Of a stretch of 64,000 nt of DNA, positions 1-64,000 are shown one piece after another. The position numbers and the translations under genes are program-made. The stretch is from contig CP154954.1 of the NCBI GenBank assembly GCA_039621445.1, forward strand, positions 46,603,847 through 46,667,846, read 5' to 3'. The notes beneath the pieces were generated by a model that saw only the letters and a list, made by a program, of their open reading frames with translations, made no database searches and was not told where the DNA came from. The DNA comes from Euglena gracilis (taxonomy: Eukaryota). How positions within the stretch are numbered: position 1 is the stretch's first letter; every line of letters starts with the position of its first letter.

Positions 1-1181
1 AAGCATCCAGGAGCCCCCCCCTCCCCCCTGCCGACCCATTATACCAGTGACCATGCGGACGGAAACCGTCTGCGGGAGGTAATCGCCTCTTATTGCGTCG
101 TGAAGGAGCTACTGCTGTGAAGAACTTGGCAGCCGGGAAACCTGGCAAGCCGCTAAGTGACGCACAGCACACAGCGCGCACGCCGTAATAATAGGCCAAC
201 TTGTCACTTTTCGGCCCTAAGGCACTTAAGGCTGCCAGACAGCAAAAATTCTGTTCTGGCCTAAGCCAGCCCCCCTCTCCTCCCTACTTTCCCCCCACCC
301 CCGCAAAGCTGTCGCCGGCAGTCGGTTTTGTAAGTAGGCTTTTGTTTCCTAGTGCGGATATGACCGCCTAGGACCCTTATCCGGGTATGACCAGGATAAG
401 CGCCTGCCCCCCCCTTCCACACCTCTCCCTTGGGTTTTCAGCAAATCGCTTGACCAACCCCGCGTGCCTTTGGCACACCCAAACTGGGTGGATGGGCCAC
501 TTTGTCAGGAAACCTGCCAAGCCCCGTTTCCCACAGTGGGCTTTTTCACACCCCACCTAAGCCGAAACGGCTAATAGGTAACCGCGAAACGCGGCTAACC
601 TTTTGCGCGTTTTTGGGCTTTGGGTGGATGCCACTGTGTGGAAAGGAGAGACACCGAATGTAGAAGTGAACCCCACCTGGGGCAGCGTCAGATATCCTGA
701 CTGGACTGGGAAACCCTGGTCCATGAAGGAAATCGGGCGTAGCCCTGGGAGGGGGATGTGTACCAGGCACGTCCCAGCTCTGTAGGATATCTGCAGAGTG
801 GGTTCTGTGACGGTCGCACCACTGTGAAACCCACAGCTGGTAAGATCGTGGCAGACCCTTCTGGGATCTGCCCCTGGACACGTCAGCACTTTTCTCTCCT
901 TCCCCCACAGGTGGTATTCTTTACTGTCATCAATTCCAAGTTTCACCATTGGTTTTGTCAGAGGGAAAAACCCTCGGAACAATCAAGACTGAACTCAGAA
1001 GAAACTTCTGAGACATTGCTTTGTGCTTTGCTCCTTGGGGAAGTGGGAATCAAAGGGGGAAAACCACTTTTGTTACTCCAGAGACTTTTCCCTACCATAA
1101 GTAGGCCGCGTACCGAGGTGAAAGCGCAAGGCTTTTTCAGAAAGTTCCAAAAAGGGAAAAAGGGAAAGCTTTGGACGTACA
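1..1181. repeat. LTR-like long repeat family A, copy 1 (left end outside window)
   Basis: Colinear with 5605-6787 with scattered substitutions. Both end sharply at ...TTTGGACGTACA (TGTACGTCC on minus) with unrelated flanks (GTACCG vs CTGGAG). Confidence 0.8.
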
Positions 1182-4100
1182 GTACCGCTCGCCGAGGTCG
1201 CAAAATCCGCCCGCGGCGATGCACGTCGACGCTGAGGAGGAAGCTCCACCAGCGCCAGACGTGACGGCAGAACGGGCACGTCGGGAAACCCGACCATCCC
1301 CAGTCGCACCAGTTTACTCGAACCGTGGTGACGCTGATCAGGAATTTGCTCGAACGCCAAGCACGGAATCCGTCACTTACCCTGTGTTTACGCCAGAAGA
1401 CCTAGAATACTGGGATTAGTGGGCGACATTCGAATGGCTGTCTAACGCAAAGGGTAAGGGGAAGGGTAAAGGCAAGGGTAAGGGGAAAGGAAAAGGCCAG
1501 GAGAGAGGTGGGAAAGACCCACCTGGCAAAGGCGGAAAAGCCGCTTGGCCAACTCCAGGAAAAGGCGGAAAATCTGCCGGACCCCCAGCAGGCAAGGACG
1601 GAAAAGCCGCCGAACCTTATAAAACGAAGGACGATGACGTTACTGTAGTATTCACCTGCCTGCAGGACATCTGGCCGAAAATCGACGAAGATCTCCGGCA
1701 GTTTACACACACAAGCAACGCGATGCACCGACCACCGGATGCGGTGCTCGAAGTGGTGCAGAATCGTATGTACGATCACTGCAAACGTTTTTCTACAGCT
1801 CCGAACTTTATGCGTTTGAGGGATACCCTCATTCGGATGAAATTGTCCTGGACCGAATGTCCGGTTTCTGGGAGCTGTGGTTCTGGTTGGGATACCCCTG
1901 CCAGAACTTCGGCATCTTTACCGACCGAAACGGTCATACGTATGCCGACTGTTTGGGAACATGTCCTGACGACGAAACGTTCGTAGCACAGTTGAAGGAA
2001 ATCTTCAACCACATGTATTCCGTCGGATCACTGGGAATCCAGTGGAAATATTACCCCTGCCGGATAAACTCCAGGCGCAGGCTGCGGTAATGTTCACACG
2101 CAACCTCCAAGTATACTTGGACAGCATGTATGGCACGCTGTTCAAGGTGCTGGACGTCGACCTTGCGTACCCCCAGCGGTACAAACTGGAATGCCAGTTT
2201 TGCAAAGAAGTTCACATTGCTGACTTCTGGGGTTTCGGAGAACGCGTAAAACCGCCTCCGACTGCCGAAAGTGCCGGCAGCCAGCCGACCAGGAGTTTCC
2301 TCCTGCATCAGTGCCGGAAACCCCAGATCGGGACACAAGATCGAAAGGTGCTGAAACAGCACCGGCAGAAAATATTTCTGCTGCAACAGTACTGGCACAG
2401 GGCGTGGATTACTCACGTCCTGGAAGTCTACATTTATTTCCTGGAACAGATGACCACTGATGTGGATATCCACAGGAAGTGGTTACCTCGGGGATACACC
2501 GAGGTGGACGCCAGACCTCATGACCCAGACCGACGCAGGATTAACCTGCGGCCGGAATAGGAGCAGGCAGAACTTGGCCTGCGGGATCACCTGGACACCC
2601 GGTTCGGTTATATCCTCGACTGGAAGGAGTTCGAACCTTTCTTCGCAGCACGCGAGGTAAGCCACACTCGGTATGCGGTCCCATTACCCGCTTTCCAGGA
2701 AGACACATGAGAGCAGGGTATGGGATGGAACCTTCGATCGCAGTGGGAAGACCTCTGCCTGATCAACGAGGACGAGCCGCAACCTCCACCCGGAAGCTGG
2801 GTGAGAGCGTCGTGGCCGCCTCCATACCCCAACTCTGACAGGAGTGAAAGTATAAGCTTTTACCGCCTGTCCGACGCACAAGGGTGCTACAGAAGCAGAA
2901 AATACCCACGTACTGCAGCACAACTCCACACAGAGGACTACCCTCCGGAAGCGGAGGAGGAGGAAGAAACGGTCCCTATGGCCGATGATGAACCTCAGCC
3001 AGCGGAACCCCCGGCACGGGAAACCTGTAGCCCATCGGTCGTGATGCTGGACACTGTGGCAGAAACTTCCCAGCGCCCAGGATCGCCGACAGGTGAAATG
3101 ACGCCTGTCCCACTGTCGCCAGCATCACTGGGTACGACGGGCAGACCGACCCCTCCGCGGGAAAACCCGCCGGAGACGGTGCCCCACACGCCTGAGGTAT
3201 TACGCCTCAAGCTCCCTGTTCCCGGGGAAACCCCGTTAACAGAGGAGCCAGCCGAGGAGCCCACTTCAGGTGAGGCACGACGCACCTCGCTAGGCGGACG
3301 CGTACTCGGTGGTTTGCGGTCACTCATCGCAGTTGTCACCCCACGTGGCACTGCGGCCAGTTCTTCCACAGCTGCGGCGGAAGCTGCCCAGCCGACGGAA
3401 GACACACATGACACAAAAGCCATGGTGGAGGATGAACCTCCCCCAGCGGCGGCGCCACCGCCAGTGTCGGAAGCGACACGGACGGAAGGCGAACAGAGAG
3501 CAATGACAGTGGAGAAAACAACAATCGTGCCGGTACGGGATGAACCTGTATCAGCACCGGTAGCGCCAGCCGAGGCACGGGATGAACCCGCACCTCAGTG
3601 CACATCCATAGCCACTGCACCAAAGCATCCGGGCACACGGACACCGGCGCCTGAAAAGCAGGCCGAGCGGACGTCCATGCCCCCACCGCAGGCTCAACCA
3701 GCGCGAAGTGCGCAGGGCAAGCCTAAATCTACACCATCCCCCACGGCTACCCCTGGGAAACCCACGGAAGCCGCAAGGAACGCGTAGGACGACCCTCAGC
3801 TCGGGAAACCCCTGCTGAAGGTCAACGACGCTCGGTGTCGGGGAGAATACCCCCGTCCCAAGCGTCACCACGCACCTGGGCAAGCAAGCGCGACGCCGAT
3901 CGGCGGCCCTCGGATGCTCCGGAAACCGGAAGTCTGAAGGCCCCGGCAAATCAAAGTCGGGCGCCGCACCTTGTAAGCCCGCACCGAAATCTGGTGATCA
4001 GCCCCCTCCGAAAGGCGGTGGTGGTGCTGGCGGCCAGAGTGCTGCATCCTCCTCTCGGGGATCAACATCGGGACAAGGATTCACGCACGTCACATCATCC

Positions 4101-4565
4101 GGCTATGGGAAAGCCTCACAGCCGAAACCTGCGGCAAAGGGGCAGGGAAAATCCCGCACCTCAACAGCCGAGACACCCTCGGAAGACGAAGTCATCATCG
4201 ACTGGAACGCGGTCAATCAGGATGATCCTGAGATTCATGACCTGAAAAACAGGTACATGATGATCGACCACAAACTGAGGACACAGCAATGCCTCAACCG
4301 GTGGATTGAGCCACTGTTCTGTCAGGGCCGAAAATGGGCCTTTGACCAGAACGTGACCTGGAATTATTACAATTCCAGATCCCCCCGTGTTTTGGCCCAA
4401 TACTTCGGCGAGGAATTCCTCATCGACAAAACAACGGAAAACCATTTTGTGCGTTTTGTGTGGCTTTGCACTGTATGCCACAAGATGTATAACAGTGCAC
4501 CTGACCTTGGATTACTCCTCGTCCATGTGTGCAACCCTGTGGATCGGAAATCGTTCCATAAGGAT
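1182..4565 (+). pseudogene. Degraded long ORF(s) of unknown, probably TE-derived, origin with KG repeats, a Pro/Ala/Glu-rich linker and two CxxC...HxC motifs
   Basis: ORFs 1171-1419, 1723-1986, 1857-2090, 2042-2560, 2720-3787 and 4257-~4565 chain through single stops or frameshifts. GKGKGKGK at ~1450-1497. Motifs CQFC...FLLHQC and CTVC...LLVHVC. Confidence 0.55.
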
Positions 4566-4576
4566 GTATACATCCT

Positions 4577-4650
4577 ATATATATGTATATATATGTATGT
4601 ATATATGTATTTATATATATTATATATATTATATATATATATAGTATATG
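4577..4650. repeat. Imperfect (TA)n microsatellite
   Basis: Seen directly. Preceded by the 16-bp palindrome AGGATGTATACATCCT (4561-4576). Confidence 0.95.
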
Positions 4651-4709
4651 GATGTCCAGGCTCCATGAAGGCACTTACCTTACATGAGCCTGGTAATGCC
4701 GTTTCCGCA

Positions 4710-5600
4710 TTAAATCCGTTCCAGCCGCCAGTAATCATGGCGGGAGTCCAAGGGATCTTCCACAAGGACCATCTGGAATTGTGGTGGTGGTGGCTTATCT
4801 ACGAGCCAGGTTTCTGGCGATTCGTATTCGAAGTCAGGTGCCACCCAGTCCCGAACCCATCCTTCGGGGACTGTGTGCTTGGTTACACTCGCTCTTTCCG
4901 CGAGGAACCATTGCAGCTTCTCCCAGAATTTCCTGGGCAGAGTGGCTGGCCAGATGAAGTGATTCATCCGTGGGTGGTTTGCTGACACCTGCGGGGCGTT
5001 CCCCGGGTGGAAGTCAATCGGCCTGTGATACGCACATTCCGCGCGGACTGTATGGGGTCGTAATACGGCCCCAAGCCAGTCTTTCCAGGTCATCCGGTGT
5101 TCTTCGGGTGGCCATTGTGGCAGGCACTAGCGACCGTTTCGGTCCTGGGTTGTGAACAGGCGGAAAAATATCTTTTCCCTGTCCGCTGTCTCCCAGAGGT
5201 AAGGTAATCCTACCCCTGCTTCCTCAGCTGCGAGGCGTATCTCCCCACTGTCGATCTGCCCCCACGGGCCATTCCCGTGTGGCGGTAGTCGTCAAGTTTG
5301 AGGTTGGAGTACTTGAAAAAATAGTTGTACTTTTTGTGCAAGGTGGAGTATTCCTCCAGTGGCTTTTGGGCACTTGGCACGATTTTGCGAACTGCGCCTT
5401 CCGCAGTTTGTTAAAAGGTACCTCGAAGGCAATTGACGCAGAGTATCGGTACATTCGTACCGTCTCGCTCGGTGTAGCTAAAATTGTGCTTGTGGGTCCA
5501 ACTGTCCACGCACTTGGCGCATACCAAGGCGGCACAGTTGTAGCGGAAATGGCAGAACAGCCCTGGGATGAACTTGGGTCTGTGTCACTGTACGCTCTGG
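4710..5600 (-). pseudogene. Degraded ORF with a Cys/His-rich, partly RING-like N-terminal segment
   Basis: Manual minus-strand translation gives PKFIPGLFCHFRYNCAALVCAKCVDSW...PILCVNCLRG (5578-~5420). It continues past stops and a frameshift into GLPYLWETADREKIFFRLF and ORF 4710-5093. Confidence 0.4.
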
Positions 5601-5604
5601 ATGG

Positions 5605-6787
5605 AAGCATCCGAGACCCCCCCCCCCGCCACCAGCCCACCCTCTGCCAATGGCCATGCGGACAGAAACCGTCTGCAAGAGGTAATCGCCTCTTATTGCG
5701 TCGTGAAGGAGCTACTGCTGTGAAGACCTTGGCAGCCGGGAAACCTGGCAAGCCGCTAAGTGACGCACAGCACACAGCGCGCACGCCGTAATAATAGGCC
5801 AACTTGTCACTTTTCCGCCCTAAGACCTCTTAAGGCTGCCAGACAGCAGAAATTCTGTTCTGGCATAAGCCAGCCCCCCTCTCCTCTCTACTTTCCCCCC
5901 ACCCCCGCAAAGCTGTCGCCGGCAGTCGGTTTTGTAAGTAGGCTTTTGTTTCCTAGTGCGGATATGACTGCCTAGGAGCCCTATCCGGGTATGAGCAGGA
6001 TATGAGCCTGCCCCCCCCCTTCCACACCTCTCCCATCTGCTTTTCAGCGATTCGCTTGACCAACCCCGCGTGCCTTTGGCACACCCAAAGTGGGTGGATG
6101 GGCCACTTTGTCAGGAAACCTGCCAAGCCCCGTTTCCCACAGTGGGCTTTTTCACACCCCACCTAAGCCGAAACGGCTAATAGGTAACCGCGAAACGCGG
6201 CTAACCTTTTGCACGTTTTTGGGCTTTGGGTGGATGCCACTGTGCGGAAAGGAGTGACACCGAATGGAGAAGTGAACCCCACCTGGGGCAGCGTCAGATA
6301 TCCTGACTGGACTGGAAATCCTGGTCCATGAAGGAAATCGGGCGTAGCCCTGGGAGGGGGATGTGTACCAGGCACGTCCCAGCTCTGTAGGATATCTGCA
6401 GAGTGGGTTCTGTGACGGTCACACCACTGTGGAAAACCACAGCTGGTAGGATCGTGGCAGACCCTTCTGGGATCTGCCACTGGACACGTCAGCACTTTTC
6501 TCTCCTTCCCCCAAAGGTGGTATTCTTCACTGTCATCACTTCCAAGTTTGACCATTGGTTTTGTCAGAGGGAAAAACCCTCGGAACAGTCGAACTTGATC
6601 TCAGAAGAAACTTCTGAGTCTTTGCTTTGTGCTTTGCTTCTTGGGGAATTGGGAAGAAAAGGGGAAAACCACTTTTCGTTACTCCAAAGACTTTTCCCTA
6701 CCATAAGTAGGCTGCGCACCAAGGCGAAAGCGAAAGGCTTTTACAGAAAGTCCCAAAAAGGGGAAAAGGGAAAGCTTTGGACGTACA
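5605..6787. repeat. LTR-like long repeat family A, copy 2 (left boundary uncertain, at or before 5605)
   Basis: Matches 1-1181 and ends in ...GGACGTACA at 6787. Confidence 0.8.
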
Positions 6788-9700
6788 CTGGAGGTTGGTT
6801 GTCGTTTTGCGAGCATCCATTTGGACCCGAAAAGCCCTTGTACATCATATGTCGAACTCGAATTGAAGAACGCCTTCACCTCATTCGTGAAAAGAAAGGG
6901 AAGAGAAAATAAAACTTTCTCTTTTTGGAGCTTTCTTCTTCCTCACCCACAACATCCGTCATCTAAGGAACTGTGTACCAAGCACGATCCAGTTCTATGG
7001 TTCGCCATAGAACAACTCCGTCACAATCTGAATTCGGAGTATAGTCTCAGAAGTGGGATTGTGGCTGAGCTTGGGGAAATTCGTTCACAACCATGTGTGA
7101 TCACGCGACCTCCTCTGTGCAGGTGTTATTCTTTTCTTCGCTTGATTTCAAGTTTGATCTGTTCTGTGAAGTCCGGAAAGGACAGCCAAATCACTTGGCA
7201 TTATTTGTTGTAGCCCATAAGGCTCTTTCGCCTGCCTTGTGCTCTGCTGTCTTAAGTGGGGGAAAGGGCTTTACTACTTTTCAACAAATGTATTATCTTA
7301 TTTTTTTTGTTAAGCATTGACTCACTGAACAGGTAAGCCTCCTTCCCAGCGTGTGTCACACCCATCGGTGTTCGTGTCGAGTAATCATCCCCCCGCCCAA
7401 TGGGCACCCCCACACCCATCAGCGTCCACCTCTATAGAGTTACCCAATGCCCAACAGGCACAAGCCCTTTTGTTAGAAAGCCGATCAGCTATCAGCTATT
7501 CCCCCCTCTCGCACTGGTGCCGATAGGCACATTTGACTATAAGGAGGATGCGCCACGACAACTTTTTGTCAAGGGTGGGTTATAAACGCCGTGTTTTTTC
7601 CAACCCCTCCCCATGCGCTTCCCTTCACAAGTCCAATAGAACAAATGCCAGCACCACCTGATGCGGATCATTTTTCTGCATGACGGTGCCCGCTAATGCA
7701 AGCCCCGCAGAATCCATGAGCAATGATGTGGAAGAGTTGGGAAATACTTCCATTCATCCTGTTACCGTGATTCAGCGCATAGTGGCAAATCTCCCGGTTG
7801 ACCACCCGCTTGTGTGACAAATTTCTCCTGTACACACTTGTGTTGCAGATTGCGCTATGACGCTTAACAAGGTTTTGAGTCTTTGATGAAAACAACCAAA
7901 AGTTTGTGGAAAACAAGCTGGATTACTTATGGAGTTATGTGCGTGATGTTGGTGAATCTTGCCAAACGAATTTTCACTCCAACAATGTGGACCTAGCGAC
8001 TTTGCGTCAAGGTTTGCAGAAGTTGCATGAACCCCTCATTGAAAGTCCCAATTTGGGACAAGTTATCAATTTGCTGCAGTTATCTACCCTTGCAACTGCA
8101 TTTCAGGAAGCACAACGGCGCATTTTCCAGTTGAGCGGTGATTTCGCGAACTTTTCCCACTGTTTTTCCCAAGCGCATGAAATTTTTGCCCACTTGCACA
8201 TCCCCTTGGGGGTTGCCTTTTGGCCCCCTCAACCTGCCCCATCCTTTACCTACCCTTGCCTTGGCCAAAAAGGCTGTGGGGTCCCCTTGGGGGCCAGTGG
8301 GGCCTCAAAAGGCCCTTGGGGGCCTTGGAGCCCCCTCGCGGCCCTTCGTGGCCCCTTTGGGCCCCCTTGTGACCCCTCCTTGGGGCGGGCACCGCTGGAC
8401 CGCGCACAAGATGTCCAGTGGACCATAGATTAACAGCCAACGAGGGGACGTTAATTTTGACACAGCCAGACCCTGAAAATTTAATGTCTGCAGATTTAAC
8501 ATCTGAGTCTTCTAATCTGGCCATAGGGGGGCCAGCAGGGCTGTTAAATCATGCAGGGTCTAACATGGAAATCAGGAGGGATGAGGAAATGGGACTAGAA
8601 TTGCCAGTTTTTCAGCCCCCCCGTTTTTGGACCACGGCCACCCGAATCAAATTGTTAGATGATGGGGGGTGATGCTATGACTTTAGTTTGACTCTTTGGA
8701 CCAGGAATTGAGCTGGAGCATAACTAACCGGGAGAGCATAATTCCCTCCCAGGTCGTAATTGAAAATCGACTGGAAGATTGTGAGAAGAATTTGGCTGAA
8801 AAGAATGCCAGAGCACAGGCAGAACTTTTGCAATCCATTCCTGAAAATATGGGGAGGCGAACGGCTGAAGTGTGCAGCCAGTTTGAGCACGAAAAACCAA
8901 AACGTCAGGAGCAAATTCAGCAATCAGTCGGTCAATTTCTTTTTTGATGCCAGGATTGAGGGAGTGCTGTGGAAAACATTGCAGACAGCCACAAACCTCT
9001 TTTGGGGATTGAAGTTGAAAGGCAGATCGAAGGAAAGTTTCATGATCTTGAGAAAAAGTTACGAGATTTTCTGGGTGGTGAACTGGCATAACTTGAGAGC
9101 CATAGAAAAGATGGTCAGAAAAAATTGTTTGCGCCAGGTGGGTTGATCGAACAAGTTGGAATTTGTTTGCATTCTGTTGAGGGAATTAACTCAGATTTTC
9201 AGAAGAAAATTTTTTGCAGTTCGACAAGCAAATCGTGAGCTATGCTCTGGGGAGGACAGAAAAATTGCTGAAAACGCTGCTGGGCTGAAAATGGTGGGGG
9301 AGGAATCAAAATCAAGTTTTGGGACATTTACCCAGGAAAATCAGCAGCGATTTGACGCAACTGGAAACGAGAGCAAAGCTCTGGGGGGTAGGATCACAGC
9401 AACTGAGAAATTTCTGGGCAGCCAGGAGGTGCCTTGGGAGAAGGTGGTTGAAATGCTGGGGAAATCAGAAGCAACAATTCAACTGGATGTTTGGAGGGAA
9501 ATGGCCGCCCAGGTCAGAAAAATGATGAAATCTTTGATGGTGCAAATGAAGGATGAAAATCTGAGGCAACCCCAAAAGGAAGAACATTTTTAAAAATTGC
9601 AGACTGACATTGAAATGGAGTGAAACAGCAATTTTTCACAGTTTTGATGAACATGCAGACAGATTTTCAGTGTGAAAAGAGTTAACGGGATGGTTTGCAA

Positions 9701-11779
9701 AAAACCGTATCAAACTTTGCGGTTCGGGAAATTTCAGCCGAAAATGCACAGCAAACTGACCGCAAGGCTCCTGAAGTGGCCCAGCCCAACGCAATATATC
9801 AAAAGAATTAAGGATTTTTTGGAATTAAGAGGGTGTCACCGGCTCAATCATCTTGGATTTTCGGGGTTAGGGGGTGACCACAACGATGCCATGTGAAGTC
9901 TGGGATGTAGATCTGAGCGGGTGCAGACCATCAAGTAGTTTGCAGGGGGTGCAATTGCAAAAAATCAGGTCATTGGCATTTGTGCAATGGGGGAGGCACC
10001 CCAACGACCCGCAGTCATAAGTGTTGGTAACCCAGCGGTGCAGCATGTGTTTAGAAATTTGATTGCACCCAAATTTTCGGGGAAATCTCAGGATTGGCTG
10101 CAATTTTGTGAGGTTTGGCAGGCGTTTTCAAGGAAACTGAATTCTGCAGGGGGGGAAGTGAGTGAAGATTTCAAAATTGCTCTCTTGGAGGATTGTCTTG
10201 ACGAAACGAGCAAAAAAATTCTGAAGCTCCATCTCAATGAAGGGGAGATAAATTTTAATGCCGTTTAGGGTCACCTGGAAATGACATTTTCAGGGAATCA
10301 GGAAGGTGGGGCAAAACAAAGTTGGCAGCAGGTGAGCCTTTTTAATATGGGCAAAGTAGCCCTTGAGGACTGGCTTGAGTTTCAGGCAAAGCTCAATATG
10401 GCCAAGTGCAAGGTTAAGGATGTCGGGGAGGGGGAAGCAAAACGACATTTGTTGCAGAAACTTCCCTCATTCATCCTAAAATGGGTTTCATATGAGAGGA
10501 AATGGAGGCTGAATAATCAGCCACCCTTACGCCTAACGGTGCCAGTGAATAGGATTCAGAAATGATTTCGAACAGCTTGGGGAGAATGCTTGGGAAAAGA
10601 CCCACAAAAGTGTCGGAAATTCACGAGGGGTAATTAGAAGTCATTTTCCCTGACATTTCTGCCTATGAAAAAGTCAAAAGTTTTTATGGCAAAGAGTTTG
10701 ACGATTCAGTCGTTTTGTTTCAGGTTCAGGAAATTAAACCAATTTCGACCACCGAGGATATTTTCAACCTCGTGAAAACAAAGTTGACACTCAGAAACAA
10801 AAATGAAGCCTTGCAAAGTTGTTTTTCATCATCAGGCTATCAAGGGTTTAGGCGTTCAAGATCGGTTGGCGCTGAAAATCGATGGGGTGACAATCGGGGA
10901 GCCGGAAGGGTATACCCCGGGTAGGGCAACGAAACATCCCCCAACCAGAAGCAAATCACAAATCAGCGAAACAGCATAACCTGATCAATCTGTTGCGTTA
11001 TCATCCTCAAATGTGCAGACATCAAGCACTTCTTCAATGCTGAAAATTGTGGAGAACCCACCCAATGGGCAAAGACCGGTGGTGGGGGGGGCACAATGGA
11101 TCACACCCCCGTCACAATCAACAACGCCCTATTTTGCTAGACAAGCCCCGTGGAACAGAAACAATTTTCAGCCGTATGACAAAGGCAGCCAAGGGAAAGG
11201 AGGGAACAATTCCCAGGGATATGGGGAAAATAACACCCAATGGTATGGAGTGAACCAACAGGGGTACAAGGGGAAGGGTGGTAAGGGCAGGGGGAGACAG
11301 AAGGTTATGACCAGAATTTCAGTTCCAAAGGGGGGAATGGCAAGAACAATAACCCTACACCAACGATGGCCCCCCCTGTACGCCTTTAGGGATGCTGGGG
11401 TAAAATTTATCAGGGGCTTATGACCCCAGGCAGTGAAACCCCCAACCCCAGCTTCTAAACCTGACCCTTCCACCCATAAACACCAAACCACGAACAATCG
11501 AACCACAAACGAAATGACCGGGAGCGGAGCTTGGAGTGTAAGTCAAATTGGCTGGCCGAGTCCAGCGTGATTGAGTGAGGGAGCGAGAAGCCAAGACCCC
11601 CCGGAGCCAAGGAGGCACGGCGAGGAAGCGGGCGAAGAAGGTATGAAGGGGAAGCGAATCCCCTCCCATTCCTTTCGCGTGCACATCCCTCCCAATTCCA
11701 CATGCCAATACAAAACTCTCATGATTGTTTGAGTGGAAATAGGTGGGCCTCAAACAAAAAGTTGGCCAGAAACTTTCCC

Positions 11780-12380
11780 AGGGAATTGAACCTTTATACT
11801 GGGAAACATTCAGTGGAAAATTGGTTGCAGGAAAAGCGTTATGAGGCCATTTCAGTGGACATCAACCCAGGTTTTCACCGAACCCATCCCGTGGACATAC
11901 CTACCGTGGGAGTATCGAGCATACCCCCCTGGAAACTCTGAGTTCATAACGGCATTTGTGCCTTGCACAGGGTATAGCGGTGCTAAGACGGTGGGAGAAA
12001 GAAATTTGGAGTGGCAGACCAACTTGTGACAATAACTTTGTTAATCGTGGAATATTTTCAGCCCAAATTATGGTGGATTGAAAATCCCCGAACGAGACTT
12101 TTGCCAAAAACGCATTGTGTGCAACACTTGAATTTTATCGATGTGGATTATTGTCAATGTTCTGACTGGGGATACCAAAAACCCACTCGGATTTGGGGGA
12201 GTGAAAATTTGTTGAGTTTGAAAACAAACTTTGTGATGGGAAAAACCTGCCCGCATTTGATTGTGAGGGAAGGGGGTGGTTTGGTTCACAAAGAACAATT
12301 TGGAGGAAACGGAATGAGGGTGAGCATTCAACAAAAATGGGGGCCACCTGAAAAATTGGTTGAGTACCTTCTTTCGGTCC
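11780..12380 (+). pseudogene. C5 cytosine DNA methyltransferase domain, frameshifted (C1)
   Basis: Motif I-like LNLYTG, motif IV-like AFVPC, motif VI WIENP and DYCQ...GYQKPTRIW, split over three frames. Confidence 0.85.
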
Positions 12381-12906
12381 TTGATTTTAAGAAGAAAATA
12401 TTTTCCTTTAGGTATGAGGATTATGTCGTTCGAAACTCATTTGTGCAAATGATCGAGGAGAATTTTCAAATAAGGGCCGAGAGGAGAATCTTCAAAGAAG
12501 GGCCGAGGTGGATTTTTTTGCTTCTACCCAAAATTTTCAGTGCACATCATGTTTGACCGAGAAGGGAAATGCTTTGGCGGTACCATGGGGAGGGGTGGGG
12601 CACGGTTTGGTTGAACCCCCCCTTGGTCATTTTGGCCAAAGGTTGCAAAGAAATTGCGATTGCATCTTGAGTGATTGGAGCAAAAAGTTGGGTAAGGGAA
12701 TTTATCGGGAGGCATCAAAAAGTTTTATTTTCCACCCGGAAGCAAGCCTTAGTGTGAGGTGGGGAGTTTGGGCCTTGTTGATAGAGGGTAATACGTCCCC
12801 CGCTATCACCGGCAACCCCAAGAACCCTAGGATGGTAAAGTTGAAGTTACGAATGGCTAAAAGGAGGTACCCACCCACAGGGATTGAGAAATTTTTGAAG
12901 GAACGA

Positions 12907-13303
12907 CAACTTTTGATTCAGACTAGGGTTGTTTTGGGGAACGGTGAGGAAAAAAATATGGACATTTTGGGAGACACCGGTGCCGAGGCTAACCTCATTA
13001 GGCAAGGGTTAGTGAGTGAGCACCTGATGTATTCGGCCGAACACCCCTTGAGGTTTGAAACCACTAACGGTCAAGCCTTGAGTGGTGGGGGGAGGTGCAC
13101 TAATGTTGTGATGAAGTTGCAAGGGGAGGTGAGTGATAACACACCACCCACATATTTTGAGTACGATGTGGAATTTTATGAAGCCAATATCAAAGTGGAC
13201 GTAATTCTATCATACCAATGGCTTGTACGCACAAAAATCCGAGTTTTTCCACATCACCGTGCCTTGGTAGTGGAGGAACCGGAAGTGACATTTTTGTTCG
13301 GAG
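12907..13303 (+). pseudogene. Retropepsin-like aspartic protease (C1)
   Basis: ILGDTGAEANLI and VDVILSYQWL within ORF 12508-13584. Confidence 0.85.
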
Positions 13304-14071
13304 TGAGAGATCACAGGAGAAAACGGCAACAAAAAGTCCCTTGCACCCTACCCCAAGGAGGGGGTGTGACAAATTTGAAAAAGTTTGGCTTTCACCTTCC
13401 GATGGAGGGTTGTGATCAAAAGGTAAAAGCCTTGGACGAAGATTCACTCAAAAATTTGGGCAGGAAGTTGGAAACTGCAGGTGACAACCCCCTACCAATT
13501 CGCAAAATGATCATTGCAAGGGATGGGGAGGGTAGTAAAGAAACGGACTCCGAAGAGAAAGAGATAATAATAATAAAGCTATGAGACGAAATTTTTGGAA
13601 GGTATGATGGAACCGTATTTCGGTCTAAGGAACAACCCGACCCACCCGTAAGAGGACCATATGGTTATGCATTAATACCTTTGCAAGAAGGAGAACCTTT
13701 TTTCATGCACGGGGAACGAAAAGAAGCTTTGGAAAAAATCACTCAAGATTGGATCGATATGAAATTCATCGAGCCAGCCAAAACAAAATATTCAGAATGG
13801 CTCTCACAAACATTCCCCGTGCCAAAAAGTCAGCCGATTTCCCTTGGAGGGGGTTTTTGACGCAAGGGGACCCAACAGCCAAACCAGTAGATGCAACCGC
13901 CGTCTTCCTAAAATCGAAGACATCCTGGTGAAGCATGGTGCAAAAGATGTCGCATTTTGGATATAAAACATGCCTTCCACCAACAGCCGCTTTACCCGCA
14001 TCGCAGGCCTACTATAACTTGCTCCTTCCCAACAAAGGGTCTTTACCAATGGAGGGTGGATGTAATGGGGT

Positions 14072-14304
14072 TGTGGCATTGGACATGTCCCTACCTTTCA
14101 GATGAATTAGGCTGCGCCAGATAATGCACGCGTGCTGCACATTGTGATTTTTGTTTTTTATGTACCGTCAGACCTCACGAGTTGATTGCTGGGCCCATGG
14201 GTCGTGGCCCCCTGGCGTATCTGGATCAATCGACTGACTGAAGGTTTGTACTGTGGCTGAAGTTTAAGAAATTGAAGTGTAAGTTGCCTGCCAATGGGTA
14301 GGAA
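14072..14304. mobile_element. 5' part of the solo-LTR-like insert, truncated at the tandem junction (C1)
   Basis: Starts TGTGGCATTGG right after ...ATGGGGT of RT and is homologous to the left part of 26603-27053. Confidence 0.75.
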
Positions 14305-17300
14305 AATCATTTTGGTGCAATTATCCACCCTTGCAGCTTGATTTCAGGAAGCGCAATGGCTCATTTTCCAGTTGAGCGGTGATTCCGCGAACTTTTCCCA
14401 CTGTTTTTCCCAAGCGCATGAAAGTTCTGCCTACTTGCGCATCCCCTTGGGGGTTGCCTTTTGGCCCCCTCAACCTGCCCCATCCTTTACCTACCCTTGC
14501 CTTGGCCAAAAAGGCTGTGGGGTCCCCTTAGGGGAAAGTGGGGCCTCAAAAAGCCCTTGTGGGGCCTTGGAGCCCCCTCGCGGCCCTTCGTGGCCCCTTT
14601 GGGCCCCCGTGTGACTCCTCCTTGGGGCAGGCACCGCTGGACCGCGCACAAGATGTTCAGTGGACCATAGATTAACAGCCAACGAGGGGACGTTAATTTT
14701 GACACAGCCAGACCCTGAAAATTTAATGTCAGCAGATTTAACAGCTGAGTCTTCTAATCTGGCCATAGGGGGGCCAGCCGGGCTGTTAAATCATGCAGTG
14801 TCTAACATGGAAATAAGGAGGGATGAGGAAATGGCACTAGCACTACCTGTTTTTCAGCCCCCCGTTTTTGGACCACGGCCCACCGAATCAAATTGTTAGA
14901 TGATGGGGGGTGATGCTATGACTTTAGTTTGACTCTTTGGACCAGGAATTGAGCTGGAGCATAACTAACCGGGAGAGCATAATTCCCTCCCAGGTCGTAA
15001 TTGAAAATCGGCTGGAAGATTGTGAGAAGAATTTGGCTGAAAAGAATGCCAGAGCACAGGCAGAACTTTTGCAACCCATTCCTGAAAATATGGGGAGGCG
15101 AACGGTTGAAATGTGCAGCCAGTTTGAGCACGAAAAACCAAAAAGTCAGGAGCAAATTCAGCAATCAGTCAGTCAATTTATTTTTTGATTCCAGGATAGG
15201 GGGAGTGCTGTGGGAAACATTGCGAACAGCCACAAACAGCTTTTGGGGATTGAAGTTAAAAGGCAGATCGAAGGAAAGTTTCATGATCTTGAGAAAAAGT
15301 TACGAGATTTTCTGGGTGGTGAACTGGCACAATTTGAGAGCCATGGAAAAGATGGCCAGATAGAATTGCTTGCACCAGGTGGGTTGATCGAACAAGTTGG
15401 AATTTGTTCGCATTCTGTTGAGGGAATTAACTCAGATTTTCAGAAGGAAATTTTTTGCAGTTCGACAAGCAAATCGTGAGCTCTGCTCTGGGGTGGACAG
15501 AAAAATTGCTGAAAACGCTGCTGGGCTGAAAATGGTGGGGGAGGAATCAAAATCAAGTTTTGGGACATTGGCCCAGGAAAATCAGCAGCGATTTGACGCA
15601 ACTGGAAACGAGAGCAAAGCTCTGGGGGGTAGGATCACAGCAACTGAGAAATTTCTGGGCAGCTAGGAGGTGCCTTGGGAGAAGGTGGTTGAAATGCTGG
15701 GGAAATCAGAAGCAACAATTCAACTGGATGTTTGGAGGGAAATGGCCGCCCAGGTCAGAAAAATGATGAAATCTTTGATGGTGCAAATGAAGGATGAAAA
15801 TCTGAGGCAACCCCAAAAGGAAGAACATTTTTAAAAATTGCAGACTGACATTGAAATGGAGTGAAACAGCAATTTTTCACAGTTTTGATGAACATGCAGA
15901 CAGATTTTCAGTGTGAAAAGAGTTAACGGGATGGTTTGCAAAAAACCGTATCAAACTTTGCGGTTCGGGAAATTTCAGCCGAAAATGCACAGCAAACTGA
16001 CCGCAAGGCTCCTGAAGTGGCCCAGCCCAACGCAACATATCAAAAGAATTAAGGATGTTTTGGAATTAAGAGGGTGTCACCGGCTCAATCATCTTGGATT
16101 TTCGGGGTTAGGGGGTGACCACAACGATGCCATGTGAAGTCTGGGATGTAGATCTGAGCGGGTGCAGACCATCAAGTAGTTTGCAGGGGGTGCAATTGCA
16201 AAAAATCAGGTCATTGGCATTTGTGCAATGGGGGAGGCACCCCAACGACCCGCAGTCATAAGTGTTGGTAACCCAGCGGTGCAGCATGTGTTTAGAAATT
16301 TGATTGCACCCAAATTTTCGGGGAAATCTCAGGATTGGCTGCAATTTTGTGAGGTTTGGCAGGCGTTTTCAAGGAAACTGAATTCTGCAGGGGGGGAAGT
16401 GAGTGAAGATTTCAAAATTGCTCTCTTGGAGGATTGTCTTGACGAAACGAGCAAAAAAATTCTGAAGCTCCATCTCAATGAAGGGGAGATAACTTTTAAT
16501 GCCGTTTAGGGTCACCTGGAAATGACATTTTCAGGGAATCAGGAAGGTGGGGCAAAACAAAGTTGGCAGCAGGTGAGCCTTTTTAATATGGGCAAAGTAG
16601 CCCTTGAGGACTGGCTTGAGTTTCAGGCAAAGCTCAATATGGCCAAGTGCAAGGTTAAGGATGTCGGGGAGGGGGAAGCAAAACGACATTTGTTGCAGAA
16701 ACTTCCCTCATTCATCCTAAAATGGGTTTCATATGAGAGGAAATGGAGGCTGAATAATCAGCCACCCTTACGCCTAACGGTGCCAGTGAATAGGATTCAG
16801 AAATGATTTCGAACAGCTTGGGGAGAATGCTTGGGAAAAGACCCACAAAAGTGTCGGAAATTCACGAGGGGTAATTAGAAGTCATTTTCCCTGACATTTC
16901 TGCCTATGAAAAAGTCAAAAGTTTTTATGGCAAAGAGTTTGACGATTCAGTCGTTTTGTTTCAGGTTCAGGAAATTGAACCAATTTCGACCACCGAGGAT
17001 ATTTTCAACCTCGTGAAAACAAAGTTGACACTCAGAAACAAAAATGAAGCCTTGCAAAGTTGTTTTTCATCATCAGGCTATCAAGGGTTTAGGCGTTCAA
17101 GATCGGTTGGCGCTGAAAATCGATGGGGTGACAATCGGGGAGCCGGAAGGGTATACCCCGGGTAGGGCAACGAAACATCCCCCAACCAGAAGCAAATCAC
17201 AAATCAGCGAAACAGCATAACCTGATCAATCTGTTGCGTTATCATCCTCAAATGTGCAGACATCAAGCACTTCTTCAATGCTGAAAATTGTGGAGAACCC

Positions 17301-18026
17301 ACCCAATGGGCAAAGACCGGTGGTGGGGGGGGCACAATGGATCACACCCCCGTCACAATCAACAACGCCCTATTTTGCTAGACAAGCCCCGTGGAACAGA
17401 AACAATTTTCAGCCGTATGACAAAGGCAGCCAAGGGAAAGGAGGGAACAATTCCCAGGGATATGGGAAAAATAACACCCAATGGTATGGAGGGAACCAAC
17501 AGGGGTACAAGGGGAAGGGTGGTAAGGGCAGGGGGAGACAGAAGGTTATGACCAGAATTTCAGTTCCAAAGGGGGGAATGGCAAGAACAATAACCCTACA
17601 CCAACGATGGCCCCCCCTGTACGCCTTTAGGGATGCTGGGGTAAAATTTATCAGGGGCTTATGACCCCAGGCAGTGAAACCCCCAACCCCAGCTTCTAAA
17701 CCTGACCCTTCCACCCATAAACACCAAACCACGAACAATCGAACCACAAACGAAATGACCGGGAGCGGAAGCTTGGAGTGTAAGTCAAATTGGCTGGCCG
17801 AGCCCAGCGTGATTGAGTGAGGGAGCGGGAAGCCAAGACCCCCCGGAGCCAAGGAGAGCAGGCACGGCGAGGAAGCGGGCGAAGAAGGTATGAAGGGGAA
17901 GCGAATCCCCTCCCATTCCTTTCGCGTGCACATCCCTCCCAATTCCACATGCCAATACAAAACTCTCATGATTGTTTGAGTGGAAATAGGTGGGCCTCAA
18001 ACAAAAAGTTGGCCAGAAACTTTCCC

Positions 18027-18627
18027 AGGGAATTGAACCTTTATACTGGGAAACATTCAGTGGAAAATTGGTTGCAGGAAAAGCGTTATGAGGCCATTTC
18101 AGTGGACATCAACCCAGGTTTTCACCGAACCCATCCCGTGGACATACCTACCGTGGGAGTATCGAGCATACCCCCCTGGAAACTCTGAGTTCATAACGGC
18201 ATTTGTGCCTTGCACAGGGTATAGCCGTGCTAAGACGGTGGGAGAAAGAAATTTGGAGTGGCAGACCAACTTGTGACAATAACTTTGTTAATCGTGGAAT
18301 ATTTTCAGCCCAAATTATGGTGGATTGAAAATCCCCGAACGAGACTTTTGCCAAAAACGCATTGTGTGCAACACTTGAATTTTATCGATGTGGATTATTG
18401 TCAATGTTCTGACTGGGGATACCAAAAACCCACTCGGATTTGGGGGAGTGAAAATTTGTTGAGTTTGAAAACAAACTTTGTGATGGGAAAAACCTGCCCG
18501 CATTTGATTGTGAGGGAAGGGGGTGGTTTGGTTCACAAAGAACAATTTGGAGGAAACGGAATGAGGGTGAGCATTCAACAAAAATGGGGGCCACCTGAAA
18601 AATTGGTTGAGTACCTTCTTTCGGTCC
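18027..18627 (+). pseudogene. DNMT domain, frameshifted (C2)
   Basis: LNLYTG, AFVPC, WIENP and KPTRIW as in C1. Confidence 0.85.
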
Positions 18628-19153
18628 TTGATTTTAAGAAGAAAATATTTTCCTTTAGGTATGAGGATTATGTCGTTCGAAACTCATTTGTGCAAATGAT
18701 TGAGGAGAATTTTCAAATAAGGGCCGAGAGGAGAATCTTCAAAGAAGGGCCGAGGTGGATTTTTTTGCTTCTACCCAAAATTTTCAGTGCACATCATGTT
18801 TGACCGAGAAGGGAAATGCTTTGGCGGTACCATGGGGAGGGGTGGGGCACGGTTTGGTTGAACCCCCCCTTGGTCATTTTGGCCAAAGGTTGCAAAGAAA
18901 TTGCGATTGCATCTTGCGTGATTGGAGCAAAAAGTTGGGTAAGGGAATTTATCGGGAGGCATCAAAAAGTTTTATTTTCCACCCGGAAGCAAGCCTTAGT
19001 GTGAGGTGGGGAGTTTGGGCCTTGTTGATAGAGGGTAATACGTCCCCCGCTATCACCGGCAACCCCAAGAACCCTAGGATGGTAAAGTTGAAGTTACGAA
19101 TGGCTAAAAGGAGGTACCCACCCACAGGGATTGAGAAATTTTTGAAGGAACGA

Positions 19154-19550
19154 CAACTTTTGATTCAGACTAGGGTTGTTTTGGGGAACGGTGAGGAAAA
19201 AAATATGGACATTTTGGGAGACACCGGTGCCGAGGCTAACCTCATTAGGCAAGGGTTAGTGAGTGAGCACCTGATGTATTCGGCCGAACACCCCTTGAGG
19301 TTTGAAACCACTAACGGTCAAGCCTTGAGTGGTGGGGGGAGGTGCACTAATGTTGTGATGAAGTTGCAAGGGGAGGTGAGTGATAACACACCACCCACAT
19401 ATTTTGAGTACGATGTGGAATTTTATGAAGCCAATATCAAAGTGGACGTAATTCTATCATACCAATGGCTTGTACGCACAAAAATCCGAGTTTTTCCACA
19501 TCACCGTGCCTTGGTAGTGGAGGAACCGGAAGTGACATTTTTGTTCGGAG
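19154..19550 (+). pseudogene. Aspartic protease (C2)
   Basis: ILGDTGAEANLI in ORF 18755-19615. Confidence 0.85.
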
Positions 19551-22500
19551 TGAGAGATCACAGGAGAAAACGGCAACAAAAAGTCCCTTGCACCCTACCC
19601 CAAGGAGGGGTGTGACAAATTTGAAAAAGTTTGGCTTTCACCTTCCGATGGAGGGTTGTGATCAAAAGGTAAAAGCCTTGGACGAAGATTCACTCAAAAA
19701 TTTGGGCAGGAAGTTGGAAACTGCACGTGACAACCCCCTACCAATTCGCAAAATGATCATTGCAAGGGATGGGGAGGGTAGTAAAGAAACGGACTCCGAA
19801 GAGAAAGAGATAATAATAATAAAGCTATGAGACGAAATTTTTGGAAGGTATGATGGAACCGTATTTCGGTCTAAGGAACAACCCGACCCACCCGTAAGAG
19901 GACCATATGGTTATGCATTAATACCTTTGCAAGAAGGAGAACCTTTTTTCATGCACGGGGAACGAAAAGAAGCTTTGGAAAAAATCACTCAAGATTGGAT
20001 CGATATGAAATTCATCGAGCCAGCCAAAACAAAATATTCAGAATGGCTCTCACAAACATTCCCCGTGCCAAAAAGTCAGCCGATTTCCCTTGGAGGGGGT
20101 TTTTGACGCAAGGGGACCCAACAGCCAAACCAGTAGATGCAACCGCCGTCTTCCTAAAATCGAAGACATCCTGGTGAAGCATGGTGCAAAAGATGTCGCA
20201 TTTTGGATATAAAACATGCCTTCCACCAACAGCCGCTTTACCCGCATCGCAGGCCTACTATAACTTGCTCCTTCCCAACAAAGGGTCTTTACCAATGGAG
20301 GGTGGATGTAATGGGGTTGTGGCATTGGACATGTCCCTACCTTTCAGATGAATTAGGCTGCGCCAGATAATGCACGCGTGCTGCACATTGTGATTTTTGT
20401 TTTTTATGTACCGTCAGACCTCACGAGTTGATTGCTGGGCCCATGGGTCGTGGCCCCCTGGCGTATCTGGATCAATCGACTGACTGAAGGTTTGTACTGT
20501 GGCTGAAGTTTAAGGAATTGAAGTGTAAGTTGCCTGCCAATGGGTAGGAAAATCATTTTGGTGCAATTATCCACCCTTGCAACTTGATTTCAGGAAGCGC
20601 AATGGCTCATTTTCCAGTTGAGCGGTGATTCCGCGAACTTTTCCCACTGTTTTTCCCAAGCGCATGAAAGTTCTGCCTACTTGCGCATCCCCTTGGGGGT
20701 TGCCTTTTGGCCCCCTCAACCTGCCCCATCCTTTACCTACCCTTGCCTTGGCCAAAAAGGCTGTGGGGTCCCCTTAGGGGAAAGTGGGGCCTCAAAAAGC
20801 CCTTGTGGGGCCTTGGAGCCCCCTCGCGGCCCTTCGTGGCCCCTTTGGGCCCCCGTGTGACCCCTCCTTGGGGCGGGCACCGCTGGACCGCGCACAAGAT
20901 GTTCAGTGGACCATAGATTAACAGCCAACGAGGGGACGTTAATTTTGACACAGCCAGACCCTGAAAATTTAATGTCAGCAGATTTAACAGCTGAGTCTTC
21001 TAATCTGGCCATAGGGGGGCCAGCCGGGCTGTTAAATCATGCAGTGTCTAACATGGAAATAAGGAGGGATGAGGAAATGGCACTAGCACTACCTGTTTTT
21101 CAGCCCCCCGTTTTTGGACCACGGCCCACCGAATGAAATTGTTACATGATGGGGGGTGATGCTATGACTTTAGTTTGACTCTTTGGACCAGGAATTGAGC
21201 TGGAGCATAACTAACCGGGAGAGCATAATTCCCTCCCAGGTCGTAATTGAAAATCGGCTGGAAGATTGTGAGAAGAATTTGGCTGAAAAGAATGCCAGAG
21301 CACAGGCAGAACTTTTGCAACCCATTCCTGAAAATATGGGGAGGCGAACGGTTGAAATGTGCAGCCAGTTTGAGCACGAAAAACCAAAAAGCCAGGAGCA
21401 AATTCAGCAATCAGTCAGTCAATTTATTTTTTGATTCCAGGATAGGGGGAGTGCTGTGGGAAACATTGCGAACAGCCACAAACAGCTTTTGGGGATTGAA
21501 GTTAAAAGGCAGATCGAAGGAAAGTTTCATGATCTTGAGAAAAAGTTACGAGATTTTCTGGGTGGTGAACTGGCACAATTTGAGAGCCATGGAAAAGATG
21601 GCCAGATAGAATTGTTTGCACCAGGTGGGTTGATCGAACAAGTTGGAATTTGTTCGCATTCTGTTGAGGGAATTAACTCAGATTTTCAGAAGGAAATTTT
21701 TTGCAGTTCGACAAGCAAATCGTGAGCTATGCTCTGGGGTGGACAGAAAAATTGCTGAAAACGCTGCTGGGCTGAAAATAGTGGGGGAGGAATCAAAATC
21801 AAGTTTTGGGACATTGGCCCAGGAAAATCAGCAGCGATTTGACGCAACTGGAAACGAGAGCAAAGCTCTGGGGGGTAGGATCACAGCAACTGAGAAATTT
21901 CTGGGCAGCTAGGAGGTGCCTTGGGAGAAGGTGGTTGAAATGCTGGGGAAATCAGAAGCAACAATTCAACTGGATGTTTGGAGGGAAATGGCCGCCCAGG
22001 TCAGAAAAATGATGAAATCTTTGATGGAATGAAGGATGAAAATCTGAGGCAAACCCAAAAGGAAGAACACTTTTAAAAAATTGCAAACTGACATTGAAAT
22101 GGAGTGAAACAGCAATTTTTCACACTTTTGAACATGCAGACAGATTTTCAGTGTGAAAAGAGTTAACGGGATGGTTTGCAAAAAACCGTATTAAACTTTG
22201 CGGTTCGGGAAATTTCAGCCGAAAATGCACAGCAAACTGACCGCAAGGCTCCTGATGTGGCCCAGCCCAAGGCAACAAATCAAAAGAATTAAGGATTTTT
22301 TTGGAATTAAGAGGGTGTCACCGGCTCAATCATCTGGGATTTTCGGGATTAGGGGGTGACCACAACGATGCCATGTGAAGTCTGGGATGTAGATCTGAGC
22401 GGGTGCAGACCATCAAGTAGTTTGCAGGGGGTGCAGTTGCAAAAAATCAGGTCATTGGCATTTGTGCAATGGGGGAGGCACCCCAACGACCCGCAGTCAT

Positions 22501-24266
22501 AAGTGTTGGTAACCCAGCGGTGCAGCATGTGTTTAGAAATTTTATTGCACCCAAATTTTCGGGGAAATCTCAGGATTGGCTGCAATTTTGTGAGGATTGG
22601 CAGGCGTTTTCAAGGAAACTGAATTCTGCAGGGGGGGAAGTGAGTGAAGATTTTAAAGTTGCTCTGTTGGAGGATTGTCTTGACGAAACGAGCAAAAAAA
22701 TTCTGAAGCTCCGTCTCAATGAAGGAGGGATAATTTTAATGCCGTTTAGGGTCACCTGTAAATGACATTTTCAGGGAATCAGGAAGGTGGGGCAAAACAA
22801 AGTTGGCAGCAGGTGAGCCTTTTTAATATGGGCAAAGTAGCCCTTGAGGACTGGCTTGAGTTTCAGGCAAAGCTCAATATGGCCAAGTGCAAGGTTAAGG
22901 ATGTCGGGAAGGGGGAAGCAAAACGACATTTGTTGCAGAAACTTCCCTCATTCATCCTAAAAAGGGTTTCATATGAGAGGAAAAGGAGGCTGAATAATCA
23001 GCCACCCTTACGCCTAACGGTGCCAGTGAATAGGATTCAGAAATGGTTTCGGACAGCTTGGGGAGAATGCTTGGGAAAAGACCCACAAAAGTGTCGGAAA
23101 TTCACGAGGGGCAATTCGAAGTCATTTTCCCTGACATTTCTGCCTATGAAAAAGTCAAAAGTTTTTATGGCAAAGGGTTTGACGATTCAATCGTTTTGTT
23201 TCAGGTTCAGGAAATTGAACTAATTTCGACCACCGAGGATATTTTCAACCTCGTGAAAACAAAGTGAACACTCAGAAACAAAAATGAAGCCTTGCAAAGT
23301 TGTTTTTCATCCCCAGGCTATCAAGGGTTTAGGCGTTCAAGATCGGTTGGCGCTGAAAAGTCGACGGGGAGACAATCGGGGAGCCGGAAGGGTATACCCC
23401 GGGTAGGGCAACGAAACCTCCCCCAACCAGAAGCAAATCACAAATCAGCGAAACAGCATAACCTGATCAATCTGTTGCGTTATAATCTTCAAATGTGCAG
23501 ACATCAAGCACTTCTTCAAGGCTGACAACGGTGGAGAACCCGGCCAATGGGCAAAGACCGGTGGTGGGGGGGGGCACAATGGATCCCACCCCCGTCACAA
23601 TCAACAACGCCCTATTTTGCTAGACAAGCCCCGTGGAACAGAAACAATTTTCAGCCGTATGACAAAGGCAGCCAAGGGAAAGGAGGGAACAATTCCCAGG
23701 GATATGGGGAAAATAACACCCAATGGTATGGAGGGAACCAACAGGGGTACAAGGGGAAGGGTGGTAAGGGCAGGGGGAGACAGAAGGTTATGACCAGAAT
23801 TTCAGTGTCAAAGGGGGGAATGGCAAGAACAATAACCCTACACCAACGATCCCCACCCCATGTACGCCTTTAGGGATGCTGGGGTAAAATTTATCAGGGG
23901 CTTAAAATCCCACGCAGTGAAACCCCCAACCCAGCTTCTAAACCCGACCCTTCCACCCATAAACACCAAACCACGGAAAATCGAACCACAAACCAAATGA
24001 CCGGGAGCGGAGCTTGGAGTGAAGACAAATTGGCTGGCCGAGGCCAGCGTGATGGAGTGAGGGAGCGGGAAGCCAAGACCCCCCGGAGCCAAGGAGAGCA
24101 GGCACGGCGAGGAGGCGGGCGAAGGAGGTATGAAGGGGAAGCGAATCCCCTCCCATTCCTTTCGCGTGCACATCCCTCCCAATTCAACATGCCAATACAA
24201 AACTATCATGATTGTTTGAGTGGGAATAGGTGGGCCTCAAACAAAAAGTTGGCCAGAAACTTTCCC

Positions 24267-24866
24267 AGGGAATTGGACCTTTATTCTGGGAGTCATTCAG
24301 TGGAAAATTGGTTGCAGGAAAAGCGTTATGAGGCGATTTCAGTGGACATCAACCCAGGTTTTCACCGAACCCATCCCGTGGACATACCTACCGTGGGAGT
24401 ATCGAGCATACCCCCCTGCAAACTCTGAGTTCATAACGGCATTTGTGCCTTGCACGGGGTACAGCCGTGCTAAGAGGTGGGAGAAAGAAATTTGGAGTGG
24501 CAGACCAACTTGTGACAATAACTTTGTTAATCGTGGAATGTTTTCAGTATAAAATATGGTGGATTGAAAATCCCCGAACGGGAGTTTTGCCAGAAAGGCA
24601 TTGTGTGCAACACTTGAATTTTATCGATGTGGATTATTGTCAATGTTCTGACTGGGGAGACCAAAAACCCACTCGGATTTGGGGGAGTGAAAATATGTTG
24701 AGTTTGAGAACAAACTTTGTGATGGGAAAAACCTGCCCGCATTTGATTGTGAGGGAAGGGGGTGGTTTGGTTCACAAAGAACAATTTGGAGGAAACGGAA
24801 TGAGGGTGAGCATTCAACAAATATGGGGGCCACCTGAAAAATTGGTTGAGTACCTTCTTTCGGTCC
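24267..24866 (+). pseudogene. DNMT domain, frameshifted (C3)
   Basis: LDLYSG, AFVPC, WIENPRTG and KPTRIW. Confidence 0.85.
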
Positions 24867-25417
24867 TTGATTTTAAGAAGAAAAGATTTTCCTTCAGGTG
24901 TGAGGATTACGCCGTTCGAAACTCATTTGTCCAAATGATCGAGGAGAATTTTCAAATGAGGGCCGAGAGGAGAATCTTCAAAGAAGGGCCGAGGTGGATT
25001 TTTTTGCTTCTACCCAAAATTCTCAGTGCACATCATGTTTGACCGAGAAGGGAAATGCTTTGGCGGTACCATGGGGAGGGGTGGGGCACGGTTTGGTTGA
25101 ACCCCCCCTTGGTCATTTTGGCCAAAGGTTGCAAGGAAATTGCGATTGCATCTTGCGTGATTGGAGCAAAGGTTGAGTAAGGCAATTTATCGGGAGGCAT
25201 CAAAAAGTTTTATTTTCCACCCAGAAGCAAGCTTTTTGAGGTGGATTGGAAACCAATGGGGGGTGTTAGGTGGGGAGTTTGGGCCTTGTTGATAGAGGGT
25301 AATAAGTCCCCCGCTATCACCGGCAACCCCAAGAAACCTAGGGTGGTACAGTTGAAGTTACGAATGGCTAAAAGGAGGTACCCACCCACAGGGATTGAGA
25401 AATTTTTGAAGGACCGA

Positions 25418-25814
25418 CAACTTTCGATTCGGACAAGGGTTGTTTTGGGGAACGGTGGGGAACAAAATATGGACATTTTGGTAGACACCGGTGCCGATGC
25501 TAACCTCATTAGGTAAGGGTTAGTGAGTGTGCACCTGATGTTTTCGGCCGAACACCCCTTGAGGTTTGAAACCACTAACGGTCAAGCCTTGAGTGGTGGG
25601 GGGAGGTGCACTAATGTTGTGATGAAGTTGCAAGGGGAGGTGAGTGATAACACACCACCCACATATTTTGAGTACGATGTGGAATTTTATGAAGCCAATA
25701 TCAAAGTGGACGTAATTCTATCATACCAATGGCTTGTACGTACAAAAATCGGAGTTTTTCCACATCACCGTGCCTTGGTAGTGGAGGAACCGGAATTGAC
25801 ATTTTTGTTCGGAG
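25418..25814 (+). pseudogene. Aspartic protease with in-frame stop (C3)
   Basis: ILVDTGADANLIR followed by TAA. Confidence 0.85.
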
Positions 25815-26602
25815 TGAGAGAGCACAGGAGAAAACGGCAACAAAAAGTCCCTTGCACCCTACCCCAAGGAGGGGGTGTGACAAATTTGAAAAAGTTTGGC
25901 TTTCACCTTCCGATGGAGGGTTGTGATCAAAGGGTAAAAGCCTTGGACGAAGATTCACTCAAAAATTTGGGCAGGAAGTTGGAAACTGCAAGTGAAAACC
26001 CCCTACCAATTCGCAAAATGATCATTGCAAGGGATGGGGAGGGTAGTAAAGAAACGGAATCCGAAGAGGAGGAGATAATAATAATGCTAAGAGACGAAAT
26101 TTTTGGAAGGTATGATGGAACCGTATTTCGGTCTAAGGAACAACCCGACCCACCCGTAAGAGGACCATATGGTTATGCATTCATACCTTTGCAAGAAGGA
26201 GCGCGGCCTACCCGACAAAAACCATTTTTCATGCACGGGGAACGAAAAGAAGCTTTATAAAAAATCACTCAAGATTGGACCGATATGAAATTCATCGAGC
26301 CAGCCACAACAAAACATTCAGAACGGCTCTCACAAACATTCCCCGTGCCCAAAAAGTCAGCCGATTTTCCTTGGAGGGGGTTGTTGACACGAGGGGACCC
26401 AACAGCCAATCCAGTAGATGCAACCACCGCCTTCCGAAAATCGAAGACATCCTGGTGAAGCATTGTGCAAACCAGACGTTCTCATTTTTGGATTTAAAAC
26501 AAGCCTTCCACCAACAGCCGCCTTACCCAGATAGCTGGCCTACTATAACTTGCTCCTTCACACCAAAGGGTTTTTACCAATGGAGGGTGAATGTAATGGG
26601 GT

Positions 26603-27053
26603 TCTGGCATTGGACATGTCCCTACCTTTCAGATGAATTAGGCTTCGCCAGGTAATGCACGCGTGCTGGTCATTTTTTTTCTGTACAGTCAGACCTCATG
26701 AGTTGATTGCTGGGCCCATGGGTCGTAGCCCCCTGGCGTATATCAGGATCATGGGACTGACTGAAGGTTTGGATATTTGAGTTTTTTGCTGTGGCTGAAG
26801 TTTGAAGAATTGAAGTAGAAGTTCAATTCTTCAAACTTCAGCCACAGCAAAAAACTCAAATATCCAAACCTTCAGTCAGTCCCATGAGTTGCCAATGGGT
26901 GGGAATCGAAGGCCCAAGGCGGAAGGCGAAGCAAAGGTATCACAAAACCCAAGGCGAAGCCGAAGTTAGCCAAACAGGGGGCCCGGAGTCGGGCAGCTAA
27001 AAATGTGTGAATTGCGAAGATAGCCCCCTCCCAGGCGCCGCCCCGGTTTTACA
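26603..27053. mobile_element. Solo-LTR-like insertion (451 bp) in RT with 4-bp TSD GGGT
   Basis: GGGT at 26599-26602 and 27054-27057. Ends TTTTACA and starts TC here but TG in C1/C2/C4. Removal restores ATG GGG TTA ACT AAC (MGLTN). Confidence 0.85.
26749..26887. repeat. Perfect inverted repeat, 66-bp arms with 7-nt spacer
   Basis: 26749-26814 is the reverse complement of 26822-26887; spacer GTAGAAG. Confidence 0.95.
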
Positions 27054-28795
27054 GGGTTAACTAACGCCTCACAACAAATACAACAAATGATGGATGACCG
27101 TTCAGCACCTGTAAGGATTATTGCCACCCCATACATTGATTACATTTTGGTAAGGACTACTTTCGGGGAGGGGGAGGATGTCCTCGAGGCAAACAAAAGG
27201 GTTTTGTGTATGGTTTTGGATTTACTCACCGAGGAAATTTTTGTAGTGGACTCCAAAAAAGCGAAACTATTCATCAATGAAGTGGAACTTTGTGGCCAGA
27301 TTTTTGGGGCATGGCACGCGTTGGCCGGCCCCCGGCAAATTACGCGCCATTGAAAAATGGGAGTGTACCTACAACCTTAACGGCATTAAGGGCTTTCCTT
27401 GGCTTCACAAATTATTACAACACCTACATACACATGGATGCACAAGTGGCGGCACCTTTGCAAGATAGTTTAAAGGTGTCTCAGGAGGAAGGCAAGAAAG
27501 GGAGCAAAAAAAATGCGTTGAATTCGGGGAGGTTGCACACAAAGCATTTGAACAGTTAAAGAAGTGGTTTTTTTCCGGATTAATTCTTCAAAGGGTAGAC
27601 CCCCATGGACCCTTTGCTTTGAGAGTTGATGCGAGTGGGTATGCCGTAGGACAAACTTTGGAACAACTCAAAGAAGGAAACGGCACCCCCCACCCTAAGG
27701 TACTTTGGAGAAGAAAACGGTGCTTGTTGCTTTTATGTCCCGAAAACTCACCGCGGGGCAAAGAAAATGGACCCCCCTGGACCTGGAGACATATGCCATA
27801 ATTTTGGCACTCCAAAAGTGGGAGAGTTGGATCGGTCTGCAACCCGTTTTGGTGTTGACCGATAACCAAAGTTTTGGGGCATGGGCAAAGGAAATGCTCG
27901 ACACCCAAAGTGGACCGGTGGGGAGGAGGGCACGATGGCACCAAATTTTCTCAAAATGCGACTTGAAAGTGGGGTACATTCCGGGGAAGGAAAACACTAT
28001 CGCCGGCATTTTAATTCGGTGAGCGCACCCCGAGTCGCACGCTTTAAGGGACATTAGTAAACACGGATCGGCTGAGGATAAGAGGGAAATGGAGGAGCTC
28101 ATAAGAGAGGAGAGTGAAGATGAGAAAAATTGCTTGTTGGTCAAGTTCAAAAATCAGCCCATCGCTCGTAACATGTGGATAGGGGGGGGGGGTAACCCGC
28201 AGTGGAAAAGAGGTGGCACCCAATTTTGTGGATGATGCATCAGGGAGGGGTACCGACAGTGTAGAGAGTCCGGGAGGAATAAGCACCACCGAAGACGCTC
28301 ACTGACAAGGGCCTAGGGATTTTTGGTTCGAAAAACGGTAAGAGAAGAGTTACCTTTTGGGATGGAGTGGTCCCTGCGGGAAATTTGGTGACTAGCCCAA
28401 AACTTCCGCCTAATGAGTTACCGAGGGGGAGGGACGGAGAAGGTGTGGCCAACTCCAAGTGCAACCCCCAAGCTAACAAAATGAGTTTGGGAGAGAGATT
28501 GGGTAGTAACGTGTACCGAATGATCTACTTGGAAGGAAATTTGGCTAGCAACTCAAAATGACGGTGAGTGGCCAAATGGTGTGAAATTTCACAAAGACAG
28601 TAAAAAAATATGTTTTTTGAGGAGAGGTTGTGTGTTCCACTTTCTTTTCAAGAATTAATTGTGCAAGAAGTCCATGAATTCTTGGGACATGTTGGTCCCG
28701 AAAAAGTGTGGAATTTAATCATTTTGCGGTACGCGTGGGCTGATGAAAAAAGGGCACTTGTTTTCAACGAAAGCTGTTCCAAAAATTGTGTCACG

Positions 28796-29884
28796 TGTTT
28801 CACACCCGTGCTGCCATGTCCCCCGGCAGCACTGGGGTGAAGTGGAAACCCCCGCCCCGGGCCAGTTTCCGGCGTAGGATCGTTTTTTGGCTCCTCGAGC
28901 CGACTTGTGTCGGAAATTTTTTCCCATTCTGGCCCCCCCTGTGGCCGAAACTGGGCCATCATTTCCAAGGAGGAACTTCCCAGTGGACCCTCCCCGACCC
29001 CTGAGGGGGGTGTCACTGGGATCTCCAAGGGGGGTGCCTTTGGGGTTTCAACCCCTCCCTGCTCAGCTGAACCAGTGAGAGCCAACACCCCCCCTGGGTG
29101 TCATTTCTCACAGTTTCTGGGCCAAAAAGGGGGTTTTGGGGTGAAAAATGGCCTGTGGTTGCCTGAGTTGAGGAGTCCCTCCCCCCTGCCCCTTTTCCCA
29201 CAGATGAGGTGGGGGGAAGACAAACCTCACCTTCTTCAAATGACTGATTGTTTTGTTGATCTTCCATTTGCAATTGAAATTCCAAATTCAATACTTGATT
29301 GTAATTGAATTGCCACAAAAAGTACAATGGTGCAACCGTTAAAGAGGAAAACCCTGTGAAAAGAAAGTGATTTTGATGCCCTTGATGGGCAGTTAAATTT
29401 AGGATTGAGTGCGCTGATTCCTAAGCGCTCTCAAATCCCAAATCCTTGCCCATTGCATCAAAATCAACCAACCCAGGTCAAAATCAAGGTTCCCCCCCTT
29501 GATTTTGATAAATTATGCTGAATTCCATCATTATTGAGCTTTGCAAATCCCTACAAAAACTCCAGGAACTCAGGCGCCAATCTCAGAAAAATCTGTTCCA
29601 ACCGCCTGCAAGCGCTCTCACCAAATCCAACATTTTCCCTTAAAACCAAAGGAAAAATGCAAAAAAAGCTTAAAAATATGCTAAATGGACCCAAAATGAC
29701 CATTTGGGAATACCTAGCGTCACTCAATCTCTCTCCTTGCACAACCAAACCATGGGCGCCCTAGGAGAGGGAATTTTAATGGAAATCTTTAGAAAGCCTT
29801 AAAATTAGAGCTAAACCGCCCTTAAAAAGGCCTTCTAAAGAGGAAAAACTCCGCCGCCCGGCGGTCGACCTCAAAAGGTCGTCA
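28796..29884 (-). repeat. 3' LTR of element B (1089 bp)
   Basis: TG...CA termini and near identity to 40772-41862 (about 20-25 differences counted by eye). Confidence 0.95.
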
Positions 29885-29892
29885 CTCCCCCC
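29885..29892 (-). promoter_or_regulatory. Short polypurine tract of element B
   Basis: GGGGGGAG on minus directly abuts the TG of the 3' LTR. Confidence 0.8.
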
Positions 29893-30244
29893 ATTGCGAC
29901 GAAAGTCGGGGGTTTCACCCCCCCCTCCTTCTCGCTTTCCTTGGGATGGGAAGGAAAGACACTTTGAATTTTTGCAACGCAATTGCGACAACATTGTTCG
30001 GCAACGTGCATAGGTGGTGGCGTAACGGTGAGGAGGAATCTATAACCCATAGATCCCGTTCCACCACACCGAGCCCCCCCCCCACGGTTTTCACCACCGT
30101 GAAGGAAATGGGGGCCCAACACCACTCAAAAAAATCCTTTCTTGCATGGATAAAAATCAGCCCCCCCCCACGGTATTCCCAACCGTGAAGGGGATGGAGG
30201 GTCCATTATCACCAAAAATCCTTTCGGTGATAGATGAAAATCAG

Positions 30245-30535
30245 CCCCCCCCCCGAGGGGAAGGCCTTGGGGAAAAGCTTGCCCCCCCCCCGGTGAGAGG
30301 AGGGCTTGACTTGCCCCCCCCCCCCGAGGGGAAAGACTTGGGGAAATGATTCTCCCCCCCCGGTGAGAGGAGGGCTTGACTTGCCCCCCCCCGAGGGGGA
30401 AGACTTGGGGAAATGATTGCCCCCCCCCCCCCCTGGCGAGAGGTGGGCTTGACTTGCCCCCCCCCGAGGGGAAAGCCTTGGGCAACCGCCCCCCCCCCCC
30501 AGGCAAAGGGAGGGCTTGCCTTGCCCCCCCCCGCT
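30245..30535. repeat. ~60-65-bp minisatellite (about 4 copies) with long C/G runs in the 3' region of B
   Basis: Unit approximately Cn-GAGGGGAAAGACTTGGGGAAATGATT-Cn-GGTGAGAGGAGGGCTTGACTTG. Confidence 0.85.
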
Positions 30536-31802
30536 GGCTGGGAGGTTGAAAAAGACAATTCATTACCTTTTTTTTTTAGAAGAAATAACATAGCCCCCCC
30601 CCCCCCCGATCAAGCCGACCGGGGTTTCGGGCTCCACTTGCCCAAAGGTGGGGGGTATGATTGTACAACCCAATCAAACCGATTGGAGAAAAGGACTCCC
30701 CCACGACTGTCACCGACCCGTGAGCAGGGAGAAATGAAAAATTACAGATTCCTCTTTCTTGAAAACAGGTGCGAAAACAGGTGTAGTGGTCAGAGCGAGT
30801 TGCAAACGGCAGACGGCAAAGTTACCATCTCCGCATGTTCATACATCAACTCCACCTCCTCGTCCATCAATACCAAAAATCAGCTGCTTCAGGCTTGTTG
30901 ATGGACCTGAGTAGGCAGACGAAACGGGACCACACCAAAAATACAACCAAAATCCCAATAATACAACAATACACCATCACCAATGGATAAATTCAACACC
31001 ATGACGGTGGACGGGCAATAATGCCCCCAAGTGGTGATGGTCGCCAAAGCCATTGACTCGACAATTTTTGTTGTTGTTCAAGTCGATGGGCTTCGGCGTC
31101 TTCCTTGGGTGCCGGTTTGCCTTCCCTTAGTGTGGTGGCAAACCATGCACACCGAAAATTTAGCAATGTGGCTTAGCCCAGCCAAACCGACGGGGCAACC
31201 TCAAAGCCACATTGTTATTAACCCCCCCTCCAATACTTGGAGAAGGTTGTCAAAAGAACAAACCCTCGGTTGTGCTTCCGGTGGTTTGTCCTCTTTAAGA
31301 ATTTTTGGTGAAACTTCCAAACCGGAATCCACCCACAACAACATAAACAAAACGGGTGGCAATCATGCACTCATTCAACGTTTCGCTTTTGTTGTTGTTG
31401 GCAATCTCCCTTCCCGTTCCAGGGTGGGATCCTTTGTTTGGAAATCACCCACCCGTGCAAAAAATAAGATCCCGGGCTAGTTTCCGCCTAGCCACGAGAA
31501 TCTTTCGTTCACCCGTGAAATCATTTCACGGGAGTTCAATGGAAAATGACAGAAAAAACAACGGGGCAATGAAATATCCTCGATTGCCCACACCATTCTC
31601 ACCCAAACCAGGGTGTGGTGGTGTTTGAAGATTTCAGGGAGAAATAAAAAATGAAATCAATGACGAGGAAACTCCCGTCATTTTCCCAGGGCCTCAGCCC
31701 TGTGATGGTGTCCACCTGCATCTGTGAAGGGGCATAGAGTGGGACCTCCCCCTCCCCAGGCAACCACCCCGGGCCCTTTTCACCTCTCCTTTCCCCCTTT
31801 TC

Positions 31803-32720
31803 TCAGGTTGCCGTTGCCTTTAAATCCTTAGAGACATCCAACGGCAACACTTTTCCCAGGCAATACGCTATTACGTCACTATTATACTCCTGGAAAAAAT
31901 GTTCCACCGGTTCCCAATTCTCCTCCTCAAACCCTTGCCACTTCGTTAAGAAAAACATTTTTCCCTTAACGAACTTGTGGTTTAGGATTTTATCCACTAA
32001 CCAGGTATCTGAGGCACCTTCCGCCTCAGGTACCGTCCGCCGGTGGAAAAATAGGGGGATAGGCTTATCAGATGTGGGGTCCTCCACATACACCTTCAAA
32101 GCCTTCCGATGGGCCTTCATAATATAGTCCGGTTTAACCTCAATTAGGTAGGAGTGAATTCCCTCCCTCGCGGTAACCTTGCAAGGGCCCAACCAACGGG
32201 AATCCAATTTTGTGCCACTATCGGGGGGTCTCAGGTACCACACCAGATTCCCCACCTCCAATGGCTCCCAACCGTCTAAACCACGGTTGGCCCGAGCACA
32301 TTGCTTGGCATGCAAATTATTCATTTTGCCAGCCACTACCAAATCAGTTTCTCTTTGCCGAGAGAAAAATGATCTGGCATCTTCACAATCCCTTAACGGT
32401 TCATAAGGTAAACCACCCAATGAACGGTGTCGACCGAACAAGATTTGAAATGGGCTTAGGCCACTCTCCCCCGGCGTATCATGGATACGGTCTAGTGCTT
32501 GGGGGAGGGCTTCAACCCAATTCAACTTGTCCTCAACCTGAATTTTCTTAAGCCGTTCCATTATTTGTTGGCCAGCCCTCTCCGCCCTACCATTAGCCTG
32601 GTGATGGTAGGCCTGGGAATAGGCTTGCCTAATTCCCATCAAGGCACACATTGTCTGCCACCAACCGGCGACAAAATGTGAGCCTAGATCGGAAGTAATA
32701 ATGGATGGGACACCAAAGGT
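31803..32720 (-). CDS. pol: Integrase catalytic core/C-terminus plus chromodomain (element B)
   Basis: FGVPSIITSDLGSHF, ANGRAERA, KLDSRWLGP (GPY/F-like). Chromodomain WLVDKILNHK...FLTKWQGFEEENWEPVEH at ~31860-32003. Separated from upstream pol by a 1-nt frameshift at ~32723. Confidence 0.92.
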   Translation of the reverse strand, partial: TFGVPSIITSDLGSHFVAGWWQTMCALMGIRQAYSQAYHHQANGRAERAGQQIMERLKKIQVEDKLNWVEALPQALDRIHDTPGESGLSPFQILFGRHRSLGGLPYEPLRDCEDARSFFSRQRETDLVVAGKMNNLHAKQCARANRGLDGWEPLEVGNLVWYLRPPDSGTKLDSRWLGPCKVTAREGIHSYLIEVKPDYIMKAHRKALKVYVEDPTSDKPIPLFFHRRTVPEAEGASDTWLVDKILNHKFVKGKMFFLTKWQGFEEENWEPVEHFFQEYNSDVIAYCLGKVLPLDVSKDLKATAT

Positions 32721-34144
32721 CTCCAAGCATGCAACAGCATTTGCTTGGCTGCCTTGGCTCCCGTAAATCCTTTTGCTAGGTGGGGGATCGCCACTATCCA
32801 ACCGGAGTGACGATCCACACACACAAGCATGGAGTCGTAAGAATTGCCTTCCCACTCCACGAGAGGCATGCTAAACATGTCAAGGGCCACCGAATACATT
32901 ACGGCTGGGGGTATGGGTGTAGATTCCACTAAACCCTTAAGACTCGCCGGCCTTCGGCACGCTTGGCAAGTCCCACAAAGGCCCATGACTCCTTTAGCAA
33001 AATCTCGAGCGAGTGAGGAATCAGCCCAATCATACCTAAGGGACATGCATTCCCATAGCCTTGGGAATCCCACATGCCCTTGGTATGAGTGGTGATCTCG
33101 AATGAGTTTTTCTTGGAGAGATTTGGGCACACAAAGCCTCTCCTCGAAAAACATTTTGTCACCAAAAACTTTGATATTTTCAGGCCACGGCACCTTTGAA
33201 TCCTGGGTAGCGTGAAAAAATGGTGACCAACGGGGACATTTTAAATATTCCTCCCTCCACGATAAATACCACACAGAACCAGGGGGGATGGGTGAGGAAT
33301 CGGTTGTAGAAGTGGCTTCCCCACCCTCACCACTCAAACCACCTGAAGACAACACAGGTGATTCTCGGTCTGCCCCAGGTACCTCAGTGGTAGCCGCGGC
33401 AGCAGGGTCAGGGGTTGGCGTCGTTGGCGAAGCTGGTATAGAAGTGGGTGTCAATCGAAAATGCTCCCCCCTTGGCTCTTGGACCTCCTCCACAAGACTT
33501 GTCTCATTCCCAAACTCGTCAACCCGAGTTGAGAATGAAACATGTTTTCCTTTTTCTCCCTTGGGGGTGGAGGTTGAACCCAAACCCTGGGGTTTTGTTC
33601 CTCCAAGTGGTTCTGACTTCCTATCCCCCGGTCGTGTGCACCGTCCACTCGCGTCCCCGGACCCCGTGGTAGCACCACCCCGTGTGGTGACTCCACGAAT
33701 GTATGTGTTGGCTGTGGTTGGTTGGTCCACCAACCGTAGCCACATACATTCGGCTTCCTCCATTTTTTCGGTTTGAATGATTTCCCTCATTTCCTCGGTG
33801 TCAAGGGCTGACCCATGCCTTGAAATGTCCTTCAAGGCTTGGGAGGCCGGGTAAGCCCATCTCGACAACAAATCGGCTACGGTATTCTCCCGCCCCGGGA
33901 TATACCCAACCGACAGATCAAATTTTGATAAAATCTGATGCCACCTAGCCCTTCTCCCAATGGGACCACTTGGTGTGTCTAGAACCTCTCTAGCCCAGGA
34001 TTCTAGAGCCTTGTGGTCCGTGAGAACCAGGACGGGCTGCAGCCCAATCCATGATTCCCACTTTTGTAAGGCTAGGATTATGGCATAAGTCTCCTGTTCC
34101 CTAGGTGCCCAGTTTCTTTGGCTGCCCGTTAGCTTCCTACTCAT
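32721..34144 (-). CDS. pol: RNase H C-terminus, low-complexity linker and integrase Zn-finger/N-core (element B)
   Basis: REQETYAIILAL, LTDHKAL, NTVADLLSR, HHSYQGH...CGTC, VALDMF. Confidence 0.92.
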
Positions 34145-35674
34145 GAACTCATGAAGGCGACAGGCACGGTACGCTTGGCCCGTACGTCTTCAGGAGTAGG
34201 AGCCCTGTCCTCCCCAACCAATTGTTCAAGGGTGGCACCAACCGCATACTGGCTGGCATCCACTCTTAAAACAAATGGTTTGTCTGGCTTAACGTGTTGT
34301 AAAATTAATTCACTGCACAACAGTGATTTAATTTTTTCAAATGCCTCAATGTCGGATGGTTCCCAAGAAATTCTTTTCTTGGAACCCTTCTTGCCGTCCA
34401 CTCGAGAAACTTTGAGCTTATCCTGAAGGCAAGCGACAATGTGGGCATAATCCTTCACATAGGAGCTGTAAAAATTTGTGAACCCCAGAAAAGCACGTAG
34501 ACCCGTGATTGTTTGGGGTAGCTCCCATTTTTCAATGGCCATAAGCTTTCCAGGGGATGGTTTTCTCACCCCACCACCCAGAACATGGCCACAAAACTCA
34601 ACTTCTTTTACGAAAAGACGGCATTTTCTTTTGTCAGCTACAAATCTGTCTTTTCGTAAAACTTCAGGGACTCTTCGCAAATCCTTGTCGTGTGCTGCGA
34701 GTAAATCCTCACCAGGACCCACTCGAGCTCCAATCAAAATGTCTTCGATGTAAGGATCGGCCACGTCCCCCACCGGGAAGAGGCGATCCTCCATCATTTG
34801 CTGAAACTGCTGGCTTGTGTTTGTTAGACCCATCACATTAACCCTCCACTGAAAAAGACCGAGGGGGGTACTGCAACATGTGATGGGCCGGCTTTCCGGG
34901 TCCAACGGCTGTTGGTGGAAAGCCTGCCGTAAATCCAAGATGGAAAACATCATGTTTCCACCTTGTTTTACCAGGAGGTCTTCAATTACGGGAAGGGGGT
35001 AGGACACACGCCTAGTTTGACTGTTAGGCCCCCGCATGTCTACCACTCCCCTCCATTCGCCTCCTTTTTTTCGGCACCACAAATGTTACGGACAGCCGTT
35101 TTGAAACTGTTCCCTTGGGCAAACGCTCAACAAATTTCCGGTCCCACCATTCCTGGGGGACCTTTTTGTGAGCTTCAAATCTTTCACCGTGTAAGACAAA
35201 GGGTTTTTGCCGTGTGGGTACAGCCCCCTCCTTCAGAGGAATCTGGGCGTAACCATAAGGTCCCCGAACGGGAGGGTCGGGGGGTACCTCCGTACCCAAC
35301 ATCTCCCCTTCAAAATCCTGAAAAATTTTATCCCGAAATGCTACCACCCTGGGGTCCTCCTTCTCACCCGAGTCGCGAGCCTGGATTATGGCATTCACTG
35401 CCTTGTCCTCGGCTGGCGATTCGGTGAGATGCTTGGCTATGGTATGCAATTCCTTCTTGCCAAGGAATTTTGGTTGCATATCAAAGCCTTGCAAGGGTAG
35501 GTGCAAATTCATTTTTTGCAGGTCCAACCACACTTTTTCATTTTCAAGGGACTCCGTGGTTGGTGCGTTTTCAGGGGATTCTCCGAAGTCAGAAACCACA
35601 ACCCCAATTCTTTTTTGTGAATTGTGTTTTTTCTTCCCCTTATGGGATTTCCGTTTCTGATTTCTTGATCCCAC
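34141..35674 (-). CDS. pol: Reverse transcriptase and RNase H N-terminus (element B), frameshifted
   Basis: PPVRGPYG, WRGVVDMRGPN, LDLRQAFHQ, VMGLTN, YIED (catalytic YIDD altered), LRAFLGFTNFY, VDASQYAVG. ORFs 35024-35674 and 34141-35082. Confidence 0.93.
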
Positions 35675-35689
35675 CCGTTCAAGAAAGTC

Positions 35690-36070
35690 AGATTAGGATT
35701 GTCAAAAACCAAGGCCTTATGGTGTGGGAAAACACCCAAACCATGTTCGGCTAACCATGGAAACGATAATATAGCATCTACCTCAATATCCGCGAGGTAG
35801 AATTCCCCTTCGAGGTACAAGGCCTGGGTGCCCCCCTGCCCCGTACCCCTACGTTGAAATCCCAACTCCAACTTAATACACTGGTCGCCCCCCAAAACAC
35901 ATTGGCCGTTGGCAGCCACCAGCCGAACTGGCATTCGCGGTGACCTGGCCAAATGTCTTGGGACGATGGACCTTTTGACCAGGTTCACCTGGGCTCCCGT
36001 GTCAACCAAAATTCTGAGCTGCCTGGCATCTCCGTTAGGGAGATACGTCTGCAATAGCATCAAAAGTTGC
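35690..36070 (-). CDS. Aspartic protease domain (element B), in the same ORF as the DNMT
   Basis: ILVDTGAQVNLV (DTGA at 36003-35992) and VDAILSFPWL in ORF 35509-37236. Confidence 0.92.
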
Positions 36071-36213
36071 AGCTCGTTTTCAATGTGCAACACCTGATTA
36101 ACCTTCAAGGTGTTGGCCAGATGACAGCAACGGTCTGGAATTTCCCATTCCTCAAAATGCTGGGAATTTTGGGAAATTTCTTTGGGCTGGCCCCCCAGGA
36201 TATCCCCAGCACT

Positions 36214-36807
36214 TAGGAGATAATCAATCACCAGGGGGGTTATCCTTCCTTTTTGTCGGGCGGTAAACTTCATTTTTCTGCCCCCCAACAATTCACGGTG
36301 CCGGAACTGCCCATTGTCCCCCATCACCAGGTAAGGGCACGATTCGCCATCACACAACACCGACCGTAATTGTGAAATGGCTGGGCAGCACCAAAAACGT
36401 GTGGGCTTTTTATAACCCCAATCTGAAAACTGACAATAATCAATGTCGATATAGGGCAGGTTTTTCACCACCTCCCTATTTCGCAAAAGACCAGTGCGGG
36501 GGTTCTCCAACCACCACAACTTGGGCTGAAAATAATTTATAATTTCCAGGGCTTTCTCCACCAGGGCATCCGCCTGGGAGAAATCCCTTGGTCTGGGGTT
36601 ATAAGCCGTGGAATAAATATTACAGGGGGGACTAGCGGCAATAACCTCAAAAAATCCAACCGGGTATCGCCTGTAGTCCCAGGTCAAAATGTCTGTGTGG
36701 GGGTGGAAGTCCGTCCAAGGAGCATTTTCAATTGACAAAACTTCATACCCCCGTTCTGCCAACCGCCTCCTCACTGAATCTGTGCCAGCAAATAAATCTA
36801 ATGCCTG
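36214..36807 (-). CDS. C5 cytosine DNA methyltransferase domain (~198 aa), uninterrupted, fused N-terminal to the protease
   Basis: Motif I ALDLFAG, II LSIE, III TDI, IV IAASPPC (36633-36622), VI WWLENP, DYCQF...YKKPTRFW (VII-VIII-like) and a C-terminal motif X-like RITPLVIDYLL. Confidence 0.92.
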
Positions 36808-37081
36808 AGGTCGCTGGGCTGATGGTGGGGAGTTGGGCTGTGGCAGGTTTGTATGCAAAATGGGAACCCTTGAACATTTCCCTTCCCTCCAGGAGTATCG
36901 GGTCCGATTCAAAAATCTGGGGGGCTGATCCAAAGAATGTTTCTCACCACACCCCGAATCAGCCATAAAATCCTGTACACCCCAGTTTTTTGAATCAGAA
37001 ATATTTACACCGTTTTCCTCACAGGGGGGAGAGACACGGCCATGGGCAGCCCCCCCCCTTCTCAAACTGCCCCTGGCCCCC

Positions 37082-38588
37082 CTATTGGGCCCCAGGGGGA
37101 GAAGAGGTGGGCCCACCCCCCTTTGACCATGCACCCCCCTTGCCTGAGGAATTTCGCTGAGTGGTTGGCTGCCCTTTACCCTTGGGCTGCCCCTTGCCTT
37201 TTCCATTATTTTGCCAAAAATCCTTAGATTTAGCAAGGGCCTGACTCAGCGGTTTATCACACTCATAAAAATAATGTCCGGGCTCCCCACAGTTGAAGCA
37301 TGGATATGGGGACCTGCCCCTACCCGATGCCTGCGGGGTCCAGGTCTTCCACCCCTTGCCTTGCCGGGCTGGGGTACTGGACTTTGGGTTCGCGACCGAC
37401 GAAGAAGGAGACCTGCCCCGCTGGGCTGACTGGGCTGGCCCCTTATCTCCCTTTGGAGCTGGCTGTGAGGCAGATTTTGAGGTGTGACCCTGCCCCCCGG
37501 CTGCTGGTGCTGACATGGATGTTGGGGACACCGGGGGGGTCTGGCCTTTTTCCAACACCTGTATTTTCCCCGAGCCTTTTGTTGTCGATTTGCTGAATAA
37601 TCTGGGAAAATGGTGCTGATTCAAAGCCAAATCCTGCTTCTCCCGAAGAGCTAACTTGCCCTCGGCAAAAGCAAACATTTCCTCAACAGTCATTAGTTGT
37701 TCCACCAATTCGGCGTTGAGGAAATTTTCCATTCCCTGCAATTTCCTTCCATTTACGGCTGTTAATTTCAGTGCCTCTTCCGAAGAACTGAAATAAATAA
37801 GGCAAATGTCACCAGGGTTTTTGATAACCAATTTCCGTGGATCAATCCCCCCAGTGATCTGGCTCACACTCCTTTTTCCCATCCACCGTGGGATTTGGTA
37901 TCCCTGTGAGCCTGACAATGGGTTGTTTACGGGCTCGATTATCCTCCTCTTTTATGCAAAACTTGCTTAAAAAAGGAGGAATTCTTTCCAAGAATAATCT
38001 CCGAGCCTCCCCGGCTGTGGCATCCTTAACATGGTGCCAGGCACTGCAAAAATTAATCCAAAATTCTTGCAGATCCGCCCGGGTTATTTTTCCTTCGTTA
38101 ACCATGGTTACCTCCTGCCATATTTTCCGAGCCGTCAGCCCCTTACTCGAGGCATAACGGTTCTGGAATTGGGCCAATATGGTGGGGTAACCTAATTTAG
38201 CTCCATTCAGCCGATAGAACCTTATTTCCTCCCGGAATCTGGGTCCTAAACATGCCTCAAAAACCTGCAGCTTTTGCGAATCAGAATACGGTTTGCCTGA
38301 TGTCAACCTATCCCAGTAAAGATTCCAATCTACTTCAAAATCTTGCCAGGAAATGCTGCCCGTTTCATCAAAATAGGGCTTAGCACCTCCCTGCAAAATT
38401 TCGAAAGCTACTGGGTCACTGATAAAAGGAAAACCCAACCCGTGACCTGGGTTGGCTGCAGCCCCCCCCTGTCCCGATGGGCCTAATCGAGAAAGCAGGG
38501 GCTGCGGAAACATGTGGGGGGACACACAACGACACACAAGAAACCACTGCCGTGTCTTGCATGTCCTCCAAAACAAATCCCCCCTCAA
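37082..38588 (-). CDS. gag: Gag core of element B: capsid-like region, RRM-like segment, CCHC zinc knuckle and KG-rich tail (one frameshift at ~37880)
   Basis: KPYFD...SWQDFEVDWNLYW homologous to Gag of C. CFNCGEPGHYFYEC at 37300-37259. Ends in TAG at 37084-37082. Confidence 0.85.
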
Positions 38589-41241
38589 TAACTAAGGGAG
38601 GGGAAATGTTTGAACCTGCAGATTTATTTTGCAAAACATTCAGATCTGAAAAAGATGGGTCAGCACTGGGCACCGTGCTGGCCAGTGAGCTGGAAGGCTG
38701 CCCCAGGGGCTGCTGCGGTCCAGCCGACGGCAGGCCCAGCCCCCTTGGCAGCCCGTGAGCAGGCTGCGGCTGGCCTGCTGGCTGGCCAGGCTGCTGGGCT
38801 AGCTGGACGACGGGCTGCTGGGCCAGCTGCTGCCCAGGCTGTGGCAGCTCCACTGGGTGTAGGGGCTGCTGGCTGCCCTGCCGCAGCCACCACATGTCAG
38901 AAATTTTCTGCAAAACTTCTCTCGGTTCTGCAGTTGGATGTACGGGTCCATTTTTTTGTAAATCCTGCAGCACTTTCTGTAACTCGAAAGTATTCCCCCC
39001 AACTTTTGCAAGTCCCTGACTGAATTCCTCCACCAGCCCACCAAATTTTATCTCCTGGGAAAAAATCTGCTGATAAACACTCTGAAAATTCTGCTGACAA
39101 TCCGTCAACAGTTTTTGCATTTCTGAGTGCCGTTTCTCTACTTCATCTGAAATATTCTGGTGCAGTTTTTGAATACCCCCACCAAAACCATGGAGGGCCG
39201 TATTCATTGCTGAATTTTGCTCACCCAGCTGGCGAACATAATCAGCGAACTGCTGGAGCCGCTGAGCCTGGCCCTGGACCGTACTACGCAGCGATACCAG
39301 GTCAGCGCGAAGTTCAATGATTTTGGCAGCAACAACGGCCAGCTCCTGGAGAGTTTCTGCCTCCCCCCCCTGAGCGGGCTGGGCGGCTTTAAACTTCTCA
39401 GCAAACCGCTGAAATTTTTCAAGCACGAGATCCTTAATTGGTAAGGCAGCCACCTGATTTTGCACTTGTTTAAAAATTTCCTGTGGCAGGCTGTCCAAAA
39501 TTCGTAAAAAATTTTGCCTCAGGGCCAAAAACTGATCACGGCTCGAAGAAAACTGCTGGGCCAGTTTTTCCTCAAAACTTTTTTCCTGCCCGACAAAAAG
39601 TTCAGGTGCCTGTGCGTCAATTTTTTGCACAGAAATTTGCACCTGGGCCTCACATTTTTTCTCAAAAAGTTCAAAAATATGGAGGCAGTCAGCCCTGGCC
39701 GTTTCTTCGATTCGTGCAGCTATGTGCTCGACCAGGTGGTTGTCGACAGCGGGGGGTTGTTGCTGCTGCTGCTGCTGCAGAACCCACTCTTCGTTGGCTT
39801 TTTCCAAAGCCAAAACCCGAAAAGTCAGGTGCTGCACAGTCCGCTTGAGGTCTCTGTTGCTTTGTAAAAATTGCCCCCAGGGGTCTTCAAATCCCTGATT
39901 TTGTGAACCCCCCCTGGGGGTGGCTTCAGAACTTTCATAGGCTGGGGGTTGGACCTCCTCCTCACCCCCCTCGATGAAAATATGAGGATGCTGGGGGCCT
40001 GCAGCAGCTGCTGGCTGACCGTGATCAACCTCACGGTGCAGCCGTTTTTGCTGAACTTCATCACTACCTGGTGATGAAGCTGGTGTTCGGGGTCGCCGAG
40101 TAGAAGTAGAGCTTGGCTGGTCCTTCGGGTTTTCCTCTGCCTGCTCGACTTCTGCTCCGACCCGTTTGCTGCTGTCCCAGTTATTATTATCGTTTAAGCC
40201 CAGCACATTGACATGTGCTTGCTTTTCAAAGAAAACTGGGCTGGTGTTATCACCCCCCTGCCCTGCCGAGGCACTTGCCGTTTCCTTCACCAGCCCATCT
40301 ACCTGGGATGGTTGGGAAAACTGCAAAAATGCTACCGGCTCTTGGGCTGGTGTTGAAGAAACTGGTTGAGCTGGAGGCAAAGGCAATGCAAAAGCGGGTA
40401 ATGATGGCAGATTCCCTAAATTTTGTACCCACGAAAAGTCTGGGAGAGGTTGCAACTCAGGCAGCATAAAACCGTACCCCATATTTTGCAAAGGAAAAAC
40501 CCCTGAAAAAGGCTCTGGAAAACACGGTTGGTTGGAAATGACAACCTGGCCATCCCCACCCTGAAATACCAACATCTGTCCCATATTTGTGGGGGTTCTG
40601 AGTTCAGCCAAACTGGTTTCGGGTCCCAACTCCCTGTTCCCCGAAACTCCAATCGTCAGATTTGCCATCTGAGATTGGGCCATTGGCTGATCATCAAAGA
40701 AAACATTCTGAGCAGGGATTTCCAACCCAAAATTTCCGACTGAAGGCTGAAGGATCAACCTCTGCTTACCATGTTTCACACCCGTGCTGCCATGTCCCCC
40801 GGCAGCACTGGGGTGTAGCGAAAACCCCCGCCCCGGGCCAGTTTCCGGCGTAGGATCGTTTTTTGGCTCCTCGAGCCGACTTGTGTCGGAAATTTCTTCC
40901 CATTCTGGCCCCCCCTGTGGCCGAAACTGGGCCATCATTTCCAAGGAGGAACTTCCCAGTGGACGCTCCCCGACCCCTGAGGGGGGTGTCACTGGGATCT
41001 CCAAGGGGGGTGCCTTTGGGGTTTCAACCCCTCCCTGCTCAGCTGAACCAGTGAGAGCCAACACCCACCCTGGGTGTCATTTCTCACAGTTTCTGGGCCA
41101 AAAAAGGGGGTTTTGGGGAGAAAAATGGCCTGTGGTTGCCTGAGTTGAGGAGTCCCACCCCCCTGCCCCTTTTCACACAGATGAGGTGGGGGGAAGACAA
41201 ACCTCACCTTCTTCAAATGACTGATTGTTTTGTTGATCTTC
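38416..41241 (-). CDS. Long N-terminal ORF1/Gag extension (Q/P-rich, predicted coiled coil) starting within the 5' LTR
   Basis: 882-aa open frame 38416-41064. The upstream MEDQQNNQ start (~41241) is in frame in the LTR copy at 59064-60153 (ORF 58916-59596). Confidence 0.75.
40757..40771 (-). promoter_or_regulatory. Primer-binding site (tRNA-Met-like)
   Basis: TGGTAAGCAGAGGTT immediately follows the LTR-terminal CA and resembles the initiator-Met PBS TGGTAGCAGAG. Confidence 0.8.
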
Positions 41242-41862
41242 CATTTGCAATTGAAATTCCAAATTCAATACTTGATTGTAATTGAATTGCCACAAAAAGT
41301 ACAATGGTGCAACCGGTAAAGAGGAAAACCCTGTGAAAAGAAAGTGATTTTGATGCCCTTGATGGGCAGTTAAATTTAGGATTGAGTGCGCTGATTCCTA
41401 AGCGCTCTCAAAACCCCAAATCCTTACCCATTGCATCAAAATCAACCAACCCAGGTCAAAATCAAGGTTCCCCCCCTTGATTTTGATAAATTATGCTCAA
41501 TTCCATCATTATTGAGCTTTGCAAATCCCTACAAAAACTCCAGGAACTCAGGCGCCAATCTCAGAGAAATCTGTTCCAAGCGCTTGCAAGCGCTCTCACC
41601 AAATCCAACATTTTCCCTTAAAACCAAAGGAAAAATGCATAAAAAGCTTAAAAATATGCTAAATAGACCCAAAATGACCATTTGGGAATACCTAGCATCA
41701 CTGAATCTCTCTCCTTGCACAACCAAACCATGGGCGCCCTAGGAGAGGGAATTTTAATGGAAATCTTTAGAAAGCCTTAAAATTAGAGTTAAACCGCCCT
41801 TAAAAAGGCCTTCTAAAAAGGAAAAACTCCGCCGCCCGGCGGTCGACCTCAAAAGGTCGTCA
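40772..41862 (-). repeat. 5' LTR of element B (1091 bp)
   Basis: TG...CA, followed by the PBS and flanked by TSD CACG. Confidence 0.95.
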
Positions 41863-42388
41863 CACGTGCCAAGCAAGTTCAAGGCGGGAGACTTTGAAGG
41901 GACCCATATATTCAACACCCATTCCACCGGCACCCATGGCGAGTGTGGCCTTAGATGTTTTCAAAATGCCATTGGCAAAGTATGAGGGGGAAAAGTACAA
42001 TACCATGGCGGTGTGTGTTGACCGGCACTCCGGTTGGATCGTGGCCATACCGTTTTTAGAAAACGCTCAAACATTCGGGGGCTTTTCGGATTCCTTCAAT
42101 CATTTCTAGTGACCAAGGGAGTCATTTCGCGAACACATGGTGGCAAACCTTGTGCTCATTTTTGGGACTTCGACAAGCTTTTTCTCAAGGCTACCACCAA
42201 GAAGCCAACGGGCCGGTGGAAAGGGGGTCAACAAGTAATGCAGATTTTGACGAAATTCTTTGTGGACGGAAAAATGATTTGGGTTGAGGCTCTACCCCAA
42301 ACCTTGGACAGGCGTCTTGATGTGAAGGGGGAGTGTGGTTTTAGCCCACACCAAATTATGACCGGTATGAAACGTCCCTTTGGGGGGG
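41863..42388 (+). pseudogene. pol: Continuation of element C integrase, degraded and truncated by the duplication junction
   Basis: TCQAS...STPIPPAPMASVALDVF...VCVDRHSGWIVAIP and WVEALPQTLDR. Joins KNCV at 28795. Confidence 0.9.
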
Positions 42389-43216
42389 GGATATGACCGC
42401 CTAGGAGCCCTATCCGGGTATGAGCAGGATATGAGCCTGCCCCCCCCCTTCCACACCTCTCCCATCTGCTTTTCAGCGATTCGCTTGACCAACCCCGCGT
42501 GCCTTTGGCACACCCAAAGTGGGTGGATGGGCCACTTTGTCAGGAAACCTGCCAAGCCCCGTTTCCCACAGTGGGCTTTTTTACACCCCACCTAAGCCGA
42601 AACGGCTAATAGGTAACCGCGAAACGCGGCTAACCTTTTGCACGTTTTTGGGCTTTGGGTGGATGCCACTGTGCGGAAAGGAGAGACACCGAATGGAGAA
42701 GTGAACCCCACCTGGGGCAGCGTCAGATATCCTGACTGGACTGGAAATCCTGGTCCATGAAGGAAATCGGGCGTAGCCCTGGGAGGGGGATGTGTACCAG
42801 GCACGTCCCAGCTCTGTAGGATATCTGCAGAGTGGGTTCTGTGACGGTCACACCACTGTGGAAAACCACAGCTGGTAGGATCGTGGCAGACCCTTCTGGG
42901 ATCTGCCACTGGACGCGTCAGCACTTTTCTCTCCTTCCCCCAAAGGTGGTATTCTTCACTGTCATCACTTCCAAGTTTGACCATTGGTTTTGTCAGAGGG
43001 AAAAACCCTCGGAACAGTCGAACTTGATCTCAGAAGAAACTTCTGAGTCTTTGCTTTGTGCTTTGCTTCTTGGGGAATTGGGAAGAAAAGGGGAAAACCA
43101 CTTTTCGTTACTCCAAAGACTTTTCCCTACCATAAGTAGGCTGCGCACCAAGGCGAAAGCGAAAGGCTTTTACAGAAAGTCCCAAAAAGGGGAAAAGGGA
43201 AAGCTTTGGACGTACA
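42389..43216. repeat. Repeat family A, partial copy 3
   Basis: Near identical to 5960-6787, including the CTGGAGG flank. Confidence 0.9.
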
Positions 43217-44119
43217 CTGGAGGTTGGTTGTCGTTTTGCGAGCATCCATTTGGACCCGAAAAGCCCTTGTACATCATATGTCGAACTCGAATTGAAGAAC
43301 GCCTTCACCTCATTCGTGAAAAGAAAGGGAAGAGAAAATAAAACTTTCTCTTTTTGGAGCTTTCTTCTTCCTCACCCACAACATCCGTCATCTAAGGAAC
43401 TGTGTACCAAGCACGATCCCAGTTCTATGGTTCGCCATAGAACAACTCCGTCACAATCTGAATTCGGAGTATAGTCTCAGAAGTGGGTGGGATTGTGGCT
43501 GAGCTTGGGGAAATTCGTTCACAACCATGTGTGATCACGCGACCTCCTCTGTGCAGGTGTTATTCTTTTCTTCGCTTGATTTCAAGTTTGATCTGTTCTG
43601 TGAAGTCCGGAAAGGACAGCCAAATCACTTGGCATTATTTGTTGTAGCCCATAAGGCTCTTTCGCCTGCCTTGTGCTCTGCTGTCTTAAGTGGGGGAAAG
43701 GGCTTTACTACTTTTCAACAAATGTATTATCTTATTTTTTTTGTTAAGCATTGACTCACTGAACAGGTAAGCCTCCTTCCCAGCGTGTGTCACACCCATC
43801 GGTGTTCGTGTCGAGTAATCATCCCCCCGCCCAATGGGCACCCCCACACCCATCAGCGTCCACCTCTATAGAGTTACCCAATGCCCAACAGGCACAAGCC
43901 CTTTTGTTAGAAAGCCGATCAGCTATCAGCTATTCCCCCCGAAGGAGATCTCGCACTGGTGCCGATAGGCACATTTGACTATAAGGAGGATGCGCCACGA
44001 CAACTTTTTGTCAAGGGTGGGTTATAAACGCCGTGTTTTTTCCAACCCCTCCCCATGCGCTTCCCTTCACAAGTCCAATAGAACAAATGCCAGTACCACC
44101 TGATGCGGATCATTTTTCT

Positions 44120-47100
44120 GCATGACGGTTTCCCGCTAATGCAAGCCCCGCAGAATCCATGAGCAATGATGTGGAAGAGTTGGGAAATACTTCCATTCAT
44201 CCTGTTACCGTGATTCAGCGCATAGTCGCAAATCTCCCGGTTGACCACCCGCTTGTGTGACAAATTTCTTCTGTACACACTTGTGTTGCAGATTGCGCTA
44301 TGACGCTTAACAAGGTTTTGAGTATTTGATGAAAACAACCAAAAGTTTGTGGAAAACAAGCTGGATTACTTATGGAGTTATGTGCGTGATGTTGGTGAAT
44401 CTTGCCAAACGAATTTTCACTCCAACAATGTGGACCTAGCGACTTTGCGTCAAGGTTTGCAGAAGTTGCATGAACCCCTCATTGAAAGTCCCAATTTGGG
44501 ACAAGTTATCAATTTGCTGCAATTATCTACCCTTGCAACTGCATTTCAGGAAGCGCAACGGCGCATTTTCCAGTTGAGCGGTGATTCCGCGAACTTTTCC
44601 CACTGTTTTTCCCAAGCGCATGAAATTTTTGCCCACTTGCACATCCCCTTGTGGGTTGCCTTTTGGCCCCCTCAACCTGCCCCATCCTTTACCTACCCTT
44701 GCCTTGGCCAAAAAGGCTGTGGGGTCCCCTTGGGGGCCAGTGGGGCCTCCAAAGGCCCTTGGGGGCCTTGGAGCCCCCTCGCGGCCCTTCGTGGCCCCTT
44801 TGGGCCCCCTTGTGACCCCTCCTTGGGGCGGTCACCGCTGGACCGCGCACAAGATGTTCAGTGGACCATAGATTAACAGCCAACGAGGGGACGTTAATTT
44901 TGACACAGCCAGACCCTGAAAATTTAATGTCCGCAGATTTAACATCTGAGTCTTCTAATCTGGCCATAGGGGGGCCAGCCGGGCTGTTAAATCATGCAGG
45001 GTCTAACATGGAAATCAGGAGGGATGAGGAAATGGGACTAGAATTGCCAGTTTTTCAGCCCCCCCGTTTTTGGACCACGGCCACCCGAATCAAATTGTCA
45101 GTGATGGGGGGTGACGCAATGACTTTAGTTTGACTCTTTGGACCAGGAATTGAGCTGGAGCATAACTAACCGGGAGAGCATAATTCCCTCCCAGGTCGTA
45201 ATTGAAAATCGGCTGGAAGATTGTGAGAAGAATTTAGCTGAAAAGAATGCCAGAGCACAGGCAGAACTTTTGCAATCCATTCCTGAAAATATGGGGAGGC
45301 GAACGGCTGAAATGTGCAGCCAGTTTGAGCACGAAAAACCAAAACGTCAGGAGCAAATTCAGCAATCAGTCGGTCAATTTCTTTTTTGATGCCAGGATTG
45401 AGGGAGTGCTGTGGAAAACATTGCAAACAGCCACAAACCTCTTTTGGGGATTGAAGTTAAAAGGCAGATCGAAGGAAAGTTTCATGATCTTGAGAAAAAA
45501 GTTACGAGATTTTCTGGGTGGTGAACTGGCATAACTTGAGAGCCATAGAAAAGATGGTCAGAAAAAATTGTTTGCGCCAGGTGGGTTGATCGAACAAGTT
45601 GGAATTTGTTTGCATTCTGTTGAGGGAATTAACTCAGATTTTCAGAAGGAAATTTTTTGCAGTTCGACAAGCAAATCGTGAGCTATGCTCTGGGGTGGAC
45701 AGAAAATTGCTGAAAACGCTGCTGGGCTGAAAATGGTGGGGGAGGAATCAAAATCAAGTTTTGGGACATTTACCCAGGAAAATCAGCAGCGATTTGACGC
45801 AACTGGAAACGAGAGCAAAGCTCTGGGGGGTAGGATCACAGCAACTGAGAAATTTCTGGGCAGCTAGGAGGTGCCTTGGGAGAAGGTGGTTGAAATGCTG
45901 GGGAAATCAGAAGCAACAATTCAACTGGATGTTTGGAGGGAAATGGCCGCCCAGGTCAGAAAAATGATGAAATCTTTGATGGTGCAAATGAAGGATGAAA
46001 ATCTGAGGCAACCCCAAAAGGAAGAACATTTTTAAAAATTGCAGACTGACATTGAAATGGAGTGAAACAGCAATTTTTCACAGTTTTGATGAACATGCAG
46101 ACAGATTTTCAGTGTGAAAAGAGTTAACGGGATGGTTTGCAAAAAACCGTATCAAACTTTGCGGTTCGGGAAATTTCAGCCGAAAATGCACAGCAAACTG
46201 ACCGCAAGGCTCCTGAAGTGGCCCAGCCCAACGCAACATATCAAAAGAATTAAGGATTTTTTGGAATTAAGAGGGTGTCACCGGCTCAATCATCTTGGAT
46301 TTTCGGGGTTAGGGGGTGACCACAACGATGCCATGTGAAGTCTGGGATGTAGATCTGAGCGGGTGCAGACCATCAAGTAGTTTTCCGGGGGTGCAATTGC
46401 AAAAAATCAGGTCATTGGCATTTGTGCAATGGGGGAGGCACCCCAACGACCCGCAGTCATAAGTGTTGGTAACCCAGCGGTGCAGCATGTGTTTAGAAAT
46501 TTGATTGCACCCAAATTTTCGGGGAAATCCCAGGATTGGTTGCAATTTTGTGAGGTTTGGCAGGCGTTTTCAAGGAAACTGAATTCTGCAGGGGGGGAAG
46601 TGAGTGAAGATTTCAAAATTGCTCTCTTGGAGGATTGTCTTGACGAAACGAGCAAAAAAATTCTGAAGCTCCATCTCAATGAAGGGGAGATAAATTTTAA
46701 TGCCGTTTAGGGTCACCTGGAAATGACATTTTCAGGGAATCAGGAAGGTGGGGCAAAACAAAGTTGGCAGCAGGTGAGCCTTTTTAATATGGGCAAAGTA
46801 GCCCTTGAGGACTGGCTTGAGTTTCAGGCAAAGCTCAATATGGCCAAGTGCAAGGTTAAGGATGTCGGGGAGGGGGAAGCAAAACGACATTTGTTGCAGA
46901 AACTTCCCTCATTCATCCTAAAATGGGTTTCATATGAGAGGAAATGGAGGCTGAATAATCAGCCACCCTTACGCCTAACGGTGCCAGTGAATAGGATTCA
47001 GAAATGATTTCGAACAGCTTGGGGAGAATGCTTGGAAAAAGACCCACAAAAGTGTCGGAAATTCACGAGGGGTAATTAGAAGTCATTTTCCCTGACATTT

Positions 47101-50100
47101 CTGCCTATGAAAAAGTCAAACGTTTTTATGGCAAAGAGTTTGACGATTCAGTCGTTTTGTTTCAGGTTCAGGAAATTGAACCAATTTCGACCACCGAGGA
47201 TATTTTCAACCTCGTGAAAACAAAGTTGACACTCAGAAACAAAAATGAAGCCTTGCAAAGTTCTTTTTCATCCCCAGGCTATCAAGGGTTTAGGCGTTCA
47301 AGATCGGTTGGCGCTGAAAATCGATGGGGTGACAATCGGGGAGCCGGAAGGGTATACCCCGGGTAGGGCAACGAAACATCCCCCAACCAGAAGCAAATCA
47401 CAAATCAGCGAAACAGCATAACCTGATCAATCTGTTGCGTTATCATCCTCAAATGTGCAGACATCAAGCACTTCTTCAATGCTGAAAATTGTGGAGAACC
47501 CACCCAATGGGCAAAGACCGGTGGTGGGGGGGGCACAATGGATCCCACCCCCGTCACAATCAACAACGCCCTATTTTGCTAGACAAGCCCCGTGGAACAG
47601 AAACAATTTTCAGCCGTATGACAAAGGCAGCCAAGGGAAAGGAGGGAACAATTCCCAGGGATATGGGGAAAATAACACCCAATGGTATGGAGGGAACCAA
47701 CAGGGGTACAAGGGGAAGGGTGGTAAGGGCAGGGGGAGACAGAAGGTTATGACCAGAATTTCAGTTCCAAAGGGGGGAATGGCAAGAACAATAACCCTAC
47801 ACCAACGATGGCCCCCCCATGTACGCCTTTAGGGATGCTTGGGTAAAATTTATCAGGGGCTTATGACCCCAGGCAGTGAAACCCCCAACCCCAGCTTCTA
47901 AACCTGACCCTTCCACCCATAAACACCAAACCACGAACAATCGAACCACAAACGAAATGACCGGGAGCGGAGCTTGGAGTGTAAGTCAAATTGGCTGGCC
48001 GAGCCCAGCGTGATTGAGTGAGGGAGCGAGAAGCCAAGACCACCCGGAGCCAAGGAGAGCAGGCACGGCGAGGAAGCGGGCGAAGAAGGTATGAAGGGGA
48101 AGCGAATCCCCTCCCATTCCTTTCGCGTGCACATCCCTCCCAATTCCACATGCCAATACAAAACTCTCATGATTGTTTGAGTGGAAATAGGTGGGCCTCA
48201 AACAAAAAGTTGGCCAGAAACTTTCCCAGGGAATTGGACCTTTATTCTGGGAGTCATTCAGTGGAAAATTGGTTGCAGGAAAAGCGTTATGAGGCCGTTT
48301 CAGTGGACATAAACCCAGGTTTTCACCGAACCCATCCCGTGGACATACCTACCGTGGGAGTATCGAGCATACCCCCCTGGAAACTCTGAGTTCATAACGG
48401 CATTTGTGCCTTGCACGGGGTACAGCCGTGCTAAGAGGTGGGAGAAAGAAATTTGGAGTGGCAGACCAACTTGTGACAATAACTTTGTTAATCGTGGAAT
48501 ATTTTCAGCCCAAATTATGGTGGATTGAAAATCCCCGAACGAGACTTTTGCCAAAAACGCATTGTGTGCAACACTTCAATTTTATCGATGTGGATTATTG
48601 TCAATGTTCTGACTGGGGATACCAAAAACCCACTCGGATTTGGGGGAGTGAAAATTTGTTGAGTTTGAAAACAAACTTTGTGATGGGAAAAACCTGCCCG
48701 CATTTGATTGTGAGGGAAGGGGGTGGTTTGGGTCACAAAGAACAATTTGGAGGAAACGGAATGAGGGTGAGCATTCAACAAAAATGGGGGCCACCTGAAA
48801 AATTGGTTGAGTACCTTCTTTCGGTCCTTGATTTTAAGAAGAAAATATTTTCCTTTAGGTATGAGGATTATGTCGTTCGAAACTCATTTGTGCAAATGAT
48901 TGAGGAGAATTTTCAAATAAGGGCCGAGAGGAGAATCTCCAAAGAAGGGCCGAGGTGGATTTTTTTGCTTCTACCCAAAATTTTCAGTGCACATCATGTT
49001 TGACCGAGAAGGGAAATGCTTTGGCGGTACCATGGGGAGGGGTGGGGCACGGTTTGGTTGAACCCCCCCTTGGTCATTTTGGCCAAAGGTTGCAAAGAAA
49101 TTGCGATTGCATCTTGCGTGATTGGAGCAAAAAGTTGGGTAAGGTAATTTATCGGGAGGCATCAAAAAGTTTTATGTTCCACCCGGAAGCAAGCCTTAGT
49201 GTGAGGTGGGGAGTTTGGGCCTTGTTGATAGAGGGTAATACGTCCCCCGCTATCACCGGCAACCCCAAGAAACCTAGGATGGTAAAGTTGAAGTTACGAA
49301 TGGCTAAAAGGAGGTACCCACCCACAGGGATTGAGAAATTTTTGAAGGAACGACAACTTTTGATTCAGACTAGGGTTGTTTTGGGGAACGGTGAGGAAAA
49401 AAATATGGACATTTTGGGAGACACCGGTGCCGAGGCTAACCTCATTAGGCAAGGGTTAGTGAGTGAGCACCTGATGTATTCGGCCGAACACCCCTTGAGG
49501 TTTGAAACCACTAACGGTCAAGCCTTGAGTGGTGGGGGGAGGTGCACTAATGTTGTGATGAAGTTGCAAGGGGAGGTGAGTGATAACACACCACCCACAT
49601 ATTTTGAGTACGATGTGGAATTTTATGAAGCCAATATCAAAGTGGACGTAATTCTATCATACCAATGGCTTGTACGCACAAAAATCCGAGTTTTTCCACA
49701 TCACCGTGCCTTGGTAGTGGAGGAACCGGAAGTGACATTTTTGTTCGGAGTGAGAGATCACAGGATAAAACGGCAACAAAAAGTCCCTTGCACCCTACCC
49801 CAAGGAGGGGGTGCGACAAATTTGAAAAAGTTTGGCTTTCACCTTCCGATTCAAAAGGTAAAAGCCTTGGACGAAGATTCACTCAAAAATTTGGGCAGGA
49901 AGTTGGAAACTGCAGGTGACAACCCCCTACCAATTCGCAAAATGATCATTGCAAGGGATGGGGAGGGTAGTAAAGAAACGGACTCCGAAGAGAAAGAGAT
50001 AATAATAATAAAGCTATGAGACGAAATTTTTGGAAGGTATGATGGAACCGTATTTCGGTCTAAGGAACAACCCGACCCACCCATAAGAGGACCATATGGT

Positions 50101-50739
50101 TATGCATTAATACCTTTGCAAGAAGGAGAACCTTTTTTCATGCACGGGGAACGAAAAGAAGCTTTGGAAAAAATCACTCAAGATTGGATCGATATGAAAT
50201 TCATCGAGCCAGCCAAAACAAAATATTCAGAATGGCTCTCACAAACATTCCCCGTGCCAAAAAGTCAGCCGATTTCCCTTGGAGGGGGTTTTTGACGCAA
50301 GGGGACCCAACAGCCAAACCAGTAGATGCAACCGCCGTCTTCCTAAAATCGAAGACATCCTGGTGAAGCATGGTGCAAAAGATGTCGCATTTTGGATATA
50401 AAACATGCCTTCCACCAACAGCCGCTTTACCCGGATCGCAGGCCTACTATAACTTGCTCCTTCCCAACAAAGGGTCTTTACCAATGGAGGGTGGATGTAA
50501 TGGGGTTGTGGCATTGGACATGTCCCTACCTTTCAGATGAATTAGGCTGCGCCAGATAATGCACGCGTGCTGCACATTGTGATTTTTGTTTTTTATGTAC
50601 CGTCAGACCTCACGAGTTGATTGCTGGGCCCATGGGTCGTGGCCCCCTGGCGTATCTGGATCAATCGACTGACTGAAGGTTTGTACTGTGGCTGAAGTTT
50701 AAGAAATTGAAGTGTAAGTTGCCTGCCAATGGGTAGGAA
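44120..50739 (+). mobile_element. Element C sub-unit C4 (counterpart of C1)
   Basis: Same ORF fragments at offset ~36443. Protease at ~49354-49750 and truncated solo-LTR part at 50507-50739. Confidence 0.88.
48228..48827 (+). pseudogene. DNMT domain, frameshifted (C4)
   Basis: LDLYSG, AFVPC, WIENP and KPTRIW. Confidence 0.85.
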
Positions 50740-53700
50740 AATCATTTTGGTGCAATTATCCACCCTTGCAACTTGATTTCAGGAAGCGCAATGGCTCATT
50801 TTCTAGTTGAGCGGTGATTCCGCGAACTTTTCCCACTGTTTTTCCCAAGCGCATGAAAGTTCTGCCTACTTGCGCATCCCCTTGGGGGTTGCCTTTTGGC
50901 CCCCTCAACCTGCCCCATCCTTTACCTACGCTTGCCTTGGCCAAAAAGGCTGTGGGGTCCCCTTAGGGGAAAGTGGGGCCTCAAAAAGCCCTTGTGGGGC
51001 CTTGGAGCCCCCTCGCGGCCCTTCGTGGCCCCTTTGGGCCCCCTTGTGACCCCTCCTTGGGGCGGGCACCGCTGGACCGCGCACAAGATGTTCAGTGGAC
51101 CATAGATTAACAGCCAACGAGGGGACGTTAATTTTGACACAGCCAGACCCTGAAAATTTAATGTCAGCAGATTTAACAGCTGAGTCTTCTAATCTGGCCA
51201 TAGGGGGGCCAGCCGGGCTGTTAAATCATGCAGTGTCTAACATGGAAATAAGGAGGGATGAGGAAATGGCACTAGCACTACCTGTTTTTCAGCCCCCCGT
51301 TTTTGGACCACGGCCCACCGAATCAAATTGTTAGATGATGGGGGGTGATGCTATGACTTTAGTTTGACTCTTTGGACCAGGAATTGAGCTGGAGCATAAC
51401 TAACCGGGAGAGCATAATTCCCTCCCAGGTCGTGATTGAAAATCGGCTGGAAGATTGTGAGAAGAATTTGGCTGAAAAGAATGCCAGAGCACAGGCAGAA
51501 CTTTTGCAACCCATTCCTGAAAATATGGGGAGGCGAACGGTTGAAATGTGCAGCCAGTTTGAGCACGAAAAACCAAAAAGTCAGGAGCAAATTCAGCAAT
51601 CAGTCAGTCAATTTATTTTTTGATTCCAGGATAGGGGGAGTGCTGTGGGAAAACATTGCGAACAGCCACAAACAGCTTTTGGTGATTGAAGTTAAAAGGC
51701 AGATCGAAGGAAAGTTTCATGATCTTGAGAAAAAGTTACGAGATTTTCTGGGTGGTGAACTGGCACAATTTGAGAGCCATGGAAAAGATGGCCAGATAGA
51801 ATTGTTTGCACCAGGTGGGTTGATCGAACAAGTTGGAATTTGTTCGCATTCTGTTGAGGTAATTAACTCAGATTTTCGGAAGGAAATTTTTTGCAGTTCG
51901 ACAAGCAAATCGTGAGCTCTGCTCTGGGGTGGACAGAAAAATTGCTGAAAACGCTGCTGGGCTGAAAATGGTGGGGGAGGAATCAAAATCAAGTTTTGGG
52001 ACATTGGCCCAGGAAAATCAGCAGCGATTTGACGCAACTGGAAACGAGAGCAAAGCTCTGGGGGGTAGGATCACAGCAACTGAGAAATTTCTGGGCAGCT
52101 AGGAGGTGCCTTGGGAGAAGGTGGTTGAAATGCTGGGGAAATCAGAAGCAACAATTCAACTGGATGTTTGGAGGGAAATGGCCGCCCAGGTCAGAAAAAT
52201 GATGAAATCTTTGATGGAATGAAGGATGAAAATCTGAGGCAAACCCAAAAGGAAGAACACTTTTAAAAATTGCAAACTGACATTGAAATGGAGTGAAACA
52301 GCAATTTTTCACAGTTTTGATGAACATGCAGACAGATTTTCAGTGTAAAAAGAGTTAACGGGATGGTTTGCAAAAAACCGTATCAAACTTTGCGGTTCGG
52401 GAAATTTCAGCCGAAAATGCACAGCAAACTGACCGCAAGGCTCCTGATGTGGCCCAGCCCGAGGCAACAAATCAAAAGAATTAAGGATTTTTTTGGAATT
52501 AAGAGGGTGTCACCGGCTCAATCATCTGGGATTTTCGGGATTAGGGGGTGACCACAACGATGCCATGTGAAGTCTGGGATGTAGATCTGAGCGGGTGCAG
52601 ACCATCAAGTAGTTTTCCGGGGGTGCAATTGCAAAAAATCAGGTCATTGGCATTTGTGCAATGGGGGAGGCACCCCAACGACCCGCAGTCATAAGTGTTG
52701 GTAACCCAGCGGTGCAGCATGTGTTTAGAAATTTGATTGCACCCAAATTTTCGGGGAAATCTCAGGATTGGCTGCAATTTTGTGAGGATTGGCAGGCGTT
52801 TTCAAGGAAACTGAATTCTGCAGGGGGGGAAGTGAGTGAAGATTTTAAAGTTGCTCTGTTGGAGGATTGTCTTGACGAAACGAGCAAAAAAATTCTGAAG
52901 CTCCATCTCAATTAAGGGGAGATAAATTTTAATGCCGTTTAGGGTCACCTGGAAATGACATTTTCAGGGAATCAGGAAGGTGGGGCAAAACAAAGTTGGC
53001 AGCAGGTGAGCCTTTTTAATATGGGCAAAGTAGCCCTTGAGGACTGGCTTGAGTTTCAGGCAAAGTTCAATATGGCCAAGTGCAAGGTTAAGGATGTCGG
53101 GAAGGGGGAAGCAAAACGACATTTGTTGCAGAAACTTCCCTCATTCATCCTAAAAAGGGTTTCATATGAGAGGAAAAGGAGGCTGAATAATCAGCCACCC
53201 TTACGCCTAACGGTGCCAGTGAATAGGATTCAGAAATGGTTTCGGACAGCTTGGGGAGAATGCTTGGGAAAAGACCCACAAAAGTGTCGGAAATTCACGA
53301 GGGGCAATTCGAAGTCATTTTCCCTGACATTTCTGCCTATGAAAAAGTCAAAAGTTTTTATGGCAAAGAGTTTGACGATTCAATCGTTTTGTTCAGGTTC
53401 AGGAAATTGAACTAATTTCGACCACCGAGGATATTTTCAACCTCGTGAAAACAAAGTGAACACTCAGAAACAAAAATGAAGCCTTGCAAAGTTGTTTTTC
53501 ATCCCCAGGCTATCAAGGGTTTAGGCGTTCAAGATCGGTTGGCGCTGAAAGTCGACGGGGAGACAATCGGGGAGCCGGAAGGGTATACCCCGGGTAGGGC
53601 AACGAAACCTCCCCCAACCAGAAGCAAATCGCAAATCAGCGAAACAGCATAACCTGATCAATCTGTTGCGTTATAATCTTCAAATGTGCAGACATCAAGC

Positions 53701-54536
53701 ACTTCTTCAAGGCTGACAACGGTGGAGAACCCACCCAATGGGCAAAGACCGGTGGTGGGGGGGGCACAATGGATCCCACCCCCGTCACAATCAACAACGC
53801 CCTATTTTGCTAGACAAGCCCGGTGGAACAGAAACAATTTTCAGCCGTATGACAAAGGCAGCCAAGTGAAAGGAGGGAACAATTCCCAGGGATATGGGGA
53901 AAATAACACCCAGTGGTATGGAGGGAACCAACAGGGGTACAAGGGGAAGGGTGGTAAGGGCAGGGGGAGACAGAAGGTTATGACCAGAATTTCAGTGTCA
54001 AAGGGGGGAATGGCAAGAACAATAACCCTACACCAACGATCCCCACCCCATGTACGCCTTTAGGGATGCTGTGGAAAAAGTAAAAAAAAAAAAAAAACAA
54101 AAAAAAAAAAAAAAAAAGAAACAAAAAAAAAAAAAAAAAAAAAAGAAAACAAAACACACCCCCCCACAAAAAAAAAAAAAAAAACAGTGAAACCCCCAAC
54201 CCAGCTTCTAAACCCGACCCTTCCACCCATAAACACCAAACCACGGACAATCGAACCACAAACCAAATGACCGGGAGCGGAGCTTGGAGTGAAGACAAAT
54301 TGGCTGGCCGAGGCCAGCGTGATGGAGTGAGGGAGCGGGAAGCCAAGACCCCCCGGAGCCAAGGAGAGCAGGCACGGCGAGGAGGCGGGCGAAGGAGGTA
54401 TGAAGGGGAAGCGAATCCCCTCCCATTCCTTTCGCGTGCACATCCCTCCCAATTCCACATGCCAATACAAAACTATCATGATTGTTTGAGTGGGAATAGG
54501 TGGGCCTCAAACAAAAAGTTGGCCAGAAACTTTCCC

Positions 54537-55136
54537 AGGGAATTGGACCTTTATTCTGTGAGTCATTTAGTGGAAAATTGGTTGCAGGAAAAGCGTTATG
54601 AGGCGATTTCAGTGGACATCAACCCAGGTTTTCACCGAACCCATCCCGTGGACATACCTACCGTGGGAGTATCGAGCATACCCCCCTGGAAACTCTGAGT
54701 TCATAACGGCATTTGTGCCTTGCACGGGGTACAGCCGTGCTAAGAGGTGGGAGAAAGAAATTTGGAGTGGCAGACCAACTTGTGACAATAACTTTGTTAA
54801 TCGTGGAATGTTTTCAGCCCAAAACATGGTGGATTGAAAATCCCCGAACGGGAGTTTTGCCAGAAAGGCATTGTGTGCAACACTTGAATTTTATCGATGT
54901 GGATTATTGTCAATGTTCTGACTGGGGAGACCAAAAACCCACTCGGATTTGGGGGAGTGAAAATATGTTGAGTTTGAGAACAAACTTTGTGATGGGAAAA
55001 ACCTGCCCGCATTTGATTGTGAGGGAAGGGGGTGGTTTGGTTCACAAAGAACAATTTGGAGGAAACGGAATGAGGGTGAGCATTCAACAAAAATGGGGGC
55101 CACCTGAAAAATTGGTTGAGTACCTTCTTTCGGTCC
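54537..55136 (+). pseudogene. DNMT domain, frameshifted (C5)
   Basis: LDLYSV, AFVPC, WIENPRTG and KPTRIW. Confidence 0.85.
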
Positions 55137-56871
55137 TTGATTTTAAGAAGAAAAGATTTTCCTTCAGGTGTGAGGATTACGCCGTTCGAAACTCATTTGT
55201 CCAAATGATCGAGGAGAATTTTCAAATAAGGGCCGAGAGGAGAATCTTCAAAGAAGGGCCGAGGTGGATTTTTTTGCTTCTACCCAAAATTCCCAGGGCA
55301 CATCATGTTTGACCGAGAAGGGAAATGCTTTGGCGGTAACATGGGGAGGGGTGGGGCACGGTTTGGTTGAACCCCCCCTTGGTCATTTTGGCCAAAGGTT
55401 GCAAGGAAATTGCGATTGCATCTTACGTGATTGGAGCAAAGGTTGAGTAAGGCAATTTATCGGGAGGCATCAAAAAGTTTATTTTCCACCCAGAAGCAAG
55501 CTTTTTGAGGTGGATTGGAAACCAATGGGGGGTGTTAGGTGGGGAGTTTGGGCCTTGTTGATAGAGGGTAATAAGTCCCCCGCTATCACCGGCAACCCCA
55601 AGGAACCTAGGGTGGTACAGTTGAAGTTACGAATGGCTAAAAGGAGGTACCCACCCACAGGGATTGAGAAATTTTTGAAGGACCGACAACTTTCGATTCG
55701 GACAAGGGTTGTTTTGGGGAACGGTGAGGAAAAAAATATGGACATTTTGGGAGACACCGGTGCCGAGGCTAACCTCATTAGGCAAGGGTTAGTGAGTGTG
55801 CACCTGATGTTTTCGGCCGAACACCCCTTGAGGTTTGAAACCACTAACGGTCAAGCCTTGAGTGGTGGGGGGAGGTGCACTAATGTTGTGATGAAGTTGC
55901 AAGGGGAGGTGAGTGATAACACACCACCCACATATTTTGAGTACGATGTGGAATTTTATGAAGCCAATATCAAAGTGGACGTAATTCTATCATACCAATG
56001 GCTTGTACGCACAAAAATCGGAGTTTTTCCACATCACCGTGCCTTGGTAGTGGAGGAACCGGAATTGACATTTTTGTTCGGAGTGAGAGAGCACAGGAGA
56101 AAACGGCAACAAAAAGTCCCTTGCACCCTACCCCAAGGAGGGGGTGTGACAAATTTGAAAAAGTTTGGCTTTCACCTTCCGATGGAGGGTTGTGATCAAA
56201 GGGTAAAAGCCTTGGACGAAGATTCACTCAAAAATTTGGGCAGGAAGTTGGAAACTGCAAGTGAAAACCCCCTACCAATTCGCAAAATGATCATTGCAAG
56301 GGAGGGGGAGGGTAGTAAAGAAACGGAATCCGAAGAGGAGGAGATAATAATAATGCTAAGAGACGAAATTTTTGGAAGGTATGATGGAACCGTATTTCGG
56401 TCTAAGGAACAACCCGACCCACCCGTAAGAGGACCATATGGTTATGCATTCATACCTTTGCAAGAAGGAGCGCGGCCTACCCGACAAAAACTATTTTTCA
56501 TGCACGGGGAACGAAAAGAAGCTTTATAAAAAATCACTCAAGATTGGACCGATATGAAATTCATCGAGCCAGCCACAACAAAACATTCAGAACGGCTCTC
56601 ACAAACATTCCCCGTGCCCAAAAAGTCAGCCGATTTTCCTGGGAGGGGGTTGTTGACACGAGGGGACCCAACAGCCAATCCAGTAGATGCAACCACCGCC
56701 TTCCGAAAATCGAAGACATCCTGGTGAAGCATTGTGCAAACCAGACGTTCTCATTTTTGGATTTAAAACAAGCCTTCCACCAACAGCCGCCTTACCCGGA
56801 TAGCTGGCCTACTATAACTTGCTCCTTCACACCAAAGGGTTTTTACCAATGGAGGGTGAATGTAATGGGGT

Positions 56872-57322
56872 TCTGGCATTGGACATGTCCCTACCTTTCA
56901 GATGAATTAGGCTTCGCCAGGTAATGCACGCGTGCTGGTCATTTTTTTTCTGTACAGTCAGACCTCATGAGTTGATTGCTGGGCCCATGGGTCGTAGCCC
57001 CCTGGCGTATATCAGGATCATGGGACTGACTGAAGGTTTGGATATTTGAGTTTTTTGCTGTGGCTGAAGTTTGAAGAATTGAAGTAGAAGTTCAATTCTT
57101 CAAACTTCAGCCACAGCAAAAAACTCAAATATCCAAACCTTCAGTCAGTCCCATGAGTTGCCAATGGGTGGGAATCGAAGGCCCAAGGCGGAAGGCGAAG
57201 CAAAGGTATCACAAAACCCAAGGCGAAGCCGAAGTCAGCCAAACAGGGGGCCCGGAGTCGGGCAGCTAAAAATGTGTGAATTGCGAAGATAGCCCCCTCC
57301 CAGGCGACGCCCCGGTTTTACA
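56872..57322. mobile_element. Solo-LTR-like insertion, duplicate copy, TSD GGGT
   Basis: GGGT at 56868-56871 and 57323-57326. Confidence 0.85.
57018..57156. repeat. 66-bp perfect inverted repeat, duplicate copy
   Basis: Same arms and spacer as 26749-26887. Confidence 0.93.
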
Positions 57323-59063
57323 GGGTTAACTAACGCCTCACAACAAATACAACAAATGATGGATGACCGTTCAGCACCTGTAAGGATTATTGCCACCCCA
57401 TACATTGATTACATTTTGGTAAGGACTACTTTCGGGGAGGGGGAGGATGTCCTCGAGGCAAACAAAAGGGTTTTGTGTATGGTTTTGGATTTACTCACCG
57501 AGGAAATTTTTGTAGTGGACTCCAAAAAAGCGAAACTATTCATCAAGGAAGTGGAACTTTGTGGCCAGATTTTTGGGGCATGGCACGCGTTGGCCGGCCC
57601 CCGGCAAATTACGCGCCATTGAAAAATGGGAGTGTACCTACAACCTTAACGGCATTAAGGGCTTTCCTTGGCTTCACAAATTATTACAACACCTACATAC
57701 ACATGGATGCTCAAGTGGCGGCACCTTTGCAAGATAGTTTAAAGGTGTCTCAGGAGGAAGGCAAGAAAGGGAGCAAAAAAAATGCGTTGAATTCGGGGAG
57801 GTTGCACACAAAGCATTTGAACAGTTAAAGAAGTGGTTTTTTTCCGGATTAATTCTTCAAAGGGTAGACCCCCATGGACCCTTTGCTTTGAGAGTTGATG
57901 CGAGTGGGTATGCCGTAGGACAAACTTTGGAACAACTCAAAGAAGGAAACGGCACCCCCCACCCCAAGATACTTTGGAGAAAAAAACGGTGCTTGTTGCT
58001 TTTATGTCCCGAAAACTCACCGCGGGGCAAAGAAAATGGACCCCCCTGCACCTGGAGACATATGCCATAATTTTGGCACTCCAAAAGTGGGAGAGTTGGA
58101 TCGGTCTGCAACCCGTTTTGGTGTTGACCGATAACCAAAGTTTTGGGGCATGGGCAAAGGAAATGCTCGACACCCCAAGTGGACCGGTGGGGAGGAGGGC
58201 ACGATGGCACCAAATTTTCTCAAAATGCGACTTGAAAGTGGGGTACATTCCGGGGAAGGAAAACACTATCGCCGGCATTTTAATTCGGTGAGCGCACCCC
58301 GAGTCGCACGCTTTAAGGGACATTAGTAAACACGGATCGGCTGAGGATAAGAGGGAAATGGAGGAGCTCATAAGAGAGGAGAGTGAAGATGAGAAAAATT
58401 GCTTGTTGGTCAAGTTGAAAAATCAGCCCATCGCTCGTAACATGTGGATAGGGGGGGGGGTAACCCGCAGTGGAAAAGAGGTGGCACCCAATTTTGTGGA
58501 TGATGCATCAGGGAGGGGTACCGACAGTGTAGAGAGTCCGGGAGGAATAAGCACCACCGAAGACGCTCACTGACAAGGGCCTAGGGATTTTTGGTTCGAA
58601 AAACGGTAAGAGAAGAGTTACCTTTTGGGATGGAGTGGTCCCTGCGGAAAATTTGGTGACTAGCCCAAAACTTCCGACTAATGAGTTACCGAGGGGGAGG
58701 GACGGAGAAGGTGTGGCCAACTCCAAGTGCAACCCCCAAGCTAACAAAATGAGTTTGGGAGAGAGATTGGGTAGTAACGTGTACCGAATGATCTACTTGG
58801 AAGGAAATTTGGCTAGCAACTCAAAATGACGGTGAGTGGCCAAATGGTGTGAAATTTCACAAAGACCGTAAAAAAATATGTTTTTTGAGGAGAGGTTGTG
58901 TGTTCCACTTTCTTTTCAAGAATTAATTGTGCAAGAAGTCCATGAATTCTTGGGACATGTTGGTCCCGAAAAAGTGTGGAATTTAATCATTTTGCGGTAC
59001 GCGTGGGCTGATGAAAAAAGGGCACTTGTTTTCAACGAAAGCTGTTCCAAAAATTGTGTCACG

Positions 59064-62000
59064 TGTTTCACACCCGTGCTGCCATGTCCCCCGGCAGCAC
59101 TGGGGTGAAGCGGAAACCCCCGCCCCGGGCCAGTTTCCGGCGTAGGATCGTTTTTTGGCTCCTCGAGACGACTTGTGTCGGAAATTTCTTCCCATTCTGG
59201 CCCCCCCTGTGGCCGAAACTGGGCCATCATTTCCAAGGAGGAACTTCCCAGTGGACCCTCCCCGACCCCTGAGGGGGGTGTCACTGGGATCTCCAAGGGG
59301 GGTGCCTTTGGGGTTTCAACCCCTCCCTGCTCAGCTGAACCAGTGAGAGCCAACACCCCCCCCTGGGTGTCATTTCTCACAGTTTCTGGGCCAAAAAGGG
59401 GGTTTTGGGGTGAAAAATGGCCTGTGGTTGCCTGAGTTGAGGAGTCCCTCCCCCCTGCCCCTTTTCCCACAGATGAGGTGGGGGGAAGACAAACCTCACC
59501 TTCTTCAAATGACTGATTGTTTTGTTGATCTTCCATTTGCAATTGAAATTCCAAATTCAATACTTGATTGTAATTGAATTGCCACAAAAAGTACAATGGT
59601 GCAACCGGTAAAGAGGAAAACCCTGTGAAAAGAAAGTGATTTTGATGCCCTTGATGGGCAGTTAAATTTAGGATTGAGTGCGCTGATTCCTAAGCGCTCT
59701 CAAATCCCAAATCCTTGCCCATTGCATCAAAATCAACCAACCCAGGTCAAAATCAAGGTTCCCCCCCTTGATTTTGATAAATTATGCTGAATTCCATCAT
59801 TATTGAGCTTTGCAAATCCCTACAAAAGCTCCAGGAACTCAGGCGCCAATCTCAGAAAAATCTGTTCCAACCGCCTGCAAGCGCTCTCACCAAATCCAAC
59901 ATTTTCCCTTAAAACCAAAGGAAAAATGCATAAAAAGCTTAAAAATATGCTAAATGGACCCAAAATGACCATTTGGGAATACCTAGCGTCACTCAATCTC
60001 TCTCCTTGCACAACCAAACCATGGGCGCCCTAGGAGAGGGAATTTTAATGGAAATCTTTAGAAAGCCTTAAAATTAGAGCTAAACTGCCCTTAAAAAGGC
60101 CTTCTAAAGAGGAAAAACTCCGCCGCCCGGCGGTCGACCTCAAAAGGTCGTCACTCCCCCCATTGCGACGAAAGTCGGGGGTTTCACCCCCCCCCTCCTT
60201 CTCGCTTTCCTTGGGATGGGAATGAAAGACACTTTGAATTTTTGCAACGCAATTTGGACAACATTGTTCGGCAACGTGCATAGGTGGTGGCGTAACGGTG
60301 AGGAGGAATCTATAACCCATAGATCCCGTTCCACCACACCGAGCAACCCCCCCCCACGGTTCTCACCACCGTGAAGGAAATGGGGGCCCAACACCACTCA
60401 AAAAAATCCTTTCTTGAATGGATAAAAATCAGCCCCCCCCCCACGGTATTCCCAACCGTGAAGGGGATGGAGGGTCCATTATCACCAAAAATCCTTTCGG
60501 TGATAGATGAAAATCAGCCCCCCCCCCCCCGAGGGGAAGGCCTTGGGGAAAAACCCCCCCCCCCCCCCGCTGAGAGTAGGGCTTGCATTTCCCCCCCCCC
60601 CCCCCCCCGAGGGGAAAGACTTGGGGAAATGATTCTCCCCCCCCGGTGAGAGGAGGGCTTGACTTGCCCCCCCCCGAGGGGGAAGACTTGGGGAAATGAT
60701 TGCCCCCCCCTGGCGAGAGGTGGGCTTGACTTGCCCCCACCCCCCCGAGGGGAAAGCCTTGGGCAACCGCCCCCCCCCCCAGGCAAAGGGAGGGCTTGCC
60801 TTCCCCCCCCCCCCCGCTGGCTGGGAGGTTGAAAAAGACAATTCATTACCTTTTTTTTTTAGAAGAAATAACATAGCCCCCCCCCCCCCGATCAAGCCGA
60901 CCGGGGTTTCGGGCTCCACTTGCCCAAAGGTGGGGGGTATGATTGTACAACCCAATCAAACCGATTGGAGAAAAGGACTCCCCCACGACTGTCACCGACC
61001 CGTGAGCAGGGAGAAATGAAAAATTACAGATGCCTCTTTCTTGAAAACAGGTGCGAAAACAGGTGTAGTGGTCAGAGCGAGTTGCAAACGGCAGACGGCA
61101 AAGTTACCATCTCCGCATGTTCATACATCAACTCCACCTCCTCGTCCATCAATACCAAAAATCAGCTGCTTCAGCCTTGTTGATGGACCTGAGTAGACAG
61201 ACGAAACGGGACCACACCAAAAATACAACCAAAATCCCAATAATACAACAATACACCATCACCAATGGATAAATTCAACACCATGACGGTGGACGGGCAA
61301 TAATGCCCCCAAGTGGTGATGGTCGCCAAAGCCATGGACTCGACAATTTTTGTTGTTGTTCAAGTCGATGGGCTTCGGCGTCTTCCTTGGGTGCCGGTTT
61401 GCCTTCCCTTAGTGTGGTGGCAAACCATGCACACCGAAAATTTAGCAATGTGGCTTAGCCCAGCCAAACCGACGGGGCAACCTCAAAGCCACATTGTTAT
61501 TAACCCCCCCTCCAATACTTGGAGAAGGTTGTCAAAAGAACAAACCCTCGGTTGTGCTTCCGGTGGTTTGTCCTCTTTAAGAATTTTTGGTGAAACTTCC
61601 AAACCGGAATCCACCCACAACAACATAAACAAAACGGGTGGCAATCATGCACTCATTCAACGTTTCGCTTTTGTTGTTGTTGGCAATCTCCCTTCCCGTT
61701 CCAGGGTGGGATCCTTTGTTTGGAAATCACCCACCCGTGCAAAAAATAAGATCCCGGGCTAGTTTCCGCCTAGCCACGAGAATCTTTCGTTCACCCGTGA
61801 AATCCTTTCACGGGAGTTCAATGGAAAATGACAGAAAAATCAACGGGGCAATGAAATATCCTCGATTGCCCACACCATTCTCACCCAAACCAGGGTGTGG
61901 TGGTGTTTGAAGATTTCAGGGAGAAATAAAAAATGAAATCAATGACGAGGAAACTCCCGTCATTTTCCCAGGGCCTCAGCCCTGTGATGGTGTCCACCTG

Positions 62001-64000
62001 CATCTGTGAAGGGGCATAGAGTGGGACCTCCCCCTCCCCAGGCAACCACCCCAGGCCCTTTTCACCTCTCCTTTCCCCCTTTTCTCAGGTTGCCGTTGCC
62101 TTTAAATCCTTAGAGACATCCAACGGCAACCCTTTTCCCAGGCAATACGCTATTACGTCACTATTATACTCCTGGAAAAAATGTTCCACCGGTTCCCAAT
62201 TCTCCTCCTCAAACCCTTGCCACTTCGTTAAGAAAAACATTTTTCCCTTAACGAACTTGTGGTTTAGGATTTTATCCACTAACCAGGTATCTGAGGCACC
62301 TTCCGCCTCAGGTACCGTACGCCGGTGGATAAATAGGGGGATAGGCTTATCAGATGTGGGGTCCTCCACATACACCTTCAAAGCCTTCCGATGGGCCTTC
62401 ATAATATAGTCCGGTTTAACCTCAATTAGGTAGGAGTGAATTCCCTCCCTCGCGGTAACCTTGCAAGGGCCCAACCAACGGGAATCCAATTTTGTGCCAC
62501 TATCGGGGGGTCTCAGGTACCACACCAGATTCCCCACCTCCAATGGCTCCCAACCGTCTAAACCACGGTTGGCCCGAGCACATTGCTTGGCATGCAAATT
62601 ATTCATTTTGCCAGCCACTACGAAATCAGTTTCTCTTTGCCGAGAGAAAAATGATCTGGCATCTTCACAATCCCTTAACGGTTCATAAGGTAAACCACCC
62701 AATGAACGGTGTCGACCGAACAAGATTTGAAATGGGCTTAGGCCACTCTCCCCCGGCGTGTCATGGATACGGTCTAGTGCTTGGGGGAGGGCTTCAACCC
62801 AATTCAACTTGTCCTCAACCTGAATTTTCTTAAGCCGTTCCATTATTTGTTGGCCAGCCCTCTCCGCCCTACCATCAGCCTGGTGATGGTAGGCCTGGGA
62901 ATAGGCTTGCCTAATTCCCATCAAGGCACACATTGTCTGCCACCAACCGGCGACAAAATGTGAGCCTAGATCGGAAGTAATAATGGATGGGACACCAAAG
63001 GTCTCCAAGCATGCAACAGCATTTGCTTGGCTGCCTTGGCTCCCGTAAATCCTTTTGCTAGGTGGGGGATCGCCACTATCCAACCGGAGTGACGATCCAC
63101 ACACACAAGCATGGAGTCGTAAGAATTGCCTTCCCACTCCACGAGAGGCATGCTAAACATGTCAAGGGCCACCGAATACATTACGGCTGGGGGTATGGGT
63201 GTAGATTCCACTAAACCCTTAAGACTCGCCGGCCTTCGGCACGCTTGGCAAGTCCCACAAAGGCCCATGACTCCTTTAGCAAAATCTCGAGCGAGTGAGG
63301 AATCAGCCCAATCATACCTAAGGGACATGCATTCCCATAGCCTTGGGAATCCCACATGCCCTTGGTATGAGTGGTGATCTCGAATGAGTTTTTCTTGGAG
63401 AGATTTGGGCACACAAAGCCTCTCCTCGAAAAACATTTTGTCACCAAAAACTTTGATATTTTCAGGCCACGGCACCTTTGAATCCTGGGTAGCGTGAAAA
63501 ATTGGTGACCAACGGGGACATTTTAAATATTCCTCCCTCCACGATAAATACCACACAGAACCAGGGGGGATGGGTGAGGAATCGGTTGTAGAAGTGGCTT
63601 CCCCACCCTCACCACTCAAACCACCTGAAGACAACACAGGTGATTCTCGGTCTGCCCCAGGTACCTCAGTGGTAGCCGCGGCAGCAGGTTCAGGGGTTGG
63701 CGTCGTTGGCGAAGCTGGTATAGAAGTGGGTGTCAATCGAAAATGCTCCCCCCTTGGCTCTTGGACCTCCTCCACAAGACTTGTCTCATTCCCAAACTCG
63801 TCAACCCGAGTTGAGAATGAAACATGTTTTCCTTTTTCTCCCTTGGGGGTGGAGGTTGAACCCAAACCCTGGGGTTTTGTTCCTCCAAGTGGTTCTGACT
63901 TCCTATCCCCCGGTCGTGTGCACCGTCCACTCGCGTCCCCGGACCCCGTGGTAGCACCACCCCGTGTGGTGACTCCACCAATGTATGTGTTGGCTGTGGT
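59064..64000 (-). mobile_element. Duplicate of element B, 3' part (3' LTR 59064-60153, PPT, minisatellite ~60517-60815, integrase-chromodomain 62085-63865)
   Basis: Same CACG insertion site (59060-59063) and the same integrase frameshift as the first copy. Confidence 0.93.

Follow-up and report, generated by a model that had tools for sequence, protein, structure and literature searches.

Nested and duplicated retrotransposons at the locus

The window, a stretch of 64,000 nucleotides of Euglena gracilis DNA, holds nested and duplicated copies of two LTR retrotransposon families, B and C. Three head-to-tail C units of ~6.24 kb each (8065..26823, forward strand), derived from one dead C insertion, run from part of Gag to the start of reverse transcriptase (RT). 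Decayed C RT, RNase H (RH) and the start of integrase (IN) occupy 26136..28795 (forward strand), where ~450 bases (26604–27053) had no match to open-frame copies. This integrase is interrupted by a family B element of 13.07 kb (28796..41862, reverse strand) that has TG..CA ends and is flanked by a 4-bp target duplication; past it, C integrase of C1 type resumes (41863..42387, forward strand). No LTR was recognised for the window's C element. A segmental duplicate of positions 5960–33718 (98–99%; 42389..64000, forward strand) holds two C units and, from 59064, the 3' portion of another B copy.

The LTRs of the B element are 98.0% identical, the 5' LTR (40772..41862, reverse strand) lying next to a primer-binding-site-like sequence and the 3' LTR (28796..29884, reverse strand) following a polypurine run. 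Its Pol is frameshifted: a C5-DNA methyltransferase (DNMT) in an open frame (36220..36810, reverse strand; LDLFAG, SPPC, ENP and KPTR motifs) is followed about 50 codons later by an aspartic protease (PR; 35674..36075, reverse strand), with no Dam between them, while RT, RH, IN and a chromodomain are distributed over three frames (31803..35085, reverse strand). A six-frame scan of the window gave this one B DNMT at 36220–36810 on the reverse strand, and the scan and tblastn with the B frame as query (E about 1e-32 to 1e-36) located five C DNMT copies on the forward strand, starting at 11777, 18024, 24264, 48225 and 54534.

All five are frameshifted, and each is followed by the remnant of a Dam-like N6-adenine methyltransferase and by a protease. 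Copy 1, of C1 type (11777..12388), precedes a Dam-like remnant with several indels (12410..12810), a domain that is intact in open-frame copies, and a protease (12904..13293). The corresponding DNMT, Dam remnant and protease lie at 18024..18635, 18657–19057 and 19151–19540 in copy 2; at 24264..24874, 24902–25321 and 25415–25804 in copy 3; at 48225..48835, 48857–49257 and 49351–49740 in copy 4, whose DNMT is a mosaic of the copy 3/5 type and the copy 1/2 type; and at 54534..55144, 55166–55590 and 55684–56073 in copy 5.

All five C copies go back by duplication to a single dead insertion. Relative to an open-frame C copy they have 10 indels and 115 substitutions common to all, and they lie in tandem and segmental duplications; they are therefore not independent of one another, which rules them out as five separate pieces of evidence. 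A sequence-only reading of this DNA had pointed to motifs common to B and C. These are real, with YFQPKLWWIENPRT and DVDYCQCSDWGYQKPTRIW exact in three of the five C copies, while copies 3 and 5 deviate. The same reading placed the DNMT between Gag and PR in both families, and in every window copy it does have a Gag-like region before it and the protease after it, but in C the Dam-like domain intervenes ahead of the protease. Where the reading took AFVPC and LYSG for traits of family C, we instead see decay: AFVPC occurs in all five window copies and LYSG in two (the others have LYTG, LYTG and LYSV), but of the 23 C loci lying outside the window array and the two duplicates close to it, 22 have ASVPC, one has SSVPC and all have LDLFSG, so that both are ruled out as family differences. 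Younger C copies do carry SxPC, a point that the reading had proposed to check.

Architecture of the two families

Both families belong to the chromodomain-bearing Ty3/gypsy LTR retrotransposons and have a C5-DNMT of ~200 aa opening Pol. By Pfam, an open-frame B Pol (1756 aa) reads DNMT-RT-RH-IN-chromodomain, with the DNMT and chromodomain matches under the cut-off, and an open-frame C Pol (1887 aa) reads DNMT-Dam-RT-RH-IN-chromodomain; with the protease placed by blastp, the order PR-RT-RH-IN is present in open-frame copies of both families. The chromodomain follows integrase (PF00385; E 1.8e-8 in C, over the cut-off; E 0.009 and 2e-4 in B, under it). Open-frame C copies, with frames up to 1887 aa, are scattered across the genome, and one of them, flanked by a 4-bp target duplication, has TG..CA ends and LTRs that are 99–100% alike. 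Primer-binding sites starting with TGG were found in the window's B element and in one C copy.

The gap between DNMT and protease of an open-frame C copy holds the Dam-like domain (PF05869, E 1.3e-10, over the cut-off), which in the window's copies is shattered by indels and matches weakly (E 0.005). Two C loci (L155 and L161) combine DAM, DNMT and chromodomain in one LTR element, with NPPW intact. None of four open-frame B copies matched Dam, and the linker between their DNMT and protease measures 51 aa. Across this genome, families B, E and I contain a DNMT only, C, D, H and J a DNMT and a Dam, and K a Dam only, with His replacing the catalytic Asn. The DNMT lies 5' of the protease in seven of the eight DNMT families of this genome; among 37 multi-domain relatives it follows the protease in 10 and is adjacent to RNase H or integrase in 3. 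In a Dam tree of 13 sequences, the Dam of locus L169 groups with C/D/H (bootstrap 100) and its RT does not, which is only a hint, the locus being rearranged.

Purifying selection on the DNMT

Direct counting of dN/dS between B and C is saturated (DNMT pS 0.72–0.79), and we therefore turned to a codon model and to the C–D pair, which is unsaturated. The codon model (6 copies, 5 families) yielded ω values of 0.118 for DNMT, 0.126 for PR, 0.087 for IN and 0.044 for RT, between-family estimates that are model-dependent, since B–C dS is saturated and recombination violates the single-tree assumption; for Dam, ω was 0.165 (4 copies of C/D/H). Neutrality of the DNMT was rejected (ω = 1; LRT 2dL = 374, p about 1e-83). 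The C–D pair gave 0.05–0.14 for the DNMT and 0.75 and 0.54 for the two loosest linkers of the same frame. The sequence-only reading had proposed purifying selection, to be checked by comparing the DNMT with RT and linkers, and both approaches support it. Amino-acid identity between B and C is 53–56% for DNMT, 39–40% for PR, 70–72% for RT and 27–41% for linkers. Within families dN/dS is low, but biased, as copies were chosen by query likeness and open frame.

Descent and recombination

Synonymous sites of the DNMT are as saturated between B and C as those of RT. DNMT data accepted the RT tree (AU 0.13 with 12 taxa, 0.365 with 8 taxa) and rejected three trees with recent B–C transfer (AU 0.005, 0.004 and 4e-6), which upholds the proposal that the domain is older than the B/C split. 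A Mantel test between DNMT and RT gave rho 0.73 (p 0.0014), and the two trees have six internal splits in common, including F+P0086, I+P0115 and I+P0115+P0096 across genomes. The DNMT was thus likely inherited from the common ancestor of B and C. RT (AU 1e-6) and IN data (AU 0.002), however, rejected the best DNMT tree owing to family J, whose DNMT groups apart from its RT, so an old swap of the DNMT may have occurred. Family K, which has no DNMT, is placed on the RT tree with F, which has one. One C subfamily carries a chimeric DNMT with motifs I–III from sister family D (informative sites 37:1 vs 5:80, p 8e-25); the suggested comparison of DNMT and RT trees for recent transfer between families thus excludes it between B and C but reveals a swap of motifs I–III within the C/D group.

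Predicted fold, catalytic motifs and probable origin of the DNMT

The DNMT is predicted to adopt a full C5-methyltransferase fold (pLDDT 95.5), with DNMT3B/3A, DNMT1, M.HaeIII and M.HhaI as best matches (probability 1.00). Motifs I, IV (PC), VI (ENP) and VIII are present along with the class fold in the predicted model. Over 87 sequences the catalytic Cys and the motif VI Glu are invariant, the motif VIII Arg occurs in 90% or more, and so do the PC/ENP/TR residues; all nine family or subfamily types aligned retain SAM-binding motif I. At ~200 aa, the domain leaves little space for a target-recognition region.

A PDB sequence search with the DNMT returned no matches at E up to 1. The fold matches to DNMT3 have 14–18% identity, and viral genes are far closer by sequence. 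Small stand-alone C5 methyltransferases are 33–44% (viral contigs) and 28–29% (the listed Bacillus phages) identical to the element DNMT over most of its length and have the same ENP and Y.KxTR.W motifs; unlike the B/C domain, they are free-standing genes (164–342 aa) with no retroelement domains. Of the element domains searched for, 79 of 80 viral contigs had the DNMT alone; the median size of these stand-alone relatives, 236 aa, is similar to that of the element DNMT. All 39 element DNMTs tested formed one clade beside two viral stand-alone genes (SH-aLRT 81.6, moderate) in a tree of element and viral sequences only. This placement of the element sequences in one group amid free-standing viral genes makes a single ancient capture with long subsequent retention likely; the sequence-only statement that the domain was 'not a one-off capture' does not hold as written.

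Stop codon before Pol, expression and CpG signals

Ten of ten copies, from seven families, have a single in-frame stop immediately 5' of the Pol frame; it reads TAG-GG/GA in families B, C, D, E and H and TGA in I and J. In B, C, D and E copies the Gag frame terminates at that stop. Over the DNMT, three RNA runs reached a depth of about 0–2, with sparse, seemingly unstranded reads from multi-copy families and possible DNA carry-over. CpG depletion does not follow the presence of a DNMT. Observed/expected ratios lie at 0.51–0.61 in six DNMT families but reach 0.98 in family I; family K, which has no DNMT, stands at 0.96, and a further element where none was seen at 0.18. In C/T spectra the largest differences fall on CG sites in 6 of 7 families, which host methylation explains.

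Discussion

This kind of element is already known. The Euglena gracilis 'EpiLTRs' of Fernandez-Moreno et al. (2026 preprint, bioRxiv 10.64898/2026.05.21.726589) are LTR elements with a chromodomain, a DAM with an NPP motif and a DNMT, all three of which family C has, while B is without a DAM domain; low LTR expression is reported there too. The EpiLTR screen started from DAM, and in the preprint's text we saw no discussion of the DNMT-only families B, E and I and no dN/dS, Euglena DNMT-versus-RT test, intra-domain recombination or readthrough. In the openly available literature and the preprint's text we found no study that measures dN/dS or tests tree congruence in these families. The preprint places the DNMT as sister to DNMT4, whereas among the stand-alone relatives found here the nearest are viral. 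KnitGypsy-Dnmt3, SymbioDIRS-Dnmt3 and SymbioLINE-Dnmt likewise carry a C5-DNMT inside retrotransposon ORFs, with Ka/Ks under 0.2 and a proposed self-methylation of cDNA, similar to what we describe (de Mendoza et al. 2018, PMC5890265). Those domains are Dnmt3-derived or LINE-borne, unlike the ~200-aa B/C domain without a PDB sequence match, and the preprint treats the EpiLTR DNMT as a separate acquisition from them.

We consider it probable that the compact DNMT opening the Pol of B and C, a domain under purifying selection, stems from a single capture of a virus-type gene that predates the split of the two families. It would be made as Gag-Pol through stop-codon readthrough and packaged, and may methylate the element's own new cDNA, presumably at CG, which would fit a host whose CG methylation is reported to be near default. 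A somewhat unlikely alternative keeps the domain ancestral and selected but has it bind rather than methylate cDNA: it would anchor the integration complex to DNA or chromatin, or else work on RNA. The shortness of the domain, the lack of a link between CpG depletion and DNMT presence and the retention by family K of a Dam-like domain with His for the catalytic Asn would fit, as would negative heterologous assays of related passengers: element Dams gave no 6mA gain in E. coli (bioRxiv 10.64898/2026.05.21.726589), and two of three element DNMT types had no detected activity, SymbioDIRS-Dnmt3 producing de novo CG methylation in yeast (de Mendoza et al. 2018, PMC5890265). Against binding speak the invariant Cys and Glu, the conserved PC/ENP/TR residues and motif I, and the equal size of the free-standing viral relatives.

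That the DNMT is a mobile cassette, absent from the B/C ancestor and spread among existing gypsy families by old recombination, appears improbable. The clear D-to-C-subfamily swap, the displaced domain order in some relatives, the discordance of family J and the grouping of K with F are what it would predict, but recent B–C transfer is rejected, DNMT and RT trees agree in six splits, some of them across genomes, and the DNMT precedes the protease in nearly all DNMT families of this genome. Hardly tenable is the idea of a neutral passenger, or of a B–C likeness arising from duplicated dead copies: dead duplicates are indeed all that the window offers of C, but the genome holds open-frame C copies, and the ω of the DNMT, far below that of the loosest linkers in the same frame, refutes it. 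Returning to the selected, virus-derived DNMT, a bolder version strikes us as doubtful: it would make this mini DNMT a core gene of a whole chromovirus clade (roughly ten thousand copies here, with relatives elsewhere), constrained like protease and active as a CG enzyme, methylating cDNA in advance inside the particle, a module exchanged and repositioned while its Dam partner comes and goes, and one that would feed the host's near-default CG methylation.

With these data the preprint's description becomes a measured one, in which the DNMT is no recent hitch-hiker but is constrained as tightly as the protease in at least five families, with or without Dam. Natural DNMT-only, DNMT+Dam and Dam-only families, together with a chimeric DNMT, in one genome provide built-in controls for the role of element-borne methyltransferases.

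Window copies and the true family-C motifs

A frame scan and search of the window, which spans 46603847-46667846 on contig C1 (CP154954.1) of the 2.37-Gb, 46-contig genome searched, found the DNMT motifs of families B and C where the sequence-only reading had placed them, in five copies of family C on the + strand and one of family B on the - strand. The B element (28796-41862, - strand; 13.07 kb) has TG..CA termini, is flanked by a 4-bp target duplication and carries LTRs that are 98.0% alike; it is inserted in the integrase of C, and its Pol is frameshifted. The C copies, arranged as 6.24-kb head-to-tail units plus one 98-99% segmental duplicate, are of the C1 subfamily type and all five share 10 indels (four of them within the DNMT) and 115 substitutions relative to an open-frame C copy. 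They are descendants of a single dead insertion and therefore count as a single observation. Short tandem repeats lie in the 3' untranslated region of B (30245-30533), a non-matching stretch with an inverted join near 26823 breaks up the RT of C (26604-27053), and K-like LTR and 3' pieces occur at 751-3445, 6356-6789 and 42785-43218.

Searching the genome with the C DNMT gave 8430 candidates, of which 150 were scored, with open frames of up to 1887 aa. We fetched 30 C loci: the five window copies, two loci ~410 kb away that are further duplicates of this dead insertion, and 23 from elsewhere. Because these 23 read ASVPC (22/23; SSVPC in one) and LDLFSG (23/23), the AFVPC and LYSG of the window copies, previously taken as family-C traits distinguishing C from B, are decay and are ruled out as family differences. 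Open-frame C copies carry a Dam-like adenine methyltransferase with intact NPPW between DNMT and protease (PF05869, E 1.3e-10, over the cut-off) and a chromodomain at the end of Pol; one is flanked by a 4-bp target duplication, and its LTRs are 99-100% alike. No Dam was found in any of four open-frame B copies. The 5' LTR of one young C copy (L419:2867-3119) holds a MITE-like insert of 253 bp, bounded by 14-bp terminal inverted repeats and apparently by a short target duplication.

Selection and descent of the DNMT

Residue identity between B and C is 53-56% in the DNMT, 39-40% in the protease, 70-72% in RT and 27-41% in the linkers, with synonymous sites saturated in all regions compared. Using an MG codon model in which B, E, C1, C2, D and H were each represented by one copy, we obtained omega values, subject to saturation, recombination and the selection of open-frame copies, of 0.118 for the DNMT, 0.126 for PR, 0.087 for IN and 0.044 for RT; omega=1 was rejected (2dL=374), and Dam gave 0.165 (C1/C2/D/H). 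The C2-D pair is not saturated; there the two halves of the DNMT yielded 0.05 and 0.14, compared with 0.75 (N-terminal), 0.54 (RH-IN), 0.22 and 0.29 (two shorter) for the linkers. The proposed purifying selection on the DNMT is thus borne out.

A shared domain could also reflect recent recombinational transfer between B and C, and some of the data depart from a common history: the best DNMT tree, which joins family J to C/D/H with weak support, is rejected by RT and IN data. Three trees modelling such transfer were nevertheless rejected (8 taxa; AU 0.005, 0.004 and 4e-6), and the RT tree was not rejected by DNMT data (AU 0.13 with 12 taxa, 0.365 with eight). The 12-taxon DNMT and RT trees (nine taxa from this genome, three proteins holding both domains) share six internal splits, and DNMT and RT distances correlate (rho 0.73, p 0.0014; PR 0.86, IN 0.90). 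Hence the inference of an old, selected DNMT domain holds. On the RT tree the DNMT-less family K groups with DNMT-bearing F, a further departure that implies a DNMT loss or gain.

Recombination did occur between C and its sister family D. Among the 23 loci, 15 are C1 and eight C2; C2 is ~95% identical to C1 outside two tracts in which it lies closer to D (76-93% and 92-95%), one spanning the Pol linker and DNMT motifs I-III, the other running from integrase to chromodomain. Since the first switch falls inside the DNMT, directly before motif IV (informative sites 37:1 vs 5:80, p 8e-25), a chimeric DNMT stayed open and spread. The tracts are seen at L155:4130-4720 and 8300-9800 (compared with L157 and L161); the first half of RT holds a D-like tract common to C1 and C2 (90-95% to D).

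Distribution and relatives

Pfam and protein searches, together with 100 evenly spaced 10-kb stretches (941,603 readable bases), revealed eight DNMT-bearing families, ordered DNMT-PR (B, E, I), DNMT-Dam-PR (C, D, H) or Dam-DNMT-PR (J), while in F the DNMT runs into RT with no protease between. The gypsy family K has PR-Dam-RT without DNMT; at L249:4220-9319 its Dam has His in place of Asn, and CpG depletion is absent. The DNMT occurred in five of the 100 stretches (five of the eight having a gypsy RT), which suggests ~10,000 copies genome-wide, with a wide error; initial search counts were 8,400-10,200. At one rearranged locus (L169:2250-5490), PR-Dam lies on + and DNMT-RT on -, and neither has a close relative among the 150 matches scored, the next best being 53% and 45%. 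A DIRS-like element (L211:3950-6586) combines RT and RNase H with a Dam (NPPW) and a recombinase-like frame.

Outside this genome, relatives fall into 2444 clusters (E ≤ 0.001). Among 202 proteins fetched, 37 carry another element domain, the DNMT preceding the protease in 16 and following it in 10, lying beside RNase H or integrase in three and directly before RT in one, and occurring with Dam only in seven; the position before the protease is common, not fixed. P0114, P0142 and P0194 have the same DNMT after RNase H or before integrase. Stand-alone relatives (33-44% identity) occur on 80 viral contigs, 79 of which showed no other element domains. A tree restricted to 39 element sequences and 27 of the 80 viral ones puts the element DNMTs in a single clade (SH-aLRT 81.6), sister to two viral contigs (99.8). 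The viral contigs nearest to the element DNMTs are L384 and L411; the latter bears a stand-alone 259-aa gene amid unannotated virus-like genes.

Possible function and standing

The fold is confidently predicted to be that of a C5-methyltransferase (pLDDT 95.5; matches to DNMT3, DNMT1, M.HaeIII and M.HhaI), and the catalytic Cys and Glu are invariant. The Pol frame follows a single stop in 10/10 copies of seven families (TAG-G in five, TGA in two; L153, L155, L161, L165, L333-L338), and in-frame Gag ends on that stop in B, C, D and E copies, an arrangement that suggests readthrough. Gammaretroviruses produce Gag-Pol by stop-codon readthrough; by analogy, Gag-Pol may be made likewise here, would bring the DNMT into the particle, and the packaged domain could methylate element cDNA, probably at CG. 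CpG depletion does not track DNMT presence. RNA depth over the DNMT is ~0-2 (three runs, two studies). A Pol-linker piece (L155:4285-4462) reaches 20-30-fold depth in 3/3 runs, bounded on either side by fixed loose ends, so it is shared with another, better expressed transcript; a peak at the B Gag end (L153:4001-4152), which has an A-rich tail as well as fixed loose ends, suggests a short deleted, polyadenylated derivative.

A preprint (10.64898/2026.05.21.726589) gives the name EpiLTRs to E. gracilis LTR elements that combine a chromodomain with DAM and DNMT; it reports DAMs negative in an E. coli assay and host CG methylation near default, and its supplements may list these families. The accessible part of PMC12344493 holds nothing further on these elements, and that of de Mendoza 2018 reports retrotransposon DNMTs under purifying selection, one type being active. 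Family C, with DNMT, Dam and chromodomain, is of EpiLTR type, whereas B is a DNMT-only relative that differs by the absence of Dam. What we add to the known picture is quantitative, namely omega values, the fit between trees, a chimeric DNMT and variants in its position.

Follow-up and report, generated by a model that had tools for sequence, protein, structure and literature searches.

The window, by which we mean the whole 64-kb stretch of DNA analysed, carries on its minus strand at 28796-41862 a Ty3/gypsy-type LTR retrotransposon flanked by a 4-bp target duplication. It is probably a degenerate, chromovirus-like element that combines a C5 DNA methyltransferase (DNMT) with a group-I chromodomain, and whose intact members would read H3K9me and write 5mC on new copies. 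The pairing of the two domains in LTR elements is not new in itself, as it is already described in the accessible part of a 2026 preprint (10.64898/2026.05.21.726589), where it was first reported. Here it takes a simpler form, with DNMT and chromodomain and without an adenine methylase.

Anatomy and decay of the element

Pfam matches and collinear tblastn alignments to full-length relatives give the domain order gag, compact C5 DNMT, protease, reverse transcriptase (RT), RNase H, integrase and HP1-like chromodomain, all on the minus strand. LTR comparison delimits the 5′ LTR (TG...CA) at 40772-41862 and the 3′ LTR at 28796-29884; the two are 97.8% identical across 1092 columns, with 22 substitutions per 1090 aligned bases. 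The target-site duplication CACG occupies 28792-28795 and, again, 41863-41866 of the flanking sequence. A primer-binding site that starts with TGG on minus-strand reading adjoins the 5′ LTR (40752-40771), and a polypurine tract adjoins the 3′ LTR (29885-29895). The locus thus has the TG...CA repeat pair, target duplication, primer-binding site and polypurine tract of an LTR retrotransposon, the CCHC gag followed by protease, RT, RNase H and integrase of Ty3/gypsy, and the chromodomain at the integrase C-terminus of a chromovirus.

The coding part begins with a long, coiled-coil-like open frame (38416-40771; 886 aa stop to stop) that extends into the LTR; Pfam gives it only weak coiled-coil matches and no family, and no relative was found among the retrieved proteins or loci. 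Gag follows in two frames (37082-38591), with a CCHC knuckle at 37259-37300 (zf-CCHC E=3.1e-4), and the tandem units described below encode a gag with 26-28% identity to its N-terminal part (E 1e-16 to 1e-18). The DNMT domain (36205-36804) is joined by a linker of about 60 aa to an aspartic protease (DTGA; 35728-36018), recognised by alignment to the proteases of the relatives P0034 and P0039. RT lies at 34552-35055 (RVT_1 E=4.3e-15) and RNase H at 33842-34138 (RT_RNaseH E=7e-15). The integrase (32565-33094; Pfam and family alignment) comprises an H2C2 zinc motif (32957-33094) and a core with the residues D, D and E (32565-32893), the core being interrupted by a frame break. The chromodomain (31851-32009) is followed by the pol stop codon at 31803-31805. 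The 1.9-kb 3′ untranslated part contains tandem repeats rich in C/G runs, with periods of 84-86 and 67 (30072-30533); Rfam has no match anywhere in the 64-kb window.

The pol gene of this copy is spread over four successive frames, with DNMT and integrase in different ones. Alignment by tblastn to relatives places one break in a region of A runs at 35600-35670 and a second in an A run at 35060-35066. The third is an 8-bp tandem duplication at 34139-34147, exactly where the alignment of every relative switches frame, and the fourth, shared with a second copy in the window, is a single-base length change at 32714-32717. The RT catalytic box (34729-34752) reads YIED, where the family has YIDD, YVDD or FIDD. 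Because pol is broken in these four places, gag is broken as well and the RT box is altered, we regard the element as a dead copy. Contigs from other sequencing runs carry an indel difference at each of the four breaks, from which it follows that unbroken copies exist. The sequence-only reading had placed DNMT and chromodomain integrase in one polyprotein. This holds for unbroken relatives (P0034, P0037, P0040, P0045, P0046 and P0078) and fails at the present locus, with its four pol frames.

The chromodomain and the methyltransferase

The same reading had proposed a chromodomain at 31860-32003 with three aromatic-cage residues. We find the domain at 31851-32009 by Pfam, phmmer, an AF2 model, Foldseek and family alignment, and all three cage positions are kept: a W encoded at 32001-32003, with which WLVDK (31989-32003) opens, and both aromatic residues of KWQGF (31929-31943), its W and its F. 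The Pfam Chromo match (E=2e-4, 21.7 bits) is under the cut-off of 25.1. In a phmmer search of PDB chains, the match to HP1beta (1ap0) has E=2.1e-7, and E<=1 is reached by 51 different chains with chromodomains. In the alignment to HP1beta, the Y, W and F of EYVVEKV...KWKGF, which we take to be the HP1 cage residues Y21, W42 and F45, stand opposite the W in WLVDKI and the two aromatic residues in KWQGF. The model has three strands and a helix (pLDDT 91-93 over residues 31-60), and its Foldseek matches are CBX1, CBX7, MPP8 and HP1 (TMt 0.7-0.77, rmsd about 2 Å). Among 11 aligned family members, positions 1 and 2 of the cage are W in 11 of 11 each, and position 3 is aromatic in eight, the other three having C, V or A. 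According to the accessible part of PMC3605345, group-I chromodomains have all three aromatic cage residues (Y, W and Y in HP1), and this full-cage type is linked to H3K9me reading. With W, W and F, the window domain belongs by its sequence to group I and is a predicted H3K9me reader.

The methyltransferase domain is compact, at about 200 aa, and was recognised by Pfam, an AF2 model, Foldseek and its motifs: motif IV SPPCN (36619-36633), motif VI WWLENP (36499-36516) and KPTR (36391-36414), so that PC (in SPPC), ENP and KPTR are all kept in this copy. Its match to Pfam DNA_methylase (PF00145; E=1.9e-3, 18.2 bits) is under the cut-off of 22, which its relatives exceed. A sequence-only PDB profile search with the DNMT alignment gave weak matches (E of the order of 1e-3), to generic SAM methylases at E ~1e-4 and to DNMT1 at E ~2e-3. 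Taken by itself, the sequence is thus weak evidence for a DNMT, and a fold search was needed. The model (pLDDT 92.6) matches DNMT3B/3A, DNMT1 and M.HaeIII in the PDB at E ~1e-8; DNMT3B ranks first by fold (TMq 0.61, rmsd about 7), on a par with DNMT1 and M.HaeIII. The 218-aa putative cytosine methyltransferase of Tetraselmis virus 1 is matched with TMq 0.81, rmsd 2.7 and E=5e-18. An alignment of 27 sequences (40-56% identity) has P70, C71, N111, P112 and R146 invariant and E110 nearly so. The domain thus combines the class-I SAM fold, the motif IV Pro-Cys, the motif VI ENx and the motif VIII Arg of C5 methyltransferases. Motif I reads F-A-G-T-D (GTDS) in the window; most relatives have GTGS, and N, H and K also occur at that place.

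Stand-alone genes with 34-45% identity to the retroelement DNMT were found on low-GC virophage- and polinton-like metagenome contigs. Such methylase contigs carry virus-type genes, namely a Sputnik-type capsid (L062), NCLDV-type capsid N-domains (L030 and L024) and D5/PriCT primase-helicases (L011, L033, L038 and L074). In the DNMT tree, every retroelement-linked domain falls on one side of a branch with SH-aLRT 99. Overall, the DNMT appears closer to the small methylases of an algal giant virus and of virophage-like contigs than to DNMT3. As a separate observation, which we treat as a lead, an ESM Atlas feature search returned a small DNA cytosine methyltransferase in viral or prokaryotic clusters.

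Relatives, copy number and genomic setting

In unbroken relatives, a single ORF of 1598-2513 aa encodes both DNMT and chromodomain. All 11 proteins with both rve and DNMT matches (P0034, P0036-P0041, P0043, P0045, P0046 and P0078) have a Chromo match as well. Two metagenome contigs (L008 and L010) show the domain order of the window element, L008 in a 1373-aa ORF that reaches from DNMT to chromodomain. Before the chromodomain, relatives also match the Tf2-1-like SH3 domain of Pfam, weakly and under the threshold (19.6-25.3 bits against a cut-off of 30). The family comprises 2469 representatives at E<=1e-3, of which 153 remain at E<=1e-30. Seven kb of the element recruited 5487 and 5636 contig pieces from two DNA runs, and copies of the family are very numerous in the source organism. 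A leaf-litter metatranscriptome run (X20), which may hold DNA, covers 22 of the 30 element bins.

A Dam-type adenine methylase domain (DAM; PF05869) is present in the relatives P0036, P0038, P0039, P0041 and P0043. No ORF of the window element has a Pfam match to it, and the DAM segments of P0039 (residues 366-540) and P0041 find no match within 28796-41862, while they do match the tandem units. The element therefore lacks the DAM of the published EpiLTRs, which relatives of types B and C possess; DAM-less architectures, its own included, make up half of those that could be classified. A DAM-less DNMT-chromovirus was not found in the literature searched, a search that most subscription journals and the supplements of the 2026 preprint lay outside; PMC8226279, PMC9998398 and PMC12344493 contain nothing on this family.

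The dense nesting previously suggested for the window reduces to one true nested insertion, the remainder being tandem and segmental duplications. The element lies within a plus-strand, DAM-bearing relative whose RT, RNase H and integrase zinc motif run from 27051 to the insertion point at 28795 and resume at 41863-42388. The junction is exact: in the alignment to P0039, the left flank stops at residue 119 and the right flank begins at residue 121 of the same segment, inside the CxxC of the host element's integrase zinc finger. A segmental duplication of about 30-36 kb carries the insertion plus flanks, and the window edge cuts this second copy, which has the same flank (59064-64000, minus strand); 23915-33718 and 54185-64000 match at 98.9%. 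A 6.24-kb tandem array is also present. The window holds only one independent insertion site of the element.

The CpG observed/expected ratio is 0.52 in the element, 0.58 in the window and 0.54 in the tandem unit, with an element TpG/CpA of 1.15; CpG depletion is window-wide and not specific to the element. Seven of 27 transitions between copies fall at CpG, vs 6.7% of positions; this enrichment and the low CpG ratio are the sole, indirect evidence of methylation. No excess of CpG transitions was found between duplicated copies (2/11, 3/14 and 1/18 transitions) or in the LTR pair, and comparison of this copy with the family majority gave no directional CpG loss (four lost, three kept).

A possible read-write loop and its place among known systems

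In intact members, a shift into the pol frame would yield Gag-Pol, from which the protease may free the DNMT within the particle or pre-integration complex. Through its chromodomain, the integrase could hold this complex on H3K9-methylated nucleosomes, so that new copies would land in repeats; Gao and colleagues reportedly described chromodomain-directed integration in 2008. The DNMT would deposit 5mC on the new cDNA or insert, and the copy would adopt the methylated state of its surroundings. The copy at 28796-41862 performs none of these steps, owing to its breaks in pol and gag and its altered RT box. Such a loop of silent-chromatin targeting and self-methylation is a plausible and reasonable hypothesis, given the conserved architecture and a chromodomain type tied to H3K9me reading, and it echoes the accessible parts of PMC5890265 and of the preprint. 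It is weakened by the state of this copy, by the single nested insertion and by a CpG depletion that is not confined to the element, and both the writer and the target of methylation are putative.

The same anatomy might serve another end, with the DNMT acting as camouflage or self-restraint rather than in a heterochromatin feed-forward and the chromodomain independently steering integration away from genes. In a genome methylated at CpG by default, methylation of the new cDNA would prevent it from being conspicuous as foreign, or would damp the element's own transcription. We hold this to be rather unlikely, even though the window-wide CpG depletion suggests broad methylation, the accessible text of PMC5890265 proposes self-methylation of retrotranscribed DNA, and that of the preprint describes a heavily 5mC-methylated genome in one EpiLTR host; sequence does not separate this model from the loop. 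That the chromodomain is an integrase accessory which binds cDNA or other proteins, with no reading of histone marks and no need of silent-chromatin targeting, appears improbable. Work cited in the accessible part of PMC3605345 reportedly claims such a role for Tf1 integrase, and the third cage position varies in three relatives; against this stand the complete cage of the window domain, the invariance of its first two positions and the nearest chromodomains, which are those of the H3K9me-binding HP1, Rhino, MPP8 and CDY.

We give equally little credence to a DNMT-like domain that is catalytically dead, or that acts on RNA or single-stranded nucleic acid instead of writing 5mC on duplex DNA. 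The domain is short, a very short Cys/His-rich stretch replaces the target-recognition domain of larger enzymes, motif VI is ENP instead of ENV and, in this copy, motif I differs from GxG. However, the 27 aligned sequences retain the catalytic Cys, the Glu of ENx and the conserved Arg, and the same compact form occurs in dsDNA virus contigs and an algal giant virus, which makes a DNA target the simple reading. An artefact, in which nested insertion or misassembly joined two unrelated elements, is hardly credible. Nested and duplicated elements do occur in the window, and the preprint, in its accessible part, cautions about chimeric TEs in one host; yet one LTR pair with its target duplication encloses one collinear string from gag to chromodomain, and the same order recurs in the two metagenome contigs and in numerous unbroken ORFs of independent origin. 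On these grounds, a chimeric or misassembled origin of the pairing is rejected for the family.

Beyond the loop itself, a broader reading is possible, if doubtful: a group-I chromovirus may have captured a virophage- or giant-virus-type C5 methylase once and given rise to a large, still active clade that reads H3K9me and writes its own 5mC, the EpiLTRs being DAM-bearing offshoots of a DAM-less backbone, with DAM gained or lost at least twice. If so, the clade would amount to a mobile unit of reader and writer, complete in itself, from which methylated repeat islands like that of this window could start and grow. When a transposon brings both its own reader of chromatin and its own writer of DNA methylation, the boundary between silencing by the host and the strategy of a parasite becomes less sharp. 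Provided that DAM-less members are active, their two small domains, in which catalytic and cage residues are clearly recognisable, would make up a minimal test system; with it one could ask whether the epigenetic state of an insertion is set by the mobile element itself, and whether the element influences where later copies land. The apparent kinship of the DNMT with viral methylases would mean that retroelements and the dsDNA viruses of eukaryotes have an epigenetic gene in common, and the DAM-less group would broaden the published EpiLTR picture, which, in the accessible part of the preprint, rests on DAM-based searching.

Among known systems, the EpiLTRs (Fernandez-Moreno et al., bioRxiv 2026, 10.64898/2026.05.21.726589), which include a Euglena lineage, are described in the accessible text as Ty3/gypsy-like elements with DNMT, integrase chromodomain and DAM. 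The window element shares with them the LTR structure and a Pol with C5 DNMT and integrase chromodomain, and their defining DAM is found in its relatives and in its host element here. It is set apart from the published description by its lack of DAM and by a DNMT that precedes the protease, whereas the Cymbomonas form has it at the pol 3′ end. In KnitGypsy-Dnmt3, SymbioDIRS-Dnmt3 and SymbioLINE-Dnmt (de Mendoza et al. 2018, PMC5890265, accessible part), a cytosine methyltransferase likewise lies within the Pol ORF, and de novo CG methylation by such retrotransposon DNMTs was demonstrated; the word "chromodomain" is absent from the main text. The enzymes of KnitGypsy and SymbioDIRS are Dnmt3-type, whereas here the giant-virus methylase is the best structural match (TMq 0.81 vs 0.61 for DNMT3B). 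Group-I chromoviruses such as MAGGY (PMC3605345, accessible part) have the same integrase C-terminal chromodomain with three aromatic cage positions, but the window element adds a DNMT module and a long upstream ORF, and its cage is W/W/F rather than Y/W/Y. The compact C5 methylases of dsDNA viruses (Tetraselmis virus 1 and the virophage- and polinton-like contigs) resemble its DNMT in size (about 200-220 aa) and fold; they are free-standing viral genes, whereas the DNMT of this family is built into the polyprotein of a retroelement.

The retrotransposon and its interrupted pol

The segment 31803-36807, described in the sequence-only reading as one polyprotein joining a chromodomain integrase to a DNA methyltransferase (DNMT), falls within a single LTR retrotransposon on the minus strand. 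Self-comparison of the window gave direct repeats at 28796-29885 and 40772-41863 that are 97.8% identical. Read at base level, the LTRs start with TG and finish with CA, and CACG is present on both sides of the pair (28792-28795 and 41863-41866). A TGG-initiated primer-binding site is located just inside the 5' LTR boundary, while a purine tract adjoins the 3' LTR. According to Pfam matches and collinear tblastn alignments with full-length relatives, the internal order is an upstream frame, gag, the DNMT-like domain, aspartic protease, reverse transcriptase (RT), RNase H, integrase and chromodomain, all on the minus strand. Gag, with its CCHC knuckle, lies 5' of the DNMT-like domain (36205-36804, minus strand), and the integrase, with zinc motif and core, lies 5' of the chromodomain (31851-32009, minus strand), which is followed by a stop codon at 31803-31805. 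The 3' untranslated part (1.9 kb) contains tandem repeats at 30072-30533 with periods of 84-86 and 67, composed around C and G runs.

The upstream open frame (38416-40771, minus strand) is long, glutamine-rich and coiled-coil-like, belongs to no known family, and sits 5' of gag in a different frame. No relative of it was found among the fetched proteins, metagenome loci or tandem units, and it may represent either an additional gene or an extension of gag in this sub-family.

In the window copy, pol is spread over four successive frames. The breaks are placed at A runs (~35600-35670 and 35060-35066), at an 8-bp tandem duplication (34139-34147) and at a one-base length change (32714-32717, break 4), all on the minus strand; gag and the upstream frame are also mutually out of register. 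The RT box reads YIED, whereas P0033, the nearest relative, and the remaining family members have YIDD, YVDD or FIDD. The description as one polyprotein is therefore untrue of this locus, but it holds for the family, in which the unbroken ORFs of six proteins (P0034, P0037, P0040, P0045, P0046 and P0078; 1598-2513 aa) each combine DNMT, protease, RT, RNase H, integrase and Chromo domains. Similarly, a 1373-aa ORF of the metagenome locus L008 spans DNMT to chromodomain. Comparison of contigs from four public runs with 31700-38700 revealed indel differences at or beside each frame break, all of them present in one of the four runs; the same organism therefore also contains copies that are intact at those positions. 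The family is highly abundant in this organism, with 5487 and 5636 contig pieces from two DNA runs matching these 7 kb. The combination of chromodomain and DNMT is real, although the copy in which it was noticed is dead.

Chromodomain and methyltransferase

The Pfam Chromo match for 31851-32009 scores 21.7 bits, short of the 25.1 cut-off. Comparison with solved structures matched it to mouse HP1beta (E=2.1e-7), and 51 distinct chains with chromodomains scored E<=1. The three cage-type residues claimed earlier were confirmed, as W of WLVDKI and W and F of KWQGF align to Y, W and F of HP1beta. An AlphaFold model derived from 13 family sequences shows a three-stranded sheet and a helix, with core pLDDT of 91-93, and resembles the chromodomains of CBX1, CBX7, MPP8, HP1 and Rhino (TMt ~0.7-0.77, rmsd ~2 A). 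In an alignment of 11 family members, every sequence has W at the first two cage positions; position 3 is aromatic in eight and C, V or A in the other three. The sequence is nearer to HP1-class than to Polycomb-class domains, and by the classification given in PMC3605345 this is a group-I chromodomain.

The DNMT match of the window copy is also sub-threshold in Pfam (18.2 versus 22), and a sequence profile gave weak matches in the PDB. The predicted model is confident (pLDDT 92.6, pTM 0.89) and aligns at E ~1e-8 with catalytic domains from DNMT3B/3A, DNMT1 and M.HaeIII. Across 27 aligned sequences (40-56% identity), Pro-Cys of motif IV, N-P of ENP and Arg of KPTR are invariant, and Glu of ENP is nearly so. 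Motif I of the window copy finishes in D, where most relatives have G and some have N, H or K. At the position taken by the target-recognition domain in larger enzymes (~36250-36390, minus strand), the family has a brief segment in which two Cys and one His are conserved (C161, C166 and H179 of the DNMT alignment), together with the Cys of DYCQF; this may be a small metal-binding element.

For intact members, these features suggest a possible course of events. The gag and pol frames overlap at 37082-37245, and pol would be reached from gag through a frame change, after which the protease would release the DNMT. The integrase chromodomain could tether the pre-integration complex to H3K9-methylated nucleosomes, and the DNMT might methylate the cDNA or the fresh insert. 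The combined action may drive a feed-forward loop, camouflage the copy in a genome that is broadly methylated, or restrain the element itself; the sequence does not discriminate among the three.

Family architectures and the arrangement of the window

Word-indexed searches yielded 31 relatives of comparable length plus 14 that are longer, and an exhaustive HMMER search yielded 2469 cluster representatives at E<=1e-3, with 153 at E<=1e-30. The architecture survey took in 191 fetched proteins and three translations from the window, all 194 having a DNMT match; 58 could be classified by the neighbours of the DNMT, the other 136 being too short or in other orders. The protease directly follows the DNMT, as in the element under study, in 28 of the 58 (type A); a Dam-type adenine methylase (DAM) follows it in 14 (type B); and in 16 the protease and/or DAM is ahead of it (type C or probable C). 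In the DNMT tree of 54 classifiable rows, the element groups with P0033 (84% identity) in a type-A group, and type B requires at least two changes. Three proteins (P0041, P0043 and P0044) have a third architecture, PR-DAM-DNMT-RT and onwards, with protease and DAM ahead of the DNMT; the accessory domains of Pol have therefore changed places, beyond mere gain or loss. In P0129 (850 aa), the integrase core and chromodomain come directly after the DNMT with no RT between, and this protein may be a deletion derivative.

The element is inserted in the integrase of a plus-strand type-B element. Relative to one segment of P0039, a DAM-bearing relative, the left flank stops at residue 119 and the right flank resumes at 121, within the CxxC of the zinc motif. 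A second copy at 59064-64000 has the left flank in common (98.9% over 9.8 kb), as well as frame break 4, and is therefore a segmental duplicate and not a second insertion. Consequently, the dense nesting proposed for this window includes one genuine insertion into a repeat, while the remainder is a 6.24-kb tandem array and a higher-order duplication. A single nested site (n=1) is compatible with heterochromatin targeting but is no test of it.

The 6.24-kb unit occupies much of the window, in three plus two tandem copies (8065-26771 and 44508-57040) that resemble each other at 94-100%. Each copy covers the 5' portion of a related plus-strand element, comprising gag, DNMT, a degenerate DAM (weak PF05869 match, altered catalytic tetrapeptide), protease and the start of RT; the last unit alone continues into the remaining RT, RNase H and integrase. 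The array looks like a tandem amplification inside a retroelement rather than an LTR-internal-LTR array. The tandem-unit DNMT groups with type B in the DNMT tree and that of the element is type A; two lineages of one superfamily therefore meet in the window. In the higher-order duplication, 5960-17646 matches 42389-54079 at 98.5% and 23915-33718 pairs with 54185-64000, and the duplication of ~30-36 kb carried the tandem array and the nested DNMT element together.

At the junction 42388/42389, the middle of the host-element integrase is joined to about position 356 of an LTR-like repeat. A 1.2-kb repeat is present at 1-1181, 5605-6787 and 42389-43216 (93.6-93.9% alike), and such repeats flank a GC-rich stretch of 4.4 kb (1182-5604, GC 0.55-0.59, CpG observed/expected 0.83). 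No Pfam families were found in 1182-5604, whose open frames are proline-, lysine- and glycine-rich; it may be a non-autonomous element with LTRs common to the host family.

The element has a CpG observed/expected ratio of 0.52, compared with 0.58 for the window, 0.54 for a tandem unit and 0.83 for 1-5600, and TpG/CpA is ~1.15 alongside this depletion. Among the best-supported 40 of 246 substitutions between the window copy and other copies, 27 are transitions, 7 of which are at CpG, compared with 6.7% of positions; these seven show no directional CpG loss in the window copy (four lost versus three kept). No CpG excess was found in the differences between LTRs or duplicated copies, where transition:transversion is ~1 or lower. 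Composition and substitutions fit a methylated, repeat-rich region and do not indicate the responsible enzyme.

Viral matches and published relatives

Of the predicted viral structures, a putative cytosine methyltransferase from Tetraselmis virus 1 (218 aa) matches the DNMT best (29% identity, E=5e-18, TMq 0.81, TMt 0.80, rmsd 2.7 A), and far more tightly than DNMT3B does (TMq 0.61, rmsd ~7). A metagenome contig scan gave 332 confirmed DNMT relatives, the best 80 of which were analysed. Retroelement domains lie beside the DNMT in seven of these 80 (L003-L008 and L010), and L001, L002 and L009 were labelled retro solely because they are short, highly identical and have a GC content of 0.52 or more. 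In the remaining 70, mostly low-GC contigs, the DNMT is alone. The viral-gene scan addressed part of the ORFs of every stand-alone locus measuring 5 kb or more except L026 (37 of 38). It revealed a Sputnik-type major capsid (E=4e-86) with a minor capsid in L062, an NCLDV-type capsid N-domain in L030 and L024, and D5/PriCT primase-helicases in L011, L033, L038 and L074; these seven are low-GC aquatic contigs whose DNMT is 34-45% identical to that of the element. Collagen repeats occur in L042 and L075. A quick tree of 113 DNMT domains has a branch (SH-aLRT 99) that separates the 56 retro-labelled rows, together with L031, a short unlabelled contig, from all others. The split is consistent with one capture, or one donation, between a chromovirus-like lineage and small eukaryotic dsDNA viruses, in either direction, as the tree is unrooted. 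The viral-contig relatives and the Tetraselmis virus 1 match point to a gene common to such viruses and the retroelement clade.

De Mendoza et al. 2018 (PMC5890265) reported DNMTs within Symbiodinium LINE and DIRS elements and a Klebsormidium Gypsy element, and demonstrated de novo CG methylation by retrotransposon DNMTs, which were expressed in a host free of 5mC; the main text does not contain the word 'chromodomain'. The DAM-based screen of Fernandez-Moreno et al. (bioRxiv 2026, 10.64898/2026.05.21.726589) describes EpiLTRs, found in Cymbomonas and Euglena, as bringing together DAM, DNMT and a chromodomain, and places their DNMTs as sister to DNMT4. The literature searched, an incomplete set, yielded no description of a DAM-less DNMT-chromovirus. 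Targeting of silent chromatin together with self-methylation is plausible from the domain content, and has already been proposed in print for related elements.

Our type B and C relatives match the EpiLTR description, whereas the element under study, of type A, is without DAM. The DAM part of P0039 and P0041 matches the tandem units and nothing between the element's LTRs, no ORF of the element has a PF05869 match, and the spacing from DNMT to protease is only ~60 residues. The element differs from the known kind in being DAM-less, in having its DNMT upstream of the protease, and in the compact, viral-type form of that DNMT.
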